Shown in pieces: positions 1 through 64,000 of a stretch of DNA of 64,000 bases. This DNA is from a virus. The notes under the pieces were generated by a model, which saw only the letters and a list, made by a program, of their open reading frames with translations, had not been told where the DNA came from and did no database searches. The translations under genes were made by a program, and so were the position numbers. How positions within the stretch are numbered: position 1 is the first letter of the stretch; the number at the start of each line of letters is the position of its first letter. The stretch is taken from positions 36,237-100,236 of IMG/VR virus record IMGVR_UViG_3300002026_000004; one strand, written 5' to 3'.

Positions 1-2
1 TC

Positions 3-755
3 CCTGACTTAAACCCTACTGAGGTATATTTCGTTTCACTTTCAGCTAGAAAAAAATATCTAACAGAAGAAGAAATTGTAGAATATCAATTAGGTAGAAC
101 AGAAATGTTTTGTAAGTCATTAATAAGAAAACGAGAATGGGATAGGTTTCTTAGAACTATTAGGAAATTTGAATGTCATAAAGGAGGATATACTACAAAG
201 AATGGAAAATCTATTCCAGAGAAATCTATAGTAGTTTATATCAACATTAATCCTAGCTCTACTCTACAAGCTATTGCTGGGTTTAAAAAGGTATTAGCAG
301 AATATGAGGTTGAATTAGCTTCAATGGCCTTATTAGGAAAGCGTGGTGATATTGAGAGTCTTGGTTATAGATTAAATAAGATTGATAATAATTTATATAC
401 AGAGTACCAACAATCTCGTGGTAAAAAAGTTTGGATTGATATTGATATGGATATTGATAAAGGTTTTAAGATATATAAGGATAAAGACTTTAAAAAGTTC
501 TTAAAAGAAAAGAAAATCAATACTTATTATTTTATTGATACTAAATCAGGCTATCATATGTTAATTAAGAAAGATGAACTTAAATTCAATCCTAAAGATA
601 TTATTGATAGAGCTACTGAGCTTTACGAGGAATGGCATTTTGAAGAATATGGAGTCAATGTTAAAGATTTTGAGATTATTATTAATCGTAATGAGATGCT
701 ATGTGTACCTGGAACCCTACAAGGAGGTTATCCTGTTATAATACTAAATAAGTAA
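3..755 (+). CDS. AEP/primase-polymerase-like protein, 5'-truncated by the window edge
   Basis: Frame is open from position 3 (PDLNPTEVYFVSLSARKKY...). DIDMD and TKSGYH resemble AEP motifs I and II. Confidence 0.5.
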   Translation, partial: PDLNPTEVYFVSLSARKKYLTEEEIVEYQLGRTEMFCKSLIRKREWDRFLRTIRKFECHKGGYTTKNGKSIPEKSIVVYININPSSTLQAIAGFKKVLAEYEVELASMALLGKRGDIESLGYRLNKIDNNLYTEYQQSRGKKVWIDIDMDIDKGFKIYKDKDFKKFLKEKKINTYYFIDTKSGYHMLIKKDELKFNPKDIIDRATELYEEWHFEEYGVNVKDFEIIINRNEMLCVPGTLQGGYPVIILNK

Positions 756-1267
756 TGAAGATAACAGCTAACACAATTAAAACCGCCTTACTTTGTTATT
801 ATAGATTCCACAAAGGAGAACTATGTGCTACTGAGTATTCTCATCCATATGGGATTGCTGATGTAGTAACATTAACTAAAAATAATGTAACATTAACTGA
901 GATAGAAGTAAAAATATCTAAATCAGATTTATTAAACGAGCTTAAACATAAAGAAGTTAAACATATTATGCTTAATGAAGATAAGCATATAACTAAAAGT
1001 TTAAATAACAAAATACCTAATAAGTTTTACTTTTGTGTTCCAGAGGAATTAGTTGAGGAAGCTAATAAACTTTGTGAAATAATAAATCCTAAATATGGTA
1101 TTATTGTTTTCAAACCAAAAAAGCGTCCAGAAGCTTCCTTAGAGATAGTTAGAAATGCTTATAAATTACATTCAACTAAATTAGATTATGATGAGATTAG
1201 AAGAACAATAACAAATAGAATTTGTAATGATATCTGTGTGTTCTATCGTGATGAGTATTGGTCCTAA
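755..1267 (+). CDS. MmcB-like PD-(D/E)XK nuclease
   Basis: IADV...EIEVKISKSD and FYFCVP motifs. Confidence 0.65.
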   Translation: MKITANTIKTALLCYYRFHKGELCATEYSHPYGIADVVTLTKNNVTLTEIEVKISKSDLLNELKHKEVKHIMLNEDKHITKSLNNKIPNKFYFCVPEELVEEANKLCEIINPKYGIIVFKPKKRPEASLEIVRNAYKLHSTKLDYDEIRRTITNRICNDICVFYRDEYWS

Positions 1268-3303
1268 CCTAATCCTTGTTCTCTCATAAAAGTATCTAAC
1301 TTCTTTTTTTTCATCTCAGGAGAAATTATTATTTCTTCTTCATTAAATGTTTCTGAACATTTTTCTGATAGATAAATTCTACATCCTTCTACAGAAGCAC
1401 AAACAGCATCAGAAATATCCTTAGCATGTAATCCTACTGCTGATGTTTCCCATCGTAAATCTCCACCTAAATCACCAGTATCTCCTACAGTATGGTCAAT
1501 TTTACGAGACTCAGAACGCTTACGTTTTACTACTCGTAATGATTTAAAGTTGTTTTTTAAGAATATATTTTGACCTACTCTAATTCTATTCTGATTTAGT
1601 AATTGTGTTAATGCTAAGTATGGACCCATCTCAGTATCAACAGATAATTTCTCAACAATATCTTCACCTAATGCCCTTTTAATATATTGTATAGAAGCTT
1701 CTGATTGAAATTGGTCAAAGGTAACTTTTACTATAGGAACATTTCCTTTCATAACTAAATCACAAATAAATAATTTAATTGCGTCTAAGTTTATTCTCCC
1801 TCCTAATGGAGCTATCGCTATTGTGAAGTCAATAATATATATAGGGTCTAAGGAACCAAACTCATTTCTAAACATCTCTACATGGGACATAGCAATTCCT
1901 GTTAAGTCTCCTGATATAGATTGGTCAATAGAAATAACTCTTGGTAAGTGTGGTTTATAATAATACCTATATCCTTTTTCTGTTTTAATAAAGAAGTCGT
2001 TAACTACTTTATTCCAAATTAATCCTTCAGGAGTATCAGTTTCATTAGCTTGAATATAACTATACATATTTTTCATCTTAGGAATAAACACTTGGTCTAT
2101 CTTACTAAAGTCAGCAAATATTCTATCTGTAGAACCTTGAGGAATTCCTAAAATATCTTTAATAGATTTAGTAGTATCATTCTTAAATAACTGATATATA
2201 TTAGGTTCTTTAGGAACCCATAAAATATCAATAGGGTCAACACCTTCAGTAGATGTTAATACTTCTGCTATCTTTCCATTACCACCAACGAATACAGGGA
2301 ACTTCTCAGTAATACCTTCAAAGTCTTCAGGAGCGAAATCAACACGACCACCAGTACACACTAAATTACTTGGGTCTTTTTTAGCTTCATACCAACAATA
2401 ATTATCAATAGGTGATTCAATATCATTAGGAGAGGAGTCTATAATTGCTCTACCAAAATAGTTTCCCTTCATACGAGAATCAATACGAAGCTTCAAGTCA
2501 TTATACATACGCATAATATATGAGTCTGGTTTTCCTGCTTCTCTGAAGAAGGCTAACTCAGATAAAACTCCTGAAACAATTGTTAATCCTAATAAGGAGT
2601 GAACAGATGAAGCTAACTTAATGTTAGAACCATTAGAGAATGCTATTTCAGATGTAGGAGAAGCTGTAGTCCAGAATATCCTATCAATTTGTTCTAAGTT
2701 CTTAAACTCTTCTTCCTTCTTTATCATTGATTCTTTAGTACGAACCTTCTCAAAATAAGGGGAAGCTTCTAGTATATTTGTCATAGGCTCTAATAATAAT
2801 TCTGAAGATTTATCTAATGAATATGAAATTAATAATTGTGCTAAAGTAGTTGCTGGATTTAATCCAAAGAACTTTTTAGGATTACGCATTAATGACATAT
2901 GAACAGCAATATATATTGTAATCAATGAAGATAAATAGGATTTTCCAAAACCGAGTCCTTGGTACAATACTAAATTGCGTTTCTCTGAAGGTGTTAAGAA
3001 CTCTATAAAGATTTTCTTAACTCTTTCATACGTTGATTCTGCTACTGAACCTAGATACTTAGAAGAAATAAAGTTTTCAGCAGTAGGTGGCTCTGCCCTA
3101 TAATGGATTCTCCATGACTGTTGTGTTAATCTCATTTTATCATAATCTGTTAGTTTAGGATTATTGATAATGAAATCATAAGCTCTCTGAATTTTCTTCA
3201 TATCATAACTAACTAATAGCTTATTATATATTTCTTCATCACCCTCTAAAAAATCTAATACTTGGAATGAAGTATCTATCAACTCTTTCTTTATTATGTC
3301 CAT
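1264..3303 (-). CDS. terL: Terminase large subunit
   Basis: Walker A GLGFGKS, Walker B-like VLSELAF, nuclease motifs ISIDQS, TFDQFQS and KDISDA; late motif upstream. Confidence 0.9.
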   Translation of the reverse strand: MDIIKKELIDTSFQVLDFLEGDEEIYNKLLVSYDMKKIQRAYDFIINNPKLTDYDKMRLTQQSWRIHYRAEPPTAENFISSKYLGSVAESTYERVKKIFIEFLTPSEKRNLVLYQGLGFGKSYLSSLITIYIAVHMSLMRNPKKFFGLNPATTLAQLLISYSLDKSSELLLEPMTNILEASPYFEKVRTKESMIKKEEEFKNLEQIDRIFWTTASPTSEIAFSNGSNIKLASSVHSLLGLTIVSGVLSELAFFREAGKPDSYIMRMYNDLKLRIDSRMKGNYFGRAIIDSSPNDIESPIDNYCWYEAKKDPSNLVCTGGRVDFAPEDFEGITEKFPVFVGGNGKIAEVLTSTEGVDPIDILWVPKEPNIYQLFKNDTTKSIKDILGIPQGSTDRIFADFSKIDQVFIPKMKNMYSYIQANETDTPEGLIWNKVVNDFFIKTEKGYRYYYKPHLPRVISIDQSISGDLTGIAMSHVEMFRNEFGSLDPIYIIDFTIAIAPLGGRINLDAIKLFICDLVMKGNVPIVKVTFDQFQSEASIQYIKRALGEDIVEKLSVDTEMGPYLALTQLLNQNRIRVGQNIFLKNNFKSLRVVKRKRSESRKIDHTVGDTGDLGGDLRWETSAVGLHAKDISDAVCASVEGCRIYLSEKCSETFNEEEIIISPEMKKKKLDTFMREQGLG

Positions 3304-3327
3304 ATCATCCTTTATTTCGTTATTATA

Positions 3328-3337
3328 ACTAATTAGT
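3328..3337. promoter_or_regulatory. Palindromic late-promoter motif ACTAATTAGT serving divergent genes (terL and 3350)
   Basis: One of 20 copies of ACTAATT[A/T] at gene boundaries; the 10-mer is self-complementary. Confidence 0.75.
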
Positions 3338-3349
3338 TAGGGGTGAATA

Positions 3350-3649
3350 ATGGCTAAATTAAATAAAGACTTACTACCACTATATATAGCTTTAGTATCA
3401 GGATTATTCTCTATTTTATCTACGATAGCAGACAATTTAACTAAAAATGTCAAAATAGAAGTATTAACTAAGTCAGTTCAATTAAAAGCACCAACAATAT
3501 CTAAAGTAATTTATAATAAAAACAATGAAATTATTGCGTTTATTTTAGCTAACCCTAAACCAATAGCCTTTGGCCTAATAAGTCTCCTAGCTATTATAAT
3601 TTATGTAGTAATCAGGCTTAAAAAACGACCATCACGGAAGTCAAAATAA
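3350..3649 (+). CDS. Small 2-TM membrane protein (holin-like candidate)
   Basis: Two hydrophobic segments and a basic C-tail KKRPSRKSK; late motif upstream. Confidence 0.4.
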   Translation: MAKLNKDLLPLYIALVSGLFSILSTIADNLTKNVKIEVLTKSVQLKAPTISKVIYNKNNEIIAFILANPKPIAFGLISLLAIIIYVVIRLKKRPSRKSK

Positions 3650-4305
3650 TGAAAATAACACTAAAAGAAGTTAGTAACCTAAATGATAATTTTTATCGTT
3701 GGTTTGGTAAGTCTAAAGTTGTTGACAAGAATGGAAAACCATTAGTAGTACATCATGGAACAAAAGGTGAGTGGGAAGATACAACAATCTTTATTCCCTC
3801 ATTAAAAAATGATATTGGTTCCCACTTTGGCACAAAAGACCAAGCTAACAAAATTTTAATTCCTTCAGAACCAGAAGAAATTATTGATTTAGATTCTAAG
3901 TATTATAAATATATGAGAATGATGCCCTGTTATTTAAAAATAGAGAACCCTCTTTATTTAGAAGATTTATTGACCTGGGATATGGATTCAATGGGTGATA
4001 CTTTAACAGATTTATATATTATGGATGATATAGAAGTATTCAAATTATCTAAATTATATAGAAGGCACTCCTTTGGAGCAAAGACAAGAACAGAGGAATC
4101 TGATGATATTCTAAGTTTTATTCAAGAAAAAATAATACGTGCGTTAAAGAAAGCTGGATATGATGGAATTATTTATGAGAACCAAACTGAAGGCGTTGGT
4201 GAATCTTTTATGGTTTTTAGACCAAATCAAATTAAGTCTATTTTTAATAAAGGCACTTGGAATCCTAAATCAAGTAAAATTAATGAAAATATAGGGAGTG
4301 TATAA
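3649..4305 (+). CDS. ADP-ribosyltransferase-like protein (ART-PolyVal type)
   Basis: KVVDKNGKPLVVHHGT, GYDGIIY-N--E and FRPNQIKS motifs; N-terminal leader MKITLKE. Confidence 0.7.
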   Translation: MKITLKEVSNLNDNFYRWFGKSKVVDKNGKPLVVHHGTKGEWEDTTIFIPSLKNDIGSHFGTKDQANKILIPSEPEEIIDLDSKYYKYMRMMPCYLKIENPLYLEDLLTWDMDSMGDTLTDLYIMDDIEVFKLSKLYRRHSFGAKTRTEESDDILSFIQEKIIRALKKAGYDGIIYENQTEGVGESFMVFRPNQIKSIFNKGTWNPKSSKINENIGSV

Positions 4306-5360
4306 TGAAGTATAGATTAAAAGAACTTAATAATCTTAATGATAATTTTTATCGTTGGTTTGGTGATAGCAAAGTTGTTGATAATCAAGGAAAACCTATC
4401 GTGGTTTATCACGGTACTTCAGCTAAGTTTAGGGCTTTTAATAAGAAAAAAGCGGCTATGGGTGGGATATTTTGGTTTACAACTAACAAACAAGAAGTTG
4501 AAGATGGTAATGTTGGGGCCGCTGGTCATGGTGTTATATTAGAACTGTATGCTAGAATAATAAATCCTGCTGGTTGGAAAGAATATGAAAAATTAGGATT
4601 AGGACAACTAGTAGATAGAGGATATGATGGAGTTATCTTAGAACATAGTGATGGTTTTATTGGTTTCGTATTTGAACCAAATCAATTAAAATCTATTAAC
4701 AATAAAGGTACGTGGAGTTTGAATTCTAATAAAATTAATGAGATGGCTTATCCAACTCAATTCTCTTTTGAAAAATTATTATCATTAACTTCTTATAAGA
4801 AAAGATTAGATTATGTTCAAAGTCTATTACAAAGAATATCTTCAGGGTCTTCAAGAGTAGTATATAAAGTTGACGATGAGAAAGTATTAAAGATAGCTAG
4901 GAATAAAAAAGGTTTAGCTCAGAATGAAGTTGAATCAGATGAGGAATTTCAATATATGTATCCTAGTTTAGTTGCTAAGGTTTTTGAGAAGGATAAAAAT
5001 AATCTATTCTTAGAAATGGAATTGGCTAGGAAAGTAACACCTACTAAGTTCAAACAAGTATTAGGATTTACTACCGATGATTTAACTAGATTATTAGAGA
5101 ATACTGCCTATAGAGCTTATGGTAATAATAAAACTCCTAGTTATTGGAGTAAAGCAGATGAAGGGTTAGAACACCTTTGGGATAATGAGTTTGTAATGAG
5201 TCTTACTGACTATGCTGTAAACTTTAATATTCCTATTCCTGGGGATTTAGATAGATTATCTTCATATGGTTTAGTTACAAGAGAAGGTCAAGAGTCTATT
5301 GTTTTAATTGATTTTGGATTAACTCAATATGTATATGACACTCACTATGGTAGGAGATAA
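4305..5360 (+). CDS. ART-PolyVal-like domain fused to a protein-kinase-like domain
   Basis: N-half PIVVYHGT, GYDGVIL, FEPNQLKS; C-half GSSRVVY, VLKIA, NEVE, LEMEL, GDL and LIDFG. Confidence 0.7.
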   Translation: MKYRLKELNNLNDNFYRWFGDSKVVDNQGKPIVVYHGTSAKFRAFNKKKAAMGGIFWFTTNKQEVEDGNVGAAGHGVILELYARIINPAGWKEYEKLGLGQLVDRGYDGVILEHSDGFIGFVFEPNQLKSINNKGTWSLNSNKINEMAYPTQFSFEKLLSLTSYKKRLDYVQSLLQRISSGSSRVVYKVDDEKVLKIARNKKGLAQNEVESDEEFQYMYPSLVAKVFEKDKNNLFLEMELARKVTPTKFKQVLGFTTDDLTRLLENTAYRAYGNNKTPSYWSKADEGLEHLWDNEFVMSLTDYAVNFNIPIPGDLDRLSSYGLVTREGQESIVLIDFGLTQYVYDTHYGRR

Positions 5361-5363
5361 TTA

Positions 5364-5879
5364 ATGCAATTTTGGCATGGTGGCAATTTAGATGACTACA
5401 AAGATTTCCCTACTCAGAGTAAAGGTAGATATGAATATGGACCAGGATTATATTTAACTACTCATTATGATACAGCAAAAAAGTATTCTAAAGGCAGTAG
5501 AAAATTATACTTAATTGATGTAGAAGTTGGTATTGATGCTACTAAATCTTTTATTGATAATAATAGTGCTTTTGAGTTCATTAATACTTGGTGTATAAAA
5601 TCTAAAATAAAAGAAATAGGATATAGCTTAAACAAATATATTAAAAGTAATAAAATACCTGCTAATATATTCATAAATGTAATTCTTAATACTAATGCAA
5701 TTCCATCTAAGTACACTAATAAACTTAGAGAGTTTTTAGTTAACAATAATATAGATTATGAAGTAGTTAAAAATGCCTTTGGTTGGAATGAAACTATGTT
5801 AGTTCTCTATAACATGAAGAAGATTAAGAGAATAAAGCAGATTAAATCTACTGATAAAATAGAAAAATATGACTTATAA
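5364..5879 (+). CDS. ART-fold (H-Y-E type) protein
   Basis: WHGG, YGPGLYLT and AKKYS motifs. Confidence 0.55.
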   Translation: MQFWHGGNLDDYKDFPTQSKGRYEYGPGLYLTTHYDTAKKYSKGSRKLYLIDVEVGIDATKSFIDNNSAFEFINTWCIKSKIKEIGYSLNKYIKSNKIPANIFINVILNTNAIPSKYTNKLREFLVNNNIDYEVVKNAFGWNETMLVLYNMKKIKRIKQIKSTDKIEKYDL

Positions 5880-5883
5880 ATAC

Positions 5884-5912
5884 TTGACAAAAGTTTAATT
5901 CTAATGTATTAT
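5884..5912 (+). promoter_or_regulatory. Early sigma70-type promoter
   Basis: TTGACA-N17-TATTAT followed by SD AGGAG and ATG 5934. Confidence 0.8.
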
Positions 5913-5933
5913 AGCTATAGATAGGAGAAAATT

Positions 5934-6248
5934 ATGAAGAAAATAACAGTTAGATTAGCGGAAATGGATGTTAATTCCAGTATTAAGGCTATGGACCCTA
6001 CCGGAAAATATTCAAAGTGGATTATTAAAATGCTTAATAGTGATAAGGAAGAGGCTAAATGGGCATTAGGAAATGTTCCTAGAATGAAGAAGGCTTTTGC
6101 TTTACATTCAGCTATCGTTAATGCTGGTGGATTTGAAAAGGGTGATTGGCCTAATAGGGATGATATTAACTCCTTTGACTCTATTTTTGATTTTGAAGGA
6201 TATATGGGTGACTATGGTCCTAATTACGTTCGAAAATATAATTTATAA
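5934..6248 (+). CDS. Short 'DPT' family paralog (N-terminal domain only)
   Basis: DPTGKYSKWII and DINSF match the N-domain of 6284, 21660 and 59990. Confidence 0.65.
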   Translation: MKKITVRLAEMDVNSSIKAMDPTGKYSKWIIKMLNSDKEEAKWALGNVPRMKKAFALHSAIVNAGGFEKGDWPNRDDINSFDSIFDFEGYMGDYGPNYVRKYNL

Positions 6249-6251
6249 TTA

Positions 6252-6280
6252 AAAAGCCCTGAAAATTAATCAGGGCTTTT
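6252..6280. terminator. Bidirectional intrinsic terminator
   Basis: AAAAGCCCTGA-loop-TCAGGGCTTTT between convergent genes. Confidence 0.85.
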
Positions 6281-6283
6281 CAT

Positions 6284-7687
6284 TTATAATCCGTAAGGTA
6301 AATCTTGTTGCTTATCTTTTTTTCTTTGGAATTCTGTTGAAGCAGGATTATCAGCACTAGAGTAATTATACTCTAATTGATAATAAATAGTATAGGTTGT
6401 TTCCCCCATAGATATTTCTACTTCTTCATAAGAGTCAATATAATTATATCCATAACCACTATCAGTTTCTACTTTATGTCTGAACTCAAAATTGTCCCTA
6501 AACATATCTTGGAATACATCATCTGAGCGTAGTCCTTCTTGATTACAAATTAAATAATCATATTTTACGTCTTTACCTAAAAGGTCAGTAACAGCATGAG
6601 TTAGTTCATAAGTATCATAACTATCGCTTCTTTCTGCTTGATGCCATTTATTATTAGCATTATTAATAGCATCATCTGGCATTACATCACTACGCATTTC
6701 TACATAAATACCAATACCGTTTTCTACACTAAATCCTTCTAAACCATATATATCTTCAATTTCTGAATAGTATTCTTGACCTTTACCTATTTTATAAACT
6801 TTAAAAGTTGAGTAAGTAGTTTCATCACCACTATCTTCTTCCCCATAATCTTCACCAGAATAGGAATATAAGGATGCTGATACTGAACCATTTAAAACAC
6901 CATCATTATCAATTTCACCATAATAGCTATTCATTATCTCATATGTTTTTTTATCACCAGCAAATCCACCAGCGTCTTCAATTTTTTCTTTTAAATCTGA
7001 AACAATTTCATCAGGGATATCTCTAAAGAAAGTATCATCAATATCTTCAACAGTATCATCAGAAACATCTCTACATTCTACTTCAGATAATGAACGAGAA
7101 TTACCATTAGGGATATATAATTGATATGCCTCATTAGCAAATTCACCATTTTTAAAGAATCTATGAATATATAAAGTTCCCTGTTCTGAATATGATTCAT
7201 AATGTCCTGAATATGTTTTAGAAGTAGTACACCAATGAGTATTAGCACCATACTTACAAGAAGCTTGGTATGATAATGGTATTAATAATAAATTATTTTC
7301 ATCCTTATATAGGATTTTTATATTTTTATCAGCTTTCTTTTCTATCTCTTTATCAACTAAATCCTGTTTAAATCTTCTGTGATTTTGTTCCATGAACTCC
7401 ATAAAAGTAGTATATATTTTAAACTTATTTATATCTGTCCATGTGCTATTAATGATATTACTTTTCTTAAACTTATCATACTCACCTAAATAGAATTTAA
7501 GATTAATACCTTCTGATTCTAAATACTCTCTATTTTGTTCAGGGTTTTTTAGATATTTATCAACTAACCAGCGTGAATATAATTTAGTTGGAGTAGGGTC
7601 TAAAGAAAGTAGATATTCAAAAGTAGGTTCATCAATTTTATCTTTGTAAAAGTTATAGTTTATAGCTTCTAGTATACGAATATTCAT
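6284..7687 (-). CDS. 'DPT/WC' family protein, putative virion-internal
   Basis: DPTPTKLYSRW, ASCKYGANTHWC, acidic C-terminal region; leader MNIRILE. Confidence 0.65.
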   Translation of the reverse strand: MNIRILEAINYNFYKDKIDEPTFEYLLSLDPTPTKLYSRWLVDKYLKNPEQNREYLESEGINLKFYLGEYDKFKKSNIINSTWTDINKFKIYTTFMEFMEQNHRRFKQDLVDKEIEKKADKNIKILYKDENNLLLIPLSYQASCKYGANTHWCTTSKTYSGHYESYSEQGTLYIHRFFKNGEFANEAYQLYIPNGNSRSLSEVECRDVSDDTVEDIDDTFFRDIPDEIVSDLKEKIEDAGGFAGDKKTYEIMNSYYGEIDNDGVLNGSVSASLYSYSGEDYGEEDSGDETTYSTFKVYKIGKGQEYYSEIEDIYGLEGFSVENGIGIYVEMRSDVMPDDAINNANNKWHQAERSDSYDTYELTHAVTDLLGKDVKYDYLICNQEGLRSDDVFQDMFRDNFEFRHKVETDSGYGYNYIDSYEEVEISMGETTYTIYYQLEYNYSSADNPASTEFQRKKDKQQDLPYGL

Positions 7688-7860
7688 TATTATTCTCCTA
7701 TATACTTAAATTAGTTACATAAACATACTGAAAGTAATTACTACTAATTATTATATATGAATCCAAATAATTAACTACCAAAAAATGTAAGTAGTTATGG
7801 ATAAAACAGAACTATATAAATTTATGTTCTAAACTTAACTAAGCTATTAAGGAGTTAACT

Positions 7861-9042
7861 ATGGCTGGTGAATTTAAGGTTTACAAGAAGAAAGAATGGT
7901 GGAGAGAGGATTCAGAAGTTCCCGATTATGCTCGGAAAATGGATGAATCAGTAAAGCAAAAGAAAGAAGAAGAATATGAATTAAAACGTGGCTCTGATGG
8001 TCGTAACAAGCCCTCAATTACTGGTAGTTATGCTGGTACTAAGGGAAAAGCTCGTGCTAAGAAAACTGTTGCAGAAAAAACTGAAGTTCGCGCTCGTACT
8101 ATGAAAGAAGCTGATTATGATGAATATGATGATTACGAAGGTGATGACTTAGAAGATGAAGGAATGGATGACGTTGGTATGGACGATGAAGGTATCAATG
8201 ATGAATCTGATGTTCCAATGGAAGCTGATGGTGAAGACTTTGGTGGTTCCGTTTGCACATGCCCAAATTGCGGTGCGAAGTTAGTAATTGAAACTGCTGA
8301 TGAAGAAGAAGCCGAAGGTGAAGACATTGATGGAATGGATGATGTTTCCCCTGAAGAAGAATCAGAGTTCAAAGACGATGAAATGGGTGCAGAATCAGAA
8401 GAAAAAGATTTAACTGTTCCTAAGTTTGAGTCAAAGAAAGATAAGTATGATAGAATTCAAAAGAAAGTAGAATCAAAAAGAAACTCTAAAAAAGAGGAGA
8501 GTGATGCTGATTTTGAGAAAGCTTACTTAGAATGGAAAAAAGAGAGAATGAAGAGAATTGAAGCTTTAAAGGCTAAGGGAAAGAAAAGAGTAGAAAGTGA
8601 ATCAGAAATTGGTATTGAATATGGTTCAGATACTCCTGACATGGTTAAGAAAGGTACTACTAATACTGGAACTAAAACAGACGTAGGTGCTGGTAACGAT
8701 GACGACCCCGATATTACTTCTTCTTCAACTCCTGATTTAGTTACTAAAGGCCAGACTAATACTGGAACTAAGACTATTCAATCAGAAAAGACTAAAGCAA
8801 GAAAAGCTATTGCTGAAAAAGAGCAAAGTGCTGTTACTGACCCCTTTGAAGATGAAGCTGATGCCGATGCGGTTACAACTGATGACTTCGCTAACCTCCC
8901 TGTAGATGTTGGTGCTGACCCTGATGCTATTACTAAATATAAAGGCGTTCAAGAACGCAGAGCAGTAAGAAAGACTAACCCCGATGGTGCTATCCATGAA
9001 TCCTTTGACTTCAAGAAGTTAGTTCGTGGCGAGTATAAATAA
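7861..9042 (+). CDS. Highly charged putative prohead core/internal protein with Zn ribbon
   Basis: Very D/E/K-rich, CTCPNCG, internal repeat TPD[ML]V.KG.TNTGTKT, many xxE|S sites; late motif at 7743. Confidence 0.5.
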   Translation: MAGEFKVYKKKEWWREDSEVPDYARKMDESVKQKKEEEYELKRGSDGRNKPSITGSYAGTKGKARAKKTVAEKTEVRARTMKEADYDEYDDYEGDDLEDEGMDDVGMDDEGINDESDVPMEADGEDFGGSVCTCPNCGAKLVIETADEEEAEGEDIDGMDDVSPEEESEFKDDEMGAESEEKDLTVPKFESKKDKYDRIQKKVESKRNSKKEESDADFEKAYLEWKKERMKRIEALKAKGKKRVESESEIGIEYGSDTPDMVKKGTTNTGTKTDVGAGNDDDPDITSSSTPDLVTKGQTNTGTKTIQSEKTKARKAIAEKEQSAVTDPFEDEADADAVTTDDFANLPVDVGADPDAITKYKGVQERRAVRKTNPDGAIHESFDFKKLVRGEYK

Positions 9043-9066
9043 CTAAAAACTATTAAAAAAAGTTCG

Positions 9067-9098
9067 AATCCTGCCCGTAAAAAGGCAGGATTTTTTTA
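9067..9098 (+). terminator. Intrinsic terminator
   Basis: AATCCTGCC-loop-GGCAGGATT followed by a T-run. Confidence 0.85.
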
Positions 9099-9121
9099 TT
9101 TAAAAATAATATTAAAACCTA

Positions 9122-9150
9122 TTGACATTTATTCTACAATAGAGTATACT
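9122..9150 (+). promoter_or_regulatory. Early sigma70-type promoter
   Basis: TTGACA-N17-TATACT. Confidence 0.85.
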
Positions 9151-9215
9151 ATCATAGTCAGGTGAGCAACGAAAGAGTTACCAACCTGATAAAATCTGTT
9201 AAGTAGGAGTCAAAT

Positions 9216-10157
9216 ATGGCCGCGAATGTAGAAAATATGTTTTATGTAGGTCGTCAAGTTCCCTGGCATGGCCTTGGAGTTTCTGTGGTAGAAGCTCCGA
9301 ATTCGGCGGAAGCCATCAAGCTTGCAGGACTCAATTGGCAAGTTGAAACCACTTGCATGAAAATTGAACATAAGGGTAATGATATTATCGTTCCTAACGT
9401 CTTTGCAAACAAACGGTCTACCGATGGTGCTGTTCTCGGAGTTGTTACTGGCAAGTATAAGATTGTCCAGAACGAAGAAGCTTTCAGCTTTACTGATGGA
9501 CTCCTTGGAGAGGATATCAAATATGAAACCGCTGGCTCTCTTGCTGGTGGAAAGAAAATCTGGCTTCTCGCTCGTATGCCTGATTCGGAAATTGTTGGAG
9601 ATAAGTTCGAGAATTATCTCGCCTTTTGTAATTCTCATGATGGTAAAGGCTCTGTCCAGGTAGCGGCAACCAAAGTAAGAATTGTTTGCGAGAATACGAT
9701 GAACCTCGCTCTTAATACGGCTAAACGGTCCTGGTCCACCAAGCATATGGGAAACATGGAGTCCAAGATGGCTGAAGCTCATCGGACTCTTGAACTCGCT
9801 AATACTTATAATGATGCTTTCGTTCTGGAAGCTTCCAAACTTGCTGACGAAAAGATTACCGACATTTCCTTCGAGCTTTTCGTTCAGAACCTCGTTAATA
9901 TCCCTGAAGGTGCTACTGACCGTATCATTCGCGGTATCACTGAACAGCGCGACGACCTCATGATGCGCTACATGAAGGCTCCTGACCTCAGCACCATTCG
10001 CGGAACCAAGTGGGGCGTTCTTCAGGCTGTGTCTGACTTCGCCACTCACAAGACTCCCCAGCGCAATACTGCTACCCACCAAGAGAATCTCTTTGATGAG
10101 ACGATTCAGGGTAATAAGCTCATTGATAAAGCCTACGACCTTCTGAAGGCGGTTTAA
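9216..10157 (+). CDS. DUF932 family (phage/plasmid-like TIGR03299) protein
   Basis: PWHGLG, AGLNW, YKIVQNEEAF, ETAGSL, NSHDG, RIVCENT and GTKWG motifs. Confidence 0.9.
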   Translation: MAANVENMFYVGRQVPWHGLGVSVVEAPNSAEAIKLAGLNWQVETTCMKIEHKGNDIIVPNVFANKRSTDGAVLGVVTGKYKIVQNEEAFSFTDGLLGEDIKYETAGSLAGGKKIWLLARMPDSEIVGDKFENYLAFCNSHDGKGSVQVAATKVRIVCENTMNLALNTAKRSWSTKHMGNMESKMAEAHRTLELANTYNDAFVLEASKLADEKITDISFELFVQNLVNIPEGATDRIIRGITEQRDDLMMRYMKAPDLSTIRGTKWGVLQAVSDFATHKTPQRNTATHQENLFDETIQGNKLIDKAYDLLKAV

Positions 10158-10162
10158 TAATA

Positions 10163-10190
10163 AAAGCCTACCCTTTTTTGGGTGGGCTTA
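10163..10190 (+). terminator. Intrinsic terminator
   Basis: AAGCCTACCC-loop-GGGTGGGCTT. Confidence 0.65.
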
Positions 10191-10211
10191 ATTTCTATTT
10201 AGGAGTATAAT

Positions 10212-10613
10212 ATGAACAGCTTAAACTCGATTCTGGTAGAAGGAAACATTGTTGCTGACCCTGTAGTAGGAACAACACCCGCAGGAACCCCTGTTTGCAC
10301 TTTTTCTGTAGCATCAAATCGATTTTATAAGGAAAAGGGTGAATCAGACTTTACTAAAGAAACTTCCTTCTTTAAGGTAGAAACTTGGGCGCGACTTGCT
10401 GAATCTGTTTCTGATTTAGGAAAGAAAGGCAGGGGTGTTCGTGTTGTAGGACGATTAAAACAAAATCGTTGGGTAGATTCCAATGGTAAAAATAATTCTG
10501 AAATTATTATCGTTGCTGAACATGTTGAGTTCAAGCCTGAGTTCAAGCCAGAAACTCCTATTTATAATCCTAATGAATCTACTGAAGAAAACGAGACTAA
10601 TGATACTTTTTAA
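10212..10613 (+). CDS. ssb: Single-stranded DNA-binding protein (bacterial SSB type)
   Basis: NSILVEGN, FSVASNR, KGRGVRVVGRL and an acidic tail ending DTF. Confidence 0.9.
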   Translation: MNSLNSILVEGNIVADPVVGTTPAGTPVCTFSVASNRFYKEKGESDFTKETSFFKVETWARLAESVSDLGKKGRGVRVVGRLKQNRWVDSNGKNNSEIIIVAEHVEFKPEFKPETPIYNPNESTEENETNDTF

Positions 10614-10638
10614 TGACTAATTAGTATAGGAGAACTGA

Positions 10639-10839
10639 ATGAAAATACTATTGCCACTGTCTATAGATAATTGTCAGAGTGATTGTATTTTCTATCACGC
10701 CGATACATCTACTTCACCTTTTAGAGAGTTCTGTACATTTTCAATGAGAATGGAGGAAATTGATTCTAGGAAATCATTAGTAGAAAATGATTGCCCTTTA
10801 ATTAAGTTTGAAGTTAAATTAGAACTAAAAACCGAATAA
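10639..10839 (+). CDS. Small Cys-rich hypothetical protein
   Basis: Late motif at 10616, SD AGGAG, four Cys. Confidence 0.55.
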   Translation: MKILLPLSIDNCQSDCIFYHADTSTSPFREFCTFSMRMEEIDSRKSLVENDCPLIKFEVKLELKTE

Positions 10840-11559
10840 GATTTTTGATGAATAGAATGTTCTAGTTTCACCAGAGTAATAATCTTTCCTAACACATTTA
10901 TATTTGTTTAGGAAGGTTATTGCTCTTTTTTTTAGTTCAGCTTCATATTGAGATAAATACTCTGATTCTGATTTATTATTAATAATAGCAAATTTCTTAA
11001 TATCATCTGATGAATATGGTGTATTTATATCTTCTTCTGAAGCTACCATGCTAAGAATAAAATTTAGAATTTCACTAGACTCATACCCTTTTGAAACTAC
11101 TTCAGTATGGGTATGCGCCCCTGCTTTACCTTTAACTATTTCCATTCCTGATGATAATCCATAATTACCAGCATCAGCAAAATAAGCATCTTTAGGAATA
11201 TTAACAAGTTTATTATTAGTATATAATTCTAAATAAGGTTCTTTAAAATCCTCTAAACGAAAATGGGCTATTCTTAACTCAAAATCAGCATCCTTAACAG
11301 GCATCATTAATAATGCTCCGAATGTTCCCATGTCAGTTAGGTATTTAGTATCAACAAAATTAAAAGGAGCTAATACTTTATACATATGAACAGAAGAATA
11401 TCCTCTATCTACGCCTAAATGAGTTCGTAATACTTCAAATGTGTTATCTAATCCAAATGGTGTTGTTACATAAGCTCCTGGTCGAAATAGACAATTGGGA
11501 AAGGTATAAGAACCATCATCATACTTTTCCATAAACTCTTTAATCATACTAATCTCCAT
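10825..11559 (-). CDS. M23-like metallopeptidase (endolysin candidate)
   Basis: HLGVD (HxxxD), IAHF and HTH (HxH) motifs. Confidence 0.6.
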   Translation of the reverse strand: MEISMIKEFMEKYDDGSYTFPNCLFRPGAYVTTPFGLDNTFEVLRTHLGVDRGYSSVHMYKVLAPFNFVDTKYLTDMGTFGALLMMPVKDADFELRIAHFRLEDFKEPYLELYTNNKLVNIPKDAYFADAGNYGLSSGMEIVKGKAGAHTHTEVVSKGYESSEILNFILSMVASEEDINTPYSSDDIKKFAIINNKSESEYLSQYEAELKKRAITFLNKYKCVRKDYYSGETRTFYSSKILFGF

Positions 11560-12134
11560 TTAGATGTAACATGCTCGGTTATTCCTATTCCTGTTCTCAT
11601 CATTGACATTAACTTCTGAGCATCACTATTATTTCTACATAAAACAATTTTAGAAAAAGCGTTACTATCATTATCTAAGACAGCATTACGAGCTTTAGCT
11701 ACAGAGTAATCAGAATCTACAATGTCTGTATCAGGGTCATGGTCACCAAAAGAAGTAACTTTTATCTCATCAAAGTTAAAGTTTTCTTTATCTTTATTTA
11801 ATCTATCTAAAGTATCCTGCATCTCTTTAACATGGTCTAACCCCATTATGAATATAACTTTCTTATATTTTCTATTAAATAAGAATGCTAATACATCCTC
11901 AACATTTTCTACTTGAGGGTCATCACAAACATAAATAGGTAATACTGATTTTAAGTATTCTGCTTTTAATTCAAAGGGAATAGGGTTCTGTTTAGCATCA
12001 TATTTCTGAGATAAAAACACTAATGGATCAGCTTGAAGTTGTGCCGCAGTAGTTCTTAAATGTTTGAATAACTGCTCATGAGCCTTAGTAGGAGGATTCG
12101 CTTTTTGGTAACAAATTACTGCTGTATCTTTCAT
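11544..12134 (-). CDS. Cytidylyltransferase-like (HIGH superfamily) phage protein
   Basis: NPPTKAHE and FLSQKYDAKQNP, as in T4-like phage cytidyltransferases; motifs look degenerate. Confidence 0.7.
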   Translation of the reverse strand: MKDTAVICYQKANPPTKAHEQLFKHLRTTAAQLQADPLVFLSQKYDAKQNPIPFELKAEYLKSVLPIYVCDDPQVENVEDVLAFLFNRKYKKVIFIMGLDHVKEMQDTLDRLNKDKENFNFDEIKVTSFGDHDPDTDIVDSDYSVAKARNAVLDNDSNAFSKIVLCRNNSDAQKLMSMMRTGIGITEHVTSKWRLV

Positions 12135-12146
12135 TATTTTATTTCC

Positions 12147-12680
12147 TTACCACTCTAATAATTCTCTACGTTTAGCTATATCAATAGCCCAGGTTACAAC
12201 TTGTTCTGGTAACTGCCCATCATAATAAGTTAATTTAAACTTAGTATAAATAATAGACCTAGCACCAAAGGAACCTAGCATATCCTTGACCTGGAAGATA
12301 GTTAAAAATGGGTCTTCATTAGCATTATTTTGATAAAACTTAAATAGTAAATCATCCTGGTCTAAATTAGCTGTTGATGGTATTAATACTTCTATAGGTT
12401 GAGAATTTTTAACATAGGGAGAAATAATAATTTTCCCTGATGAATGAACTATTTTTCTTATTGGTATATCTATCATTGGAGGAAATATAACTGATACTAC
12501 ATCTAATCCTTCTATCTTCCTAGAGATAATATCATTCTGTGTAGATAACTTTACTGATATCTTAATACAATCAGAAGCGGTTCCAGATAATCGAATTCCG
12601 TTATCTAATAATTTTTTAGATATTCTGTTTGTGTGGGCCGCTAGTCTTGACTGAAATGTAGTAGCAATGGTTTCATCCAT
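12147..12680 (-). CDS. Hypothetical protein (possible head-tail component)
   Basis: 177-aa ORF in a late operon. Confidence 0.5.
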   Translation of the reverse strand: MDETIATTFQSRLAAHTNRISKKLLDNGIRLSGTASDCIKISVKLSTQNDIISRKIEGLDVVSVIFPPMIDIPIRKIVHSSGKIIISPYVKNSQPIEVLIPSTANLDQDDLLFKFYQNNANEDPFLTIFQVKDMLGSFGARSIIYTKFKLTYYDGQLPEQVVTWAIDIAKRRELLEW

Positions 12681-12691
12681 TAATTATTTCC

Positions 12692-12955
12692 TTAATAAAA
12701 TACCTTATCTTTTCCTGAAGGTCGTTTACCCTTATTCATACGTTCTTTAATAAAACTAGCATTAGCACCAGTGTCTGAATTATATAAATCAGAAGTTGCT
12801 CTCATTGATTCAGGAACATTTAATGACATATTAGACCATACTCTTGTAGCTTTTTTAGCACAACGAGTACAGGTAACTGACTTAGGAATCTTATCAGTCA
12901 TTGACAATTCCTTTTCCTCTAAATTCCCACATTCACATCGATATTCGTAAACCAT
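12692..12955 (-). CDS. FmdB-like zinc-ribbon protein
   Basis: YEYRCECG...CTRC. Confidence 0.75.
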   Translation of the reverse strand: MVYEYRCECGNLEEKELSMTDKIPKSVTCTRCAKKATRVWSNMSLNVPESMRATSDLYNSDTGANASFIKERMNKGKRPSGKDKVFY

Positions 12956-12963
12956 AATTCCCC

Positions 12964-13617
12964 CTAAACGAAACTCTTTAAACCTTGAATTATTCTATTT
13001 TGGTTATTCTGAGAAGCCCAAACTGTGTTAATCCATACGAAATTAGTATCAATGAATCCAACCTCTTCATTCTCAGAAATAGCATAAAACTGTATAGGTT
13101 TTATTAACTTTAAGTTCTTCTCCCTAATTAATGTTCTTACATACTGAGTTACCTTAGTTTCAGATTCTTCTTTTCCATTATAAAAATAAGAATATCCATA
13201 AGCTTTATCCATATAATATATAATTTGATTAAAAAATTTATCTTGAGGATTATACTCGCGGTGTTTATTTGGATAGAACCTTTGATTCTTTGGAAACGAT
13301 GGGAGTAGTGTAACATTCTTCATCTTTGCTATATTATACAAACGCCAATAACGTGGCTTTCTAGCGTTATTAGTTATTTCTGTACCAAAGTTCTTATTAC
13401 GAGAATAAGAGTATTTGTTTAATAAATATCCTCTAAAATAAATGCCCTTCTTACCTGAAGGCCATTGTTTAACACCTAGAACAACAGGTTGAACAATACG
13501 GGGGTGTTCAGGAGATTCTGCATCTGGAAAGAAAGGAGACTTATTTGAAGAGTAATTAAATTGAATTGGGCAATTTAGAGAGATTGCCTGTTTGAATAAT
13601 TTTTCATACTGTGCCAT
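12964..13617 (-). CDS. WYL-like domain protein (leaderless late gene)
   Basis: IQFNY, RIVQPVVLG and WRLYNIAKM; ATG 3 nt after ACTAATTA. Confidence 0.55.
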   Translation of the reverse strand: MAQYEKLFKQAISLNCPIQFNYSSNKSPFFPDAESPEHPRIVQPVVLGVKQWPSGKKGIYFRGYLLNKYSYSRNKNFGTEITNNARKPRYWRLYNIAKMKNVTLLPSFPKNQRFYPNKHREYNPQDKFFNQIIYYMDKAYGYSYFYNGKEESETKVTQYVRTLIREKNLKLIKPIQFYAISENEEVGFIDTNFVWINTVWASQNNQNRIIQGLKSFV

Positions 13618-13648
13618 GTATAATTAGTTATATTATAACTAATACCTA

Positions 13649-13900
13649 CTATCTATATAATTCCCAAGGGTCTTCTGGCAATTCTTCCGCTGTAACCCCT
13701 GCAAATGGGCAATGATTATCTGATTTCTGATAATCAACCCAATCTTTGAACTCTTTGTCTTTAACAGCAATGTGAATTGCTTCTCTTTTACTTTTAGCTT
13801 CTACTTCTAAATAACAGCAATAATACTCTGTAGGGCCAGAACCGTCATCGCATATTGGCTCGACTCTGGATAACTCTTTGCTATATACAGCATACTTCAT
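13649..13900 (-). CDS. Hypothetical protein
   Basis: ORF with SD GGAG. Confidence 0.6.
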   Translation of the reverse strand: MKYAVYSKELSRVEPICDDGSGPTEYYCCYLEVEAKSKREAIHIAVKDKEFKDWVDYQKSDNHCPFAGVTAEELPEDPWELYR

Positions 13901-13910
13901 TATAGTCTCC

Positions 13911-15176
13911 TTATACTAAGTTTTCTATCGTGACTTTATTATTGCTGAAATTCCTAACATTATAGTTCTCTAATTCTTCTAAGATATCATAGCCTTCATT
14001 TGAACAATTCTGTAAATCAATTTTGATAGCGTTAACTGAATGGTCCTCACTAACAATATAAATATTCTGAGAAGCTCTGGACATAAACATTAAATCATTT
14101 GTAGAATAACTATTCCCTCCACATAATGAGGATGAACGATTAATATAATCAGAGATGGAAGCTGAGTGATAATGACCATAGAAAACACCATGAATAGTAA
14201 TATTCCTATGAGAATAATTCTGTAATAAAGAACCTACTTGTTTCTCAATAGACCCTGATTTAAAAGTATGACCATGAAGTAATAAAGCATTATAGCCATT
14301 CTTTAATTGTACATAAGATTGAATATTATTTTTACTATTAATGAACTCTACTTTAGTCCCTGTAAATATCAATCTAAGATTATTAAAAATTAGATAGTCC
14401 CAGTTTTCTGATGATAGTAAATCAGAGCTTTCCATATCCTCATCTAAACGAGATTCATTGCCTACTACAGAAGCTACATGAATATTAAAATATTTACTTA
14501 ATTCTATTATTACCTGTTTATAAAGGTAAGTAGCTAATAATGATGCTCTAACTAATGAGGAGTTCTGTGCTAGTCTTTCTGAGAGCCTACGAGATGAATT
14601 AATAAGGTCACCAGTAAAGAATATATAAACATCGTTTACTTTAGCATACTTAAAGTAACTTATTGATTCTGTAACAAACTTCTTTAATCTTTTTGAAGCG
14701 ATATCAAAATTAAAACTATTACCAAAAGATTCTGACTCATAAATAATCTCATTCAAATGATGGTCAGATAATTGCATTATTCCTATTTTACTCTTAGTAT
14801 CAGTAACATGTTCTTTAATTTTGAACTTAGTTAAATCTACTGAGTTCATCACATCTACATATTCTGAGAATATTTCTTCTAATGAATTATATAAACGATA
14901 GGATTCTCGATTAGTCTTTCTAACTGAATTATTGATATCTAATAATCTTTGTTTCTGTGCTTCTAATTTAATTAAATCTTCTTCAGGAACTTCAATATCT
15001 ATATTGTCTTTAAAATCTGCTACACATCTTCTTACTGTTCTTTTAAATGAATCTAAATACCAAGAGCAGTTATTATCTGAATTAAACTGAGTAAACATCT
15101 TATAAATATTATCTATAGATATTCCTTTTCTTACCTTATCTTCTATCCAAGCTCTTTTTGAGAATAAATTGTTCAT
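13911..15176 (-). CDS. Calcineurin-like metallophosphoesterase
   Basis: SDHH, GDLIN, GNES, LHGH and GHYH motifs. Confidence 0.8.
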   Translation of the reverse strand: MNNLFSKRAWIEDKVRKGISIDNIYKMFTQFNSDNNCSWYLDSFKRTVRRCVADFKDNIDIEVPEEDLIKLEAQKQRLLDINNSVRKTNRESYRLYNSLEEIFSEYVDVMNSVDLTKFKIKEHVTDTKSKIGIMQLSDHHLNEIIYESESFGNSFNFDIASKRLKKFVTESISYFKYAKVNDVYIFFTGDLINSSRRLSERLAQNSSLVRASLLATYLYKQVIIELSKYFNIHVASVVGNESRLDEDMESSDLLSSENWDYLIFNNLRLIFTGTKVEFINSKNNIQSYVQLKNGYNALLLHGHTFKSGSIEKQVGSLLQNYSHRNITIHGVFYGHYHSASISDYINRSSSLCGGNSYSTNDLMFMSRASQNIYIVSEDHSVNAIKIDLQNCSNEGYDILEELENYNVRNFSNNKVTIENLV

Positions 15177-15189
15177 TAACCCTCCGGTT

Positions 15190-15453
15190 TTATTTCCAAA
15201 TATTTAGAATTTTCTTTCTATTGATAATAAGTAGTATATATCCAAGTATCCGATATAAATAAAATACTTTACCGAAATGAGTAAGATACTCTACCCCCGT
15301 AGATTTACCACCCTTATAACTTTTGTTAGTCATGCTACAAGCAAACATATTCACTTTTGTTGATATTTTTTTATGGTCGGGGTCAAGCTCAAATATGGTA
15401 TCTGAGTATTTCTGGTCAATCTTCTTACCAAGCTCATAGAAAAACTTATTCAT
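15190..15453 (-). CDS. Hypothetical early protein
   Basis: SD GAGG; first gene after an early promoter. Confidence 0.55.
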   Translation of the reverse strand: MNKFFYELGKKIDQKYSDTIFELDPDHKKISTKVNMFACSMTNKSYKGGKSTGVEYLTHFGKVFYLYRILGYILLIINRKKILNIWK

Positions 15454-15472
15454 TTATAGTACCTCTATATAG

Positions 15473-15501
15473 AGTATATACTATTTTTTGTCAAATGTCA
15501 A
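15473..15501 (-). promoter_or_regulatory. Early sigma70-type promoter
   Basis: TTGACA-N17-TATACT on the minus strand. Confidence 0.8.
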
Positions 15502-15508
15502 GTAAAAT

Positions 15509-15946
15509 CTAATATTTCTTTGATTTATTAAATACATCCTGACGAGAACCTTGTTGTCCTAATTTAGCAATACTTTTATCAACATTTTCTGTAGGAACAA
15601 CATTTTTTACTATATGAGTTAATATCGTTAATAAATCTTTATCTGCATTTAAATAGTATTCTACAGCTTCATTATTCGTTTTAAACCCCTTAGTTCTTTT
15701 AACTTGAAGGATATTAGATTTTAGTGCATCTGAAAGTAAGCCTTTTTGTATAATCAATCTAAATAATTCTAATGGTGTATCTAAAATAATTTCATCACCA
15801 GAATCTGCATCATAAAAATCTGTTGACATTATTTTGTCTAAGTTTTGAGCATACATTTTTCTATTAGGGATTACTAACTTAACCAATTGCTGTAGTGATA
15901 CTTTTTCTTTTAATCTATTTTCCAATAATGTTACTTTAATTTTCAT
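15509..15946 (-). CDS. Hypothetical protein with LxE leader
   Basis: MKIKVTLLE; SD AAGGAG. Confidence 0.6.
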   Translation of the reverse strand: MKIKVTLLENRLKEKVSLQQLVKLVIPNRKMYAQNLDKIMSTDFYDADSGDEIILDTPLELFRLIIQKGLLSDALKSNILQVKRTKGFKTNNEAVEYYLNADKDLLTILTHIVKNVVPTENVDKSIAKLGQQGSRQDVFNKSKKY

Positions 15947-16022
15947 TTCATCTCCTTAATGCAAAACTAAGATAGATTAAGTATAATCCTAATAAGCCCA
16001 TTATACCTAATATTCCTAACAA

Positions 16023-16250
16023 TTATAGTCCAGCGTCTAATAGCTTTTTATAATAATCAGGAACTTCTCGTAAATGGTCCCTTGCTACCCATTCATATAC
16101 TAAATCTTCATCAGGAAATTCTGAGTGTTCTTCATACCAGTCTCGTATTTTTTGATACATAGTTCTGTGTTCTTTTTCTACAGAAATTCCTGTTTTCAAT
16201 TGTCCAGCATCAATGGGGTCAGTTTCATATAATCTAAGTTTGTAGTTCAT
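16023..16250 (-). CDS. DUF5661-like protein (leaderless late gene)
   Basis: QLKTGISVEKEH...ARDHLREVPDYY; leader MNYKLRLYE. Confidence 0.7.
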   Translation of the reverse strand: MNYKLRLYETDPIDAGQLKTGISVEKEHRTMYQKIRDWYEEHSEFPDEDLVYEWVARDHLREVPDYYKKLLDAGL

Positions 16251-16261
16251 ATTAAATTAGT

Positions 16262-16294
16262 AAGGACCAACACATTTAAGTATTGGTCCTTTTA
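16262..16294. terminator. Probable terminator hairpin
   Basis: AAGGACCAA...TTGGTCCTT. Confidence 0.55.
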
Positions 16295-16295
16295 T

Positions 16296-16490
16296 TTACT
16301 CATCGTCAGATTTTATATACTTATTAATTAGGTACTCTGAGTAACCCATTCCTGCTAAGAAACGTGAAAATAAATCACAAACTTCTCCAATAGTAGCGGC
16401 TTCCATCCCTTCTTTAGAAATAACAGTATCATGATAATACTCTATATCCTCTTCAGTCATATCTTCAGTTGTAAACATAAATTGAATCAT
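16296..16490 (-). CDS. Small acidic hypothetical protein
   Basis: SD GGAG; FSRFLAGMGY. Confidence 0.6.
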   Translation of the reverse strand: MIQFMFTTEDMTEEDIEYYHDTVISKEGMEAATIGEVCDLFSRFLAGMGYSEYLINKYIKSDDE

Positions 16491-16499
16491 AGTTATCTC

Positions 16500-16832
16500 C
16501 TATCTATTATCACCAGAGCCATTAATGGTTCCAGCTTCTTTACGAGATTGTAATTTAGCAATATTATATATAGCTACGTCTTCTAAAGTAAACCCTAATT
16601 CTTTTGATAATGTTGCTGAATACCAAAGTACATCAGAAACTTCATCCATAATCTTTACTTTTAATTCTTCAGTAAAAACTCCATTAGCATCTCTTAATAC
16701 TTTCTTTACCTTACCAGCAACCTCCCCTGCTTCTGAAGCTAATCCTAATGCTGTATATAGAATAGGTATATTCCCACCTCTAGGATAGATAGCTGTTGAC
16801 ATTGCCTTTTCTTGGTACTCATTAAAATCCAT
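16500..16832 (-). CDS. MazG-like NTP pyrophosphohydrolase
   Basis: GLASEAGEV, DEVSDVLWY and GSGDNR. Confidence 0.9.
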   Translation of the reverse strand: MDFNEYQEKAMSTAIYPRGGNIPILYTALGLASEAGEVAGKVKKVLRDANGVFTEELKVKIMDEVSDVLWYSATLSKELGFTLEDVAIYNIAKLQSRKEAGTINGSGDNR

Positions 16833-17020
16833 TAATAATCTCCTCTAAATATAGATTCTCCTGTTGTATTCCAGTAAATTCTAAAATTTCCTTTTTCTGC
16901 ATAGTAATAAGATATATCCTCACTCTCTATTAGTTTAACAATACACCTAAGTAATAGTAACTCTAAAGTTTCTCTATCTTTGTCTTTTATTCTTTTAGTA
17001 ATCTCATCAATGTAATTCAT
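16832..17020 (-). CDS. Hypothetical protein
   Basis: Translationally coupled ORF. Confidence 0.5.
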   Translation of the reverse strand: MNYIDEITKRIKDKDRETLELLLLRCIVKLIESEDISYYYAEKGNFRIYWNTTGESIFRGDY

Positions 17021-17299
17021 TTACTTTACCCCTGTAATTGTTTCCATTTCACATTTCTGAATAGGTTCAAACCCTACTTGATTTTGACTCTTAATTACTT
17101 TCATACTGTGAATAAAAACCCCATTAGAATTCTTAAACCCCCGTAATTTACATTTAGGACAAGTTTCTATTTTAATAGCTTGGTTTCCTGTAGGCCCAAC
17201 AATAATATGGTCATCAGTTTCTGAATTAATAAAATCAATATAATCTCCTGATTGTAATTCATACATTAAGTTTAATATACCCAATTTATTTAATTCCAC
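17021..17299 (-). CDS. Hypothetical protein (CxxC)
   Basis: SD AGGTGG; CPKC. Confidence 0.5.
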   Translation of the reverse strand: MELNKLGILNLMYELQSGDYIDFINSETDDHIIVGPTGNQAIKIETCPKCKLRGFKNSNGVFIHSMKVIKSQNQVGFEPIQKCEMETITGVK

Positions 17300-17876
17300 C
17301 TAATTTCTCATAAGAAAAATAACAATTTCTATAAGTTTTTTTCTTTGTTTTGTTGTTACAAATCTGAGATATTCTTCCAATACTAAAACCCAATTTCTTT
17401 AACTGAGATAAAGACTCATACTCCTTTATTAAAACTTTATTTAAATCATATTGATACACTTTTTTTTCTTCATATAAAAATCCTCTATTTCCTTTTGAAA
17501 CAATTTCTTTATATGAATGAGTATTATTTTCATTCATTGATACCCATTCTAGGTTTTCTATTCTATTATCTTTTTTATTTCCATTAATATGATTAGTATA
17601 AGGTTTATCTTCAGGAGATAGACCTAAAAATGCTTGAATAATAAATCTATGCGCTAAAAACTTTTTATAAACTTTTGGTTCTATACAAACATTAAAACCT
17701 AAATAGCCATGATTATGATTATAAAAAGATATTTCTTTGCTTTTTCTTTGCTTTAATAAAGGATAGTGCTTAAACATATCATTAAACTTCTCTGCATCGA
17801 ATAATAAACGCCCATCTGAACAAGCAATAATAAAAGGATATGTGGGGTGAGGTCTTGTACTAAAAATATTATTCAT
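17286..17876 (-). CDS. HNH homing endonuclease with NUMOD1-like C-terminus
   Basis: AHRFI, NHINGNKKDNRIENLEW and VYQYDL...YESL; start placed at MNNIF. Confidence 0.85.
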   Translation of the reverse strand: MNNIFSTRPHPTYPFIIACSDGRLLFDAEKFNDMFKHYPLLKQRKSKEISFYNHNHGYLGFNVCIEPKVYKKFLAHRFIIQAFLGLSPEDKPYTNHINGNKKDNRIENLEWVSMNENNTHSYKEIVSKGNRGFLYEEKKVYQYDLNKVLIKEYESLSQLKKLGFSIGRISQICNNKTKKKTYRNCYFSYEKLGGIK

Positions 17877-18450
17877 TATATTGACCCAACTTTGCATATT
17901 TTTGAACATCTAATATCGATGTTCTCCAATAATTTTCTTTATACTCCATATCCCAAACAAACCAACCAGTAACAAGATTTCCAACATGAAAAAGTCCATC
18001 ATCCCTGTGAGGAGTTCTATAATCCACTTGTCTATTAAATAAATAGACATATTTTAAATTATTCCATATACCTTCATTATTTCTCTTATACGCTCCAAAG
18101 AAATTAACTTTACCTAGAAAAATAAAACTCTTTGAAACTTTTTTAGCTTGAACAACAAAGTCATCAAAAATAGAAAAAGCAGGATTAGTAATGATTAAAT
18201 CTTTTTTTTCATTATCTAATAAAAAGTCTTTTCCTGTTGTTCTTATATCATCACAGATTGTTTCTATTCCTAAAGTATTTAAAGCCGAGGATAATGAGTT
18301 ATTTCCTGCCGCTGGTTCATAAGCCAATTGAACTTCATCTAAAATATTTGTTTGTTCTTTTAAAACCCATATTAAAGATTTTGGCGTCTCATAAAAATCT
18401 GCTTCAGGTCTTTCTGATAAAGGTTTTCTATTAGCATAAGCTTTCCCCAT
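17869..18450 (-). CDS. DNA amino-methyltransferase (phage type)
   Basis: DFYETP, EPAAG, DFL and ITNPAF (NPPF variant). Confidence 0.75.
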   Translation of the reverse strand: MGKAYANRKPLSERPEADFYETPKSLIWVLKEQTNILDEVQLAYEPAAGNNSLSSALNTLGIETICDDIRTTGKDFLLDNEKKDLIITNPAFSIFDDFVVQAKKVSKSFIFLGKVNFFGAYKRNNEGIWNNLKYVYLFNRQVDYRTPHRDDGLFHVGNLVTGWFVWDMEYKENYWRTSILDVQKYAKLGQYNE

Positions 18451-19130
18451 TATACTTCCTCAATAAGTCTATTTCTAATTTCTAGCATAGCTAAATCATA
18501 TACTTCTTTTAATTTACTATTAAGATAAGAATCTCTAAACTTCTGTAGAGTTGTATTCTTTCTAAAAGTCTGTAAAAACATAATAGATAGAATCATCATA
18601 TCTCTATTACTTAATCCTAATGTATCCTTTAAATCTACAACAACTGAAATCACTGTTCTAATTGCTAAATCTTCAGTATGATATAGTTTTAATACAGGGT
18701 CTTCAACCTCAGTAGAAGGACTCCAAAAGGGTTTCATTGATAGTGTTGTTTGTAGTTCTTCTAATTCCTTTTCAGAGGAAGCATTAGAAATAATAGAGTT
18801 TAAGGATAATATTCTATCATCCTTTCTATTCTTTTGTCCATATAAAACTTCTAATACTTTATATCTAAGAACTCCTCCAAAGGATATCTCAATCATATAC
18901 TCAGGATTTTTTTCATACTGTTCTAAAAATACCATAGTACATTCTACTGCTTTAGAAAAAACATAATCAGGGTTTAAGAACTTTTTACCCTTAGTCATCT
19001 TTAATATCATTGACCTTGAGTATTGAACTAATAATCCAAACATTTCTTGATAAGCAACCTTGTCATTACATAATCGCCATTTCCTTTGTAATTCATATAG
19101 TCTAATTTCTGTTTCAGAGCGTATTCCCAT
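18450..19130 (-). CDS. Sigma-factor-like protein (candidate late sigma)
   Basis: Helical protein with AYQEMFGLLVQYS, ISFGGVL and ILSLN resembling sigma regions 2/3; in the middle operon. Confidence 0.4.
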   Translation of the reverse strand: MGIRSETEIRLYELQRKWRLCNDKVAYQEMFGLLVQYSRSMILKMTKGKKFLNPDYVFSKAVECTMVFLEQYEKNPEYMIEISFGGVLRYKVLEVLYGQKNRKDDRILSLNSIISNASSEKELEELQTTLSMKPFWSPSTEVEDPVLKLYHTEDLAIRTVISVVVDLKDTLGLSNRDMMILSIMFLQTFRKNTTLQKFRDSYLNSKLKEVYDLAMLEIRNRLIEEV

Positions 19131-19140
19131 ATTTATTTCC

Positions 19141-20337
19141 TTAAATAATAAACTTTTGAATATAAATTTGCGATACACCTTTTAAGTATACTGCTCGTTT
19201 TTCATCAATATATACTTCAATATCTGAATCAGGAGATTCCTTAGCTAAGAAATCTTTTATTGAATCATAGATGATTAATGCTGTTTCATCATTAGTAAAT
19301 GTATTAGAAACTTGAATAGTCTTTTCTATTGAACAAGCTCCAAAACCTGAAACTCCTGAATCTCTTAAAAAGAACTTAAAGTCTTGAGTTCCTTTAACAA
19401 TCTCAATTCCTAATACCTTGAACTCAGATGACGATGTATAATATCCTGAAAAGAACTTAATTGCATCTAAAAGAACTGAAGCTTTTATTGTAGCAATTCT
19501 TACATCAGGTTTAATAGTTAGTAAATCTTCTTGAGAAGGTGGAACAGCATTACTCATAGCGTTTGAGAATAGTCCAATAAACCCTTGAGCAATAATAATC
19601 ATTTTATCTTTTTCTTTATTGATTCTCATTTCATAAGGTTTCTCTGTATCCAAAGATTCATAATATAATTTTAGATTCTTTTTATGAATAGGAATAAAGG
19701 AAGTTAAATCTGTAGCAAAATTAGCTGATTGAATAAAGACATGACGAACATCATTAACAATAAGCATATTTGAATATAGTGAAGCGGCATTGTTTTTATT
19801 CTCATCCTTTCCAAAGAAAGAAGATGATTTTTCAATAGCGGAATATAAGCATTGGCATTGTTCTTTATTTGTAGTTGAAGAAAATGAATGATAATCTTTC
19901 CAATCAAAAACTAATAGTGCTTCCTTCTCTTCTATTCTTTTATTCTCTATCTTAAAATTAGGTAGTGATAGTCTATCCTTATTAAGACTAATAATAAACT
20001 CTGAAGTTTCTCCACTTTGAATTAAAGTAATTACTAGTTCATTTCTCTGGTCATTTGAATACTGATTTAGGGTATACATAAACTTATTAAAATCAATATA
20101 CGTTCCTACTAAGGAAGGTAATTCCTCTTCTTCTAAAGAAGCACTTAATCCTACAGGTAATGTAATTTTAACTATAGAAGTAGGGTCTTGAAGAATAATA
20201 CCAACTTCTGACTTTTCTTGAGAAAATGTAAAAATTGCATTTAATGAACCAAATGTAGAAATTGGATTTAATAGAGATAATGTCTTTTCTAAATGCATAA
20301 TAGAACTAAAGTCTATATTAGATAACTGTAACTTCAT
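19141..20337 (-). CDS. Sliding clamp (DNA Pol III beta-like)
   Basis: 398 aa with a beta-clamp-like pattern (VNDVRHV, LLDAIK); middle promoter; DnaX elsewhere in the window. Confidence 0.55.
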   Translation of the reverse strand: MKLQLSNIDFSSIMHLEKTLSLLNPISTFGSLNAIFTFSQEKSEVGIILQDPTSIVKITLPVGLSASLEEEELPSLVGTYIDFNKFMYTLNQYSNDQRNELVITLIQSGETSEFIISLNKDRLSLPNFKIENKRIEEKEALLVFDWKDYHSFSSTTNKEQCQCLYSAIEKSSSFFGKDENKNNAASLYSNMLIVNDVRHVFIQSANFATDLTSFIPIHKKNLKLYYESLDTEKPYEMRINKEKDKMIIIAQGFIGLFSNAMSNAVPPSQEDLLTIKPDVRIATIKASVLLDAIKFFSGYYTSSSEFKVLGIEIVKGTQDFKFFLRDSGVSGFGACSIEKTIQVSNTFTNDETALIIYDSIKDFLAKESPDSDIEVYIDEKRAVYLKGVSQIYIQKFII

Positions 20338-20370
20338 TTCTGTTTACTCCTATTTATTCTGTTCATTGTA

Positions 20371-20399
20371 AGTATATACCAAATATCCTATTTTGGCTA
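20371..20399 (-). promoter_or_regulatory. Middle-class promoter
   Basis: TAGCCA-N17-TATACT. Confidence 0.75.
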
Positions 20400-20409
20400 C
20401 TAAAAACTA

Positions 20410-20438
20410 TTGACAATTTGTCATAGTAGTTGTATACT
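20410..20438 (+). promoter_or_regulatory. Early sigma70-type promoter with an inverted repeat over the -35
   Basis: TTGACA-N17-TATACT; TGACA-ATT-TGTCA. Confidence 0.8.
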
Positions 20439-20455
20439 ATTGAAAGGAGCCACAA

Positions 20456-21037
20456 ATGAATAAAGCAACAGAGTTGGATTACTTCTTAGTAAAAAGAATT
20501 AAGGAAAATAACGATGATAGTAGTAAACTAAAGCTATTTTACAAGTATAAGTACCTAGTTAAAGGAATGTATAATGAAAGCCTTTATTGGCTTAAAAGCT
20601 ATATATCTGAAGAAGATTTTATTAATGAATCATATTTTGCTTTTATTAAGGCATTAGATTATTGCGATTTAACAAAAGTGTATTCACCTGAAAAATGGTT
20701 ATTTCTAGGTTGTTTTAAAGATTGGTTATCTAACACAATTAGATTAATAAATGAAAAAGAAATGAGAATTTCTTATGTAAATGAAGATATTTTTAATATA
20801 GAAAGTTTTACATCCACCGTTAATAGAGAAAATAATAAAACTCTTAATGATATTCATGTTGATAAGTTCTATCAAAGCTTAAATGATAAAGAAAAAATAA
20901 TCTTTTTTTATCGTTATAATTATGGTAAAGAGGATTATTCTATTCGTAGGCTTGCTGAAATGCTTGGATGTTCCCATCAATGGGTAAGTATTATGAATAA
21001 AAAGATTATAAAGAAATGGAAACATTATACATCGTAA
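20456..21037 (+). CDS. Sigma70-family sigma factor (candidate middle sigma)
   Basis: KLFYKYKYLV, EDFINESYFAFIKA and region-4 HTH SIRRLAEMLGCSHQWVS. Confidence 0.8.
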   Translation: MNKATELDYFLVKRIKENNDDSSKLKLFYKYKYLVKGMYNESLYWLKSYISEEDFINESYFAFIKALDYCDLTKVYSPEKWLFLGCFKDWLSNTIRLINEKEMRISYVNEDIFNIESFTSTVNRENNKTLNDIHVDKFYQSLNDKEKIIFFYRYNYGKEDYSIRRLAEMLGCSHQWVSIMNKKIIKKWKHYTS

Positions 21038-21097
21038 TAAAAGTGAGAGCCACGTTGGAGGGGAACGTGACTCTCTAAAAGGGAGGTAGGAGGACAT
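21036..21097 (-). ncRNA. Candidate late sRNA with three CCUCC motifs
   Basis: ACTAATTA upstream, 12-bp hairpin with CCCCUCC loop, U-rich tail. Confidence 0.5.
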
Positions 21098-21127
21098 AAT
21101 AATTAGTGAGATTAACTCACTATATGT

Positions 21128-21562
21128 TTATTTTACCTTAATGTTTATTGATTTTGGTTTAGCTACTTCTTTTGAAGGAATCTCAATAGAGAGCAATCCA
21201 TTCTCAATTTTAGCTTCTACCTTATCCACATCATAATGGGATATTGGTACGAAGAACTTAGCCTCTGCTTTGCACTTTTTAATTCCCTTCTGACGATACA
21301 TAACTTTTTCTGTTTCTTCTTTTGGTGTTAATTTTAATACTAAATAATCATTAGTAAAATCAACAGAAACTTCCTCATCAGAATACCCAGCAATAGCAAA
21401 CTTATAAAGTAAAGAATTATCTTCTTTCTTAATAATGTCGCAAGGAGGGAATGCTGAAGAAACGAAAATGTCTGGTAATTTGGATGGAGCAAACGTGTTG
21501 AAGTCATCGAGAAATTCATCAATCAAGTCAGAAAAGGAACCTAAGCGATAGTGGGAGTTCAT
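21128..21562 (-). CDS. Small heat-shock protein (Hsp20/IbpA-like)
   Basis: FPPCDI, FAIAGY and AKIENGLLSIEIP; start at MNSHY with SD GGAGG. Confidence 0.9.
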   Translation of the reverse strand: MNSHYRLGSFSDLIDEFLDDFNTFAPSKLPDIFVSSAFPPCDIIKKEDNSLLYKFAIAGYSDEEVSVDFTNDYLVLKLTPKEETEKVMYRQKGIKKCKAEAKFFVPISHYDVDKVEAKIENGLLSIEIPSKEVAKPKSINIKVK

Positions 21563-21659
21563 AAAGAACCTCCTTAATAATATATACTTCTCCATACAGA
21601 GCAAGTTTCGATTAATTAGATTTCTACATATATAGACAATCTATATAATTAGTAGTTTA

Positions 21660-23042
21660 TTAAACTTCATATGTTTCTAAAACTTTTATAACATGCTCTG
21701 AAGTATAATAATTTTCTTGGTCTAATCCTAACAATGCTACTATTAATAAATATAATTCATCTTGTTTAGTATCAGCACTTTCTATTAAAATAGTTACACA
21801 AGCATCCCAAATCTTATGTCTAAAATTTTTAATAAAATTATAACCATAATTGTTATTTACAAAGTCCCTAGCTATTCGTTCTGTTTCATAATCAATAGCA
21901 CTAGCTTCTGCCTCTTGTCCTGCTTGTTCTTTCTGTTCTTCTGAATATAAGTCTTCATCATGTTTCCAATATCTATTACTAGCTTTATCCTCAGTAGAAA
22001 CTGTATCAGCTAACTCAGGTTCTTCTTCAATATACGCCCAAGGCTCTGAATACCCATCGTGGTAAGCAGAAGAATAATCAGAATCCTCCTCTAGATTATC
22101 ACTTATAGCCCATTTATACGTTTCTAACGAAAATGGTGTATCTGAAGTTTCTGAATATAGATTTTCTATATCATTACAATCAATAGTATTACCAAATCTC
22201 TTTAAAAATTTAGGATTTTTTATTGCAGTAAATATACGAGTTTTAATATCTGGGTCAAATAAAATATTATGAGTATTATTATAAATAGCTAATTTAACTT
22301 CACTAGGTAAGGAGTTTTTAAACTCTTCTCTATTTCCAATCTGATTGTCTTTTGCATCCATCCATTGATAAGATTCAAAATGTAATTGAAACTTCTCATT
22401 CTTAATCTTATTAATTATTATTATTAATGGGCCTTTTTCTGAATAATACTCAAAGTAATTATTATCACGAGATGCAGTACACCAACGAGTATTAGCTCCA
22501 TATTTACATGCCGCTTTTTCCGTATTAGGAGATACAACTAACCATTCATTATCTTCAAACCATTTATCATATTCATCATTACCAATACTGTCAAATTCTA
22601 ATTGTTGTAATTTATCTGCATAACTACTAACAACTTTATATAACCCAATAGCCCCTTTAATATTCATAATATTGTAAAGTTCTTCTGACTGTAATAACTT
22701 TTTACGTTTAAGTAAATCATAGTTTTTTAAGTCAGCAGTAATTTTAGAGTAGTCTTCAGATAAGAACATATCAAAGGCTCTAAACATATTATGGAAATGC
22801 ATAGTTCCTAAAAGTTCCTTGATTCTTGATAAAGATATTGGATTAAATATTTTAACATCAGAGTTAGTATTTATTTTATTAACAAAGGGGTCTAAATACT
22901 CTTTGAAAAACCATTGAATAATCCAACGAGAATATTTTTTATCTGTAGTTGGGTCTAAACCTACTAACCAGTTAAAAAGTTCTACATCTATTTTCTCTTT
23001 ATAAAAGTCATAATTAACAGCTTCAACTAAAAGTAATTTCAT
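21660..23042 (-). CDS. 'DPT/WC' family protein
   Basis: DPTTDKKYSRW and AACKYGANTRWC; leader MKLLLVE after SD GGAG. Confidence 0.7.
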   Translation of the reverse strand: MKLLLVEAVNYDFYKEKIDVELFNWLVGLDPTTDKKYSRWIIQWFFKEYLDPFVNKINTNSDVKIFNPISLSRIKELLGTMHFHNMFRAFDMFLSEDYSKITADLKNYDLLKRKKLLQSEELYNIMNIKGAIGLYKVVSSYADKLQQLEFDSIGNDEYDKWFEDNEWLVVSPNTEKAACKYGANTRWCTASRDNNYFEYYSEKGPLIIIINKIKNEKFQLHFESYQWMDAKDNQIGNREEFKNSLPSEVKLAIYNNTHNILFDPDIKTRIFTAIKNPKFLKRFGNTIDCNDIENLYSETSDTPFSLETYKWAISDNLEEDSDYSSAYHDGYSEPWAYIEEEPELADTVSTEDKASNRYWKHDEDLYSEEQKEQAGQEAEASAIDYETERIARDFVNNNYGYNFIKNFRHKIWDACVTILIESADTKQDELYLLIVALLGLDQENYYTSEHVIKVLETYEV

Positions 23043-23077
23043 TATATCTCCACCTATAAACATTCATTAACGTAATT

Positions 23078-23087
23078 ACTAATTAGT
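23078..23087. promoter_or_regulatory. Palindromic divergent late promoter
   Basis: ACTAATTAGT between divergent late genes. Confidence 0.75.
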
Positions 23088-23109
23088 TAGTATTAAGGAG
23101 ATAGTTAGA

Positions 23110-24222
23110 ATGACCCATTTAGAATTACTATTATCTATATCTAACGCCCATAAAAGAGACACTTGGATGATTTATGGTGGTAAGGTTTATCCAGAAACTC
23201 AAACTCAATTTGCTAAAGATGATATATTTCAATTAGACGCATTAGGAACAATCTGGAATAATGCTATTTTTTATTGTAAAGAAGAGGTTTTCTTAGATGC
23301 TACTTTTGATTGGGCTAACTACACATTCAATGATGTTAGTAAAGGTAGAATTATGGATAATCTTAATATTATTCATCCTAACTTCCATTGTATTATGACT
23401 GAAGCTCAATTAACTGCAATAGTAGAACCTGTTGATTATACCTTCGTTGCTTTTAAGTCTATTGACCCTGTAGATATTTCTGATATAGAATTAAATACAA
23501 TTCTATTAGAAGTAGGTGTTCCTTTCGTTACTATGGAAGAATTAGAATTTACTCGTGAGGATATTCTAAACTTAATGATAAAGCCAGCTATGGATGAATA
23601 CTATAAATGGTTCCCTATTAGAACCGTAGAGCAATTCCCTGTCCCTACTGCTCTTATTGATATTCCTATTCCTCCGTATGTTAAAACAGTAATTAGAGCT
23701 TATATTAGTCCTGGGTATCCTGTTACAGGTGTTCACCAAAACCCCATTACTAGATATTTTGATGAAGTAGTACTAGCGGCTTCTTCTCGTGGAGCTTTTG
23801 CAAACCCTGCTATTAATTATAGAAATAGACAACCATATACTGATGTTCAGGCTTATTCTACATTCCTATTAGAAAAGGCTGTAAGACAAGGTGCTGTGAA
23901 TCATGGAACTAGAAAGCGTATTAGAGTTGAAATGGTTAATAAAAGAATAAGAGGATATTCTAATATCCAAGGTATCCTAGAGGTAGAATGGGGAACAGCT
24001 TCTTACAACTGGGAAGATATACCTTATAATAGGTTAACTGAAGTTCGTAGGCTTGCTCAAGCAAAAGTATTAAGAGCATTAGGTTCATTACGTTCTCAGG
24101 CCAATGATGTATTACCAGGAAATGTTAATTATGAAAACTTCATAACTCGTGCTGAGGAATTAGAAGATAAAATAGTAACACTTTGGGAAGATTGCACAAA
24201 AGTCGTGGTTGTACGAGGATAA
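23110..24222 (+). CDS. Neck/head-completion protein (T4 gp13-like)
   Basis: ILLEVGVPFVTMEEL, RALGSLR and NYENFITRAEE; late motif upstream. Confidence 0.6.
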   Translation: MTHLELLLSISNAHKRDTWMIYGGKVYPETQTQFAKDDIFQLDALGTIWNNAIFYCKEEVFLDATFDWANYTFNDVSKGRIMDNLNIIHPNFHCIMTEAQLTAIVEPVDYTFVAFKSIDPVDISDIELNTILLEVGVPFVTMEELEFTREDILNLMIKPAMDEYYKWFPIRTVEQFPVPTALIDIPIPPYVKTVIRAYISPGYPVTGVHQNPITRYFDEVVLAASSRGAFANPAINYRNRQPYTDVQAYSTFLLEKAVRQGAVNHGTRKRIRVEMVNKRIRGYSNIQGILEVEWGTASYNWEDIPYNRLTEVRRLAQAKVLRALGSLRSQANDVLPGNVNYENFITRAEELEDKIVTLWEDCTKVVVVRG

Positions 24223-24248
24223 CTCCTTACATTACATAAACTTAAATA

Positions 24249-24280
24249 AAAGGGTTGGATTAATAGTTCCAACCCTTTCT
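24249..24280 (+). terminator. Intrinsic terminator
   Basis: AAAGGGTTGGA-loop-TCCAACCCTTT. Confidence 0.85.
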
Positions 24281-24497
24281 TTATCAATACTACATAGGAT
24301 TTTTACTATATATGACTCGTCCAGATATACAGTTTTTACATATATGTATATTCAAATTTTAACTATAGTAATACTAATATATGAATACTAATATTAATTA
24401 ATTAGAGATTAGCATCTCCAATAAAAATAACTCAGTTTAATGAAGAATATTAGGAATTTACGGAAGTAAATTCATTAACAATTTATGTCGATTTTGG

Positions 24498-24526
24498 TAG
24501 CCATTTTGGGTAGTTAGGTATATACT
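24498..24526 (+). promoter_or_regulatory. Middle-class promoter
   Basis: TAGCCA-N17-TATACT. Confidence 0.75.
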
Positions 24527-24544
24527 TCCTATGTAGGAGACAAA

Positions 24545-26638
24545 ATGGTAATAACTGAATTGAAACTAAAGAACTTTATGAATATTGCTGATGCTCATCT
24601 CCACTTCAATGAAGGTATCAATGTTCTAGGTGGGGATAATGGTCAAGGAAAATCAGCGGTTCTTGCCGCCGCCGCCTTCTGCTTAACAGAATCAAAGCGG
24701 GGGGATTCTTGGAAAGACTTTATTAAAACGGGTACAGAGGGAATGACCATTGATATGACTTTATATAAGTTCATAGGTGATGCTCCTATGTATTTTCATT
24801 ATGAAGGATTGTCATCCTCAGCTTCCATGACAAAAGAATTAAAATATAAAAGTGAAACTTACTTAAATGCTAAGTGTTCAGAGTTTATAGAGAAATACTT
24901 TGATATGGACATGATGGAAAATGTTATCTTCCATTTACAAGATGCTGTTAATATTGCTTCTATAGCCCCTTTCAAGCGTAGGGAATTATTAAAGAAAATA
25001 TTTAAGTCAGAGTTTACAGAGATAACTAATAAGGTTAAGTTAGATATACAAACACTTAAAGATGTAGTTATAGCTAAAGAGAGTCAGATATCTTTATTAA
25101 AAAATAAAGAGTATAAAATTGTTGAACTAATTCCGATTAGTACTGATGACAAAACTACATTAGAATTAAATAAGATAATTATTGAGAATAGACTTAGTGA
25201 AATATCCTCAATGAAAGAGGCTATTACCTCTAAGAAACAGTTATTATCTCAAGCTACACAAATATACAATTCTTTAGTTCCAATGAAGAAATCTTTAGAG
25301 TCACAGATAACTTCTAATAGCGATTCTATAAGGAATTCTGAATCACTGTTAGCTTCTGAAGAGGAAAAGCTGTCTAACATCATATCCTCTTCAATGTCCT
25401 CTAATATTGATTTAGAAAAGATGAAAAAAGCTTATGATGACTCTTTATTAGAATCAACTAAACTTGATGAAGCTTATGGTGTTAGTGTTGATGAAAAGAG
25501 TAAGACTAATAAATTAGCAATAGAATTAGGTTCTGAAAGAGCTTCTTTATTTACACAACTAGGAGTCTTTGATACACAACCAACATGTCCTACTTGTGGG
25601 CAATCTTGTGATAAAGCTCATAAAGAATCTTTAGTTAAGAATCTTAATACTGTTACTAATAGTTACAACTTAGCTGTTCAGGCTTTCAAGGAAGCAGAGG
25701 CTAATGAATTAACTAAAAAGAGTGAACTATTAACTTCTAAAAATAATAATACCACATTACTATTAGCAGTAAAAACTATTGAGAGTAAAATAAGTAACAC
25801 TGCTGTTCAAAAAAAGAACTTAGAGGAAAAGATAGTAGGATTAAAAGCATTAATAGAATCTTATTCATCAACACTCACAAAGACTAAGGAGCAATTAGAA
25901 AATGTCAACAATGATATTTCTATTAATAATTCTATTATTAATTCTGTTGGTACAATCACGACCGAAGTGTCAGAAGCAGAAGTCACAATTAAGTCAAAAG
26001 AGACTGAAATTGAAACGCTTAATAAGTTTATCAAAACGTATGAAACGAATGTCTTGGTTAATACAGAACGTGAACGGTCCAACAAGGTTATTGAACAACA
26101 ACAGAAAGACGATAAGAAAATAGTTGATACATTAACTTCAGAATTAATTTTGAATCAGAATGAAATCTCTGACCTTGATTATGTTAAAGGATTCTATGAT
26201 ACAGAATTACCTAATCATATTATGACCAAAGCTTGTATGTTATTAGAAAATGAAATGAATAATTTTATGAATAAAACTAAATCAGGCTTTATTTGTAAGC
26301 TTGTTCAGAATTCTAAAGGGGTTGATTTCTTCTATAAGGCTCGTAATGAACCTGAGTGGTTGAAAGCTAAGATGGCTTCTGGTTTTGAAGCATTACTATT
26401 AACGGTAGCTTTTAAAGTTTCAGTAGCTCAGGCATATTCAACAAAGTTTATTGTTTGGGATGAAGTTGATAAAACAGCAACAGAAAATAATTCATTAAAG
26501 ATGTTTGAGAACATTAATTCGATTGAAGGATTTGACCAGATGATGTTAATTACTCATAGACCTAAATCCTTAAATTACTTAAAAGAAATGGGAGCTACAA
26601 TTTATATGGCAAAGAATGGAGAATTTGAACAATACTAA
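24545..26638 (+). CDS. SbcC/Rad50 (gp46-like) SMC ATPase
   Basis: GDNGQGKS, coiled coil with CPTCG hook, ASGFE, WDEVD and ITH. Confidence 0.9.
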   Translation: MVITELKLKNFMNIADAHLHFNEGINVLGGDNGQGKSAVLAAAAFCLTESKRGDSWKDFIKTGTEGMTIDMTLYKFIGDAPMYFHYEGLSSSASMTKELKYKSETYLNAKCSEFIEKYFDMDMMENVIFHLQDAVNIASIAPFKRRELLKKIFKSEFTEITNKVKLDIQTLKDVVIAKESQISLLKNKEYKIVELIPISTDDKTTLELNKIIIENRLSEISSMKEAITSKKQLLSQATQIYNSLVPMKKSLESQITSNSDSIRNSESLLASEEEKLSNIISSSMSSNIDLEKMKKAYDDSLLESTKLDEAYGVSVDEKSKTNKLAIELGSERASLFTQLGVFDTQPTCPTCGQSCDKAHKESLVKNLNTVTNSYNLAVQAFKEAEANELTKKSELLTSKNNNTTLLLAVKTIESKISNTAVQKKNLEEKIVGLKALIESYSSTLTKTKEQLENVNNDISINNSIINSVGTITTEVSEAEVTIKSKETEIETLNKFIKTYETNVLVNTERERSNKVIEQQQKDDKKIVDTLTSELILNQNEISDLDYVKGFYDTELPNHIMTKACMLLENEMNNFMNKTKSGFICKLVQNSKGVDFFYKARNEPEWLKAKMASGFEALLLTVAFKVSVAQAYSTKFIVWDEVDKTATENNSLKMFENINSIEGFDQMMLITHRPKSLNYLKEMGATIYMAKNGEFEQY

Positions 26639-26665
26639 TAATTACTAATTATTAATCCACTAGAG

Positions 26666-26694
26666 TGGCCAAAACGAAAGATTCACTATATACT
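26666..26694 (+). promoter_or_regulatory. Middle-class promoter (late motif just upstream at 26644)
   Basis: TGGCCA-N17-TATACT. Confidence 0.7.
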
Positions 26695-26764
26695 ATATGT
26701 AGTGATGAATGCCTTATTAGGCAAAATATTTTAATAGCTACTAAAGTAGCAAAAGGAGTTACAT

Positions 26765-28060
26765 ATGGGTGTAACAGATGATGAGTTTAAGATGTTTGCA
26801 ACACAAGTTGAACAGGAGGAGCTTGCTCGTTCTCAAAAAAAATCCACTGGTGGTTTTGAGTATGAACAAGTTAAATGGACAGGATTACCTGAACGTGGAT
26901 ATAAGATTATCCGTGCATTAGGAGCGGCCCCTAATTCAAATGCATCTCCAACTACCTCAAGAACAGTTAGATTTGCTGTAATTAAAGCTGACGATGGAAA
27001 GGATATTCGTGTTTCTTTACCTACTGGTCCTGAAAAAGATGACCATATCCTTTGGCGTATTATTAATAATATTGAAGAAGTTGCTTGGGTTCCTGGTGAA
27101 GATAAAAAGAATATTAAGGTATATACTAATAAACTTCGTCATCCTGATATCTTTAATATGGTTACTAAAAACTCCCATCCAGAAGGCTCTGACCGTAATA
27201 AGTTTGATAGAGGTTGGGCTGGTAGAGATATGTTTATTATGAATTGCATTGATAGAAATCCTACAATGTATGCATGGAGTCGTGCTAATAAACATACAGT
27301 ATTGCTTTCTAAGCATATTAATATTGGAAAGAATGCTGAGGGAAAGCCAGTAGAGTACCCTGAGACAGGAATTCCTGCTTTTGGTTTTACTAATATCCTT
27401 GCTCTAAACATTTTCAAACACTATGGTGATTGGAATAATTTTGACTTGGCTATAGAACGAACTGGAATTATGCAGAGTCCTAATAGGATTATTCATGCTT
27501 CTAAATATAAGGAAGAAATTCCTACAGCACTCCATCCTGAGATTGTTGATGGACCATTAACTGAAGAAGAATTATCTTGGGAACAATATGATTTATCTAA
27601 GTTATTTAAGGTTGTTAGTTATACTAAACTGTATAACCGCTTAAACAAATCAATTGCTAAAATTGACCTATCATTAGGTACTCACTATGTTGATGAATTA
27701 AAGTCATTAGCAGAAATTGAAAAGAAACAACGTGAGGATGCTAAAGCTGAAGAAGAAGATAGTGAAGAATCTGAAGCTAATGCTGTTGCTAAAGATTTAG
27801 GTTCTGCTCCTGCTTCCGTTGCTATTGAAACTCCTAAAGCTTCCCGAACTGTAGCTTCTAATACTACTTCAGAAGTACCAAAGGGATATGAGTTCCTTAA
27901 TGAAACTGAGAAGAGTTTAATTATTAGTATGAAACGTGTTGATGATAAGAAGTGGGATATTACTTATAATACTACAGAAGAATTAGCTTCATGTAATGTT
28001 TGTAAAACTCCTTCTCCTAGTAGCTTTGCTATTTGCCCTGGATGTGGCTCAACCTTTTAG
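26765..28060 (+). CDS. Putative gp32-like ssDNA-binding protein with C-terminal Zn ribbon
   Basis: First gene of the replication operon; IIRALG, FIMNCIDR, DLAIERTG, acidic linker, CNVC...CPGC. Confidence 0.5.
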   Translation: MGVTDDEFKMFATQVEQEELARSQKKSTGGFEYEQVKWTGLPERGYKIIRALGAAPNSNASPTTSRTVRFAVIKADDGKDIRVSLPTGPEKDDHILWRIINNIEEVAWVPGEDKKNIKVYTNKLRHPDIFNMVTKNSHPEGSDRNKFDRGWAGRDMFIMNCIDRNPTMYAWSRANKHTVLLSKHINIGKNAEGKPVEYPETGIPAFGFTNILALNIFKHYGDWNNFDLAIERTGIMQSPNRIIHASKYKEEIPTALHPEIVDGPLTEEELSWEQYDLSKLFKVVSYTKLYNRLNKSIAKIDLSLGTHYVDELKSLAEIEKKQREDAKAEEEDSEESEANAVAKDLGSAPASVAIETPKASRTVASNTTSEVPKGYEFLNETEKSLIISMKRVDDKKWDITYNTTEELASCNVCKTPSPSSFAICPGCGSTF

Positions 28061-28084
28061 TTGAAACACTTTTAAGTTAGAATT

Positions 28085-28120
28085 AAGAAGGCAGTTTTGT
28101 AAAAAGACTGCCTTCTTCTA
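28085..28120 (+). terminator. Intrinsic terminator
   Basis: AGAAGGCAGT-loop-ACTGCCTTCT. Confidence 0.75.
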
Positions 28121-28133
28121 TTTAGGAGGAATT

Positions 28134-28376
28134 ATGTATAAGTTAAAGTTTAAGACAAGAACAAAAGATGGTTTATATATTACTGTTAAGAAACAAATAT
28201 CTAATTGGAGTTATATTGTTGAAGTAAAGAAGTTAGACCAGAAAGGTAGGATAATTCAAAAGGCAGTAAAAGTTGTTGAAAAGGTAGATTTAGATTCTGG
28301 TGATATTGATATATTTATTGATTCTAATAAGGAGAAGAAACCCTTTAATTCAAGGAGTAAAAAGAATGATAAATAA
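28134..28376 (+). CDS. Small basic hypothetical protein
   Basis: SD AGGAGG. Confidence 0.6.
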   Translation: MYKLKFKTRTKDGLYITVKKQISNWSYIVEVKKLDQKGRIIQKAVKVVEKVDLDSGDIDIFIDSNKEKKPFNSRSKKNDK

Positions 28377-29142
28377 GTTTATTCCTTGTAGAAAATGCTT
28401 AAATAAAAGTAAAATAAGTGGATATATAAATACTACTCTCAATAATGGACAACTAGCAATTATTGAATGTGATTGCCATAAGGAATGGAGAGAAAAAAAA
28501 GAGTTGACAGGAAGCGCGAAGTATGCTAATATATGGCATGATGAAGTGGCCCTAGCATATTCACCTGATATTAATTATATTGGAGACTTATCTAGGAACA
28601 ATAAGAATAAATTAGTTTTCTATGTAAATAATTTTGATAATGAAAAAGTTAAATCAACTTCATTATATTTATATGGTCCTAATAGCACTCAGAAAACACA
28701 TTTAGCTCATTGGGTTGGATTACAGTTATTAAGAAAGAATTATACAGTAAAATATTTAACTATGCAACAATTTGTTAAATTAATTTCTGATTTTGCTGAA
28801 CGTGAGGAGAAAGATGAAGAAGTAGAAATACTTAAAAACATTGATATGCTTATTTTAGATGAATCCTTTTCTAAACAGAAAGTAACTTTATATAAATCAG
28901 GATTCCAATTACCCTTCATTGAAGACTTCCTAAAGGAGCGAATAGAGTTTAATCATAAAGCAACTATATTTATTTCTAATATCTCTGTTGATGAAATATC
29001 CTCTCATGGGTTTAGTGAGAGCATACAACAAATGATAAAAAGGAATACTACTGAAGTAGGAACAGATTTAGAGTTTAAGGATAATTATTACGCTAATATA
29101 AACAAAACTAATATTGACTCAATTTTCAAGGATGTTACATGA
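28366..29142 (+). CDS. DnaC/IstB-like helicase loader ATPase
   Basis: CxxC...CxC Zn site, YLYGPNSTQKT, LILDE and TIFISN. Confidence 0.8.
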   Translation: MINKFIPCRKCLNKSKISGYINTTLNNGQLAIIECDCHKEWREKKELTGSAKYANIWHDEVALAYSPDINYIGDLSRNNKNKLVFYVNNFDNEKVKSTSLYLYGPNSTQKTHLAHWVGLQLLRKNYTVKYLTMQQFVKLISDFAEREEKDEEVEILKNIDMLILDESFSKQKVTLYKSGFQLPFIEDFLKERIEFNHKATIFISNISVDEISSHGFSESIQQMIKRNTTEVGTDLEFKDNYYANINKTNIDSIFKDVT

Positions 29143-30539
29143 GTGTACGACCAGTAAAAGAAAGAAAGAATGAATCTTATATAGTTTCTGCTGAGTATCA
29201 GGTTCTAAATCTATGTATTAAAAGTCCACAGATTTTAGATTCTAATCCTGATATTAATGAGGATGCTTTTCCTCATAAGCAAGCTAGAGATATCTTTGTT
29301 TCATTGAAAGTATTGATAGACTTAAAAGAAGAAATTACTCCTCTTAGCTTATTTAGAGAAGCTAATAAAATTAATGATAACATTGAATTAGAAATTATCA
29401 ATAATATCGTTGCTTATCAAGTTTCTGACTCATCATTATTATCTGCATATTCTCTATTGAAGAAGGAGTCAGTAAAATATAGGTTAACTAAAAAGTTAGA
29501 TAAGCTTAATACTAAATTAACTTCTTTAGACTCATTAAATAATGATGAAGCTAGTGCTATTCTATGGGATGCTCAACAATTAATTTTGAACTCTGGGTCA
29601 AAAGTTGAATCAAAGACATTAGAGACTTGTTTAGATGATTATAAAGAAGATTTAAAGAAACGTAAAGAAGGAAATTATTATTCTTTTGGTGACCAATTTT
29701 TAGATGATAACTTAACTCGTAAAGCCGCTGGTGGTCAGATTATTCTAATTTCTGCCGCTACAGGAATGGGTAAATCTGGTTATGGCTTGAATTTAATTAA
29801 TGGCATGATTAACATGAATACACCTTCTATGTATTTTTCATTAGAGATGGATGAAATCTCTACTATGGATAGATTGCTTTCTTTACGAACACAAATTCCT
29901 ATTAAGGAATGGTATGTAAAAGAGAATATAGATTCATTATTAGTAAAGGTAGAAGAGGAACGAGTATCATTATCTAATAAACCATTTAGGTTAATTGATG
30001 ACCCTTCAATTACATTATCACGAATGTTATCACTAATTCGTGAGTTTAAGTCTTATTATAAAACAGACTATATTTGTGTTTATGTAGATTTGATTACCCA
30101 AGTAAAAGAGTTTATTGATATGGGAGTAGGTGGAGCTTCTTTAGCAACTACAATTGAGAAAGCGATAAATAAATTAAACGAAATTGCTAAGATTGAAAAT
30201 ATCTGCTTCGTTTGTATCGCCCAAATGAATAGGTCTATTGATAATATTAAGATTACAAAAGTTTCTGATGTAGAAAAATTGAAACCTATATTAGGGAGCA
30301 TAAAGAACTCAGGAGCATTAGCAGAGCGTTCTCGTGCTGTTCTATCTGTTTTTAGAAGGAAACCCTATGTTGAGAAGTATCTACCTGACGCACCTGAATT
30401 AGAGTATTTAGAGGATAAAATGGAAGTAACTATATTAAAGCAGAATCAGGGCGGTATTGGTATTGGTACATACTTATTTGATGGAACTACAATGACAGCA
30501 ATGCCTTATGTAGAAGAAAATAGTGAAATTAAATTCTAA
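29139..30539 (+). CDS. dnaB: Replicative DNA helicase
   Basis: AATGMGKS, FSLEM, AQMNR, SGALAE and LKQNQG. Confidence 0.9.
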   Translation: MSVRPVKERKNESYIVSAEYQVLNLCIKSPQILDSNPDINEDAFPHKQARDIFVSLKVLIDLKEEITPLSLFREANKINDNIELEIINNIVAYQVSDSSLLSAYSLLKKESVKYRLTKKLDKLNTKLTSLDSLNNDEASAILWDAQQLILNSGSKVESKTLETCLDDYKEDLKKRKEGNYYSFGDQFLDDNLTRKAAGGQIILISAATGMGKSGYGLNLINGMINMNTPSMYFSLEMDEISTMDRLLSLRTQIPIKEWYVKENIDSLLVKVEEERVSLSNKPFRLIDDPSITLSRMLSLIREFKSYYKTDYICVYVDLITQVKEFIDMGVGGASLATTIEKAINKLNEIAKIENICFVCIAQMNRSIDNIKITKVSDVEKLKPILGSIKNSGALAERSRAVLSVFRRKPYVEKYLPDAPELEYLEDKMEVTILKQNQGGIGIGTYLFDGTTMTAMPYVEENSEIKF

Positions 30540-30780
30540 GGAGAAAAAGAAATTGGAAGGTTACAAGCTTTACATGTATAAGTATTTAGATGAGTTTAAG
30601 ACAGAACGAGAACAATTACCAATTGAGATTATTCAGGATAAAAACTTTATTGTTCTTAGCTTAATATCTAAAGGACTTTTGGAAGCTCAAGATATAGCAT
30701 TAGTAGACGTTGTTGAATCAAAACAAGGATTCAAGGTATTAAATAGAAACAACCAAGTTCTTTTTTCTATAGAAAAGTAG
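30523..30780 (+). CDS. Hypothetical protein
   Basis: GTG start overlapping dnaB. Confidence 0.5.
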   Translation: MKLNSKEKKKLEGYKLYMYKYLDEFKTEREQLPIEIIQDKNFIVLSLISKGLLEAQDIALVDVVESKQGFKVLNRNNQVLFSIEK

Positions 30781-30793
30781 ATAAAACGTAGTA

Positions 30794-30829
30794 TCCCTAT
30801 GAATAACTAATTATGGTATATCATAGGGA
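30794..30829 (+). promoter_or_regulatory. SD-sequestering hairpin with the late promoter motif in its loop
   Basis: TCCCTATGA / TCATAGGGA arms; ACTAATTA at 30806. Confidence 0.65.
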
Positions 30830-30838
30830 GACTTTTTA

Positions 30839-31510
30839 ATGCAAGTTGCTAATACGCCGGGATTTAAAGCCTACTTCGTTGACTCTGAGTATTTTAGAGC
30901 TTATGAAGATTTGAAAGGCTATTCTATTAATTTTATTATTAATTCTGCTAAAGCTGGAAACCTAAAAGCTATTAATGCTATCTATTATATTCTATATCCT
31001 ACTTTATATAAGATATATACTAAGTATTATTTAGAATCTATCTTTGAAAAAGACTCACAAAAAGAAGGAAAGGATTATGAATTTCTTTCTAAAGCATATA
31101 TATTCTTATTTAATTCATCTCCTAAATCCTTTTTATATACATACGAACCTCCTTTAGGTAAATCTGAAAAAAGTTCTATCAAGGATATGTTATATGTATC
31201 AGCTATTTATCTAAAACATATGATAACAGGTAAATCAATATCCTCTTCAGACCTAGATGGTAAATCAATTTTAATGGATTCATTAAATTTACATTTATTT
31301 ACTACTGATGTAGGTATTCAACACGCCTTTATTGACTTCTTAGACTTTTTATCTCAAAATGACCAAAATGAAGAATATAACTTATTATTACTACGAGCAA
31401 AAGGATATCCTGATGAGTACATACTTCATCAGCTAAACTTAAACCCTAGTATATATTACAGATTATTAAAATCTGCAAAAGACAAGTTCAAAAGTTTTAT
31501 TGGAGTATAA
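30839..31510 (+). CDS. Sigma-like/HTH protein under a late promoter
   Basis: AKAGNLKAINAIY (ECF-like start); C-terminal HTH GYPDEYILHQLNLNPSIYYRLL. Confidence 0.5.
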   Translation: MQVANTPGFKAYFVDSEYFRAYEDLKGYSINFIINSAKAGNLKAINAIYYILYPTLYKIYTKYYLESIFEKDSQKEGKDYEFLSKAYIFLFNSSPKSFLYTYEPPLGKSEKSSIKDMLYVSAIYLKHMITGKSISSSDLDGKSILMDSLNLHLFTTDVGIQHAFIDFLDFLSQNDQNEEYNLLLLRAKGYPDEYILHQLNLNPSIYYRLLKSAKDKFKSFIGV

Positions 31511-31516
31511 TAATAA

Positions 31517-33985
31517 ATGAAAGTTTATCTACCTAAATCTAGTTCTCCTATCACTCCTAATAATGACAAAATTGACTATCATTTAGACTCTGATGGGCAT
31601 ATAAAAGGAACAATAAAAAATCCTAATATTGATATGTCAAAAATGGCTAGTAGAAAAAAGTTTACAACATCATTATCACGATTATTTGGATTCCAAAGAA
31701 AAATTACAAATAATGGTAAAGCTGAAATACAGTTTGTTAAAGTTGACCCTAACTCAGAAATGAGAGTAGCCCAATCTAAAGTCGGAAAAGTAATGAAGAC
31801 TAGGATGGGGGATAGATTAGAAGAATACTTTAACTTCTGGTTAAATGAGACTACTGATACTATTTCTTCTTTACAAGATAGATTTAAAAGAGTTGCTGAA
31901 TTAGAATTCGCTATTATGAATGACCCATTTTTAGGGATGGTAGTAGATTTAATGGCAGATGAGGCTACTCAAATTGACCAGCAAGGTCAGTTAATAATGG
32001 TTGACTGTGCTAATCCTAGAATGAAACAACGGATGGAAGAATTATTAACACAATGGTCAGTAACTCAAAATAGAGTTAGGTCATGTATTTGGAATTTAGC
32101 TGGTTATGGAGATTCCTTCTGGTCTGTTAAAGTTACTAAAAATGGTGTAATTAGAATTAATCCATTAGATGTTAGACAAGTATTAGATAGATTAGAATTT
32201 AATCCCGCTCGTGTTGCTTCTGATATGACTATGAAGCAGGGGTTTTTAACTGCGTTATCTCGTGATGAGCGTTTACAGATGCTAGTAGATTCTTTAGAAA
32301 ATCCTGCTAATGATGAGTTTGCTGATATATTTGATTCTAAATTATTTGGATTCGTTATTGCTAATGACTTCGTAGTTCCTCCTTGGAATATAACTCACTT
32401 TAGAACTCAAGCAGAACAATCAGATTTCTTCCCATTTGGTAAACCATTGTTATTAAAAGCCTTAGCTCCTTTTAGACAAGCTAACGCTACTATGACATTA
32501 CAATCACTAGCTCGTATTCTTTCTTTCCCTGTAACTGTTTACTCTGTTAAAACAACTGCTGGTATGGATGAAGCACAACAGTTTGAGAAGGTAAATGAAG
32601 CTAGAGAGGAATATGATAATATTGGTGTCTCTGGTTCAAATACAGAAACATATTCTGTTAATACTAAAATGTGGATTCCTGAAGGATTAATTGAATTAAA
32701 GGTTCATACACCTAATATTGACTTAAATGCAATTGGTGATTTAGAATTATATCAAGATAGAGTTGTTGTAGCCTCTGGTGTACCTAAAGGATATTTAGTT
32801 CCTGATTGGGGTGGTTTCGGAGTTTCAGCTATCTCTTTAACTGAACAATTTAAACCTTTTGCTAGAAAAATATTCACATTACAATCCGCCTTTATTGACG
32901 GTTTAACTAACCTTTTCCGCCTTCATTTCGCTATTACTGGCGAATTCGATTACTTTGAACCTTTCGTATTATCAATGAAATTTCCTAATTCAGAGAATTC
33001 CGCAGAGCGTGTTCAGGCTAAACAATCATCTTTAGATTTATCTAAAAATGTTATTGATACTGTTGCTGATGTTATTGGAAGTTTAAATGACCCATTACCT
33101 CCTGAAATAGTTCAAGACATTTTAACTAAGTTCTCTTTCTTGGACCCAGAAGATATTAAGAAATGGATTAAGGTTAGAGCAACAAAATCTCAAGGAGAAG
33201 GAATTCCTGATGAGTCAGGTGTTTCAGGTGGTGGTAGTGCTGGTGGTGCTGGCGGTATTGGCGTTTCACCTTCAGGAGAATTAGGTGGAGAATTAGGTGG
33301 TGGAGATGCGGGAGATGAAGAAGGTTCTCCTGATGCTTCTGAAATTGATGATTCCCAATTTGGTGGTAGTGATATTGATTTAGATGGTGGAGAAAATGTT
33401 CCTGAAGGAGAAGCTAATAACCCTGAGTTCTCTACAGAGGAAGTTCCCGAAGGCGGTGAAAATGTTCCAGAGCCTTCACTACCTTCACAAAAAGGTAATA
33501 AGAATGAATCATATTCTGATTTCGCTAAAAAGCGATTAACAGAAAAAAGAGTAATAGAATTAACTCGTAGATATGAAAAAGGGTCATCAGTTGTTTATGA
33601 AAATGTTATTAAAAGTTTTGCTAAGTTTGATGAAATAACTACAAACAATAGGCATTATAAATTTGCTAATATTGAAGATGTTTATAGTCCCACCTACAAA
33701 GTTCTTAAAGATTATTATAAGAATGGAGTAAGAAATAATCGTGAATTAAAAGAAACAGTACAAGACTTAATGAAATTAAATATTAAGTTTGAAAATGAAA
33801 AAAATGAGGAACTTGATATTCAAGAGGTTTCATTATCAGGAATGTTAAATAAGTTTATGGGTGACTATAAAGAAGTTCCTGTAGGTGAATATGGAAATGA
33901 GGGAACTTCAGAAAATGATGCAGACTCAGAGGAATTTATGACTCATCATAAGAAGTCAATAGGATTAAGAGAAGATGTTGAATGA
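31517..33985 (+). CDS. Portal protein (T4 gp20-like) with Gly/acidic C-terminal extension
   Basis: YGDSF, ITHFR, PFGKPLL and GVPKGYL. Confidence 0.85.
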   Translation: MKVYLPKSSSPITPNNDKIDYHLDSDGHIKGTIKNPNIDMSKMASRKKFTTSLSRLFGFQRKITNNGKAEIQFVKVDPNSEMRVAQSKVGKVMKTRMGDRLEEYFNFWLNETTDTISSLQDRFKRVAELEFAIMNDPFLGMVVDLMADEATQIDQQGQLIMVDCANPRMKQRMEELLTQWSVTQNRVRSCIWNLAGYGDSFWSVKVTKNGVIRINPLDVRQVLDRLEFNPARVASDMTMKQGFLTALSRDERLQMLVDSLENPANDEFADIFDSKLFGFVIANDFVVPPWNITHFRTQAEQSDFFPFGKPLLLKALAPFRQANATMTLQSLARILSFPVTVYSVKTTAGMDEAQQFEKVNEAREEYDNIGVSGSNTETYSVNTKMWIPEGLIELKVHTPNIDLNAIGDLELYQDRVVVASGVPKGYLVPDWGGFGVSAISLTEQFKPFARKIFTLQSAFIDGLTNLFRLHFAITGEFDYFEPFVLSMKFPNSENSAERVQAKQSSLDLSKNVIDTVADVIGSLNDPLPPEIVQDILTKFSFLDPEDIKKWIKVRATKSQGEGIPDESGVSGGGSAGGAGGIGVSPSGELGGELGGGDAGDEEGSPDASEIDDSQFGGSDIDLDGGENVPEGEANNPEFSTEEVPEGGENVPEPSLPSQKGNKNESYSDFAKKRLTEKRVIELTRRYEKGSSVVYENVIKSFAKFDEITTNNRHYKFANIEDVYSPTYKVLKDYYKNGVRNNRELKETVQDLMKLNIKFENEKNEELDIQEVSLSGMLNKFMGDYKEVPVGEYGNEGTSENDADSEEFMTHHKKSIGLREDVE

Positions 33986-34490
33986 GACTTTAGACTCTAA
34001 TATCCCTTATTCTATTCATAGAAGTGGTGGGATTATCTACGCTTATTTTAGAATTAAGGATAAGGATTATTTGTTTCCTTTCATTAGTCATAACTCTAAT
34101 CTTGTTAATTATGTTATTAGTAATCATGCGAATATTGATGCTATTGCTAATACTAGTGGGTTTGAAATATCCTTTGGTTTAGTTAAAACACCTATTAGAG
34201 ATATTGAGAATATTGATGTAAAACAACTAATAATGAGTGGAAATTTAACAGATATCACTACAGGGACAGGAGATGCTTTTTTAGTTTTTGGAACTGTAGT
34301 AAAAATAGCTATAGAGTTTATTACTAAGTTTAATCCTAATATCCTAATTATGGGAGCTAAACCTGAAAGGCAAGCTATTTATTCTACCTTTATTTCAAGA
34401 TTAGAAAAAAAGTTTCCTCAATATAAAGTTATTAAGAGTGCAGAGATATTTATAATCTATAAGGATGGAGCTATTACTCTTAATAGTTAA
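33975..34490 (+). CDS. Hypothetical protein with LNE leader
   Basis: MLNE; TGTGDAFLVFGTV...RQAIY, a recurrent phage motif of unknown function. Confidence 0.55.
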   Translation: MLNETLDSNIPYSIHRSGGIIYAYFRIKDKDYLFPFISHNSNLVNYVISNHANIDAIANTSGFEISFGLVKTPIRDIENIDVKQLIMSGNLTDITTGTGDAFLVFGTVVKIAIEFITKFNPNILIMGAKPERQAIYSTFISRLEKKFPQYKVIKSAEIFIIYKDGAITLNS

Positions 34491-34544
34491 ATATAACTAT
34501 ACTATATTCAAATAACTAATTATAAATAGACAGGAGTTAGAATA

Positions 34545-36155
34545 ATGATAAAACTTGTTGAGACATTTAGTGTGACTAAAAATACATCTCAAGAACTTCC
34601 TTTAACTGAAGGTACTATTACTGAAAAAGACACAGGGAAGCTTCTACAAACTAAAAAGAAATTTAGAGTTGACATTTCTCGGTTTACTAAAAACTTAAAT
34701 GAGAGAGTTTATCCAAAACCATTATGGGAAAAGGTTATTAATGACCAAAAACAAATTTGGGAAGGTTCTTTTGCACTAGCAGACCATCCTGAGAATGAAG
34801 GGTCATTTAAGGATGTTATGGGTGTTTGGTCAAACCTTCATATTAATGAAAAAACAGATACAGTTAAAGCTGATATTACATTCGTTGGACCTTATGGTGC
34901 TAAAGCATTAGAAATACTAGAAGCTGGTGGAAAAATTGGCTTTAGCTCATCAGGATTTGGTGATTTAAAAGAAGATGGAATGACTGTAGACGAAAATACT
35001 TATCAAATTGAAAGAATTGCAGACTGTGTATTAAATCCTTCTCAACAAGTATTTGGAACTATCCAAGATGCTATTGAAGAAAACACAGATAAAAAAACCG
35101 AAAATGTTCTAAAGGAGCAAAAACCTATGGCTACAAATAAGTACTCTAAATTAGAGGAAAGAAAGTTTAAAGAAATGATTACTAGTGATATAGCTTCTAT
35201 TCATTCTAGTTCTAAACCTCTTGAAGAAAAAATTAAAGACCTTACTGACTTATTAGGGTATTTTGATGAATCTTCTCCAAAAGATTTAAAAGAATCTGTT
35301 GAAGTTGAAATTGTCAATCTTAATAAAGAAGTATTTGAAGCAACAAAGGTTGTTTCAGAATTAAAAGAAACATTTGGTACAGCTTCCCCAACTGAGTTTA
35401 AGGAAGGACTATCTAAGTTAGCTATTAATTCTTCTTTATATGAAAGACAAGCTGAGGATTGGAAAAAGTTAGCAGAATCCTTACAGACCAAAATTGTTGA
35501 AATGACAAAAACAATTGAAGAGCTTCCTACTCAGGAGTCTTTTGATGAAGTTACTGCTCAGAATAAGAAATATAAAGAATTCTATTCTAAGAAAGTTAAT
35601 GATTTAAAAGGCATAATTAATAAAAAAGAATCAAACTTAGATGAAAATGCTATAATCTATAAGCAAATGATTAAAGAATTAAACTTATCAAAGAAAGATA
35701 ATGCTAAATTAAAATTAGAATTAACTTCTGTTAAGAAGGATATTAGTACTATTATTTCTGAGAATAAAACTTTAAAAGAGTATGCTAATACTATCAAAAC
35801 TAAATATGAAAACAAGATTGAAGAATTAACAGCATTACCTTTAGTAAAGCCAAGACAAACTCGTTCAGAGATGTTTGAAGGTTTTAATGAATCAAAAGAA
35901 ATTACTTCATATTACAATGATTTAGTAAAGCAATACGGTGATAAAATCACTCCATATAAAGAAAGAATCTTAGGATGTAAATCCTTATTTGAAGCTATGA
36001 GAATTCATACTACTGCTTTAGTTGAAATGTCAGAATCAGTTAGACCAGCTATTACTAATGATTATAATGAAAGAAAAGCTTTTACTGAAGCTTCAACAGG
36101 ATTTAAAATTGCTAGAGATACTACTAAACTAAAAATGCCAAAAGGTTGGGACTAA
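34545..36155 (+). CDS. Prohead protease (gp21-like) fused to a coiled-coil scaffold
   Basis: NLNERVYP, LADHP, IGFSSSGFG and ADCVLNPS, then about 350 aa of coiled coil. Confidence 0.85.
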   Translation: MIKLVETFSVTKNTSQELPLTEGTITEKDTGKLLQTKKKFRVDISRFTKNLNERVYPKPLWEKVINDQKQIWEGSFALADHPENEGSFKDVMGVWSNLHINEKTDTVKADITFVGPYGAKALEILEAGGKIGFSSSGFGDLKEDGMTVDENTYQIERIADCVLNPSQQVFGTIQDAIEENTDKKTENVLKEQKPMATNKYSKLEERKFKEMITSDIASIHSSSKPLEEKIKDLTDLLGYFDESSPKDLKESVEVEIVNLNKEVFEATKVVSELKETFGTASPTEFKEGLSKLAINSSLYERQAEDWKKLAESLQTKIVEMTKTIEELPTQESFDEVTAQNKKYKEFYSKKVNDLKGIINKKESNLDENAIIYKQMIKELNLSKKDNAKLKLELTSVKKDISTIISENKTLKEYANTIKTKYENKIEELTALPLVKPRQTRSEMFEGFNESKEITSYYNDLVKQYGDKITPYKERILGCKSLFEAMRIHTTALVEMSESVRPAITNDYNERKAFTEASTGFKIARDTTKLKMPKGWD

Positions 36156-36850
36156 TGAAACAATTTAAGAAACCACTTCATGAAGGTAAATTAATTCAAA
36201 GAATGATTCTAAATGAGATGGATTATTATGTTCCTGATATGCCTGACGAAACAATGTTAGGAGATGAGTTTGATTCAGACGAAGCTCTTGACCATGATTA
36301 TCCTTCTAACGAGTATGATGATTTAGCTTATGATAATCCTATTGATGATGAAATGGATTACGAAGATTATAATCCTAATATGGACCAGGGTTTTGAAGCT
36401 AGTATCGATATTGCTGATGATACTGAAGAAGAGTTTTATGATGAAATGTCTCCTGATTTCTTCCCTGAATCTAAGAAAAGGGTACGTGAAGGTCATGGAG
36501 ATACTGATAATGACCCGACTACTATGGGTAGCATGGGTGGTGGTGATGACCATGCTGGTGAAGCTCGTTGCCCTACTTGTAATAAAATGTTGTTAGGAAA
36601 ATTCCACCCAGGACAATCTGACCGTACATGGTATTGTCCAAATTGTAATAAGAAAAGTTACTCTGCTTGGCCCAATTGGGGAAAAAATTCATATACATCA
36701 CAGCCATATTATGTAATTGAAAAAGGCAGAGACTCTTATGATGTTTATACTAAAGGCCCTGGTGGAGATAAACAGGATTTTGTAAAATCTTTCAAAACTC
36801 AAATGACTGCTGAGTTTTGGATAGATAAGCAATACTCCCAGAGAACCTAA
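36155..36850 (+). CDS. Acidic Zn-ribbon head-associated protein
   Basis: D/E-rich N-half, CPTC...CPNC; LHE and LNE sites. Confidence 0.55.
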   Translation: MKQFKKPLHEGKLIQRMILNEMDYYVPDMPDETMLGDEFDSDEALDHDYPSNEYDDLAYDNPIDDEMDYEDYNPNMDQGFEASIDIADDTEEEFYDEMSPDFFPESKKRVREGHGDTDNDPTTMGSMGGGDDHAGEARCPTCNKMLLGKFHPGQSDRTWYCPNCNKKSYSAWPNWGKNSYTSQPYYVIEKGRDSYDVYTKGPGGDKQDFVKSFKTQMTAEFWIDKQYSQRT

Positions 36851-36869
36851 AAAGAAAAGGAAATAAACA

Positions 36870-37304
36870 ATGCCTATATCATTACCATTTGCGGGTGAAA
36901 AAGACCCAATAAAAAAAGTTCAATCTGCTTACTCAGCTATTAGTGAATCTGATATCGATGCTATTTTCGTTAATGAAAATAAGAAGAAAGATATTACTAG
37001 AGATTATGTAGAAATGATTATAGAAGACTTCGCATTATTAACACAGAACCAAGCTCTATATAATAAATTCCTACAGATTGATACTAAATTAGAAAAATCA
37101 TTAAGAGAATACCAAGCAGAAGTAAAAGGGTTATTAAACTCAATAGTTGGATTATCTGCACCTATGCAAAATACTGGTGTAGAACAAATGAATCAACCTG
37201 TTACTATGCCTCAGATGCCTCAAGCACAACCAATGGTAGCTACCCCTACTGAAGCTACTCCTCAACCTAAAGTGGAGACTCCTCAAAACATAGGAGTTGA
37301 ATAA
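36870..37304 (+). CDS. Hypothetical protein in the head cluster
   Basis: SD AAGGA; P/Q-rich tail. Confidence 0.6.
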   Translation: MPISLPFAGEKDPIKKVQSAYSAISESDIDAIFVNENKKKDITRDYVEMIIEDFALLTQNQALYNKFLQIDTKLEKSLREYQAEVKGLLNSIVGLSAPMQNTGVEQMNQPVTMPQMPQAQPMVATPTEATPQPKVETPQNIGVE

Positions 37305-37474
37305 TGAAAAAACTTAATGAATCAGAATTAACACAATTTCTATCTGGTGAAGTTAGAAAAGCTATTCAATTAAAAAGGGATGCAGAGAGAACAAAAAGTC
37401 GTGATGACGTTATGTATGCTAATGGATATTATGATGGTATTTACGGTGCGTTACAAAGGTCGATGAAAATATAA
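37304..37474 (+). CDS. 56-aa protein with MKKLNE leader (absent from the ORF track)
   Basis: SD AGGAG; start coupled to the upstream stop. Confidence 0.6.
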   Translation: MKKLNESELTQFLSGEVRKAIQLKRDAERTKSRDDVMYANGYYDGIYGALQRSMKI

Positions 37475-37494
37475 ACCTATTGATATCGATATAT

Positions 37495-37502
37495 ACTAAT
37501 TA
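37495..37502 (+). promoter_or_regulatory. Late promoter of the capsid gene
   Basis: ACTAATTA about 170 nt before ATG 37672. Confidence 0.7.
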
Positions 37503-37671
37503 ATATATAGAGATAGGAAAAGTTAATTAGAGAATCCATTAATATGGGAAACTCAGTATTCTTCGATTACATATAATCAGAATCTTAATGAATTAAAATA
37601 ATTCTAATACTTTAATGTAAGTAAAATCTAATTCCAAATCTATTAATAACACAAAACTATAAGGAAATATT

Positions 37672-39114
37672 ATGAGTATTAGAACTAAAATGTCAGAAGA
37701 TCGCTTTCAAATGCCTGAAGCTGACAAGTACGCAATGGACGAGCGGAAAGCTCGTGGTTATAAGTTAATTGAAAAATGGTCAAACGTTCCTGAAATTGGT
37801 TCAGGTTTACGTGCTATGGATGAAAGACGCGCTGTTAATTTAGCAATTTTACTAGAACAACAGACTCGCCATCTTTCCCGCATGTCAGAAACTCAGTATT
37901 CTTCAGCATTTGCCGCAACTCCTGAGAACATGATTCGTCTAGTTCGGTTAGCTTATCCTAACTCAATTAGAGACAAGTTATTTACAGACTTTGCTATGGA
38001 AACTGCTAAGGATTCTATTAAGTACATCAAACCTGTTTATGTAAATAAAGCTGGTATTACTCGTACTTACGGTTCAGACTTCTCTTCAGGTGCTGTTACT
38101 TATGAATCAACTGAAGAAAGATATCCTACTGAAATGGCTAACGGTGTTGTAATTGCATCAACTTCAGTAACATTCTCTGCTAATGAATTCGCTTTCGGTT
38201 ATATTCCTGGTTATGCAATCTTCGAGGATGCTTCTGGTAACGTAGTTGCTATGGAAAATAGAAACTTATCAATCTCAGTAGCTTCTGGATATACCATCAC
38301 TTTCAGCTATAACGCTGGTGTTTACACTCTTGGTGGTGCTGATGCAGGAGTTATCGCTCGTGCTTATGGTAGATACAATTCTGAAGGTGACTTAACTGGA
38401 ACTAGCTTAGGTGAAGTTGAATTAGTCATGACAGACTACCAGTTCAAGGTTCGTGAATTAACATTAGGCGTAAGCTGGACTGCTTTATCTGAAATCGTTT
38501 TAGATTCAACTGTCGGTGTTTCTACAGAGGAAACTCTAATGGATGCCGCTGGTCAGGAAATCAAGAAAGCCCTAGACTTCCGCGCTGTTAAGATTGGATA
38601 TGCCGCCGCAAAGACAAATGGTTTAACCCCCATTACCTTCGATGCAGAGGCTGGTGCTGGTACTGATGACAGCTACGTTCACACCGCTCAGACAATTACA
38701 CAAGCGATTGAAAGAGTTGGAGACGTTTTATACGATGACATCAATCGTGGTGGAGTTAGTAGAATCGTTGGTGGACCAAAAGCAGTTACCTATCTCCGCT
38801 TAAATGCTGGATTTACTACAAAAGGTGCTCAACCTCGTATTGGTGGTTACCAAGTCGGTGAACTTCATGGTATCCCTGTATTCAAGGTTCCTTCAGCAAT
38901 CGTTCCTGAGAATGAATTACTTTGCGTTTGGAAGAACGAGAATAACGATGCAGACGTTTTCGTAGCATTCGGTACTTTAGTTCCTTTCTGGTCAACTGGT
39001 TCATTACAGAGAAAGAATTTCTACAAAGAAGCTGGATTAGCAAGCTTTGGTGATTACCAAGTTCTTAATCCAAAATATGCTAACAGACTAATTATTAGCA
39101 ACATCCGTGGTTAA
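37672..39114 (+). CDS. Major capsid protein (T4 gp23-like)
   Basis: LIEKW, LAILLEQQ, IRLVRLAYP, RELTLGVSWT and EIKKALD; late promoter and terminator. Confidence 0.9.
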   Translation: MSIRTKMSEDRFQMPEADKYAMDERKARGYKLIEKWSNVPEIGSGLRAMDERRAVNLAILLEQQTRHLSRMSETQYSSAFAATPENMIRLVRLAYPNSIRDKLFTDFAMETAKDSIKYIKPVYVNKAGITRTYGSDFSSGAVTYESTEERYPTEMANGVVIASTSVTFSANEFAFGYIPGYAIFEDASGNVVAMENRNLSISVASGYTITFSYNAGVYTLGGADAGVIARAYGRYNSEGDLTGTSLGEVELVMTDYQFKVRELTLGVSWTALSEIVLDSTVGVSTEETLMDAAGQEIKKALDFRAVKIGYAAAKTNGLTPITFDAEAGAGTDDSYVHTAQTITQAIERVGDVLYDDINRGGVSRIVGGPKAVTYLRLNAGFTTKGAQPRIGGYQVGELHGIPVFKVPSAIVPENELLCVWKNENNDADVFVAFGTLVPFWSTGSLQRKNFYKEAGLASFGDYQVLNPKYANRLIISNIRG

Positions 39115-39133
39115 TAATTAAGGATTAGACTTC

Positions 39134-39165
39134 AAACCCTATCAATAAAATGATAGGGTTTTTTA
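39134..39165 (+). terminator. Intrinsic terminator of the capsid gene
   Basis: AAACCCTATCA-loop-TGATAGGGTTTTTT. Confidence 0.85.
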
Positions 39166-39194
39166 TTGACAAACTCTTGATTTTAGTATATACT
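39166..39194 (+). promoter_or_regulatory. Early sigma70-type promoter
   Basis: TTGACA-N17-TATACT. Confidence 0.8.
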
Positions 39195-39210
39195 TTATAT
39201 GAGGTATTTA

Positions 39211-39843
39211 ATGTTTACACCTATTGGTAAGTTAGATCAAAAAGAAATATTAGAATGTTGGGAGTTTGCGTACCAAAAATCTTGTAAAAATAAAACAAGA
39301 TCAGTCAAAAATGACTTTGGTTCTTCATATTTAAGAAAAGATACAGAAATATTTATAGATGTATTTGGTGGAAAATTAGCTGAGTATGCTATTGCTAAGG
39401 AACTAAATAAAATTTATCCTTGTCGTAAACCTAATATGCTGGTGTTAGAAACATCTAGTTGTGATGATGGGTGTGATTTAGTATTTAATAATAAAATTAT
39501 TTCATGTAAGACTTCTAAAAAGAATAGTAAATTATTATTATTAGAAGTTTCTAGGTATAATAATAATGGTGAGTATTTAATAAAAGGTACACCTGTTCAT
39601 ATTGATGAATTCATAATTTGTAGAGTAAATTATATTGATGGTTTACCTAGAATAGGATCATATAAAAACTTAAAATCAATAGAATATGATACTCCTAGAG
39701 TTCTTTCTAAAGAAATGTTTAAAGAGGGGATTAAAAATAATAGTATTATGAATAAAGGATCACTATTAGGTAAAATTGCTATGCGAGTTAATAATTATTA
39801 TTTTAATATAGATAGTTTACCCACCATTAATAATTATTACTAA
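39211..39843 (+). CDS. PD-(D/E)XK endonuclease-like moron
   Basis: GKLAEYA, DDGCDL and ISCKT; own promoter; contains four GATC sites. Confidence 0.55.
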   Translation: MFTPIGKLDQKEILECWEFAYQKSCKNKTRSVKNDFGSSYLRKDTEIFIDVFGGKLAEYAIAKELNKIYPCRKPNMLVLETSSCDDGCDLVFNNKIISCKTSKKNSKLLLLEVSRYNNNGEYLIKGTPVHIDEFIICRVNYIDGLPRIGSYKNLKSIEYDTPRVLSKEMFKEGIKNNSIMNKGSLLGKIAMRVNNYYFNIDSLPTINNYY

Positions 39844-39849
39844 TTATAT

Positions 39850-40311
39850 ATGAAGTATTTACTAAGATTAGTAGAAGATAATGATGACGACTATGGTGAC
39901 GACTATGGTGACGACCAAGATGAACCTGTAATGTCAATAAATGATATAAAGAGTAGGATATCTTGGTTAGCTAAAATAGCACAAAAAGTATATGATGATT
40001 GGGATGAGGATGATAAAGATACTTATGCTGGTGGTGGTATCTGTCATTTAATCGCTGATGAGTTTTCTAGTTATCTTAATTTTCATGGTATTGATACGAG
40101 AACAGTATCCTCTTCACATGAGCAACATGTATATTGTGTTAGTGTAGTTAAAGAGGGTGTTTATACTGTTGATATCCATTGGTCTTATTATGAGTCTGGT
40201 GGTGGGTTTAGTTGGAAAAAAATACCTAATGTTGTATTTGATGGTAATGAAATAAACTTCTATAGGCTATCTACAGATTACCATGATTTTGATGAATATA
40301 CTGAAGACTAA
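39850..40311 (+). CDS. Cys-His-Asp (papain/transglutaminase-like) protein, leaderless, LxE leader
   Basis: GGICHLIA...QHVY...VDI; MKYLLRLVE. Confidence 0.55.
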   Translation: MKYLLRLVEDNDDDYGDDYGDDQDEPVMSINDIKSRISWLAKIAQKVYDDWDEDDKDTYAGGGICHLIADEFSSYLNFHGIDTRTVSSSHEQHVYCVSVVKEGVYTVDIHWSYYESGGGFSWKKIPNVVFDGNEINFYRLSTDYHDFDEYTED

Positions 40312-40730
40312 TACCCTCTATCACTATGAGTAATGACATCTTTTATAATTACAGAGTTCTTTCCATATTCAAAACGTAGTGATACATCACCATTAATTCT
40401 AATTAAGTAATGATTCTTTATTTCAAAAGTTATTGAATGATACTTATAACTCTTTGGCAGTAAGTGTTCTTTTTGAGTAGCTAGTACATAAAAAATAAAT
40501 TGAAATTTAGGTATTAAAACTATAGCTTTATTATGTAAATTTTGCAATGTTTTAGAAAAAGAGTTTAAAGTTTGAATCTCTCTAACAACTGGACTAGTAA
40601 CTACAGTAGTAAAGACGCTTCTATCTATAACAAGGAGGTCTTGGAGGTCTTTATTAAACTCTTTAGGAATATCCTTAAAGTTTAATATTCTTTTTATATC
40701 ATCTTTTGTAAATGTTTCTACTATTTGCAT
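40308..40730 (-). CDS. RelE/YafQ-like ribonuclease candidate
   Basis: LPKSYKYHSI...IRINGDVSLRFEY...ITHSD resembles the YafQ/RelE C-half. Confidence 0.5.
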   Translation of the reverse strand: MQIVETFTKDDIKRILNFKDIPKEFNKDLQDLLVIDRSVFTTVVTSPVVREIQTLNSFSKTLQNLHNKAIVLIPKFQFIFYVLATQKEHLLPKSYKYHSITFEIKNHYLIRINGDVSLRFEYGKNSVIIKDVITHSDRGY

Positions 40731-40733
40731 ACC

Positions 40734-40913
40734 TTATTCCTTGGAAAGGTTGTAATCAAGCCACGCATCTGCAAGAGCATTAAAAGACTCTTCAGTAAAG
40801 GCACTAATAAAACCCTTTTTGATATTTTCAGTAAGCTGTTCAGGGGAAGGAATCACATAACGAGCATCAACAATCCCCTCAACCTTGCTGAAATCAATCT
40901 TGGTAACGTCCAT
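40734..40913 (-). CDS. 59-aa acidic early protein (absent from the ORF track)
   Basis: MDVTKIDFSKVEGIVDARY...DYNLSKE; SD AAGGAG; early promoter upstream. Confidence 0.7.
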   Translation of the reverse strand: MDVTKIDFSKVEGIVDARYVIPSPEQLTENIKKGFISAFTEESFNALADAWLDYNLSKE

Positions 40914-40935
40914 ATTGTCTCCTTAATCTTAGTTA

Positions 40936-40964
40936 ATTATACTCTATTATTAAATAAATGTCAA
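40936..40964 (-). promoter_or_regulatory. Early sigma70-type promoter
   Basis: Consensus TTGACA-N17-TATAAT. Confidence 0.85.
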
Positions 40965-40980
40965 TAGGTATTAGCTATTT

Positions 40981-41451
40981 TTAGTTATTTTCTAGCCATT
41001 TTTCGTATTGAACTATGTAATTTCGTTGCTCTTTAGTATCAAGTGCTGGACGTTTTTCTGTAACTAATTTATATGCAGATTTAGCTGACTTCAATAATCT
41101 AGTAAATAAACCTACTACTATTAGTCCAGTTCTACCAGTACCACCGTGGCAATGAACTAATACATTATTTTTACTCTTAATATCAATAAGAATATTTTCA
41201 ATAACTGCATTATACTTAGCCATAGATATAGGTAAGCCAAAATCTTGAATAGGGAATCTCTTTATTATTATATTAGCTTTTCTATATATAGTTGCTAAAT
41301 ACTTCTCTATCTTTAAATCAATATCATCTTTCTCTAATAATATATACACAATACTAATATTGTTCTTTATTAAGAAGTCTGGGTCTGTAGTTAAATCATG
41401 AACACCACAGGCGAATAAGGAACCTGACCTAAAACTAAATTGAGATAACAT
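40981..41451 (-). CDS. Dual-specificity protein phosphatase
   Basis: FPIQDFGLP, HCHGGTGRT (HCX5R) and TKEQ. Confidence 0.9.
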   Translation of the reverse strand: MLSQFSFRSGSLFACGVHDLTTDPDFLIKNNISIVYILLEKDDIDLKIEKYLATIYRKANIIIKRFPIQDFGLPISMAKYNAVIENILIDIKSKNNVLVHCHGGTGRTGLIVVGLFTRLLKSAKSAYKLVTEKRPALDTKEQRNYIVQYEKWLENN

Positions 41452-44189
41452 TATTTCTTTCCTTTATTTTTTCTAATAGCACTAAGAACCACTTCAGGAG
41501 TATATGGATTGACAGGCATAGTTACTGATACTATAAAATATTCTATCTTCTTTTGAGTAGTATCAACAGCTATAACTATTTTTTTATTTTCTGGAATATC
41601 TTTAATATTGACAAATAGCATCTTATTAGAAGAACTCCATTGATATTCTTGGTCTAAGAAGAAAGCTCTTTCAATAAAAGTAGTAGCATATTCTTTAGAA
41701 TTAAATTGTAATTCAAAATAAGTTGTTTCTGGTTTTTGAGGAGTTTTTGTAGGAGTAAATCCACCTTTATACTTTCTAATGATATTAAGAACTTGGTCAG
41801 GAGTAGCAGGATTATCAACAGGGTCATCCCAAGGAGCAATAAAGAAATCGATAGTTTTTGGGTCGGTTCCAACCTCTATTAACATTTTTTTATTTCCTGG
41901 TAGTTCTTTGATTTCACTATAAATTTTAGTATCAGTGAACCAGTTATATTGTTTATCTAAATCAAAAGCTTTATAAATAAAATTAGTAGCATCATCTAAA
42001 TTACTAAACTCTAATACATAGAAAGGTTGAATAGTCTCAGATGCTTTAGGAGTTTTAACTTCTCCTAATAATTCTATAAGATGGTCTATCGTTATAACAA
42101 TATTATCTAATTCTGAATCAAACTTAGCATAATACTCGATTTTTTTTGCAGAAACATTAATAGTAAGATAAAAGTTTTCAAACGTATTACTAGTAAAAAA
42201 AGCACCCTGTGTAGGGTAGTTTCCATCACCAGCCCAAGTAAACCCCTTTACCTCTAAAAATTTTAATAAAGATTGCTTATCATTTAAATCTACAAATACA
42301 GCTACTTGAGCATAAGTTGTAGGTTTAGTAGGAGTATTTGATTTGCCCTCTTGTCTACTTAGCAATTTTTTAGCCGTTTCTACTCCATATCCAATACCTA
42401 ATTCAGGAGTATTATTTTGATAATAATATATTTTTTTAATATCTGGTCTTATTAATAAATAGAAATTAACAGCATTATCATCAGAATATATCAATTCTTT
42501 AATAGGTTTACCATTGCCCCATGTATATCCAACATTTAAGTTATCTAAAAATTGTAAAAAATCTTTTTTATATGTTGGGGTTAGATAAACATTAAATGGT
42601 TTAAGATTATCTTTAGATTTTCCAGCTAGTGCTGTTAATGTTGTTCTAGCCTCATCTAAACCAATATGTATATTCCCATATTTTACTGAATCATAAGAGT
42701 ATGCTATAGTTTTCTTATTAGTATCAATAATTAGAAAGAAATTCTTAGATGCATCACTAGCATATACTGAGCTATCTGTAACTTTTGTTCCTGATATCCA
42801 TACATATCCATCATCTAAGTCTTGAATAAATCGTAAAAATGGTTTTTTATCTTCTTTAGTTAAATAAACAGCAAGTGTTTCTGAATCACTAACTTCTTTA
42901 GTATTTTTCTTTTCAAGCTTTTTTAAGTTTTGTAAATGCTTCTTAGCTAATGAGAGTTCTACAGGGTTACCATATTCTTTTTCATCTATTTCATTCATAT
43001 TACTACTATAAACAAGTTCTCTCCCTTTAGTTTTTATAATTATGAATAGTGGATTATAGGAAGGGACATATGAAGAGGGAGAGTGACTAGAGCCTGACCA
43101 TTTATAATTCATATCTAATTTCTCTATAAATTGTAAGAATTCTAATTTTTCATCCCCTGATACTAATACTTGGAAATTCTCACCAATATTTTTCTCTTTA
43201 GTAATAAACGTCATCTTAGGTTCATCAGAACCACCAACTTTTTTACCTTTCTTATCATAAATAGATTGTGAATAATAATTCTTAGATACATAGGCTACAA
43301 CATATTTTAATTGTGGTGATACCTTATCAAAGAATTGAGTAATATTAGTAGCATCTCGTTTCCAATCTAATGCAGTTACAATCCAATTCATTGAGTAGTT
43401 CTTTGTATATAATTTTACTTTAGTAAAAACAGAACCAGTATTGTGCTGTAAGTCATAAGCGTGGTCAATCCAAATAGTTTTCTGCTCTAAAGATTCTGCT
43501 GAAGTTAATTTAACTAAAGCATTAGCTATTTTTCCCCAAGCTTTTCCACCATAAGCAGAGTTCCATTCTAAGTCATTATAAATTTCTCTCATAATAATAC
43601 CTAAATCAGTATTATCTAATTTCATCTCTTTCTGAGTTTGAAGAACTGAAGCGTAATTCATAGCATAAGTAGAATTACGACTACCTTCATTATCATCACC
43701 GGCCAATGCTTTTACTGAACGTCGATTACTAATTTTACTATAAGTAGCATCTTTAGTAAGTTCACCTTGAATACTATTATTATTCTTATAAACGTTATTC
43801 TGATAACGCATAATAAACTTAATTGTTTTTTCTGATATATATTTCTCTGGTACTATATCACCATCAGCATCAGTATATCCATCAGGTTGAATCTCTTTTT
43901 TATTAACTTGATGGGCTTTTTGAACTTGATATGATAAGTTAGATACTGGATCAAAGACATGTCGTAATTCTGCTGATAATGACCATTTTAATGCTCTTAC
44001 CATATGTTTAGTTAAATTATTAACACAATCAGAATACGCTTCATCATAAACGAATTTAAGTGTAGGGTCTTCCTCATGTCTAGGTAGAAATCCTATAATA
44101 AAATAAAAATCATATAATAGTAACTCTGGGTCTTTAGGAGCAGTATAATTAAATGATTCTATACTCTTTTCTTTTAAAATTATTTTCAT
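41451..44189 (-). CDS. 912-aa protein with a conserved N-domain and six ~90-aa tandem repeats
   Basis: AYGGKAWGKIA, WIDHAYDLQHNTG; repeats F[LI]..l...[YF].W; leader MKIILKE. Confidence 0.7.
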   Translation of the reverse strand: MKIILKEKSIESFNYTAPKDPELLLYDFYFIIGFLPRHEEDPTLKFVYDEAYSDCVNNLTKHMVRALKWSLSAELRHVFDPVSNLSYQVQKAHQVNKKEIQPDGYTDADGDIVPEKYISEKTIKFIMRYQNNVYKNNNSIQGELTKDATYSKISNRRSVKALAGDDNEGSRNSTYAMNYASVLQTQKEMKLDNTDLGIIMREIYNDLEWNSAYGGKAWGKIANALVKLTSAESLEQKTIWIDHAYDLQHNTGSVFTKVKLYTKNYSMNWIVTALDWKRDATNITQFFDKVSPQLKYVVAYVSKNYYSQSIYDKKGKKVGGSDEPKMTFITKEKNIGENFQVLVSGDEKLEFLQFIEKLDMNYKWSGSSHSPSSYVPSYNPLFIIIKTKGRELVYSSNMNEIDEKEYGNPVELSLAKKHLQNLKKLEKKNTKEVSDSETLAVYLTKEDKKPFLRFIQDLDDGYVWISGTKVTDSSVYASDASKNFFLIIDTNKKTIAYSYDSVKYGNIHIGLDEARTTLTALAGKSKDNLKPFNVYLTPTYKKDFLQFLDNLNVGYTWGNGKPIKELIYSDDNAVNFYLLIRPDIKKIYYYQNNTPELGIGYGVETAKKLLSRQEGKSNTPTKPTTYAQVAVFVDLNDKQSLLKFLEVKGFTWAGDGNYPTQGAFFTSNTFENFYLTINVSAKKIEYYAKFDSELDNIVITIDHLIELLGEVKTPKASETIQPFYVLEFSNLDDATNFIYKAFDLDKQYNWFTDTKIYSEIKELPGNKKMLIEVGTDPKTIDFFIAPWDDPVDNPATPDQVLNIIRKYKGGFTPTKTPQKPETTYFELQFNSKEYATTFIERAFFLDQEYQWSSSNKMLFVNIKDIPENKKIVIAVDTTQKKIEYFIVSVTMPVNPYTPEVVLSAIRKNKGKK

Positions 44190-44198
44190 TACATTTCC

Positions 44199-44426
44199 TT
44201 ACTTGTCAGGAGATAATCCTGTTACTTTCTTACTACCTTCCATAGCCTCTGGTTCATCATCATCGTCATCATCTTCCATTGTATTAGCAATTAGGAATGT
44301 CTTAATAGCATCTTTCATTTTCTTTGCTACTTTCTTATTTGAACAGCGTAAAAGAATTACATCATCAATACGGTCTACAGATACCTTATGTAACTTAGCC
44401 TCATCCTGAGAGATAAATACTTTCAT
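44199..44426 (-). CDS. Small hypothetical late protein
   Basis: Late motif at 44446; SD AGGAG. Confidence 0.6.
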   Translation of the reverse strand: MKVFISQDEAKLHKVSVDRIDDVILLRCSNKKVAKKMKDAIKTFLIANTMEDDDDDDEPEAMEGSKKVTGLSPDK

Positions 44427-44458
44427 TGGTGTACTCCTAGTTATATAATTAGTTATAA

Positions 44459-44623
44459 TTAGGGTATGGGTCTATTAAGCAGGATTCTAACTTCGTCAAT
44501 AGCGGGTTTCATATTATCAAATAACCAATCACCAATTTCTTTAGGAGTATAATAGGTTCCACCTACTAATACTTCCCAAGAGTCGATTAGTTTGTTTAAT
44601 ACTTTTAATTCCTCTGTAGTCAT
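44459..44623 (-). CDS. 54-aa hypothetical protein
   Basis: MTTEELKVLNKLIDSW...; SD AAGGA. Confidence 0.5.
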   Translation of the reverse strand: MTTEELKVLNKLIDSWEVLVGGTYYTPKEIGDWLFDNMKPAIDEVRILLNRPIP

Positions 44624-44625
44624 TA

Positions 44626-45294
44626 TTATATCCTTTTAATATATTTGTAGCCTTCAATTAACCAATCAGCATAAATATTACCGTCATCTAATTTACCATA
44701 CCAACCACAGGAATATGGTGAATTACATTCAACTAAAGTTAAATCATTATCAACAAATCCTATATCCATAGCTCCACAATAATCTTCAGGAATATTAAGG
44801 TTATACATAGATAATAACATTTTACAGAAGGATACATCTTCTTTATCTATTTCTGAATACCATCCAATATATTTAATTTCACCATTAGAGATATATAATC
44901 TCCATTCATCATCGTCAAATTTAACTACCTCTGAGCAAACATATGGGCCTTTTTTCTTACCCTTGTATGTTCCTGTTGTTATTGTAGCTTTGAACCTCTT
45001 GTGCTTATCAGAGGGCTTTACGAAGACACCCTTTTCCATTGGCCAAGTATCCTGATACCAAATATTTCTATTCCAAATAGGTTTCAACCACTCTGGATAA
45101 TAATCAGGCTTAATAACTTTCCCTAGAACGCCTTCAACCCAATCGATATTTCCTGCTGGAACAAAATCTTTTGAGACTTCTGAAGGTTTACTAAAATACT
45201 GAATATTATATTTTTCTGGAAACTTTATACTAGCTACTCGTAATGAAGATTTTTCTTTATCACTTTCACTTCTCTGTAAAGCAAAGGTAGTCAT
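44626..45294 (-). CDS. ATP-grasp protein (DUF4343/R2K-like)
   Basis: KPDYYPE, VFVKP, EWRLYI, MDIG and LVECN...GWYG. Confidence 0.75.
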   Translation of the reverse strand: MTTFALQRSESDKEKSSLRVASIKFPEKYNIQYFSKPSEVSKDFVPAGNIDWVEGVLGKVIKPDYYPEWLKPIWNRNIWYQDTWPMEKGVFVKPSDKHKRFKATITTGTYKGKKKGPYVCSEVVKFDDDEWRLYISNGEIKYIGWYSEIDKEDVSFCKMLLSMYNLNIPEDYCGAMDIGFVDNDLTLVECNSPYSCGWYGKLDDGNIYADWLIEGYKYIKRI

Positions 45295-45463
45295 TTTAAA
45301 TATCCTTTCTTATTAACTAAATTACTTTCAATCTTAATAAATGATTTACAAGATTTTTCTTTACCCTTAAAATCTTTATACTGTTGGTCTATAGGGTCCA
45401 TAACACATAACTTTCTATAACATTCATCCCGTAATGGACAAAACTCAGTTGTACACATTATTG

Positions 45464-45856
45464 TCATTGGGCTTGTCCTCTAATAGTATTGATTAAAGAT
45501 GGAAAAGGTATTTGAATAGCCTCATTAAGTTCTCTATTCATATTATTAGCTCCAACAGTATTCATTGAATGAATAATAATTTGGGTATTAACAACATCAG
45601 GATATGTTTCTTTCATCCATTTAATAAATTGATAACCTGTATTAGTTTCTTCAGAATCAACAAAAACTTGATTATCTAAATCATGGTCTAAAAGAATGGA
45701 ATCAAAAGGATAGAACTCCTTAAACTCAAGTTTAGCTACTTCAACATTATCTGACCATATTATTTTAACTTCTTCTTTAGGAAATATTTTTGGTAGATAT
45801 CTCCTAAAGGCGTTAATTCTGATTGGGTCATCTTCTAGTATAAATATCTTTTTCAT
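45464..45856 (-). CDS. Cyclic-phosphate-processing receiver domain protein
   Basis: ILEDD, LDHDL, TGY and IIHSMN-VG. Confidence 0.8.
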   Translation of the reverse strand: MKKIFILEDDPIRINAFRRYLPKIFPKEEVKIIWSDNVEVAKLEFKEFYPFDSILLDHDLDNQVFVDSEETNTGYQFIKWMKETYPDVVNTQIIIHSMNTVGANNMNRELNEAIQIPFPSLINTIRGQAQ

Positions 45857-45858
45857 TA

Positions 45859-46248
45859 TTACCCCTTTATAGTTACAGTTACTTCTGTATACCCTTTTCC
45901 ATAAGAGTTTAATTGTTCTCCAATAAAAAATACAACAGGATGGTCACACTCATGCATAATTTCAAATTTAACATTACCAAAGTTCAAAGAAGTTCTAAAT
46001 ATAAAGTCAGAACGATAAGGAAGAAAACCAAAAGCAAACTCAGGATTTTGGTAAGCATAAGTAGTAGTAGAAACTCCAATATCCCAAATCTTACCGATAT
46101 TAGCGTTTACTCCTAATTTATTTACATAAGCAGGAAGAAAAGCTAATGTAGAGTATTCATAATTTTGAAAGCTCTGAGTAGTAACAAAATCATCTTGCTG
46201 TAAAACAGCACCAAAAGTCAAAAACCAGCTTAAAACTATTATAGGCAT
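45859..46248 (-). CDS. Exported/outer-membrane beta-rich early protein
   Basis: Hydrophobic N-terminus, alternating beta patterns, HECDHP; SD GAGGTG. Confidence 0.45.
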   Translation of the reverse strand: MPIIVLSWFLTFGAVLQQDDFVTTQSFQNYEYSTLAFLPAYVNKLGVNANIGKIWDIGVSTTTYAYQNPEFAFGFLPYRSDFIFRTSLNFGNVKFEIMHECDHPVVFFIGEQLNSYGKGYTEVTVTIKG

Positions 46249-46267
46249 ATGTGTCACCTCTACAGTT

Positions 46268-46296
46268 AGTATAACATATATAAATCTAAATGTCAA
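46268..46296 (-). promoter_or_regulatory. Early sigma70-type promoter
   Basis: TTGACA-N17-TATACT. Confidence 0.8.
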
Positions 46297-46349
46297 TAGG
46301 TTATGATGATAATAATAAGTTACTAATTAGATATATTAAGGAGTATTAA

Positions 46350-47363
46350 ATGGCGAGAGTAGTGGACAGTGAGGACATTGAAACATTCAACAAGATAGAT
46401 GAGGAAAAGAAAACATTACAAACTAAGGTTTCCCATATTCCTCCTGCTGGTTATGTTCCAATCCAATTATCAACAGAGGGGTCTTTTGGAGTTCCTAAGA
46501 AAATTTGGGTAAAGAATTTCAGTACTGAGGATGTTTTATACTTATCTATGGCATCAGATGAATTATTACCAGAGTATTTAATTCCTGTATTAAATGCAAA
46601 TATTTGGAATCCTGATAATACTATCAATGTTGCTATGTGGACAGAACCACAGATTGTTGAAGTTTTAATCAAGTTTTATGCTAACTTCTTTTCTTCACAG
46701 ATTACTGATATTAATTTTCCTATCAGTAAAGAAGATATTGAGTTTATTGATAAACCTGAGAATGAGATTATTAAGAAACAATTAGACTCTGGCTGGAAAC
46801 CTTTGATTAATTTAGATTTAACTAAAATAAACTTTTTTGATTTAAAGAAGAGTCCTGTTAAAGAGTATATTAGAGTTAAGCATAATACTCTAAATGTATT
46901 ATTTGGAATACCTCGATTCGGAGATACACTATCATTAAAGAAAGTACTAAAAGACAAGTTTTCTGAAACAGATGATAAGTATGAAAAAATGAGAAAGAAA
47001 GAAGAAGATTTAACTTCAGAACAAAGATTAGAAATAGAAAAGTATTTCTTAGAAAAGTCTATGTATATAACTACAGTAACTAAGTTTTATTACTTAAAAG
47101 AAATTGATGGTAAAGATATTTCCGGTTTATCTTTACTAGAAAAGATTAATACATACCAGTCTGACGCAAGATTAGACGTATTAGTATTAAGATCATATGA
47201 AAAAGCATTAGATAAATTGAAGTATGGTATTGACCCTATGGTAGAAGTTATGAATCCGTTTACACAAAAACCATGTTCAAGGAGGTTCGTTTTTCGACCA
47301 TTTAATTTACTTCAAATTATTCTCGTATCAGAGCCTGATGAATATGATGTTCAATATGAGTAA
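46350..47363 (+). CDS. Baseplate hub assembly protein (T4 gp26-like)
   Basis: IQLST, VKNFSTED, FGIPRFGD and KYGID; first gene of the tail operon. Confidence 0.6.
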   Translation: MARVVDSEDIETFNKIDEEKKTLQTKVSHIPPAGYVPIQLSTEGSFGVPKKIWVKNFSTEDVLYLSMASDELLPEYLIPVLNANIWNPDNTINVAMWTEPQIVEVLIKFYANFFSSQITDINFPISKEDIEFIDKPENEIIKKQLDSGWKPLINLDLTKINFFDLKKSPVKEYIRVKHNTLNVLFGIPRFGDTLSLKKVLKDKFSETDDKYEKMRKKEEDLTSEQRLEIEKYFLEKSMYITTVTKFYYLKEIDGKDISGLSLLEKINTYQSDARLDVLVLRSYEKALDKLKYGIDPMVEVMNPFTQKPCSRRFVFRPFNLLQIILVSEPDEYDVQYE

Positions 47364-47460
47364 GCATACTACTAATCCTATTGAATCTTTATTAAAATTA
47401 CCTATAGGTATTTTAGTAGGCCAATATAAGTTATTAGAAAAAAGTTTTAAAAAAGGTTAA
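47296..47460 (+). CDS. gp51-like extension in the +1 frame
   Basis: ...YQSLMNMMFNMSKHTTNPIESLLKLPIGIL...; no SD near its ATGs. Confidence 0.45.
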   Translation, partial: DHLIYFKLFSYQSLMNMMFNMSKHTTNPIESLLKLPIGILVGQYKLLEKSFKKG

Positions 47461-47465
47461 CAACA

Positions 47466-49373
47466 ATGTCTAATGGAATGCCTGATGGAACCACTTTTAG
47501 TGGTAAAGAAGCTAGTGAGTTATTAAAAGAGTTTAAAACTCTTAATGGCTCTCTAGGACAAATATTAAAAACTCTTAATAAAACAGCTAACGCTGATATG
47601 TTTACTAAAAAAGATAATTTAGGAGAAACATTAAAAAGAGAATTTTCTAATTTAGATTCTACATTAAAAGACTCAGGTAAATCAAATCAAGACTATTTAA
47701 AAAAAGCAGAAAAAGTATTAGATAATTTTGATAAGTATGCTAAGGCTAATGAGGATTTAAAGAAATTAACTAAAGAAGAATTAACTAAAATAGTTGATTT
47801 AGAAAAGAATAGATTAAATGATTATAAAGAATTATTAGCATTACAACGTATTCAAAAAGATATGTTGGAAGGTATGATTGGTAATTCTAATAAATTAGCT
47901 TCAGAGAACATTAAGAATTATGATAGAAATAGGTCATTAGGTAAGTCAACACAAGAAGATAAAGAATTAGCTCGTCGTCAATTAAATGATTCTGATAATT
48001 TTCTCGGTGAAGCTATTAAACAAACTTTATTAGACTCTAACCCTATTGTTAGAATGCTTGCTACTAAATTTGGAAAGGCTACTTCTTTAGATCAAACTAA
48101 AAAAAATAGGGAATTCGCTGATGATAATACTAGAGCAGAGTGGCGAAAAGATGCTAATATGCAACATTATGATGCTAGTAATTCTGCTGATGTTAATGAT
48201 GCTTTATTTAGGTCAAATCAAGATGGATATAATGAAAATGCTGAAGGTCAAATTAATGACCTAAGAAGTAGATTAAATGGCGGTTCTGGAATAGATAGAG
48301 TTTCTGGTATGTTAGATAATTTAAAAGAACCAAAAACAAATGATAACTATAAACGTCAAATTAGAAGAAGTAACGGAACATTAGGCCCTCTAAAGAAAAG
48401 TAATATACTACAATTCCCTAAATCTGTATTTGGTGGTGGGAGTTCTTCTGAATATGAGGATTTAGATTCTATTGCTAGTGGAGCGGCAGATAGTAAAAAA
48501 GATACAGTTTCATTAACACCTTCAGCTAATGATGTTAAAAGATTATTAGGAGATGCTGGTGCTGGATATTTATACTTAGGGACATTATTAGATAAACTAA
48601 TAAATAATAATAGTGGAAAAAAATTAGAAGATGAAGTAAAAAAGAGTGATGGTGGTGGAGATGGATTATTAGGATTATTTAAGGGATTAAAAGAATTATT
48701 ACCTATTCTTAAAACAGTAGCACCAATTTTACTAGCCGCAGGACTAGCTTGGAACGTAGGCGAATCTATTGTAAATAACTCTAAAGATTTAAATAATGCT
48801 CAAGCTATAATAGATGGAAAAGACACAGGACTATCTCCTAAAGAAGCTGTACGAGTTTTAGATACTAAATCTAGGCAAGAAACTAATGCTTCTTTTAGTG
48901 GTTATGGAAATGATGAGGTTTCCCCCGGAGCATCTGCTTGGAGACATCAGCAATACCTAATTAAAAAATACGGAAAAGAAGGAGCTGTAGCTCTAAAAGG
49001 TTTTAATGATACTGTTTATTCAAAAGGGAGTACATGGTTACCAACTAATGATGGTGGATGGGAAGCAACTTTTGCTGATTCTCCTGGTATGAAATTTCAT
49101 AATGGTGGAGTTGTTACTGTTCAGAATGGAGAAGGCATTTTACCTGTAGACCAAACACAACAAGGGTTAAGTTCAGGAATGTTACAACAGACTCCTTCAG
49201 GTGGATTACGATTAAACTCAGAACAAAAGACAGATATGTTATTAGAAAAAATATTAGAAGTATTATCAGGGTCATTATTAACAGCAATGAAAGAGAATAA
49301 ACCTACTGAAGCTAAAGAGAGTGTTTATTTTAATCCATTACCTAAAATGATACCTTCTTATGGGAGTAATTAA
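47466..49373 (+). CDS. Tape-measure/baseplate hub protein
   Basis: Coiled coil, Gly-rich hydrophobic segment, KFHNGGV; position in the tail operon. Confidence 0.6.
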   Translation: MSNGMPDGTTFSGKEASELLKEFKTLNGSLGQILKTLNKTANADMFTKKDNLGETLKREFSNLDSTLKDSGKSNQDYLKKAEKVLDNFDKYAKANEDLKKLTKEELTKIVDLEKNRLNDYKELLALQRIQKDMLEGMIGNSNKLASENIKNYDRNRSLGKSTQEDKELARRQLNDSDNFLGEAIKQTLLDSNPIVRMLATKFGKATSLDQTKKNREFADDNTRAEWRKDANMQHYDASNSADVNDALFRSNQDGYNENAEGQINDLRSRLNGGSGIDRVSGMLDNLKEPKTNDNYKRQIRRSNGTLGPLKKSNILQFPKSVFGGGSSSEYEDLDSIASGAADSKKDTVSLTPSANDVKRLLGDAGAGYLYLGTLLDKLINNNSGKKLEDEVKKSDGGGDGLLGLFKGLKELLPILKTVAPILLAAGLAWNVGESIVNNSKDLNNAQAIIDGKDTGLSPKEAVRVLDTKSRQETNASFSGYGNDEVSPGASAWRHQQYLIKKYGKEGAVALKGFNDTVYSKGSTWLPTNDGGWEATFADSPGMKFHNGGVVTVQNGEGILPVDQTQQGLSSGMLQQTPSGGLRLNSEQKTDMLLEKILEVLSGSLLTAMKENKPTEAKESVYFNPLPKMIPSYGSN

Positions 49374-50225
49374 ATGCCAGCAAAAAGCCCTGGAATGTAT
49401 TTAGAGCTTACTTGTGTAGGTTCAACTCCAATTAGTGTTATAGTTCCTTATAGTACAAAATTTGGGTTTTCTTGCTCTCAGAGATGGTTTTACCCATTAA
49501 AAGAATTATATGACATGGTTAAAAACACAATATCTACTGTAGGGGGTATTGCTAAAGGTTTTGGAGGAGCAATAGCCACAGGAGTAGCTATAGCTCAAGG
49601 TACGGAGCAGATTGTTGTACAAACTTCAAAAATATTTGGGTATCAACTATTTAATGAAGCCTTTCAAGCTAGGGCATGGGAAGGAGAAGAACCTGTTAAT
49701 TTATCATTAACTTTAGATTTCTTTTTTGGGATGAATGATAATTATTCTGGAAAAACAGAAGTATACGACCCAATTATGTTAGTAATGTCTAAAACTGTTC
49801 CTAAAAAATTAACAAAAAAAGGTTCTATGATTTTTTCTCCTGGTCCTATTGGTATTTCTGTTTTCAAAGATTATACGGATTCAGTATTCCAAGACTTAAC
49901 TTCAATAGCAACAACAAATGTAAAAAACGCTGGGGATAGTGCGACCTATGATGATAGACATGCTGTTAATAGAACATGGTTGATTAATTTAGGGTACTCT
50001 AAAGATGGGACTAAAATAGAAAAAAGTATTTTTAAATTAAGCAATTTAATTGTTACTCAATCTGGTTTTAATCTTTCTTCTGAAGTTGATTCTGACGGGT
50101 ATCCAATTGAAGGGCAATTAACTTTATCAGTTTCTTCTCAAACGCTTATTGTTGAAAGTGATTTTGCTAATCCAATGGAAAATTATCCATCAGATAGAAA
50201 TATTGCTGGGGGTGGAGGTTTATAA
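49374..50225 (+). CDS. Tail tube initiator/cap-like protein (gp48/gp54-like)
   Basis: AWEGEEPVNLSLTL and DGYPIEGQLTL. Confidence 0.55.
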   Translation: MPAKSPGMYLELTCVGSTPISVIVPYSTKFGFSCSQRWFYPLKELYDMVKNTISTVGGIAKGFGGAIATGVAIAQGTEQIVVQTSKIFGYQLFNEAFQARAWEGEEPVNLSLTLDFFFGMNDNYSGKTEVYDPIMLVMSKTVPKKLTKKGSMIFSPGPIGISVFKDYTDSVFQDLTSIATTNVKNAGDSATYDDRHAVNRTWLINLGYSKDGTKIEKSIFKLSNLIVTQSGFNLSSEVDSDGYPIEGQLTLSVSSQTLIVESDFANPMENYPSDRNIAGGGGL

Positions 50226-50569
50226 TGATAAGTAGATACAATTTTATGTTACCATCAGCAGTAAAAGATACTGATGATGTACAATTCCCTGACCCTCTTT
50301 CTCTTAACTATAAAAAAATTATAGAATCAGATGCTTTTAAAGCACCAGCACTACAAGTAGAAATAGATGAGGATTTTAAGTTAAAACCTTATTTACAAGT
50401 ATATATTTATTATCAGCATATGGGTGATAAGGGACAAGCAGATTGTGATGATATAATTTTAGATATGAATAATATTAAACATACATCATTATTAACAGAA
50501 GGAGATTTACTACTATTCCCTGACCCTAATGAGTTTAGTGCTTTTATTAGTAAAACTACAGGATACTAA
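50225..50569 (+). CDS. Baseplate wedge LysM-like protein (gp53-like)
   Basis: SRY, KPYL..YIYY, IILDMNNI and GDLLLFP. Confidence 0.6.
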   Translation: MISRYNFMLPSAVKDTDDVQFPDPLSLNYKKIIESDAFKAPALQVEIDEDFKLKPYLQVYIYYQHMGDKGQADCDDIILDMNNIKHTSLLTEGDLLLFPDPNEFSAFISKTTGY

Positions 50570-50570
50570 A

Positions 50571-51785
50571 TTGCAGATAAAATATTACTTAGATTGGTAT
50601 ATTAATGATAAGGATGCTTCTCCATTATTAGCAGGATTGAAGTCATTATCTATGAGTTCATCAATATTATCATTATATCCAGTAGCTTCAATGGTGATAC
50701 AACTTCCTGCTTCATTAATAGAATCAGGAGAACTATCTGTAGGAGCTAAAATTACTCTTGACTTTTATAAAGATAATGGTAATACTGTTCGTAGAGAATA
50801 TAAAATATGGAAAATTGCTATGAACTCTTTAGACTCTGCTCGTTCTTTGAGTGGAGTTTATACGATAACATTAATTCATCCTTGGTTCTTTTCCCAAGTT
50901 AATATCTCTAAAGCTTATTATGGTAATACCTTTTTAGTATTAAACCAAATTATGTTTGAAGAACACTATAAGGATTTTAATAATATTAGTATCGATATAT
51001 CTAAAGACTTAATTGCTAAACACTTTAGAACATACCAAACTTCTGGTAGTTTTATTGAGACTAGAATTATGGATAAGTATTATGTTGATAACTCTCCCAC
51101 ATTCATCTATGTTTCTGACCAAAATAACTTTCATGCTCATTCTTTTAAATCAACTCTTATTAAGGACTTTGGAAATAAATTAATAGATACAAGAAGAATT
51201 TCTGAGGTAGCAAAGACACTACAAGATTCTGCTGATAAGGATAGATTATTACAGCCTACTAATATTTCTTATTCATTAAATGCTTCTGGGAATATTTGGA
51301 ATATGTTTTTAAATAAATCTACTTTTCTTTATACTACTCACGATGTTAAAGCTCCTGTATCTCTAGCTTCTGAGGATGCTAGTTATTTCTCTTCAGGATT
51401 TTTTCCTATATCAGCTAGTATAAAAAATATTAAAAATCCATTATCTGTATATATTGATGATTCAGAGTCAAACTCTTTTAATTCTTATTCTAAATTTTTA
51501 TATAAGCAACGGGATTTAATTTTAGACCAAATCTTTTCTTTCGCTTGTACTGCTAATCTTACTATAGAAGTAGGAGAACCAATATCATTATCACTAAAAC
51601 AGCTTGAGGATAAAGATATGAAGAGTTCAGATACTGATTCTATTTTTAGCTCTAATTATTTAATAGTATCATTAGAGCATACCTATAGAAATTCTATAAT
51701 GACAACAACAGCAACTATAGCTAAAGATGCAGTAACTCCTTTAAATGTACCTATAGCTAAGACCTCTTCAGGGTTTCTTTCTTAA
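50571..51785 (+). CDS. Baseplate hub protein (gp27-like)
   Basis: Synteny; VGEPISL and SSNYLIVSLEHTY; TTG start. Confidence 0.55.
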   Translation: MQIKYYLDWYINDKDASPLLAGLKSLSMSSSILSLYPVASMVIQLPASLIESGELSVGAKITLDFYKDNGNTVRREYKIWKIAMNSLDSARSLSGVYTITLIHPWFFSQVNISKAYYGNTFLVLNQIMFEEHYKDFNNISIDISKDLIAKHFRTYQTSGSFIETRIMDKYYVDNSPTFIYVSDQNNFHAHSFKSTLIKDFGNKLIDTRRISEVAKTLQDSADKDRLLQPTNISYSLNASGNIWNMFLNKSTFLYTTHDVKAPVSLASEDASYFSSGFFPISASIKNIKNPLSVYIDDSESNSFNSYSKFLYKQRDLILDQIFSFACTANLTIEVGEPISLSLKQLEDKDMKSSDTDSIFSSNYLIVSLEHTYRNSIMTTTATIAKDAVTPLNVPIAKTSSGFLS

Positions 51786-52260
51786 ATAAGTTTCTAAAGA
51801 AATTATCCCCTTCCTTTTTTGGTTCATTAATTTGTTTAATTAAGTTTTGAACATTATCAAATGTAGGTAATTCAAACCCCATTGAAACTAATGATTGGAA
51901 CTCTGAGGATAGTTGAACTTGACTTTGCTCATCCTGAGAAGAATACTCCTTATTATACATAGCTTTCTTAAACTCTATTCCTAATGAGTTCTTATATTTA
52001 TTAGTATCTTCATCTTCAATTTTCTGTACTAAATGAATAAGATTTTCATCTATTGTATTCCACATATAAAACGAGTAAGTTCTAGTTGCATCAAATATCT
52101 TAGGATAGAGCTTTCCACTATTAATAGATAAAGCTAACTTTAAAAAAGTATCTGTAGATGTTATTTGCTTTGTAGTTTTACCGTCTACCCAATAGGTTAC
52201 TTTTCCTCTGCCAGGGTTAGCTTGGAATACTACATAAAAGAAAGAAATTATATTGTCCAT
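51757..52260 (-). CDS. Hypothetical late protein
   Basis: Late palindrome at 52273; SD GGAG. Confidence 0.6.
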   Translation of the reverse strand: MDNIISFFYVVFQANPGRGKVTYWVDGKTTKQITSTDTFLKLALSINSGKLYPKIFDATRTYSFYMWNTIDENLIHLVQKIEDEDTNKYKNSLGIEFKKAMYNKEYSSQDEQSQVQLSSEFQSLVSMGFELPTFDNVQNLIKQINEPKKEGDNFFRNLFKKETLKRS

Positions 52261-52296
52261 TTTATCTCCATTACTAATTAGTTTTTTACTTTGTGA

Positions 52297-52325
52297 TAGC
52301 CAAAATGGATTATTTGGTATATACT
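52297..52325 (+). promoter_or_regulatory. Middle-class promoter
   Basis: TAGCCA-N17-TATACT. Confidence 0.75.
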
Positions 52326-52341
52326 TACTATGGAGGAATCA

Positions 52342-53595
52342 ATGAACCTATCAATATCTCTACGTCCTATTAAGTTTAAAGATGTATTTAATCAACCGTC
52401 TGTTATAAAGGAGATGTCAAAAAGAGCTAAGGAGAACAACTGGCCTAATGCCATGTTATTAAGAGGAAAAACAGGCTGTGGTAAAACAACAGTAGGACAG
52501 ATTATTGCTATGACAATAAACTGCATTAATCTAAATCAAGATAATGAACCTTGTGGAGAATGCCCATCATGTAAATCTATTATAGAAGAACGATTTGATA
52601 GAGATACTATTGTTTTAGATGGTGGTTCTATTGGACAAAAAACTGATGTAGTAGAATTCTGTAATATTGCTGATATTAGTCCTATGTATGATAAAAAGAG
52701 AATTATGATTATAGAGGAATCAGACCAATTATCTACTTCGGCTAAAAATGCTTTACACAAGATGTTAGAAAAGCCCCGTAATCATGTTCATTTTATTTTA
52801 CTCTCAATGGAATCAGATGGATTACCTCCTTCTATAAAAAATAGGTGTCAGACTTTTACCTTTAAACCTTTCTCTGCTACAGAAATAGCTTTCGGATTAA
52901 AATCTATAATGGAAAAGACAGGAGCTTGGATTGACCCATATATTCCTGATTCATTTAAGACTGAAGGGTTGTTCACTATTGCTCAAGCGTCATTAGGTTC
53001 ATTTAGAGAAGCTATCCAATCTTATGAAAAATGCATAGTAGGGGAGTATTATACTAAAAAAGATATATCAGATAATTTAAATATTATTGATTCAACATCA
53101 TTAAATGAATTATTAAAGTACCTATTAGATATAGATACTAGGTTCTTTGCATTATTTAATTCTTACGATTACAAAGAGTTCTTTAGACTAGGATATAATT
53201 CTGTTGTTAATGCTTTAGTATACTCTGCATCAAAATATATTGACCCTAATAATGAATACTTCCAAGATATTGTTAAAGGAATTTCTACTCATCCTAATCT
53301 AAGTAGAGTTTTAATGCTATTTGATTCAATTACATTAGCTTCTCCTAATTATCTATCTAAACAGGTTATGTTAGGAAAGTTTGCTAATTATTTTATTACT
53401 CATAATTCAAATAGAACCCAATCTAATCCTGAAGTAATAAAGACTCAAGATAAAGGAGCATTAGATACTATTCAAGCTCGTTTAGATTTAGAAGCGCAAG
53501 TTCGTGCAGTATCTACTAAGAATGTTGAAGTAACTGAATTAGGCCCATCTGCTAATTCTAAAGCTTCACGAACGCCAATTGTTACGAGGTTATAA
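52342..53595 (+). CDS. dnaX: Clamp loader subunit (Pol III gamma/tau-like)
   Basis: RPIKFKDV, GKTGCGKTT, PCGECPSC, IIEES and NRCQ. Confidence 0.85.
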   Translation: MNLSISLRPIKFKDVFNQPSVIKEMSKRAKENNWPNAMLLRGKTGCGKTTVGQIIAMTINCINLNQDNEPCGECPSCKSIIEERFDRDTIVLDGGSIGQKTDVVEFCNIADISPMYDKKRIMIIEESDQLSTSAKNALHKMLEKPRNHVHFILLSMESDGLPPSIKNRCQTFTFKPFSATEIAFGLKSIMEKTGAWIDPYIPDSFKTEGLFTIAQASLGSFREAIQSYEKCIVGEYYTKKDISDNLNIIDSTSLNELLKYLLDIDTRFFALFNSYDYKEFFRLGYNSVVNALVYSASKYIDPNNEYFQDIVKGISTHPNLSRVLMLFDSITLASPNYLSKQVMLGKFANYFITHNSNRTQSNPEVIKTQDKGALDTIQARLDLEAQVRAVSTKNVEVTELGPSANSKASRTPIVTRL

Positions 53596-54363
53596 TTGGA
53601 AATTAATGCTAATGATATTTTAATAGGAGTCTTAACTCAAGGCTCCTTTCTACAAGTGAATAAGAAATTACTTATATTTACTAACTGTGACGCTGATGCT
53701 ATTTTAGTTTTTACGGAATTACTATCTGAGTTTAATTATATTAAAGAAAATTATAAGATAGATTCAGATGGTTATTTTTTCTGTACTATTGATTTTTTAG
53801 AATCCCAAATAGGATTAAACTATTATAAACAAAAATCAGCAATAACTCGGTTAGAGAAATATGGGTTTATTTCTACTAAGAATAAAGGATTACCTAGAAA
53901 GCGTTATATTAAGATTAATGCTCAAAAGGTATTAGAAATTATTGGTGCTAATAAAGTTATTAAGAAGGAACCTAAATTAAACAAAGATGAGTTTTACTCT
54001 AAGCTTAATGAAACTTTAATCATAGGTTCACTACAAGATTTTAGAAAGGTTACTGATAATATGACAGACCCCTTAGTATTTAGTATTTATTATTGGACAA
54101 AACTGTATAATAATTTTACTCAAAAATACTTTCAATGGAATTCTAAAACTGTTGGTATATTTAGAACATGGGTAGCACAGAAATTAAAATCTGGTCCTAT
54201 AGATTATTCTGTTTTTAAGGATTTCTTTATTAAACATCTTATGGCTAATAAGCCTTTTGAAGGGATAATTCAGGATTTCTTTTTCTGGTCAAAAGACCAA
54301 TCAGTAAAACCGCATTCAGAGCGTGAAGAAAATTATTCAGAATTATTAAAGGAGATAGAATGA
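53596..54363 (+). CDS. Replication initiator-like winged-helix protein
   Basis: DGYFFCT...IGLNYYKQKSAITRLEKYGFI...KGLPRKRY; TTG start. Confidence 0.6.
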   Translation: MEINANDILIGVLTQGSFLQVNKKLLIFTNCDADAILVFTELLSEFNYIKENYKIDSDGYFFCTIDFLESQIGLNYYKQKSAITRLEKYGFISTKNKGLPRKRYIKINAQKVLEIIGANKVIKKEPKLNKDEFYSKLNETLIIGSLQDFRKVTDNMTDPLVFSIYYWTKLYNNFTQKYFQWNSKTVGIFRTWVAQKLKSGPIDYSVFKDFFIKHLMANKPFEGIIQDFFFWSKDQSVKPHSEREENYSELLKEIE

Positions 54364-55433
54364 GCAGTAAATTAGATGCTATTACTAGTAAATTAAAAAA
54401 GGATTATGGACTAGCAATAGCCAATGTTAATGAATCAGGAGTAGTTCATTTTACTGTTACTGATTCTCCTAATATCAATTATATATTTGGTGGAGGAATT
54501 CCTAGAGGTCGTATTATGACTCTGTTCGGACCTGAGTCTGCTGGTAAAACAGTTATAGCAAATTATCTAGGTGCTCAAATTCAAAGACAAAAGGAATACC
54601 CTAATGTAGTTTTGTTTGTTGATATGGAGCATACCTTTGAAAAGAAATATGCTGAAACTGTTGGATTAGATACTTCCAATGATAAGTTTATTTTTATTCA
54701 TCCTAAGCATGGTGAAGAAGGTTTTGAAATTGTTAAAGCATATACAGAGACTGGTGAAATTGGTATGGTTATTTGGGATTCTGTAGCGGCAACACCATCA
54801 TCTAAATCATTAGGAAAGGATATTGGCTCTGCAACATACGGTGGAACTGCTTCTGTTATGGCAGAAGGATTAAAAGCTGTTAATCCTATTCTATCTCGTT
54901 ATGGAGTTGCTTCTGTTTTCTTAAATCAAGTTAGAGCTAAGATTGGAGGAATGCCTGGATACGGACCACAAGAGAATACTAAAGTTGGTGGATATGCACT
55001 ACCCTTTTATTCATCTTGGATAGCTAGAGTTTCTAATGGTGAAGATACTATTGATGGTAATGAAACTATTGGTAAACAGATTAAAGTTACTAATAAGAAA
55101 TCCAAAGTAGGAATCCCTAAGCGTTCTATTATGCTAGACCTAAATTATCAGTCAGGCTTTAACCCAGATATGGAGTATATTGATTTTATTGTTAATTTAG
55201 GATATGTTAAAAAAGCAGGAGCTTGGTTCTCTTCAGATGAATATGAGTTAAAGGTTCAAGGTCGTAATGGTTTACTTAATACATTAAAAGCTAAACCAAC
55301 ATTATTTGATGAACTAAAGATTAAGATTAATGAATCTTTTTCTAAAGGAACTATATTAGATAATCCTAATGCAGAATCAGATGATGATGACCATCTAGCT
55401 AAGATATTAGATGAAGTAGAAGCAGACGAATAA
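54360..55433 (+). CDS. recA: RecA/UvsX recombinase
   Basis: GGGIPRGRI, GPESAGKT, DMEH, WDSVAA, NQVR and GGYALPFY. Confidence 0.92.
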   Translation: MSSKLDAITSKLKKDYGLAIANVNESGVVHFTVTDSPNINYIFGGGIPRGRIMTLFGPESAGKTVIANYLGAQIQRQKEYPNVVLFVDMEHTFEKKYAETVGLDTSNDKFIFIHPKHGEEGFEIVKAYTETGEIGMVIWDSVAATPSSKSLGKDIGSATYGGTASVMAEGLKAVNPILSRYGVASVFLNQVRAKIGGMPGYGPQENTKVGGYALPFYSSWIARVSNGEDTIDGNETIGKQIKVTNKKSKVGIPKRSIMLDLNYQSGFNPDMEYIDFIVNLGYVKKAGAWFSSDEYELKVQGRNGLLNTLKAKPTLFDELKIKINESFSKGTILDNPNAESDDDDHLAKILDEVEADE

Positions 55434-55441
55434 TTGATTAA

Positions 55442-55471
55442 AAGCCAGTAGTCATATACTGGCTTATTTTT
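55442..55471 (+). terminator. Intrinsic terminator
   Basis: AAGCCAGTA-loop-TACTGGCTT followed by a T-run. Confidence 0.75.
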
Positions 55472-55483
55472 ATAGGAGATATT

Positions 55484-56005
55484 ATGTTAGGAGATTCAAC
55501 TACAATTGATACGTTTGCTCAATATAAACAAACTGAAGAAGAGAAGTTCTTTGAGTTCGTTAATACAAATATTGATAAATTAACTTCATATACTCAAATG
55601 AAGGGGAAGGAATTAAAGTTCTCTGAAGTTAATGACTTCTTAATGAGTTATCAACATGTGAGATTAACATTGATAGGATTAAGTACCTTTACTCAAAACG
55701 AATTAGATAAAGAACAAGAAGCTTTTGATGAATGGTATGCAGATAGATATATATTAATAAGAGCTAGGGAGAATAGGTCAGATTTAGCGGCACAGAAATG
55801 GCTATCAGGAAAAGAAATTGAGATGATGGTTAGACATGAGAATAAAGTTGAATATATTGAAAAGAAAGCTAATTTAACAGTATTATTAAGGAAGGTAGAG
55901 TTCATTCATAAGATGGAAAGGTCATGGGAATCACAGCAATTCATTTTAAGCACTCTTTCTAATAACATTCAATCAGAGGTTTCAATTAACTTCAAAAGTA
56001 ACTAA
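55484..56005 (+). CDS. UvsY-like helical recombination mediator candidate
   Basis: Follows recA; helical, FDEWYAD, SGKEIE. Confidence 0.4.
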   Translation: MLGDSTTIDTFAQYKQTEEEKFFEFVNTNIDKLTSYTQMKGKELKFSEVNDFLMSYQHVRLTLIGLSTFTQNELDKEQEAFDEWYADRYILIRARENRSDLAAQKWLSGKEIEMMVRHENKVEYIEKKANLTVLLRKVEFIHKMERSWESQQFILSTLSNNIQSEVSINFKSN

Positions 56006-56023
56006 TTATTTAAGAGGTTACTA

Positions 56024-56155
56024 ATGGAAGAAACTAAAGATAAAAAAGTTGAGTTAAAAAATATTAAAGAACATAAGGTTCCACTCCCTGCTGATAAAGT
56101 AATTGAGTTTATTGAAAAGATGTTTGAAACTGAAATTATTAGTAAAGGCATGTAA
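56024..56155 (+). CDS. 43-aa hypothetical late protein
   Basis: Late motif at 56001; SD GAGG. Confidence 0.5.
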   Translation: MEETKDKKVELKNIKEHKVPLPADKVIEFIEKMFETEIISKGM

Positions 56156-57208
56156 ATGACTGAATACAGACTATGTAGAGCTAAAATAGAATCTTCTCGT
56201 TTAGCTTTAGATGTTAATAGATACTTATGTAGAATTATTCCTGATATGGAAGATATTACAGAAACAGAATTACTCCCTGATTACCCTTTTTTCTTAAAAA
56301 CAAAACAAGAAATATTAACAGTATCAGATATTGTTTGGTGTTTAGTTTCTGATGATTTTCAATTAGGGTATATATTAGGATTGTGTGAAAATCCTTTAGG
56401 TAGACCTGTTACTGATATTCTTACTGAAATAAATAAAATAGAAGCTGAATTTAACTTACCAATTTCAGAGTTTTCTGATATTAATTTTTCTATTGAAGGT
56501 AGAGTGTACTTAGACTTCTCTAATAAGAAAACTTTAATAAATGGAAGATTAAATTATGCAGGGTCATTGGTTGTATATTCATCTGATGGTAGTATTTTTT
56601 TAAAGGCATTATCATCACAGTTTAGTATGAATAAAGATGGAACAAACTCCTTTACTTCTAAGAAGGAAACTCATACGGTAGATGGAGATTATACAATTGA
56701 AGCAATAAAATCTACAGAAAATATTGTTCAGAAAGTTGAGAATGTAACTTATAATAAAATAGAGAAAGTTGGTGGAATTAAATCTGTATCTGTATTAGGC
56801 TCTTATGAAGAAGCATTTGTTAAAGACGCTTCTTCTACATTCTTATCTAAAAAGAAAGAGACTATTGGTCAAGGTGAGGAAAAGACTATTGTATTAGGTG
56901 GAGCTATGACAACAGTTATGGCGGGGGATTATACTGTATCTGTAGGTATTGGTTCTATTAATTTAACTTCAGGTGCTGGTGTGAATATAAATGCTGGGCC
57001 TACAGGTTTAAATATATTATCTGCTGGTCCTATTAATATAAATGGACCTATTGTTACAATATCTACAGGAATGTTAACTCTTTCTGCTCCTATGATGAAA
57101 ACAGGAATAGGAGTGGCTTCTGGTGCTCCTGGTCCTTTCTGTGCTATTCCCGTTTGTCCTATTACAGGTTTACCTCATACTGGTAATTCTTTTAATGGGA
57201 GTCCATAA
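56156..57208 (+). CDS. Baseplate central spike (gp5/gpV-like)
   Basis: OB-like N-terminus, beta-helix repeats, C-terminal FCAIPVCPITGLPH. Confidence 0.7.
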   Translation: MTEYRLCRAKIESSRLALDVNRYLCRIIPDMEDITETELLPDYPFFLKTKQEILTVSDIVWCLVSDDFQLGYILGLCENPLGRPVTDILTEINKIEAEFNLPISEFSDINFSIEGRVYLDFSNKKTLINGRLNYAGSLVVYSSDGSIFLKALSSQFSMNKDGTNSFTSKKETHTVDGDYTIEAIKSTENIVQKVENVTYNKIEKVGGIKSVSVLGSYEEAFVKDASSTFLSKKKETIGQGEEKTIVLGGAMTTVMAGDYTVSVGIGSINLTSGAGVNINAGPTGLNILSAGPININGPIVTISTGMLTLSAPMMKTGIGVASGAPGPFCAIPVCPITGLPHTGNSFNGSP

Positions 57209-57507
57209 TGTCTTTAGATTATAACTTATTAGCATCAGAAATTGTTAATGCAATTGCTCCTAGAGATTTAGATAATAACTCTAGGGAACAGATGACAACA
57301 GCTTGGAGAAAAATATCAAAAACAATAATTGAGCATATACAAAGAAATGCGGAAGTATCAGTATCAGCAAGAGTTATTACTACTAATGACCCTGATACAG
57401 GAGCTATTACAGATATCTCTATTACAGAAGAACAGACTACAATTTATGATGGAAATGGTGACCCTGCTCCTGCTACTTTCTCACATTTAAGAGGGGGAAT
57501 ATCATAA
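57208..57507 (+). CDS. Baseplate-associated small protein
   Basis: Coupled to the spike gene; IIEHIQRNAEV. Confidence 0.55.
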   Translation: MSLDYNLLASEIVNAIAPRDLDNNSREQMTTAWRKISKTIIEHIQRNAEVSVSARVITTNDPDTGAITDISITEEQTTIYDGNGDPAPATFSHLRGGIS

Positions 57508-57636
57508 TGATAAAAGTAACAAATACTTCTTTATCAATAATTACTGAAGAAGAATTAGAAATATGTAAAAAAAGTATTACAGAAAAAATAAAATCCGAAG
57601 AGAATCAATATCTTCAGGATATGGAGAATCTAATAA

Positions 57637-59976
57637 ATGTCCTTAAAGCAAAACTCAGTAAGAAGTAATACTATTGGATTTGTTGATACCTCAGAATTAA
57701 CTGGTTTTGTTGATGCAATCCAAGATGCTACTATAACATTATCAAAAGTAAAAAATGTATTAGAAACAACTAAAAAGATTGTTTCTCCTTTTTTATCCTT
57801 TGCTCAAACTGACCCAATATCAACTTTATTAAAAGAGATATTAAAAACAGTTAATGACACTATTAATTCAATGCTTTCAACAGGAGCATCTTTTATATTT
57901 ATTTCTCCATTAAATGCTCCTAAAAAAAGATATTTAGAATTTAAGGTAGATATAAAAAACATTAATAATTTTGTTACCGGAACTAAGAATGTTATTAACA
58001 ACTTTAATAAGTATTTTCTTTTAAGTAATGATGAGCTAAAATCAGAATTATTAAGATTAACAAAAAAAACAGATTCAGAAAAGTATACAGATGATGTAAG
58101 AAGAATTACTGCTGAAATAGCTAGAAGAAAAACTTTAAATTATGATAAAGTATTTACTGATACTATGTCAATAAAGATACCAAAATTATCATCTAAAGAA
58201 GCTTTGACTGATTTAATTAACTCCTTTAGTAATTCCCAAGATTCATTACGCCCAACATGGAATGATTTAACATGTACAGGAGGTTTAGGAATTTTAATAT
58301 GTGCGGAAAGTCAAGTTCAGCTTATAGAAAATTTATCATTCATAAATGATATATTTAAGTTTGCTGATATTCATAAAGCATTTACAGATACTAAAGATTC
58401 TATAGATAAATACATTACTACTGCTAATGAAATGATTAAAAATAATGAAGAAACAACAAACCAAACTCAATTAATGTTAAATATACAAGGTAAAACAGAA
58501 AGTAAAGATTTACTATTACAGCACATATATGCTATTAGAAATAATATGGCATCAATAATTCCTATGGATGATACTTCAGCGACATGGACAAAGTTCAGTT
58601 TAGACATACTACCTTACATCAAAGACTTAAAAGAGTTTTTAGATAAGTTAAGTGAGTATATGATATCAGCTACTGCTACTGCTGAGGACATTCTTACTTC
58701 TATTATATCTGCGTTCTTAAACAAACTAGATTCATTAATAAAATTGATTTCAGATGCAATAGCACTATTAAATAAGTTAGCTAATCTAAAATTAGGGGTA
58801 GCCGCTACTTCCTTTATTATAGAGCCTAGTGAACAAAGTAGAGGAGTATCTTACTTAACATCCTCACTAAGAGAATTATCTGATTTCTCTGGTAGTTTAT
58901 TTAATCCTCTTATTAATAAAAATGTTACAGAAGACTCAGTAGAATTATTAAAAACATCTCAATTCTCAATATTATTATTTTTGGGTGTTGGGTTTACTTC
59001 TAAGGATGCTGTTCAAGCAGAATTAAATAGACTATTAAAATTATTTAATATTACTTTTGATACTCTTGCTTCTTTAACAACGGCAGGGCAAAAACAATTA
59101 GAGCAATCATATACTACAAATAACTCTATGTCTATTCAAGTTCTCCCTGATTACCAAGATACAAATCAGGTTATTAGTAGTAGTACAGTTTCTTTCAAAG
59201 TAAGTTTGAGTCCTGCTATTGACTCATACTCATATAAATTGGTTTCTGTATCCTCAGATAAATATAATAAATCACCATTAGCTAAATCAGGACAAAATAC
59301 TTCTTATTTAGATATAGTATGTACAGGTCTACCAGATTTAACTACTTTTAATTTGTATATATATGGCTATTCTTCTTCATTAAAAACATCGGTAACTAAG
59401 AATTGTTATTTTTCTACAGATTTCAGTTTAGCTAAAATTACTAAGTCAAGTTCAGGAATATCATCAACTTCATCAGGAGTTCAGTTAGGGTCTACCGAAA
59501 ATACATTTATTAATAATTCTAATACTCAATATACTGTTGAACAAAAATCTATATTAGGAACAATAAACACTTCTTTATTCCCTGGTGGTTCAGTAACATT
59601 ACCTACGATACCTTCAGGAGATATGATAACTAGAATAATTAATTCTAATGGTAAATACTTACTTACTTCTAGTAAATCTTATTTAAAATATTCAACATTA
59701 AGTGATTTAGCTCTGAAGGATAGAAAAATATTTATAAAGTCAGAGCCTTATCCAATATTATTTCCTATATCCATAGCTAAAGCAATTTCTATTTATTCTA
59801 ATTTATCATGGGATACATACAACTTACCTGAAGTTATTGAATTATCATCAGGAGTGTATCCTTGTCAATTAAATATTACTGGTAACTGGTCATCTATATT
59901 TAATTTAGAAGTAATATTAAGTACTGACCCAAAAGACTTCTGTTTAGACTTATTCACCCCTACAACGACTAATTAA
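57637..59976 (+). CDS. Large structural protein (helical N-terminus, beta-rich C-terminus)
   Basis: 779 aa downstream of the spike; SQDSLRP. Confidence 0.55.
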   Translation: MSLKQNSVRSNTIGFVDTSELTGFVDAIQDATITLSKVKNVLETTKKIVSPFLSFAQTDPISTLLKEILKTVNDTINSMLSTGASFIFISPLNAPKKRYLEFKVDIKNINNFVTGTKNVINNFNKYFLLSNDELKSELLRLTKKTDSEKYTDDVRRITAEIARRKTLNYDKVFTDTMSIKIPKLSSKEALTDLINSFSNSQDSLRPTWNDLTCTGGLGILICAESQVQLIENLSFINDIFKFADIHKAFTDTKDSIDKYITTANEMIKNNEETTNQTQLMLNIQGKTESKDLLLQHIYAIRNNMASIIPMDDTSATWTKFSLDILPYIKDLKEFLDKLSEYMISATATAEDILTSIISAFLNKLDSLIKLISDAIALLNKLANLKLGVAATSFIIEPSEQSRGVSYLTSSLRELSDFSGSLFNPLINKNVTEDSVELLKTSQFSILLFLGVGFTSKDAVQAELNRLLKLFNITFDTLASLTTAGQKQLEQSYTTNNSMSIQVLPDYQDTNQVISSSTVSFKVSLSPAIDSYSYKLVSVSSDKYNKSPLAKSGQNTSYLDIVCTGLPDLTTFNLYIYGYSSSLKTSVTKNCYFSTDFSLAKITKSSSGISSTSSGVQLGSTENTFINNSNTQYTVEQKSILGTINTSLFPGGSVTLPTIPSGDMITRIINSNGKYLLTSSKSYLKYSTLSDLALKDRKIFIKSEPYPILFPISIAKAISIYSNLSWDTYNLPEVIELSSGVYPCQLNITGNWSSIFNLEVILSTDPKDFCLDLFTPTTTN

Positions 59977-59989
59977 ATAGAGGATACTA

Positions 59990-61501
59990 ATGAAATTACG
60001 ATTATTATATGAAGGTAAAAAACAAGCATTAGCTATACTAAAAGATGAAGAATTAGTAAATAGAATTTTAGCTATTGACCCTACTAAGACTAAGAAATAT
60101 TCAGAATTAATTGCTCGTATTCTAAAACCAAAAATACAAAATTTTTATAAGAGGGGCATAGATTCAGCTACAATGGTATCTACAAATTTAGAATCATTTA
60201 AAACTTTAGTACCATTAATCAAACAAGCTGAATCAGAACACAAGTCTATTGATTTATCTCAAATAAACGATTTATTAGTATTAGAATCTGTTTTAGAAAA
60301 AGCAGTAAATAGAAGTAAAGGTTCTTTAATAGCAACAGGAATTAAAGGATTAACTCGTGGTGATGATTATGAAATAATTTATAATAATCCAATTATTTAT
60401 GCTATTATTCCGTTTAATTTCAAATCTTCTAAACTGTTAGCATCAGAGTATGTTGGTAATTGTAGAGGTAAATGGTGTATAGCTTACGATGGTGATGATG
60501 ATAGTTATTGGAAAACACATACTCAACAAAAAGGACAAGCTCCTGTTTATATGATACCTAAGAATGAGGATGAATATAAATATGCCTATATGTTCCATGA
60601 GGATTCTAATGAGTATGATATTTGGGATGAAGAAGATAACTTAATGACAAATGCTACAAAACCTATTATAACTAATGACTTAGGAATTTCAGAGACTGAT
60701 TTTAATATGATTAGGGATAAAGCATTACAATTAGCTGTAGATAATATTGATAGTTTTGCTAAAGGTGAGCAAGAACCTAGTTATACAAAATTATTTAATA
60801 TTAATTTTGAATTAACTAAATTTAAGTTTAATGGAACTTTAGAAATAACTACTGAAGTATATTACCCTGATGAAGACGATTATGGTGACCCAGAAACTGA
60901 GCAATATGAAGAATGTGAAGGTACTGTTAATTATGGTCCTGATTACTTTACTAATGGAATGGAAGGATTTGCTCTATTAAAATCTATATATGAAGAATAT
61001 AAAGATTTAGAAACTCTTACCGATATTACTGATAATAGTGTAATTATAGATTATGGAACAGATAGTACATTTGGTGCTTTATATGAAGAAATGAGTGGTC
61101 TTCATTATGATGATAGTAACGATAATACTAGTTATCAATATATTATTAAAGTATTAAAAAATAATGATGTTTCTGTATTAGTCATATTATCACAAGAAGA
61201 GAACTCTCCTGATGAGGATGAAAAGGAACCTATGTATAGAGCCTTACGACAAATGTATGGAGAATTAGATTCCTTTAATGGGTATTCTCAAGAGGTAGGA
61301 TATTATACTATTTTCTCCTCAAAGAAAAATACTTCAAATCTTTTAGATGGTGTTAAATCTATTCCTAACCTTTATAGAAAATTAACTTCTGAAGAATGGT
61401 ATCGAGATGATACTGAAGAAGCTAAATATGGACAACAATTTATTAGAACTCCTTTTAAGAAAGATGAAAATAAAAAGAAATATAAATTATTAAGGATATA
61501 A
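59990..61501 (+). CDS. 'DPT/WC' family protein
   Basis: DPTKTKKYS and P.NFKSSK...GKWC; leader MKLRLLYE; late motif at 59968. Confidence 0.65.
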   Translation: MKLRLLYEGKKQALAILKDEELVNRILAIDPTKTKKYSELIARILKPKIQNFYKRGIDSATMVSTNLESFKTLVPLIKQAESEHKSIDLSQINDLLVLESVLEKAVNRSKGSLIATGIKGLTRGDDYEIIYNNPIIYAIIPFNFKSSKLLASEYVGNCRGKWCIAYDGDDDSYWKTHTQQKGQAPVYMIPKNEDEYKYAYMFHEDSNEYDIWDEEDNLMTNATKPIITNDLGISETDFNMIRDKALQLAVDNIDSFAKGEQEPSYTKLFNINFELTKFKFNGTLEITTEVYYPDEDDYGDPETEQYEECEGTVNYGPDYFTNGMEGFALLKSIYEEYKDLETLTDITDNSVIIDYGTDSTFGALYEEMSGLHYDDSNDNTSYQYIIKVLKNNDVSVLVILSQEENSPDEDEKEPMYRALRQMYGELDSFNGYSQEVGYYTIFSSKKNTSNLLDGVKSIPNLYRKLTSEEWYRDDTEEAKYGQQFIRTPFKKDENKKKYKLLRI

Positions 61502-61505
61502 TAAT

Positions 61506-61694
61506 ATGAATGAAAAAGACGGTGGAAAATATTCAGAGATGTCAGTAAGAGATTTTTATATTTCTCAAGTAATGATAGGATTATACTCCTCTGAGTTTTA
61601 TAAAAATAAGAATTTCGCTACATTAGCTAGAATAGCTAGTATTCAAGCTGACGCTATGTTATCTCGTAGACATAATAAACCTAATGGGAAATAA
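61506..61694 (+). CDS. Small phage protein (MSxRDxF...ADAML type)
   Basis: MSVRDFY...QADAML. Confidence 0.6.
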   Translation: MNEKDGGKYSEMSVRDFYISQVMIGLYSSEFYKNKNFATLARIASIQADAMLSRRHNKPNGK

Positions 61695-61876
61695 TTATGA
61701 TAAAAACATTTTCTTCATCAAAATCCTATGTAAATAGGGAAAACAATTTTAAAGGTCCACATACAGGTGATGTTCTATTAAAAGAATTTGATATTCATTA
61801 TGAAAGTGATACTCTTGGAAGTAGTGAAGAATACGAAAAATAGTAATTACTAATTAATTAAGGAGATATAAAAAAT

Positions 61877-63559
61877 ATGGCTATTACCTCAGATTTTAGC
61901 ATCGCAACTAACGGTGATATTAGATATATAGGCGCGGATCATGGAATTACTGGCGCTGGTTATTATACAGTAATTGAGTTCCATAGATGGTTACAAGACT
62001 TAGCTGATGAGGCTTCTTCTGCTGGTGATGACTACATGGATATTACAAAAGCAACACCTTCTGACCGTTCAACTGATAACATCATTACATTATTAGGAAC
62101 TTATAATTTAGATGATACTTCTGCTGAATATCTTTATGGTGGTTCTATTATACAAGCTTCTGGCGCTACCATTTATGATGGTATTTTAGTTTACGCTAAT
62201 CCTAATATGGATATGCAGATACAGCAAGAAGGTGCTATTATAGTTAATGACTTTTGGAATTCTATTCCATTCGGTACAGGACTTATTGGATTAAATCCTG
62301 ATGCCGCTAATGGTATATCTCATAGATTTATGTTGAAGGTCCGTACTGGTGGTACTGACATTGATGGTCGTCGTATTGTTTGTCAAACTCGTGTATGGGG
62401 AAAAACATTCGGTGAATTTAAAATCAATGGAACTTCTCGTGGTAATAACGTAGCCGCTTTAACATATGCTGATGACTTAAATAATATTACAGCTTCAGCA
62501 ACAGTAGCAACTTGGGCGTCTGTTACTAATCAAGAAGGATATAGGTCAATAGACGTAAACAATGATACTGTTGTTGAAAATTATTATTCTGAATGGAATA
62601 AAGATACTTATTCCATAAATCAATTTTATGAAAGAATTAAGTATTTACAAAGAGTTGGAACAGCAGAAACTTTATATGGATTAAATGGTGAAGTATTTCG
62701 TGGTATTACTCATGAGTTAAATTTAACCACTCCTCGTTCAGGAACTCTTCCTAATGTTGTTGCTATTTCATGGTCAGGTGGAACAGGACAAATGTTAGCA
62801 GTAAACTCAACTACCGCCGCAACAAAAATGTGGATACAATTACTAACAGGTGTTGCTCCTACCACTGGACAATTAATTACCGCAACTGGTGGTATGACAG
62901 TAACTACAACAGGTGCCGCAATTGAACGTGTATTATCATTCCCTGCTTGTGGTACTTCTACTGGTTCAGCTTTAATTGGTTCTTATGGTTTTGGTATTGA
63001 AAAACTTGATTTAGCAAATACTGATAAAGTATTCGATTTAACAAATACTGTTAGACAAGCTCCTAACTATGTAACATTTACCGTCGGTAACTTAGTTAAT
63101 GGTGATAGAGTATTAGTTGCTCCTGCTACTCTTGATGTCTTTGACCCTACTCAAATGACATTAAATGGCGCTCTTTCTGGTGTAGCTGTAACATTAGTTG
63201 TAGTGAACGGTGCTATTCCTTCTGATACTCCTGCTACAGGTAATATTAGAATTTTAAGAACTTCTGGTTTTTATACACAACATCCTTATTCTGCATGGAC
63301 AGGAAGTACATTTACGATTACTTCTCATAACTTTTCTACAGACAGTGCTCCTAATGGAACAAACGTATTCGTATCTTATATAGATGGAGTAGCATCTGGT
63401 GCAACAATGACATTTACTTCAATTTATTCTGCTGATAGAAACTTATTTATTCGTGTAAGAAATGGAACAGGAAGCCCTCCTATAAAAACTTACGAGTCTC
63501 CTGGTACATTAGGAAGCGCGGGCGGGTCGGCCTCTACGTCGAGAATTAGTGACCAGTAG
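61877..63559 (+). CDS. Virion structural/tail-associated protein
   Basis: T/G/S-rich beta composition; late motif at 61849; SD AAGGAG. Confidence 0.65.
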   Translation: MAITSDFSIATNGDIRYIGADHGITGAGYYTVIEFHRWLQDLADEASSAGDDYMDITKATPSDRSTDNIITLLGTYNLDDTSAEYLYGGSIIQASGATIYDGILVYANPNMDMQIQQEGAIIVNDFWNSIPFGTGLIGLNPDAANGISHRFMLKVRTGGTDIDGRRIVCQTRVWGKTFGEFKINGTSRGNNVAALTYADDLNNITASATVATWASVTNQEGYRSIDVNNDTVVENYYSEWNKDTYSINQFYERIKYLQRVGTAETLYGLNGEVFRGITHELNLTTPRSGTLPNVVAISWSGGTGQMLAVNSTTAATKMWIQLLTGVAPTTGQLITATGGMTVTTTGAAIERVLSFPACGTSTGSALIGSYGFGIEKLDLANTDKVFDLTNTVRQAPNYVTFTVGNLVNGDRVLVAPATLDVFDPTQMTLNGALSGVAVTLVVVNGAIPSDTPATGNIRILRTSGFYTQHPYSAWTGSTFTITSHNFSTDSAPNGTNVFVSYIDGVASGATMTFTSIYSADRNLFIRVRNGTGSPPIKTYESPGTLGSAGGSASTSRISDQ

Positions 63560-63618
63560 GAAATTAGGTATATTTATTAAAATTACTATATAAGTATACC
63601 TAATAATAAGGAAGTTGA

Positions 63619-64000
63619 ATGGCTACTCAGACAATAAGCAAGAAAGTATCACTAACTGGTGGTGTTACTACCATAAATCTCAATACTGTCACAGTAGCTT
63701 CTACAATAGCAATATTTGTAGGGGCTGTATTAGAACATGCTAATATTCCTGCTGGAACTACTGTTTCTTCAATAACTTCATTTACTACATTTACAATGTC
63801 TGCAAACGCTTCAGCAACAGGTTCCTCTCTAACCATTGTAGCATTGAATCCTGATGAAGTAAATATTGATGATATTGCTTTATATGGTGCGGCAACTGTT
63901 ATCCAAAAATGGTCTAGTGCTGATACTCTTACGATAAACGATAATATTATTGTAAATGTAAATACAGACCAAGATAAGTTTTGGAAAACAATAACCATAA
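63619..64000 (+). CDS. Tail fibre-like protein, 3'-truncated by the window edge
   Basis: MATQTISKK...NIPAGTTVSSI..., frame open to the window end; SD AAGGA. Confidence 0.6.
   Translation, partial: MATQTISKKVSLTGGVTTINLNTVTVASTIAIFVGAVLEHANIPAGTTVSSITSFTTFTMSANASATGSSLTIVALNPDEVNIDDIALYGAATVIQKWSSADTLTINDNIIVNVNTDQDKFWKTITI

Follow-up and report, generated by a model that had tools for sequence, protein, structure and literature searches.

The DNA analysed here, referred to below as the window, is a stretch of 64,000 nucleotides (positions 36,237 to 100,236 of the IMG/VR record IMGVR_UViG_3300002026_000004). It derives from an uncultured, myovirus-like phage of about 100 kb which is distantly T4-like. 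The genes of interest, with coordinates given as positions in the window, are the following.

3649..4305, plus strand: stand-alone ART-PolyVal; starts MKITLKE; Pfam PF18760, 58.9 bits
4305..5360, plus strand: ART-PolyVal paralog with an additional C-terminal domain; starts MKYRLKE; Pfam, 70 bits
5934..6248, plus strand: short DPT/WC member, N-terminal module; 104 aa; starts MKKITVRLAE; alignments A2 and A3
6284..7687, minus strand: DPT/WC protein; 467 aa; starts MNIRILE; profile match P0029
15509..15946, minus strand: orphan basic protein, weak candidate; 145 aa; starts MKIKVTLLE
16023..16250, minus strand: DUF5661 protein; 75 aa; starts MNYKLRLYE; Pfam, 1.6e-10; ACTAATT 11 nt before the ATG
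21660..23042, minus strand: DPT/WC protein; 460 aa; starts MKLLLVE
31517..33985, plus strand: portal, marking where the head module begins, leaderless; weak Portal_T4 match, E=4e-5
33975..34490, plus strand: accessory gene in the gap between portal and protease; starts MLNE; weak DUF6934 match
34545..36155, plus strand: prohead protease-scaffold; starts MIKLVE; phrog_207
36155..36850, plus strand: accessory gene after the protease; starts MKQFKKPLHE; acidic, pI 4.3
37304..37474, plus strand: small head-module gene 5' of the capsid gene; 56 aa; starts MKKLNE; GGAG ribosome site
37672..39114, plus strand: major capsid protein; phrog_138, E=1.4e-6
39850..40311, plus strand: very acidic protein after the capsid gene; 153 aa; starts MKYLLRLVE; ACTAATT 11 nt before the ATG
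40308..40730, minus strand: protein whose C-terminal domain (residues 51-137) resembles RelE/YafQ below threshold, weak candidate; 140 aa; starts MQIVE
41451..44189, minus strand: 'PKDPE-LYDFYF' family protein; 912 aa; starts MKIILKE
59990..61501, plus strand: distant DPT-module protein, in the tail-gene block; 503 aa; starts MKLRLLYE

Fifteen of these proteins open with a short N-terminal leader, basic or hydrophobic, made of 4-10 residues and terminating in [L/I]-x-E. The consensus can be roughly written as M-(K/N)-x(0-5)-(K/R)-L-x-E. The leaders had been listed in an earlier note on this DNA and are real, as translation from the corresponding starts, six of which lie on the minus strand (7687, 15946, 16250, 23042, 40730 and 44189), recovered all 15 N-termini quoted. 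A GGAG-type ribosome site is found 6-9 nt 5' of most leader-gene starts. Other parts of that description hold to a lesser extent. The proteins, said to be otherwise diverse, include six which are not independent and fall into two paralog families, one formed by the ART-PolyVal proteins 3649 and 4305, the other by 5934, 6284, 21660 and 59990, which have one N-terminal module in common. The late motif ACTAATT lies 5' of most leader genes or operons, but also 5' of many leaderless genes, such as 23110, which adjoins the SbcC-like gene. Similar starts were held to be rare among replication proteins, and this is only partly true, because SSB, SMC_N/SbcC-like and DnaB proteins match as well. The N-termini of SSB (10212, MNSLNSILVE), of the SMC_N/SbcC-like protein (24545, MVITE), of DnaB (29139, MSVRPVKE) and of the cREC_REC receiver-domain protein (45464, MKKIFILE) were rejected as leaders, the motif residing in each case within, or at the start of, a known fold. 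The labels 'kinase', 'Cys-His-Asp' and 'RelE-like' are based on sub-threshold matches. The C-terminal domain of 4305 matches the SteC kinase weakly (E=0.08), and 40308 matches YafQ_toxin at E=1.9e-4 with 22.1 bits, the cut-off being 30.

In the head module the genes follow the order portal, protease-scaffold, capsid, and portal orthologs exhibit 52-58% identity. In 34545 the N-terminal ~200 aa belong to the T4 gp21 protease family (MEROPS S77-like), and the C-terminal half is a coiled-coil, scaffold-like region. Residues 49-340 match the phrog_207 model at E=4e-13, to be compared with 8e-76 for T4 gp21 and the same model. Upon hhalign comparison of four orthologs with gp21, H81 aligned with H85, S134 with S140 and D160 with D168, and the NxRxYPK stretch was aligned as well; H81, S134 and D160 are invariant among the 34545 orthologs (alignment A1). 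The hhalign probability is just 44.5%, and the catalytic assignment rests therefore on the motif-level match and the phrog hit; phmmer searches of 34545 gave no direct match to T4 DNA or PDB. The N-terminal hydrophobic-x-E of 34545 is retained in four orthologs. The capsid protein carries three conserved hydrophobic-x-E sites within its first 24 residues (MSE-9, MPE-16 and MDE-24). In the capsid orthologs, which are 66-72% identical, each of the three sites recurs in place or close by as a Glu with a hydrophobic P3 residue; in genomes G002 and G003 the second of them is the weakest. No gene corresponding to 33975 occurs at this position in relatives, and no ortholog of 36155 was found in them. 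The Transglut_core match of 39850 is weak (E=0.06).

The [LIM]xE motif is exceptionally dense in 34545, with 28 occurrences vs 10.3 expected (z=6.2, the highest value in the window). The capsid protein ranks second (z=2.4). The same test places gp22 (4.7) and gp21 (4.1) on top in T4, and the 34545 orthologs first in G001 (7.9) and G004 (7.4); in G010 the top protein is encoded by the gene located after the gp21-like protease (6.8). No comparable outlier was found in Staph K and Twort.

To quantify the leaders, genes were called with our own gene caller, which recovers 53 of 55 annotated T4 starts. The loose motif was defined as [LIVM]xE within residues 2-11, the strict leader as an E at one of residues 4-11 that has Leu as its P3 residue and no D/E ahead of it; four AT-rich phages (T4, Staph K, Twort and CP220; 894 genes in all) served as controls. 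The loose motif occurs in 23 of 79 window genes (29%) and in 23% of genes in the whole 100-kb genome, vs 19% in T4, 16% in both Staph K and Twort, and 22% in CP220. Once the 10-gene head module is removed, the loose motif is not enriched (17/69 vs 18% in controls, P=0.20). Strict leaders are found in 13/79 window genes vs 23/894 (2.6%) in the four controls (Fisher P=1.3e-6), and remain 6-fold enriched when paralog families are collapsed (10/75, P=9e-5). They mark 4/10 genes in the head module alone (P=1e-4), and 6/65 when the module is excluded and families are collapsed (P=0.011); these strict-leader P values are optimistic, as the definition was fitted after the data had been seen. Strict leaders are absent from the tail-fibre part of this genome, which spans 36 kb, and leader enrichment is missing in the relatives G002 and G003.

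The pattern could be imagined to result from chance, paralogy and the codon bias of AT-rich N-termini, which favors MK..., Leu and Glu. The control frequencies of the loose motif, the two paralog families accounting for 6 of the 15 proteins, and the presence of K, N or R at residue 2 in about one third of all genes go in this direction. Yet, the enrichment of strict leaders persists after collapsing families, and shuffles in which residue 2 was held fixed yielded 4.6 cases vs 14 observed. Moreover, Leu occupies P3 in 13/22 cases, though among L, I, V and M in these proteins only about one residue in three is Leu, and no shared DNA cassette was found upstream (identity 0.31 for leader genes, 0.33 for other genes). 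Chance and bias are accordingly a most improbable source of the whole pattern. Single cases may differ: the short leaders MLNE, MQIVE and MKKLNE, and the orphan 15509, for which no orthologs were found, could be coincidental.

Both 3649 and 4305 pass the gathering score of ART-PolyVal (PF18760, cut-off 31.2 bits), while 5364 scores 18.4 bits, below the cut-off. In 3649 the leader is modelled as a disordered add-on: the AF2 prediction, with a pLDDT of 80.6, falls below 50 at residues 1-6, and its first helix runs from residue 13 onwards. Homologs of 3649 open at LNDNF..WFG, some with a variable leader in front of it and some without, and the homolog in G002 (locus L002), as well as several metagenomic ones, start exactly at the end of the leader. 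The domain which matches the C-terminus of 4305 is encoded in G004 by a separate gene starting with MKNIKE. About 12 stand-alone ART-PolyVal genes have been identified in IMG/VR contigs, most of which feature such leaders; most other ART-PolyVal matches are internal domains of polyvalent proteins of 1300-2200 aa. A gp21-type protease is found in 1 of 10 records carrying a leader-tagged ART, the records being fragmentary, and in none of four complete genomes encoding a giant polyvalent ART protein.

The DPT/WC proteins 6284 and 21660 are paralogs (blastp 1e-18), and 5934 was recovered by the family profile search as P0046. The more distant 59990 matches 21660 across residues 19-96 (blastp E=0.001), and gives a profile match, P0030, at 4e-16. 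The AF2 model of 21660 (pLDDT 91.8) drops below 50 at its N-terminus in residues 1-6 only. According to the two AlphaFold models, the leaders are thus N-terminal add-ons, and the folds are predicted to begin right after the Glu. Conservation is family-wide. At least 90% of 40 relatives share residue E7 of 21660, and in the 41 relatives which could be anchored P3 is occupied by L (33), I (6) or F (2); in the same set P2 is variable, P4 is often K/R, and the leader is 4-10 residues long in 37. Leaders vary in length and sequence, while [LI]xE stays. The PKDPE-LYDFYF family behaves similarly. Of its 57 relatives 39 could be anchored, and in these the leader is variable, L being found at P3 27 times, I 6 times and F 4 times; orthologs of 41451 in G003 and G004 start with MRIQE, MNRLKE and MNQLKE. 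Altogether, leaders of differing length with an unchanging [LI]xE were encountered in three protein families and in numerous metagenomic phages. The DUF5661 protein has in G001 an ortholog which lacks the first 14 residues, hence the leader, and adjoins the capsid gene.

These data may be read in a more restrictive manner. Substrates of the protease could be only the proteins of the head module, i.e. the protease-scaffold, the capsid protein and perhaps the four accessory genes, and L-x-E could be elsewhere the conserved residue with which the structure begins, or an ordinary N-terminal tail, of three protein families, devoid of any packaging role. The loose motif is indeed at background once the head module is left aside, and there strict leaders reach only P=0.011 with families collapsed. 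The same motif lies within the known folds of SSB, SMC_N and receiver-domain proteins. Directly after the DPT/WC Glu comes A-[IV]-N-Y, which is conserved, and the AF2 model is of high confidence from residue 7 or so; in both DPT/WC and PKDPE proteins the Glu abuts conserved residues, and may not be a site of cleavage but a structural residue that opens the fold. On the other hand, three unrelated families and the stand-alone ARTs have one layout in common, a variable leader with K/R (P4), L/I (P3), an arbitrary residue (P2) and E in succession, and some homologs without leader keep the domain. In addition, one metagenomic DPT-family member, P0098, has swapped in the capsid-targeting sequence (CTS) of T4, since it starts with MKTYKEFINE|A at the leader position, as T4 IPII and IPIII start with MKTYQEFIAE|A.

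Pseudomonas jumbo phage PA5oct provides evidence on both sides. Its protein EST35_0205 (gp205) is homologous to 21660 and 6284 (27% identity, E=2e-17) and starts with MKLFE, and the phage encodes a phrog_207 protease (2.6e-60). EST35_0205 is annotated as 'structural protein, ESI-MS/MS', hence as detected in PA5oct virions (PMC7318152), which speaks against the confinement of substrates to the head module. In contrast, the loose motif was not predictive of MS-detected proteins in the 106 kb of PA5oct examined (10/25 vs a base rate of about 44%), and leader enrichment is absent from PA5oct as a whole. All considered, the restriction to head-module proteins seems rather unlikely.

Neighbors of the EST35_0205 gene encode neck, sheath and other structural proteins. 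This setting is in keeping with the alternative that leader-tagged proteins other than those of the head are virion parts attached to tail or baseplate, or cytoplasmic pro-enzymes, and that the leader is an anchoring or inhibitory propeptide. The alternative would fit also with the location of 59990 in the tail-gene block, where it has an ACTAATT of its own 22 nt upstream, and with the architecture of DPT/WC proteins, in which a common N-terminal module is joined to varied C-terminal parts, as is often so in receptor-binding proteins. The lack of strict leaders in the 36-kb tail-fibre region argues against it. Moreover, a gp21-type protease works only within proheads, as established for T4. 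DPT modules and ART-PolyVal co-occur within the giant polyvalent proteins P0033, P0056 and P0096, a class predicted to be packaged in the head (PMC5512222). Attachment to the tail, or a pro-enzyme nature, is on the whole improbable.

The interpretation to which we incline, at slightly better than even chances, is that the leaders mark proteins which are loaded into the head and trimmed there, in a wider version of the known T4 capsid-targeting system. The protease-scaffold 34545 would mature the head, most likely by cleaving, as gp21 does, after the Glu of [Leu/Ile/Met]-x-Glu. It would act chiefly on the scaffold half of its own chain and on the N-terminal 9-24 residues of the capsid protein. 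Two groups of proteins would carry leaders, the products of the four small accessory genes within the head module and, elsewhere in the window, members of the stand-alone ART-PolyVal, DPT/WC and PKDPE-LYDFYF families. The leader would direct its protein to the scaffold core inside the prohead, as the T4 capsid-targeting sequence does, and would then be removed there by the protease; the mature protein would remain in the DNA-filled head, and could exit with the DNA. We infer cleavage specificity, targeting, packaging and injection alike. The notion of a packaging tag put forward in the earlier note finds partial support: protease, motif density and add-on leaders speak for it, sequence likeness to the T4 CTS does not. 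More tentatively, and with some doubt, the (K/R)-L-x-E leader may be a portable 'cargo code', widespread in phages with gp21-type proteases. Effector modules which other phages deliver inside giant polyvalent proteins (ART-PolyVal, DPT/WC, PKDPE and others) would here have been split into single genes, each product being head-loaded by its own leader, trimmed and injected. If this were true, genomes of large uncultured phages would directly disclose which proteins they inject.

The closest known system is that of T4, in which the CTS of IPI-III, Alt, gp67 and gp68, removed by gp21, is likewise a short N-terminal leader ending in [L/I]-x-E (PMC3012670, PMC5694885). T4 internal proteins are diverse and have only a CTS in common (PMC3012670); the candidate cargo described here similarly consists of diverse proteins sharing only the leader, and an ADP-ribosyltransferase is among the members of either set. 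As in T4, the gene for a gp21-family protease is located between portal and capsid genes, and the motif abounds in the scaffold. None of the window leaders, in turn, resembles the T4 CTS (MKTYQEFIAE): leaders here are basic or hydrophobic, lack an internal acidic residue, and some consist of just 4-5 residues. ARTs of the window belong to the ART-PolyVal clade, T4 Alt to the ADPrib_exo_Tox clade. Unlike in T4, the protease is fused to the scaffold, and the candidate set, predicted from sequence, is larger and includes proteins of 460-912 aa.

The gp21, phiKZ and SPN3US proteases all cleave after Glu, and T4 Alt is cleaved at ITE-6 (PMC5694885). The S80 proteases of phiKZ, 201phi2-1 and SPN3US, which cut after [S/A/G]-x-E, have a homologous fold and recognize a three-residue Glu motif, and many head-internal proteins of these phages undergo N-terminal processing, frequently at more than one site (PMC5694885). 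Phages of the phiKZ type have, however, a small residue (S, A, G) at P3, and often long propeptides, whereas P3 is Leu/Ile here, as in T4, and leaders are very short; furthermore, the genome is 100 kb, not of jumbo size.

Polyvalent proteins (Iyer et al. 2017) are MuF-linked injected effectors of phages, defined by at least two disparate effector domains which share one polypeptide with a head-associated module. The same modules, ART-PolyVal and DPT/WC, lie in other phages inside multi-domain proteins of 865-2200 aa. For polyvalent proteins bearing this ART clade, packaging and injection have been predicted, along with a role in taking over the host early on, once they have entered together with the DNA (PMC5512222). 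No giant multi-domain protein is encoded in the window, and the ARTs found there are not polyvalent proteins by this definition, 3649 being single-domain and 4305 having two domains without a MuF-type module. In contrast to polyvalent proteins, the modules reside here in separate genes, and each has its own short leader in place of fusion to a head-anchoring domain.

The leaders discussed here lie on a single viral contig of 100,236 bp with a GC content of about 30%; the window spans its bases 36237-100236. A nucleotide search of the phage collection with the head module gave no match; the nearest known sequences are four IMG/VR contigs (G001 to G004), with capsid proteins 66-72% identical. 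Numerous small genes without known function fill the gene map around the following blocks:

30839-40311, plus strand: head module
from 46350, plus strand: baseplate and tail genes
23110-30780: replication and recombination genes (SMC_N/SbcC-like 24545, DnaA/IstB-like ATPase 28366, DnaB 29139)
10212: SSB, apart from the replication/recombination block

All 15 N-termini quoted in the earlier note as short leaders ending in [LIVM]xE are present in the window translations, 6 of them on the minus strand. In its loose form ([LIVM]xE within residues 2-11) the motif occurs in 23 of the 79 window genes, against expectations of 10.8 (internal windows) and 13-14 (shuffles). Genes were called in all genomes with one gene caller, which recovered 53 of 55 annotated T4 starts. 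Since the loose motif is frequent in all control phages (T4 19%, Staph K 16%, Twort 16%, CP220 22%), taken alone it says little. Outside the head module it is found in 17 of 69 window genes (P=0.2), and the majority of the 51 T4 proteins carrying it are not known substrates of the gp21 protease or bearers of the capsid-targeting sequence (CTS). The basic/hydrophobic, acid-free leader of the earlier note is real in a strict form, with no D/E before the Glu, Leu at P3 (the putative cut following the Glu, P1) and the Glu at residues 4-11. The strict pattern was defined post hoc on these data, and its P values, to be read as upper bounds on significance, are 1.3e-6 for window versus controls (13/79 versus 23/894), 9e-5 with paralog families collapsed (10/75), 1e-4 for the head module only (4/10), and 0.011 outside the head module with families collapsed (6/65). 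An M[KRN] variant was observed 14 times, versus 4.6 expected from shuffles with residue 2 fixed. Leaders of this type are found in 7 of 63 genes of relative G004; relatives G002 and G003 show no leader enrichment, and strict leaders are absent from the genome's 36-kb tail-fibre region.

Two other origins of the strict motif were discarded. A generic N-terminal bias of AT-rich genomes is not compatible with its frequency in four AT-rich controls, only 2-3%. Spreading by recombination of a DNA cassette made of promoter, ribosome site and first codons is at odds with the identity of the upstream 40 nt, 0.31 among leader genes versus 0.33 among the others. The late motif ACTAATT, tried as a marker of the class, is found upstream of leader and non-leader genes alike and does not separate them. 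It occurs at chance frequency genome-wide (57 copies, 54 expected); of these, about 34 fall between genes, a short distance upstream of a gene and mostly 11-70 nt from its start. For three genes the distance to the ATG is exactly 11 nt:

13618-13628, minus strand: ACTAATT ahead of gene 12964-13617
16251-16261, minus strand: ACTAATT ahead of gene 16023-16250
39839-39849, plus strand: ACTAATT ahead of gene 39850-40311

All three genes lack a Shine-Dalgarno sequence; this and the 11-nt spacing suggest that ACTAATT is here a promoter-like element giving leaderless or near-leaderless transcripts.

The leader proteins had been described as otherwise diverse, which holds in part: 3649 and 4305 are paralogs, both of the ART-PolyVal type, and 5934, 6284, 21660 and 59990 have a common N-terminal "DPT" module. 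Similarly, the statement that few replication proteins start in this way must be tempered, as the loose motif is also present in SSB, the SMC_N protein, DnaB and a cREC_REC receiver protein. For the first two the Pfam model begins at residue 3-4, which makes the motif part of the fold; that of the receiver protein falls inside a conserved N-terminal FILEDDP segment common to the G003 ortholog. The receiver (cyclic-phosphate processing) is a stand-alone protein encoded at 45464-45856, minus strand (Pfam E=5.7e-13), and is kept in G003. The labels "kinase" (SteC-like, E=0.08), "Cys-His-Asp" (Transglut_core, E=0.06) and "RelE-like" (22 bits versus a cut-off of 30) are leads rather than assignments.

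A plausible processing enzyme is encoded by 34545 (536 aa), which matches the phrog_207 "head maturation protease" model with E=4e-13 (8e-76 for T4 gp21). A profile of four orthologs aligns with gp21 across 144 columns, with matching NxRxYPK and with His81, Ser134 (GFSSSG) and Asp160 facing His85, Ser140 (GVSSRG) and an Asp of gp21. The link comes from profile methods only, as no direct similarity of 34545 to T4, CP220, Staph K or Twort DNA, or to PDB entries, was found. The C-terminal 200-odd residues are coiled-coil-like, and 34545 is therefore a predicted protease-scaffold fusion. The characterised relatives, T4 gp21, phiKZ gp175 and SPN3US gp245, all cut after Glu at a three-residue motif (PMC5694885). 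As a proxy of specificity, the [LIM]xE count of each protein was compared with shuffles of that protein. The top two proteins of the entire T4 proteome by this measure are the scaffold gp22 (z=4.7) and gp21 (z=4.1), both classical gp21 substrates. In the window 34545 ranks first (28 versus 10.3 expected, z=6.2; coiled coils may inflate the count, yet the window's SbcC-like protein, also a coiled coil, does not stand out), and the capsid protein second (z=2.4). The 34545 orthologs of G001 and G004 score 7.9 and 7.4, respectively, and the gene following the protease on G010, an unrelated contig encoding a strong gp21 homolog, reaches 6.8; no comparable outlier was found in the Staph K and Twort proteomes. 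In the capsid protein, Glu residues with a hydrophobic P3 at positions 9, 16 and 24 are kept in all four orthologs. The protease has its own conserved N-terminal hydrophobic-x-Glu (MIKLVE, MIRLQE, MALQRFVE), as does gp21 (MNEPQLLIE). Density outliers, conserved capsid sites and the protease's own N-terminal site make [L/I/M]-x-E the likely specificity of 34545. Strong candidates for processing are the protease, one of the 15, and the capsid protein, mentioned separately in the earlier note.

Leaders look like add-ons in ART-PolyVal proteins. The ART homolog of G002 begins with MNVLDNPNFIQWFG, at the very position that follows the leaders MKITLKE and MKYRLKE of the window ARTs. Of 26 stand-alone ART-PolyVal proteins from metagenomes, some begin directly at LNDNFxxWFG, and most carry a variable extension of 5-30 residues with abundant [LIV]xE (such as MKRIITNILE, MITKFKIFE and MELRKFIATTIRE). 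Matches in IMG/VR are mostly internal domains of polyvalent proteins of 1300-2200 aa, and the majority of the approximately 12 stand-alone genes have such leaders. In the AlphaFold2 model of 3649 (pLDDT 80.6) residues 1-6 score below 50, and helical structure sets in at residue 13. A third ART-PolyVal-like gene of the same operon, at 5364-5879 on the plus strand, is a weak match (18 bits, below cut-off) and begins without leader, at the catalytic core itself (MQFWHGG). Gene 4305 (4305-5360, plus strand) has a weakly SteC-kinase-like C-terminal domain which is shuffled between relatives: it is fused to ART in the window and in G002 (L002:215-1714), and in G004 it is a separate protein with a leader of its own, MKNIKE (L004:12987-13613). 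Co-occurrence of leader-tagged ARTs with phrog_207 was monitored in 20 IMG/VR records. G010 alone matched among ten leader-ART records, which are 4-63% complete; G020, outside these ten, also matched. No gp21-type protease was found in the four complete genomes that encode giant polyvalent ART proteins.

The DPT/WC proteins (21660-23042 and 6284-7687, both minus strand) share conserved DPT..KKY..WI and T.WCTA motifs and a fold modelled by AlphaFold2 with high confidence (pLDDT 91.8), with only residues 1-6 of 21660 below 50. They have no Pfam family, Foldseek gave no match in the PDB (best E 1.0), and viral hypotheticals only were retrieved from the ESM Atlas; they represent an uncharacterised phage protein fold that is widespread. 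The DPT/WC profile found no match in T4, CP220, G001 and G010, and a weak one in G003. Searching 1.84 billion representatives with the DPT-module profile retrieved 77 proteins, about 64 with the module at the extreme N-terminus of 440-600 aa chains. Family members start with M, 1-8 variable residues, [LI]-x-E and then A-[IV]-N-Y..Y-K-D...D-P-T..K-K-Y..W-I, the Glu being kept by at least 90% of them. Of the 41 members that could be anchored, 33 have L at P3, 6 have I and 2 have F; P2 can be any residue, K/R occupies P4 in 20 and Ala P1' in 36, and 37 have a leader of 4-10 residues. A separate family, PKDPE-LYDFYF, made up of 41451 (912 aa) and its 57 relatives, has the same layout ahead of x-I-x-x-F-x-Y..P-K-D-P-E; among 39 anchored members L stands at P3 in 27, I in 6 and F in 4, and the motif is doubled in tandem in some. 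Hydrophobic P5/P3, basic P4, free P2 and a fixed Glu would fit a site that binds to its protease as an extended strand. Alternatively, the Glu could be a capping residue of the fold in both families. According to the main rival explanation, only head-module proteins are processed, and the remaining leaders are family-specific N-termini; we hold this to be rather unlikely. Leaders were also noticed in a class-3 lipase of G004 (L022:8094-8762, minus strand; Pfam Lipase_3, E=2e-11; MKYIYE), a further enzyme type, which adjoins the DPT/WC ortholog, and in a giant DUF6267 protein of the 170-kb relative G001 (L011:11395-16635, minus strand; 1746 aa, E=1e-51; MTRKMHLIYE).

Proteins carried in phage heads act ahead of any phage gene expression, and decide early contests with host defences. 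To our knowledge, almost nothing is known about them outside T4, P1, N4 and the phiKZ group. The leader pattern recurs in many uncultured large phages. Were it a real loading and processing tag, it would provide a sequence rule to predict head cargo in uncultured T4-like phages, connect "polyvalent protein" modules with a second route of delivery, and assign a likely virion-cargo role to two large families lacking an assigned function, DPT/WC and PKDPE-LYDFYF. Moderate candidates are the four head-module accessory genes, ARTs 3649 and 4305, DPT/WC proteins 6284, 21660 and 5934, and 41451; 59990, which resides in the tail-gene block, 16023, 15509 and 40308 are weak ones.

Cultured homologs of DPT/WC are confined to jumbo phages. 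EST35_0205 of the Pseudomonas phage PA5oct (27% identity, E=2e-17) starts with MKLFE and is annotated "structural protein, ESI-MS/MS" (PMC7318152); a PA5oct protease matches phrog_207 with 2.6e-60. PA5oct as a whole shows no leader enrichment (loose motif 12%), and the loose motif does not predict MS-detected proteins (10 of 25 positive versus a base rate of about 44% at 80-186 kb), in a comparison covering 106 of 287 kb and an MS list which includes evident non-structural enzymes. Polyvalent proteins are predicted to be capsid-packaged and injected (PMC5512222). The DPT module and ART-PolyVal are combined in larger proteins of this kind: in the metagenomic homologs P0033 and P0056 DPT follows an N-terminal ART, at about residue 300, and P0096, P0066 and P0074 reach about 2000 aa.

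Other links lead to T4. P0098, a metagenomic DPT protein without relatives among IMG/VR contigs, begins with MKTYKEFINE|A, and T4 IPII and IPIII with MKTYQEFIAE|A; a T4-type CTS thus sits exactly at the leader position. A closely similar start, MKTFKEFIKE, is found in T4 gp61.1, a 54-aa hypothetical protein (L005:18966-19130, minus strand). Head-module genes 33975 (MLNE), 36155 (MKQFKKPLHE), 37304 (MKKLNE) and 39850 (MKYLLRLVE) are inserted between conserved head genes in the window only. Relatives host other accessory genes at the same spots, several with similar starts (MALNE in G002; MKKKMVQNIIE in G004; MVLLE, MRIKE and MKTMKTKIKE in G001), reminiscent of gp67 and gp68, which sit between portal and protease in T4. 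On balance, we lean towards a scheme like that of T4: a short leader with L-x-E at its end would bring proteins to the prohead core, and the gp21-type protease would cut it off there. The cargo would be broader than, and different from, that of T4, whose Alt belongs to an ART clade other than the ART-PolyVal of the window.

Follow-up and report, generated by a model that had tools for sequence, protein, structure and literature searches.

A candidate C-rich anti-Shine-Dalgarno RNA between convergent sigma-like and hsp20 genes of an uncultured jumbo phage

Why does a 90-nt gap between two convergent phage genes hold three copies of CCUCC, the core of the anti-Shine-Dalgarno (anti-SD) sequence? 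An original prediction, made from the letters of the DNA, had read them as parts of a late small RNA that mimics the 3' end of 16S rRNA and occludes ribosome-binding sites (RBSs). We followed up this proposal in a window of 64,000 nt, which corresponds to positions 36237–100236 of a 100,236-bp IMG/VR virus record with a G + C content of approximately 30%, 94% of which is coding; positions given below are those of the window. CheckV completeness was 37%, indicating that the record is a fragment of a jumbo-phage genome, and its source is an uncultured jumbo (giant) phage with a partial genome.

The gap (21038–21127) lies between a sigma-like gene on the plus strand (20456–21037) and an hsp20 gene on the minus strand (21128–21562, 144 aa). 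The sigma-like product matched Pfam Sigma70_r4 at 1.3e-4, which is under the curated cut-off, and the PHROG RNA polymerase sigma factor family at 9.6e-10, and its gene is preceded by a promoter of the form TTGACA-N17-TATACT (20410–20438, plus strand). The Hsp20 protein matched Pfam HSP20 (1.3e-11) and PHROG Hsp20 (3.2e-14). The hsp20 start had been placed at 21604; the actual start is the ATG at 21562, which is preceded by the SD sequence AAGGAGG (21575–21569, minus strand), and a late promoter, a copy of the octamer ACTAATTA, stands further upstream (21653–21646, minus strand). The other simple convergent gene pair in the record (6248/6284) is parted by a spacer of only 35 nt that consists of a single bidirectional terminator, suggesting that the 90-nt gap has extra content.

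Read on the minus strand, the candidate element opens with a second exact copy of the octamer ACTAATTA (21107–21100), which is of the late-promoter type, lies 20 nt past the hsp20 stop codon and overlaps the 3' arm of a small hairpin, H2 (21104–21122; 7 bp, loop of 5 nt, either strand). The octamer had been described as running into AUGU; this tetranucleotide is present at 21097–21094, preceded by a UU that had been omitted, and on re-reading all other sequence statements on 21036–21107 proved correct. An AUG thus lies 2 nt past the octamer, and transcription would start in the region 21095–21097. The first CCUCC (21093–21089) is followed by UA and the second (21086–21082) by CUUUUA; both are held in a C-rich tract, UCCUCCUACCUCCCUUUUA (21076–21094), which is predicted to be unpaired and includes CUCCCUUUU at 21085–21077. 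Hairpin H1 (21045–21075) comes next, with a 12-bp stem (21075–21064 with 21056–21045, one U·G pair) and the 7-nt loop CCCCUCC (21063–21057), in which the third CCUCC occupies 21061–21057, and the U-rich tail ACUUUUAUU (21044–21036) follows directly. A start at approximately 21097–21095 and termination at 21036–21040 would yield an RNA of approximately 60 nt (62 nt in the folding runs). The proposed likeness to the 16S tail is imperfect, as ACCUCCCUUUU has an inserted C relative to the common ACCUCCUUU.

The concentration of CCUCC, which had been called striking, is indeed exceptional. The gap contains the sole triple GGAGG/CCTCC cluster of the record, with 3 of the 34 plus-strand GGAGG of the 100-kb sequence falling within 37 nt, and when the whole record was simulated 300 times with a first-order Markov model, a triple cluster appeared twice. 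These copies are also the only called-intergenic GGAGG/CCTCC that are located neither before a start codon nor in an unannotated contig end. The CCUCC cluster is non-random. Inspection of the plus strand showed that none of the SD-like strings in the gap, the strongest of which is UAGGAGGA, has a usable ORF behind it.

To place the octamer, we used the record and four relatives (G001–G004; 382 kb in total), which were reached only via the major head protein (66–72% identity). Of the 31 copies of ACTAATTA in the record, 24 fall entirely in non-coding DNA, which makes up 6% of the sequence. Copies are found 3–170 nt upstream of genes in the same orientation, including the genes for the head maturation protease and the major head protein. 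Compared with its reversed control, the octamer was enriched in this record (31 vs 8; both strands, 100 kb) and in the relatives, for example G001 (32 vs 7) and G003 (20 vs 5), with G002 as an exception (7 vs 6). At no fewer than 18 sites across the clade, ACTAATTA-N3-ATG heads a long ORF, one of which encodes 1746 aa; this constant 3-nt distance indicates a start site approximately 4 nt past the octamer and leaderless messages. Leaderless genes number only three in this record. The intergenic location, the enrichment across the clade and the position before head genes bear out the earlier designation of the octamer as a late-promoter element, and on sequence grounds we regard ACTAATTA as a genuine clade-wide late promoter with a start approximately 4 nt downstream.

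Does the copy at 21107–21100 work as such a promoter? From the eight copies of the reversed control, we estimate that a random exact octamer would fall in a 90-nt gap with a likelihood below 1%. The 16-nt context of this copy, CACTAATTATTATGTC, recurs unchanged at a G004 promoter that occupies a conserved position, approximately 210 nt before the head gene. Its flank score of −3.5 under the weight matrix of the record is low, close to the lower limit of the leave-one-out range for gene-proximal copies (−4.0 to 6.3), and stray copies do occur, as at 39087 within the head gene, where the position is not conserved in the relatives. Judged from these sequence features, the copy probably fires.

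An octamer with an ATG close behind it is the clade's signature of a leaderless gene, and the ATG at 21097 opens a frame of 72 codons (20879–21097, minus strand) that continues across H1, antisense to the sigma-like gene. That the element is simply the head of a leaderless late protein gene is nevertheless hardly credible. The spacer between the octamer and the ATG is 2 nt instead of the 3 nt of the clade, and the matching ttATGtc context in G004 heads a frame of only 20 codons in the head-gene leader. A strong terminator would sit at codons 8–21, the product had no match in Pfam and none by tblastn in the relatives, and ORFs of 60–72 codons are common noise in this DNA. The small ORFs of the gap had no homologues on either strand.

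Folding agreed with the strand assignment of the element. As predicted, only the minus strand allows H1 to pair along its whole stem, with one U·G pair where the plus strand has a C·A mismatch; a pattern scan likewise found H1 terminator-like on the minus strand only. The stem holds six G-C pairs and, together with the 7-nt loop and ACUUUUAUU, has the sequence characters of a canonical intrinsic terminator in minus-strand orientation, 25 nt after the last open CCUCC; beyond H1 the plus strand reads UAAAAGGG, with no U tract. The minus-strand segment 21030–21130 folded at −28.4 kcal/mol (z = −7.1), and in the 62-nt RNA H1 was the dominant structure (−18.4 kcal/mol). According to the partition function, all three CCUCC are unpaired in the 62-nt RNA at a probability >0.9, so that the predicted fold displays the unpaired C-rich seed complementary to SDs that characterizes anti-SD small RNAs. 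The second CCUCC is free in the short RNA but pairs partly with 21136–21138 in the long hsp20 mRNA; the short form would thus be the more active one. These models suggest that H1 and its U tail act as an intrinsic terminator for minus-strand transcripts, both of the hsp20 operon and of the short RNA.

The complement of the element forms the 3'UTR of the sigma-like gene. On this strand, a 22-bp extended hairpin (21083–21139; −21.2 kcal/mol, z = −4.0) can form around H2; it takes two GGAGG copies as its 5' arm, includes four G·U pairs and is followed by U-rich sequence; the extension was marginally above shuffled flanks (33 of 1000 shuffles). It is possible, from the modelled structure, that H2 with its extension terminates the sigma-like gene. 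The GGAGG strings might have a function of their own on the plus strand: the GGAGGGG loop and GGGAGGUAGGAGG in the sigma 3'UTR could bind proteins or ribosomes (at CsrA-type GGA sites or by docking of 30S subunits), supply the 5' arm of the stem that terminates the sigma-like gene, or form a two-tetrad G-quadruplex. One GGA lies in the loop and two more in single strand, GGGAGGTAGGAGG as read from the sequence matches the (G2N1-2)4 pattern, and the strand can fold into the extended hairpin with U-rich sequence behind it. We consider this family of explanations very unlikely: the extended stem barely exceeds its shuffled controls and needs four G·U pairs, H1 is mismatched and lacks a U tract on this strand, the SD-like strings have no ORF behind them, and nothing comparable follows the sigma-like gene of G001.

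On the minus strand, the hsp20 mRNA bears the candidate element as its 3'UTR. Because H1 is the sole strong minus-strand terminator beyond hsp20, the element would be the 3'UTR of a late operon that comprises the gene for a 467-aa structural-protein homologue and hsp20. The absence of a plus-strand U tract at H1 makes H2 the next plus-strand terminator-like site, so that the sigma 3'UTR probably reaches the H2 terminator at approximately 21135 and the two 3'UTRs would overlap by approximately 90 nt. Within this overlap the minus-strand RNA is a perfect antisense, and the sigma-like gene has an early-type promoter, while the opposing transcripts have late ones. The element may therefore act in cis-antisense on the early sigma-like gene: a late minus-strand RNA would pair with the 3'UTR of the sigma mRNA, RNase III would cut the duplex and the early mRNA would be destabilized late in infection, with read-through of H1 adding antisense RNA over the sigma coding region. 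Such control seems improbable to us, since it leaves the CCUCC/GGAGG enrichment unexplained, depends on a sigma transcript extent that is itself deduced, would gain little from read-through of a terminator as strong as H1, and involves an arrangement that is absent in G001.

The position of the element in the hsp20 mRNA raises a further alternative, cis control of hsp20 itself, in which the CCUCC of the 3'UTR would pair, possibly in a temperature-dependent manner, with the AAGGAGG of the same mRNA, as in the icaR 3'UTR (PMC3868564). The combination of a full GGAGG SD, of which the record has few, with three complements at the 3' end of the mRNA speaks for it. Folding of the 607-nt mRNA led us to reject this pairing, as its probability was 0.03–0.05 and the SD paired locally with codons 2–4; the complementarity is moreover limited to a core of 5–6 nt, and hsp20 of G001 has another SD and no such 3'UTR. 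We regard cis control of hsp20 as a remote prospect.

We searched for the element in other phages. G001 (170.6 kb, with terminal repeats) is the nearest relative with hsp20, and its sigma-like and Hsp20 proteins share 31% and 44% identity, respectively, with those of this record. In G001 the two genes are co-directional, with three plus-strand genes between them that are absent here; hsp20 is inverted in this record relative to G001, the two upstream genes are syntenic, and the sigma/hsp20 gap sits at the synteny break. ACTAATTA is found upstream of the G001 hsp20 as it is here, and the SD differs from AAGGAGG. The CCUCC motifs, whose lack of conservation was to count against the original prediction, are not conserved at this distance: the 3' end of the G001 hsp20 carries a plain terminator that is bidirectional, has a GAAA loop and comes without CCUCC or promoter. 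The G001 sigma-like gene overlaps the next gene. Across the 382 kb of G001–G004, ACTAATTA was never followed by YCTCC, a double CCTCC never fell in intergenic DNA, and no terminator bore C-rich motifs in its loop as well as in its flank; a CCCTCCTCTTTCC string in G002 and G003 was considered as an analogue and rejected, lying inside a coding region. The lack of an analogue in the four relatives suggests that the element is lineage-specific.

Wider searches gave a similar picture. Neither blastn of 20400–21700 against GenBank phages nor tblastn of the sigma-like protein returned a match, and among 5.8 billion proteins the sigma-like protein matched only itself. The neighbouring 467-aa protein matched only PA5oct-like Pseudomonas jumbo phages (27–30% identity). 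IMG/VR scans with the Hsp20, sigma-like and 467-aa proteins found nothing close, a JGI metagenome scan with Hsp20 reached at most 30% identity except for one 32-residue fragment at 50%, and an alignment-based Hsp20 scan yielded one near-duplicate of G001 and one match at 29%. Pattern matches in IMG/VR to ACTAATTA plus a double CCTCC (45 stretches, 47 loci) were all chance or coding and were discarded. In the sequences compared, the element is known from a single genome, and the relatives available for comparison are distant (Hsp20 44% identical).

A lineage-specific element at a rearrangement junction allows the plus-strand GGAGG strings to be relics. The gap could accordingly hold nothing more than ordinary crossed convergent terminators in a space made by rearrangement, with H1 ending the transcripts of the hsp20 operon and the extended H2 those of the sigma-like gene; the GGAGG would be, for example, the orphaned SDs of former plus-strand genes beyond the sigma-like gene, the octamer a relic or chance copy, and any short RNA a functionless by-product. 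The G001 gene order fits this account, as its sigma-like gene directly precedes the three plus-strand genes that are missing from this record and its hsp20 has the opposite orientation. So do the lack of a usable ORF behind UAGGAGGA, the absence of the element from relatives, the stray octamer in the head gene, the low flank score of the copy in the gap and the failure to find either a target or selectivity for the RNA (see below). Against it, three independent copies are improbable as relics, given that one falls precisely within the H1 loop and that the H1 stem pairs perfectly only on the minus strand; the octamer is hardly a chance copy by our estimate and shares its context with the G004 head-gene promoter; and unselected G/C-rich relics should decay in a genome of 30% G + C. 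On balance we consider crossed terminators the main rival, somewhat less likely than the reading tentatively favored below.

The targets named in the original prediction exist as sequences: complementary RBSs are present before 28134, 9216 and 24545, and the weak SD of the capsid gene is present as well. A target preference was not borne out. In duplex predictions over 153 start regions, the best value was −22.6 kcal/mol, and this was matched in 18 of 100 shuffles that kept the two CCUCC blocks, so that no specific target is supported. The late genes had been expected to be spared; genes behind late promoters were equally complementary (Mann-Whitney p = 0.55 and 0.95), implying that a generic anti-SD RNA would hit the late genes of the phage too. 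A full GGAGG SD precedes approximately 9 of some 113 genes, and late hsp20 is among the nine. The PF10715 profile (RegB-like nuclease) had zero matches in the record and likewise zero in the control genomes.

Weighing these observations, we tentatively favor the reading of the element as a C-rich anti-SD RNA of the LhrC/RsaE-like kind, produced late as a short RNA, within the hsp20 3'UTR, or both. The sequence features are real, and the predicted fold and the promoter class are sustained; we infer the firing of the promoter copy, the use of the terminator by the late polymerase and the entire regulatory step. The element would close the late hsp20 transcription unit at its 3' end and would also serve as a small-RNA gene. 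H1 and its U tract would stop minus-strand transcripts short of the convergent sigma-like gene, and the octamer 20 nt past the hsp20 stop would give rise to an RNA of approximately 60 nt that begins at approximately 21097–21095 and ends at the H1 terminator. Judged by sequence, the stretch is plausibly a complete promoter-to-terminator unit, in the layout of a 3'UTR-embedded small RNA with its own promoter. The RNA would expose two CCUCC in its 5' single strand and one in the terminator loop, and these could pair with GGAG(G) SDs and block 30S binding, in the manner of the C-rich seeds of LhrC, RsaE/RoxS and RNAIII.

In its boldest form, the proposal is that a late, abundant 60-nt RNA carries three copies of the 16S rRNA end on which mRNA docks, and masks strong GGAGG RBSs, chiefly those of host messages. 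We consider this a long shot. If true, the ribosome pool would be shifted to phage messages with a weak SD or none, amounting to translational host shut-off by an RNA decoy. Phage regulatory RNAs are still poorly charted, and the element, if real, would represent a very compact phage version of the C-rich anti-SD strategy of Gram-positive bacteria, one that sits within a chaperone-gene 3'UTR and takes its timing from a late promoter. Its value is limited by its occurrence in a single genome of an uncultured phage and by the lack of an evident target or selectivity. The solid by-product of the analysis is the clade-wide late promoter ACTAATTA, whose fixed 3-nt spacing to the ATG defines a leaderless late gene set.

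How does the element compare with known systems? In layout it would resemble DapZ and MicL of enterobacteria, 3'UTR-embedded small RNAs that have their own promoter at the end of the upstream gene and share a terminator with the mRNA; small RNAs of this type are Hfq-dependent, have specific targets and have been mapped experimentally. Here, too, a short RNA and its parent mRNA would have a terminator and seed in common. The element differs in the putative use of its promoter and in its generic seed. In the icaR 3'UTR of Staphylococcus aureus, a C-rich anti-SD motif pairs with the SD of its own mRNA (PMC3868564). The C-rich 3'UTR motif of the element could likewise pair with the hsp20 SD of the same mRNA, but the predicted pairing in the hsp20 mRNA is only approximately 4% and the complementarity is not extended.

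Closer parallels to the proposed mode of action come from small RNAs with C-rich motifs. RsaE/RoxS and other UCCC-motif small RNAs of low-GC Gram-positives (PMC6158497, PMC5419742) have, like the element, several unpaired C-rich regions directed against G-rich RBSs; the element is much shorter, has a single hairpin and is not conserved, and the RsaE/RoxS covariance model (RF01820) did not match it at E up to 10. No Rfam family scored above threshold, the best, LhrC (RF00616), reaching 23 bits (E = 0.15 on 201 nt) where its gathering score is 110. In LhrC of Listeria monocytogenes, redundant CUCCC...UUUU sites in loop A, in a single strand and in the terminator loop all bind the lapB SD, and binding to the lapB RBS is Hfq-independent (PMC4132741). 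The element and LhrC are both short RNAs with an intrinsic terminator; the element has CUCCCUUUU unpaired immediately ahead of its terminator stem and CUCC in the loop of that stem, and the cmscan alignment spans its single strand and terminator. On the other hand, its upstream hairpin has the loop UUAAU, which lacks a C-rich motif, and lies upstream of the deduced start. Its motifs are CCUCC, the full anti-SD core, where those of LhrC are UCCC, and it is phage-borne, placed in a 3'UTR and under a late phage promoter, whereas LhrC is multicopy and controlled by LisRK. The element is not a member of the LhrC family and would, by analogy, be LhrC-like in its working.

Long open reading frames begin directly behind the late-promoter octamer of this phage clade, in the arrangement ACTAATTA-N3-ATG, at no fewer than 18 sites in five related phages, and the spacer is exactly 3 nt. 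These sites were found in the window on the minus strand at 13617-13628 and on the plus strand at 39839-39852, in the same record on the minus strand at record base 19625, and also in the four relatives reached through the major head protein (G001, G002, G003, and G004). The longest of these open reading frames, 1746 aa, is in G001. On sequence grounds, they are assigned to a group of leaderless late genes that extends across the clade, and their predicted start site is fixed approximately 4 nt past the octamer.

Four promoter copies take the form of the palindrome ACTAATTAGT (window 3328-3337, 10616-10625, 23078-23087, and 52273-52282). Since three of the four are set between divergent genes, these three could fire in both directions. 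No gene was present behind the minus-strand copy at 10618.

Transcripts of the major head gene would begin with a long 5'UTR, approximately 170-215 nt, behind a late promoter whose position is conserved in all five relatives (window 37495-37671, plus strand; sequence stretches L055 9797-10000, L058 9780-10000, and L056 ~9830-10000 from relatives); in G002 and G003 this promoter has the variant motif ACTAAATAATTAG. A further ACTAATTA copy is located within the 3' end of the head gene, followed approximately 45 nt later by the gene's strong terminator and then by an early-type promoter, TTGACA-N17-TATACT; the whole arrangement occupies window 39087-39165 on the plus strand. Because the flanks of the internal copy at 39087 are very poor and no counterpart was found at the head-gene 3' end of the relatives, it is probably a stray copy.

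In the gap between the convergent sigma-like gene and hsp20, GGGAGGTAGGAGG (window 21081-21093, plus strand) matches the pattern of a putative two-tetrad G-quadruplex, with four G2 tracts and loops of 1-2 nt. GGAGG/GGTGG repeats are dense within coding DNA for glycine-rich repeat proteins (record bases ~1080-1700, upstream of the window, and G001 159840-160510), and these coding repeats account for the remaining CCTCC clusters of these genomes.

Gene order breaks between window 18450-21604 and positions 593-5331 of L061, the G001 stretch. The pair of genes preceding the sigma-like gene is conserved in both, but in G001 three additional genes on the plus strand separate the sigma-like gene from hsp20, which there has the opposite orientation. 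At 21553-21575 of the window (minus strand), local pairing is predicted between AAGGAGG, the Shine-Dalgarno sequence of hsp20, and AACUCCC in codons 2-4, with the AUG left in the loop. This predicted small hairpin, which would sequester the Shine-Dalgarno sequence at the hsp20 start, is reminiscent of the RNA thermometers of small heat-shock genes.
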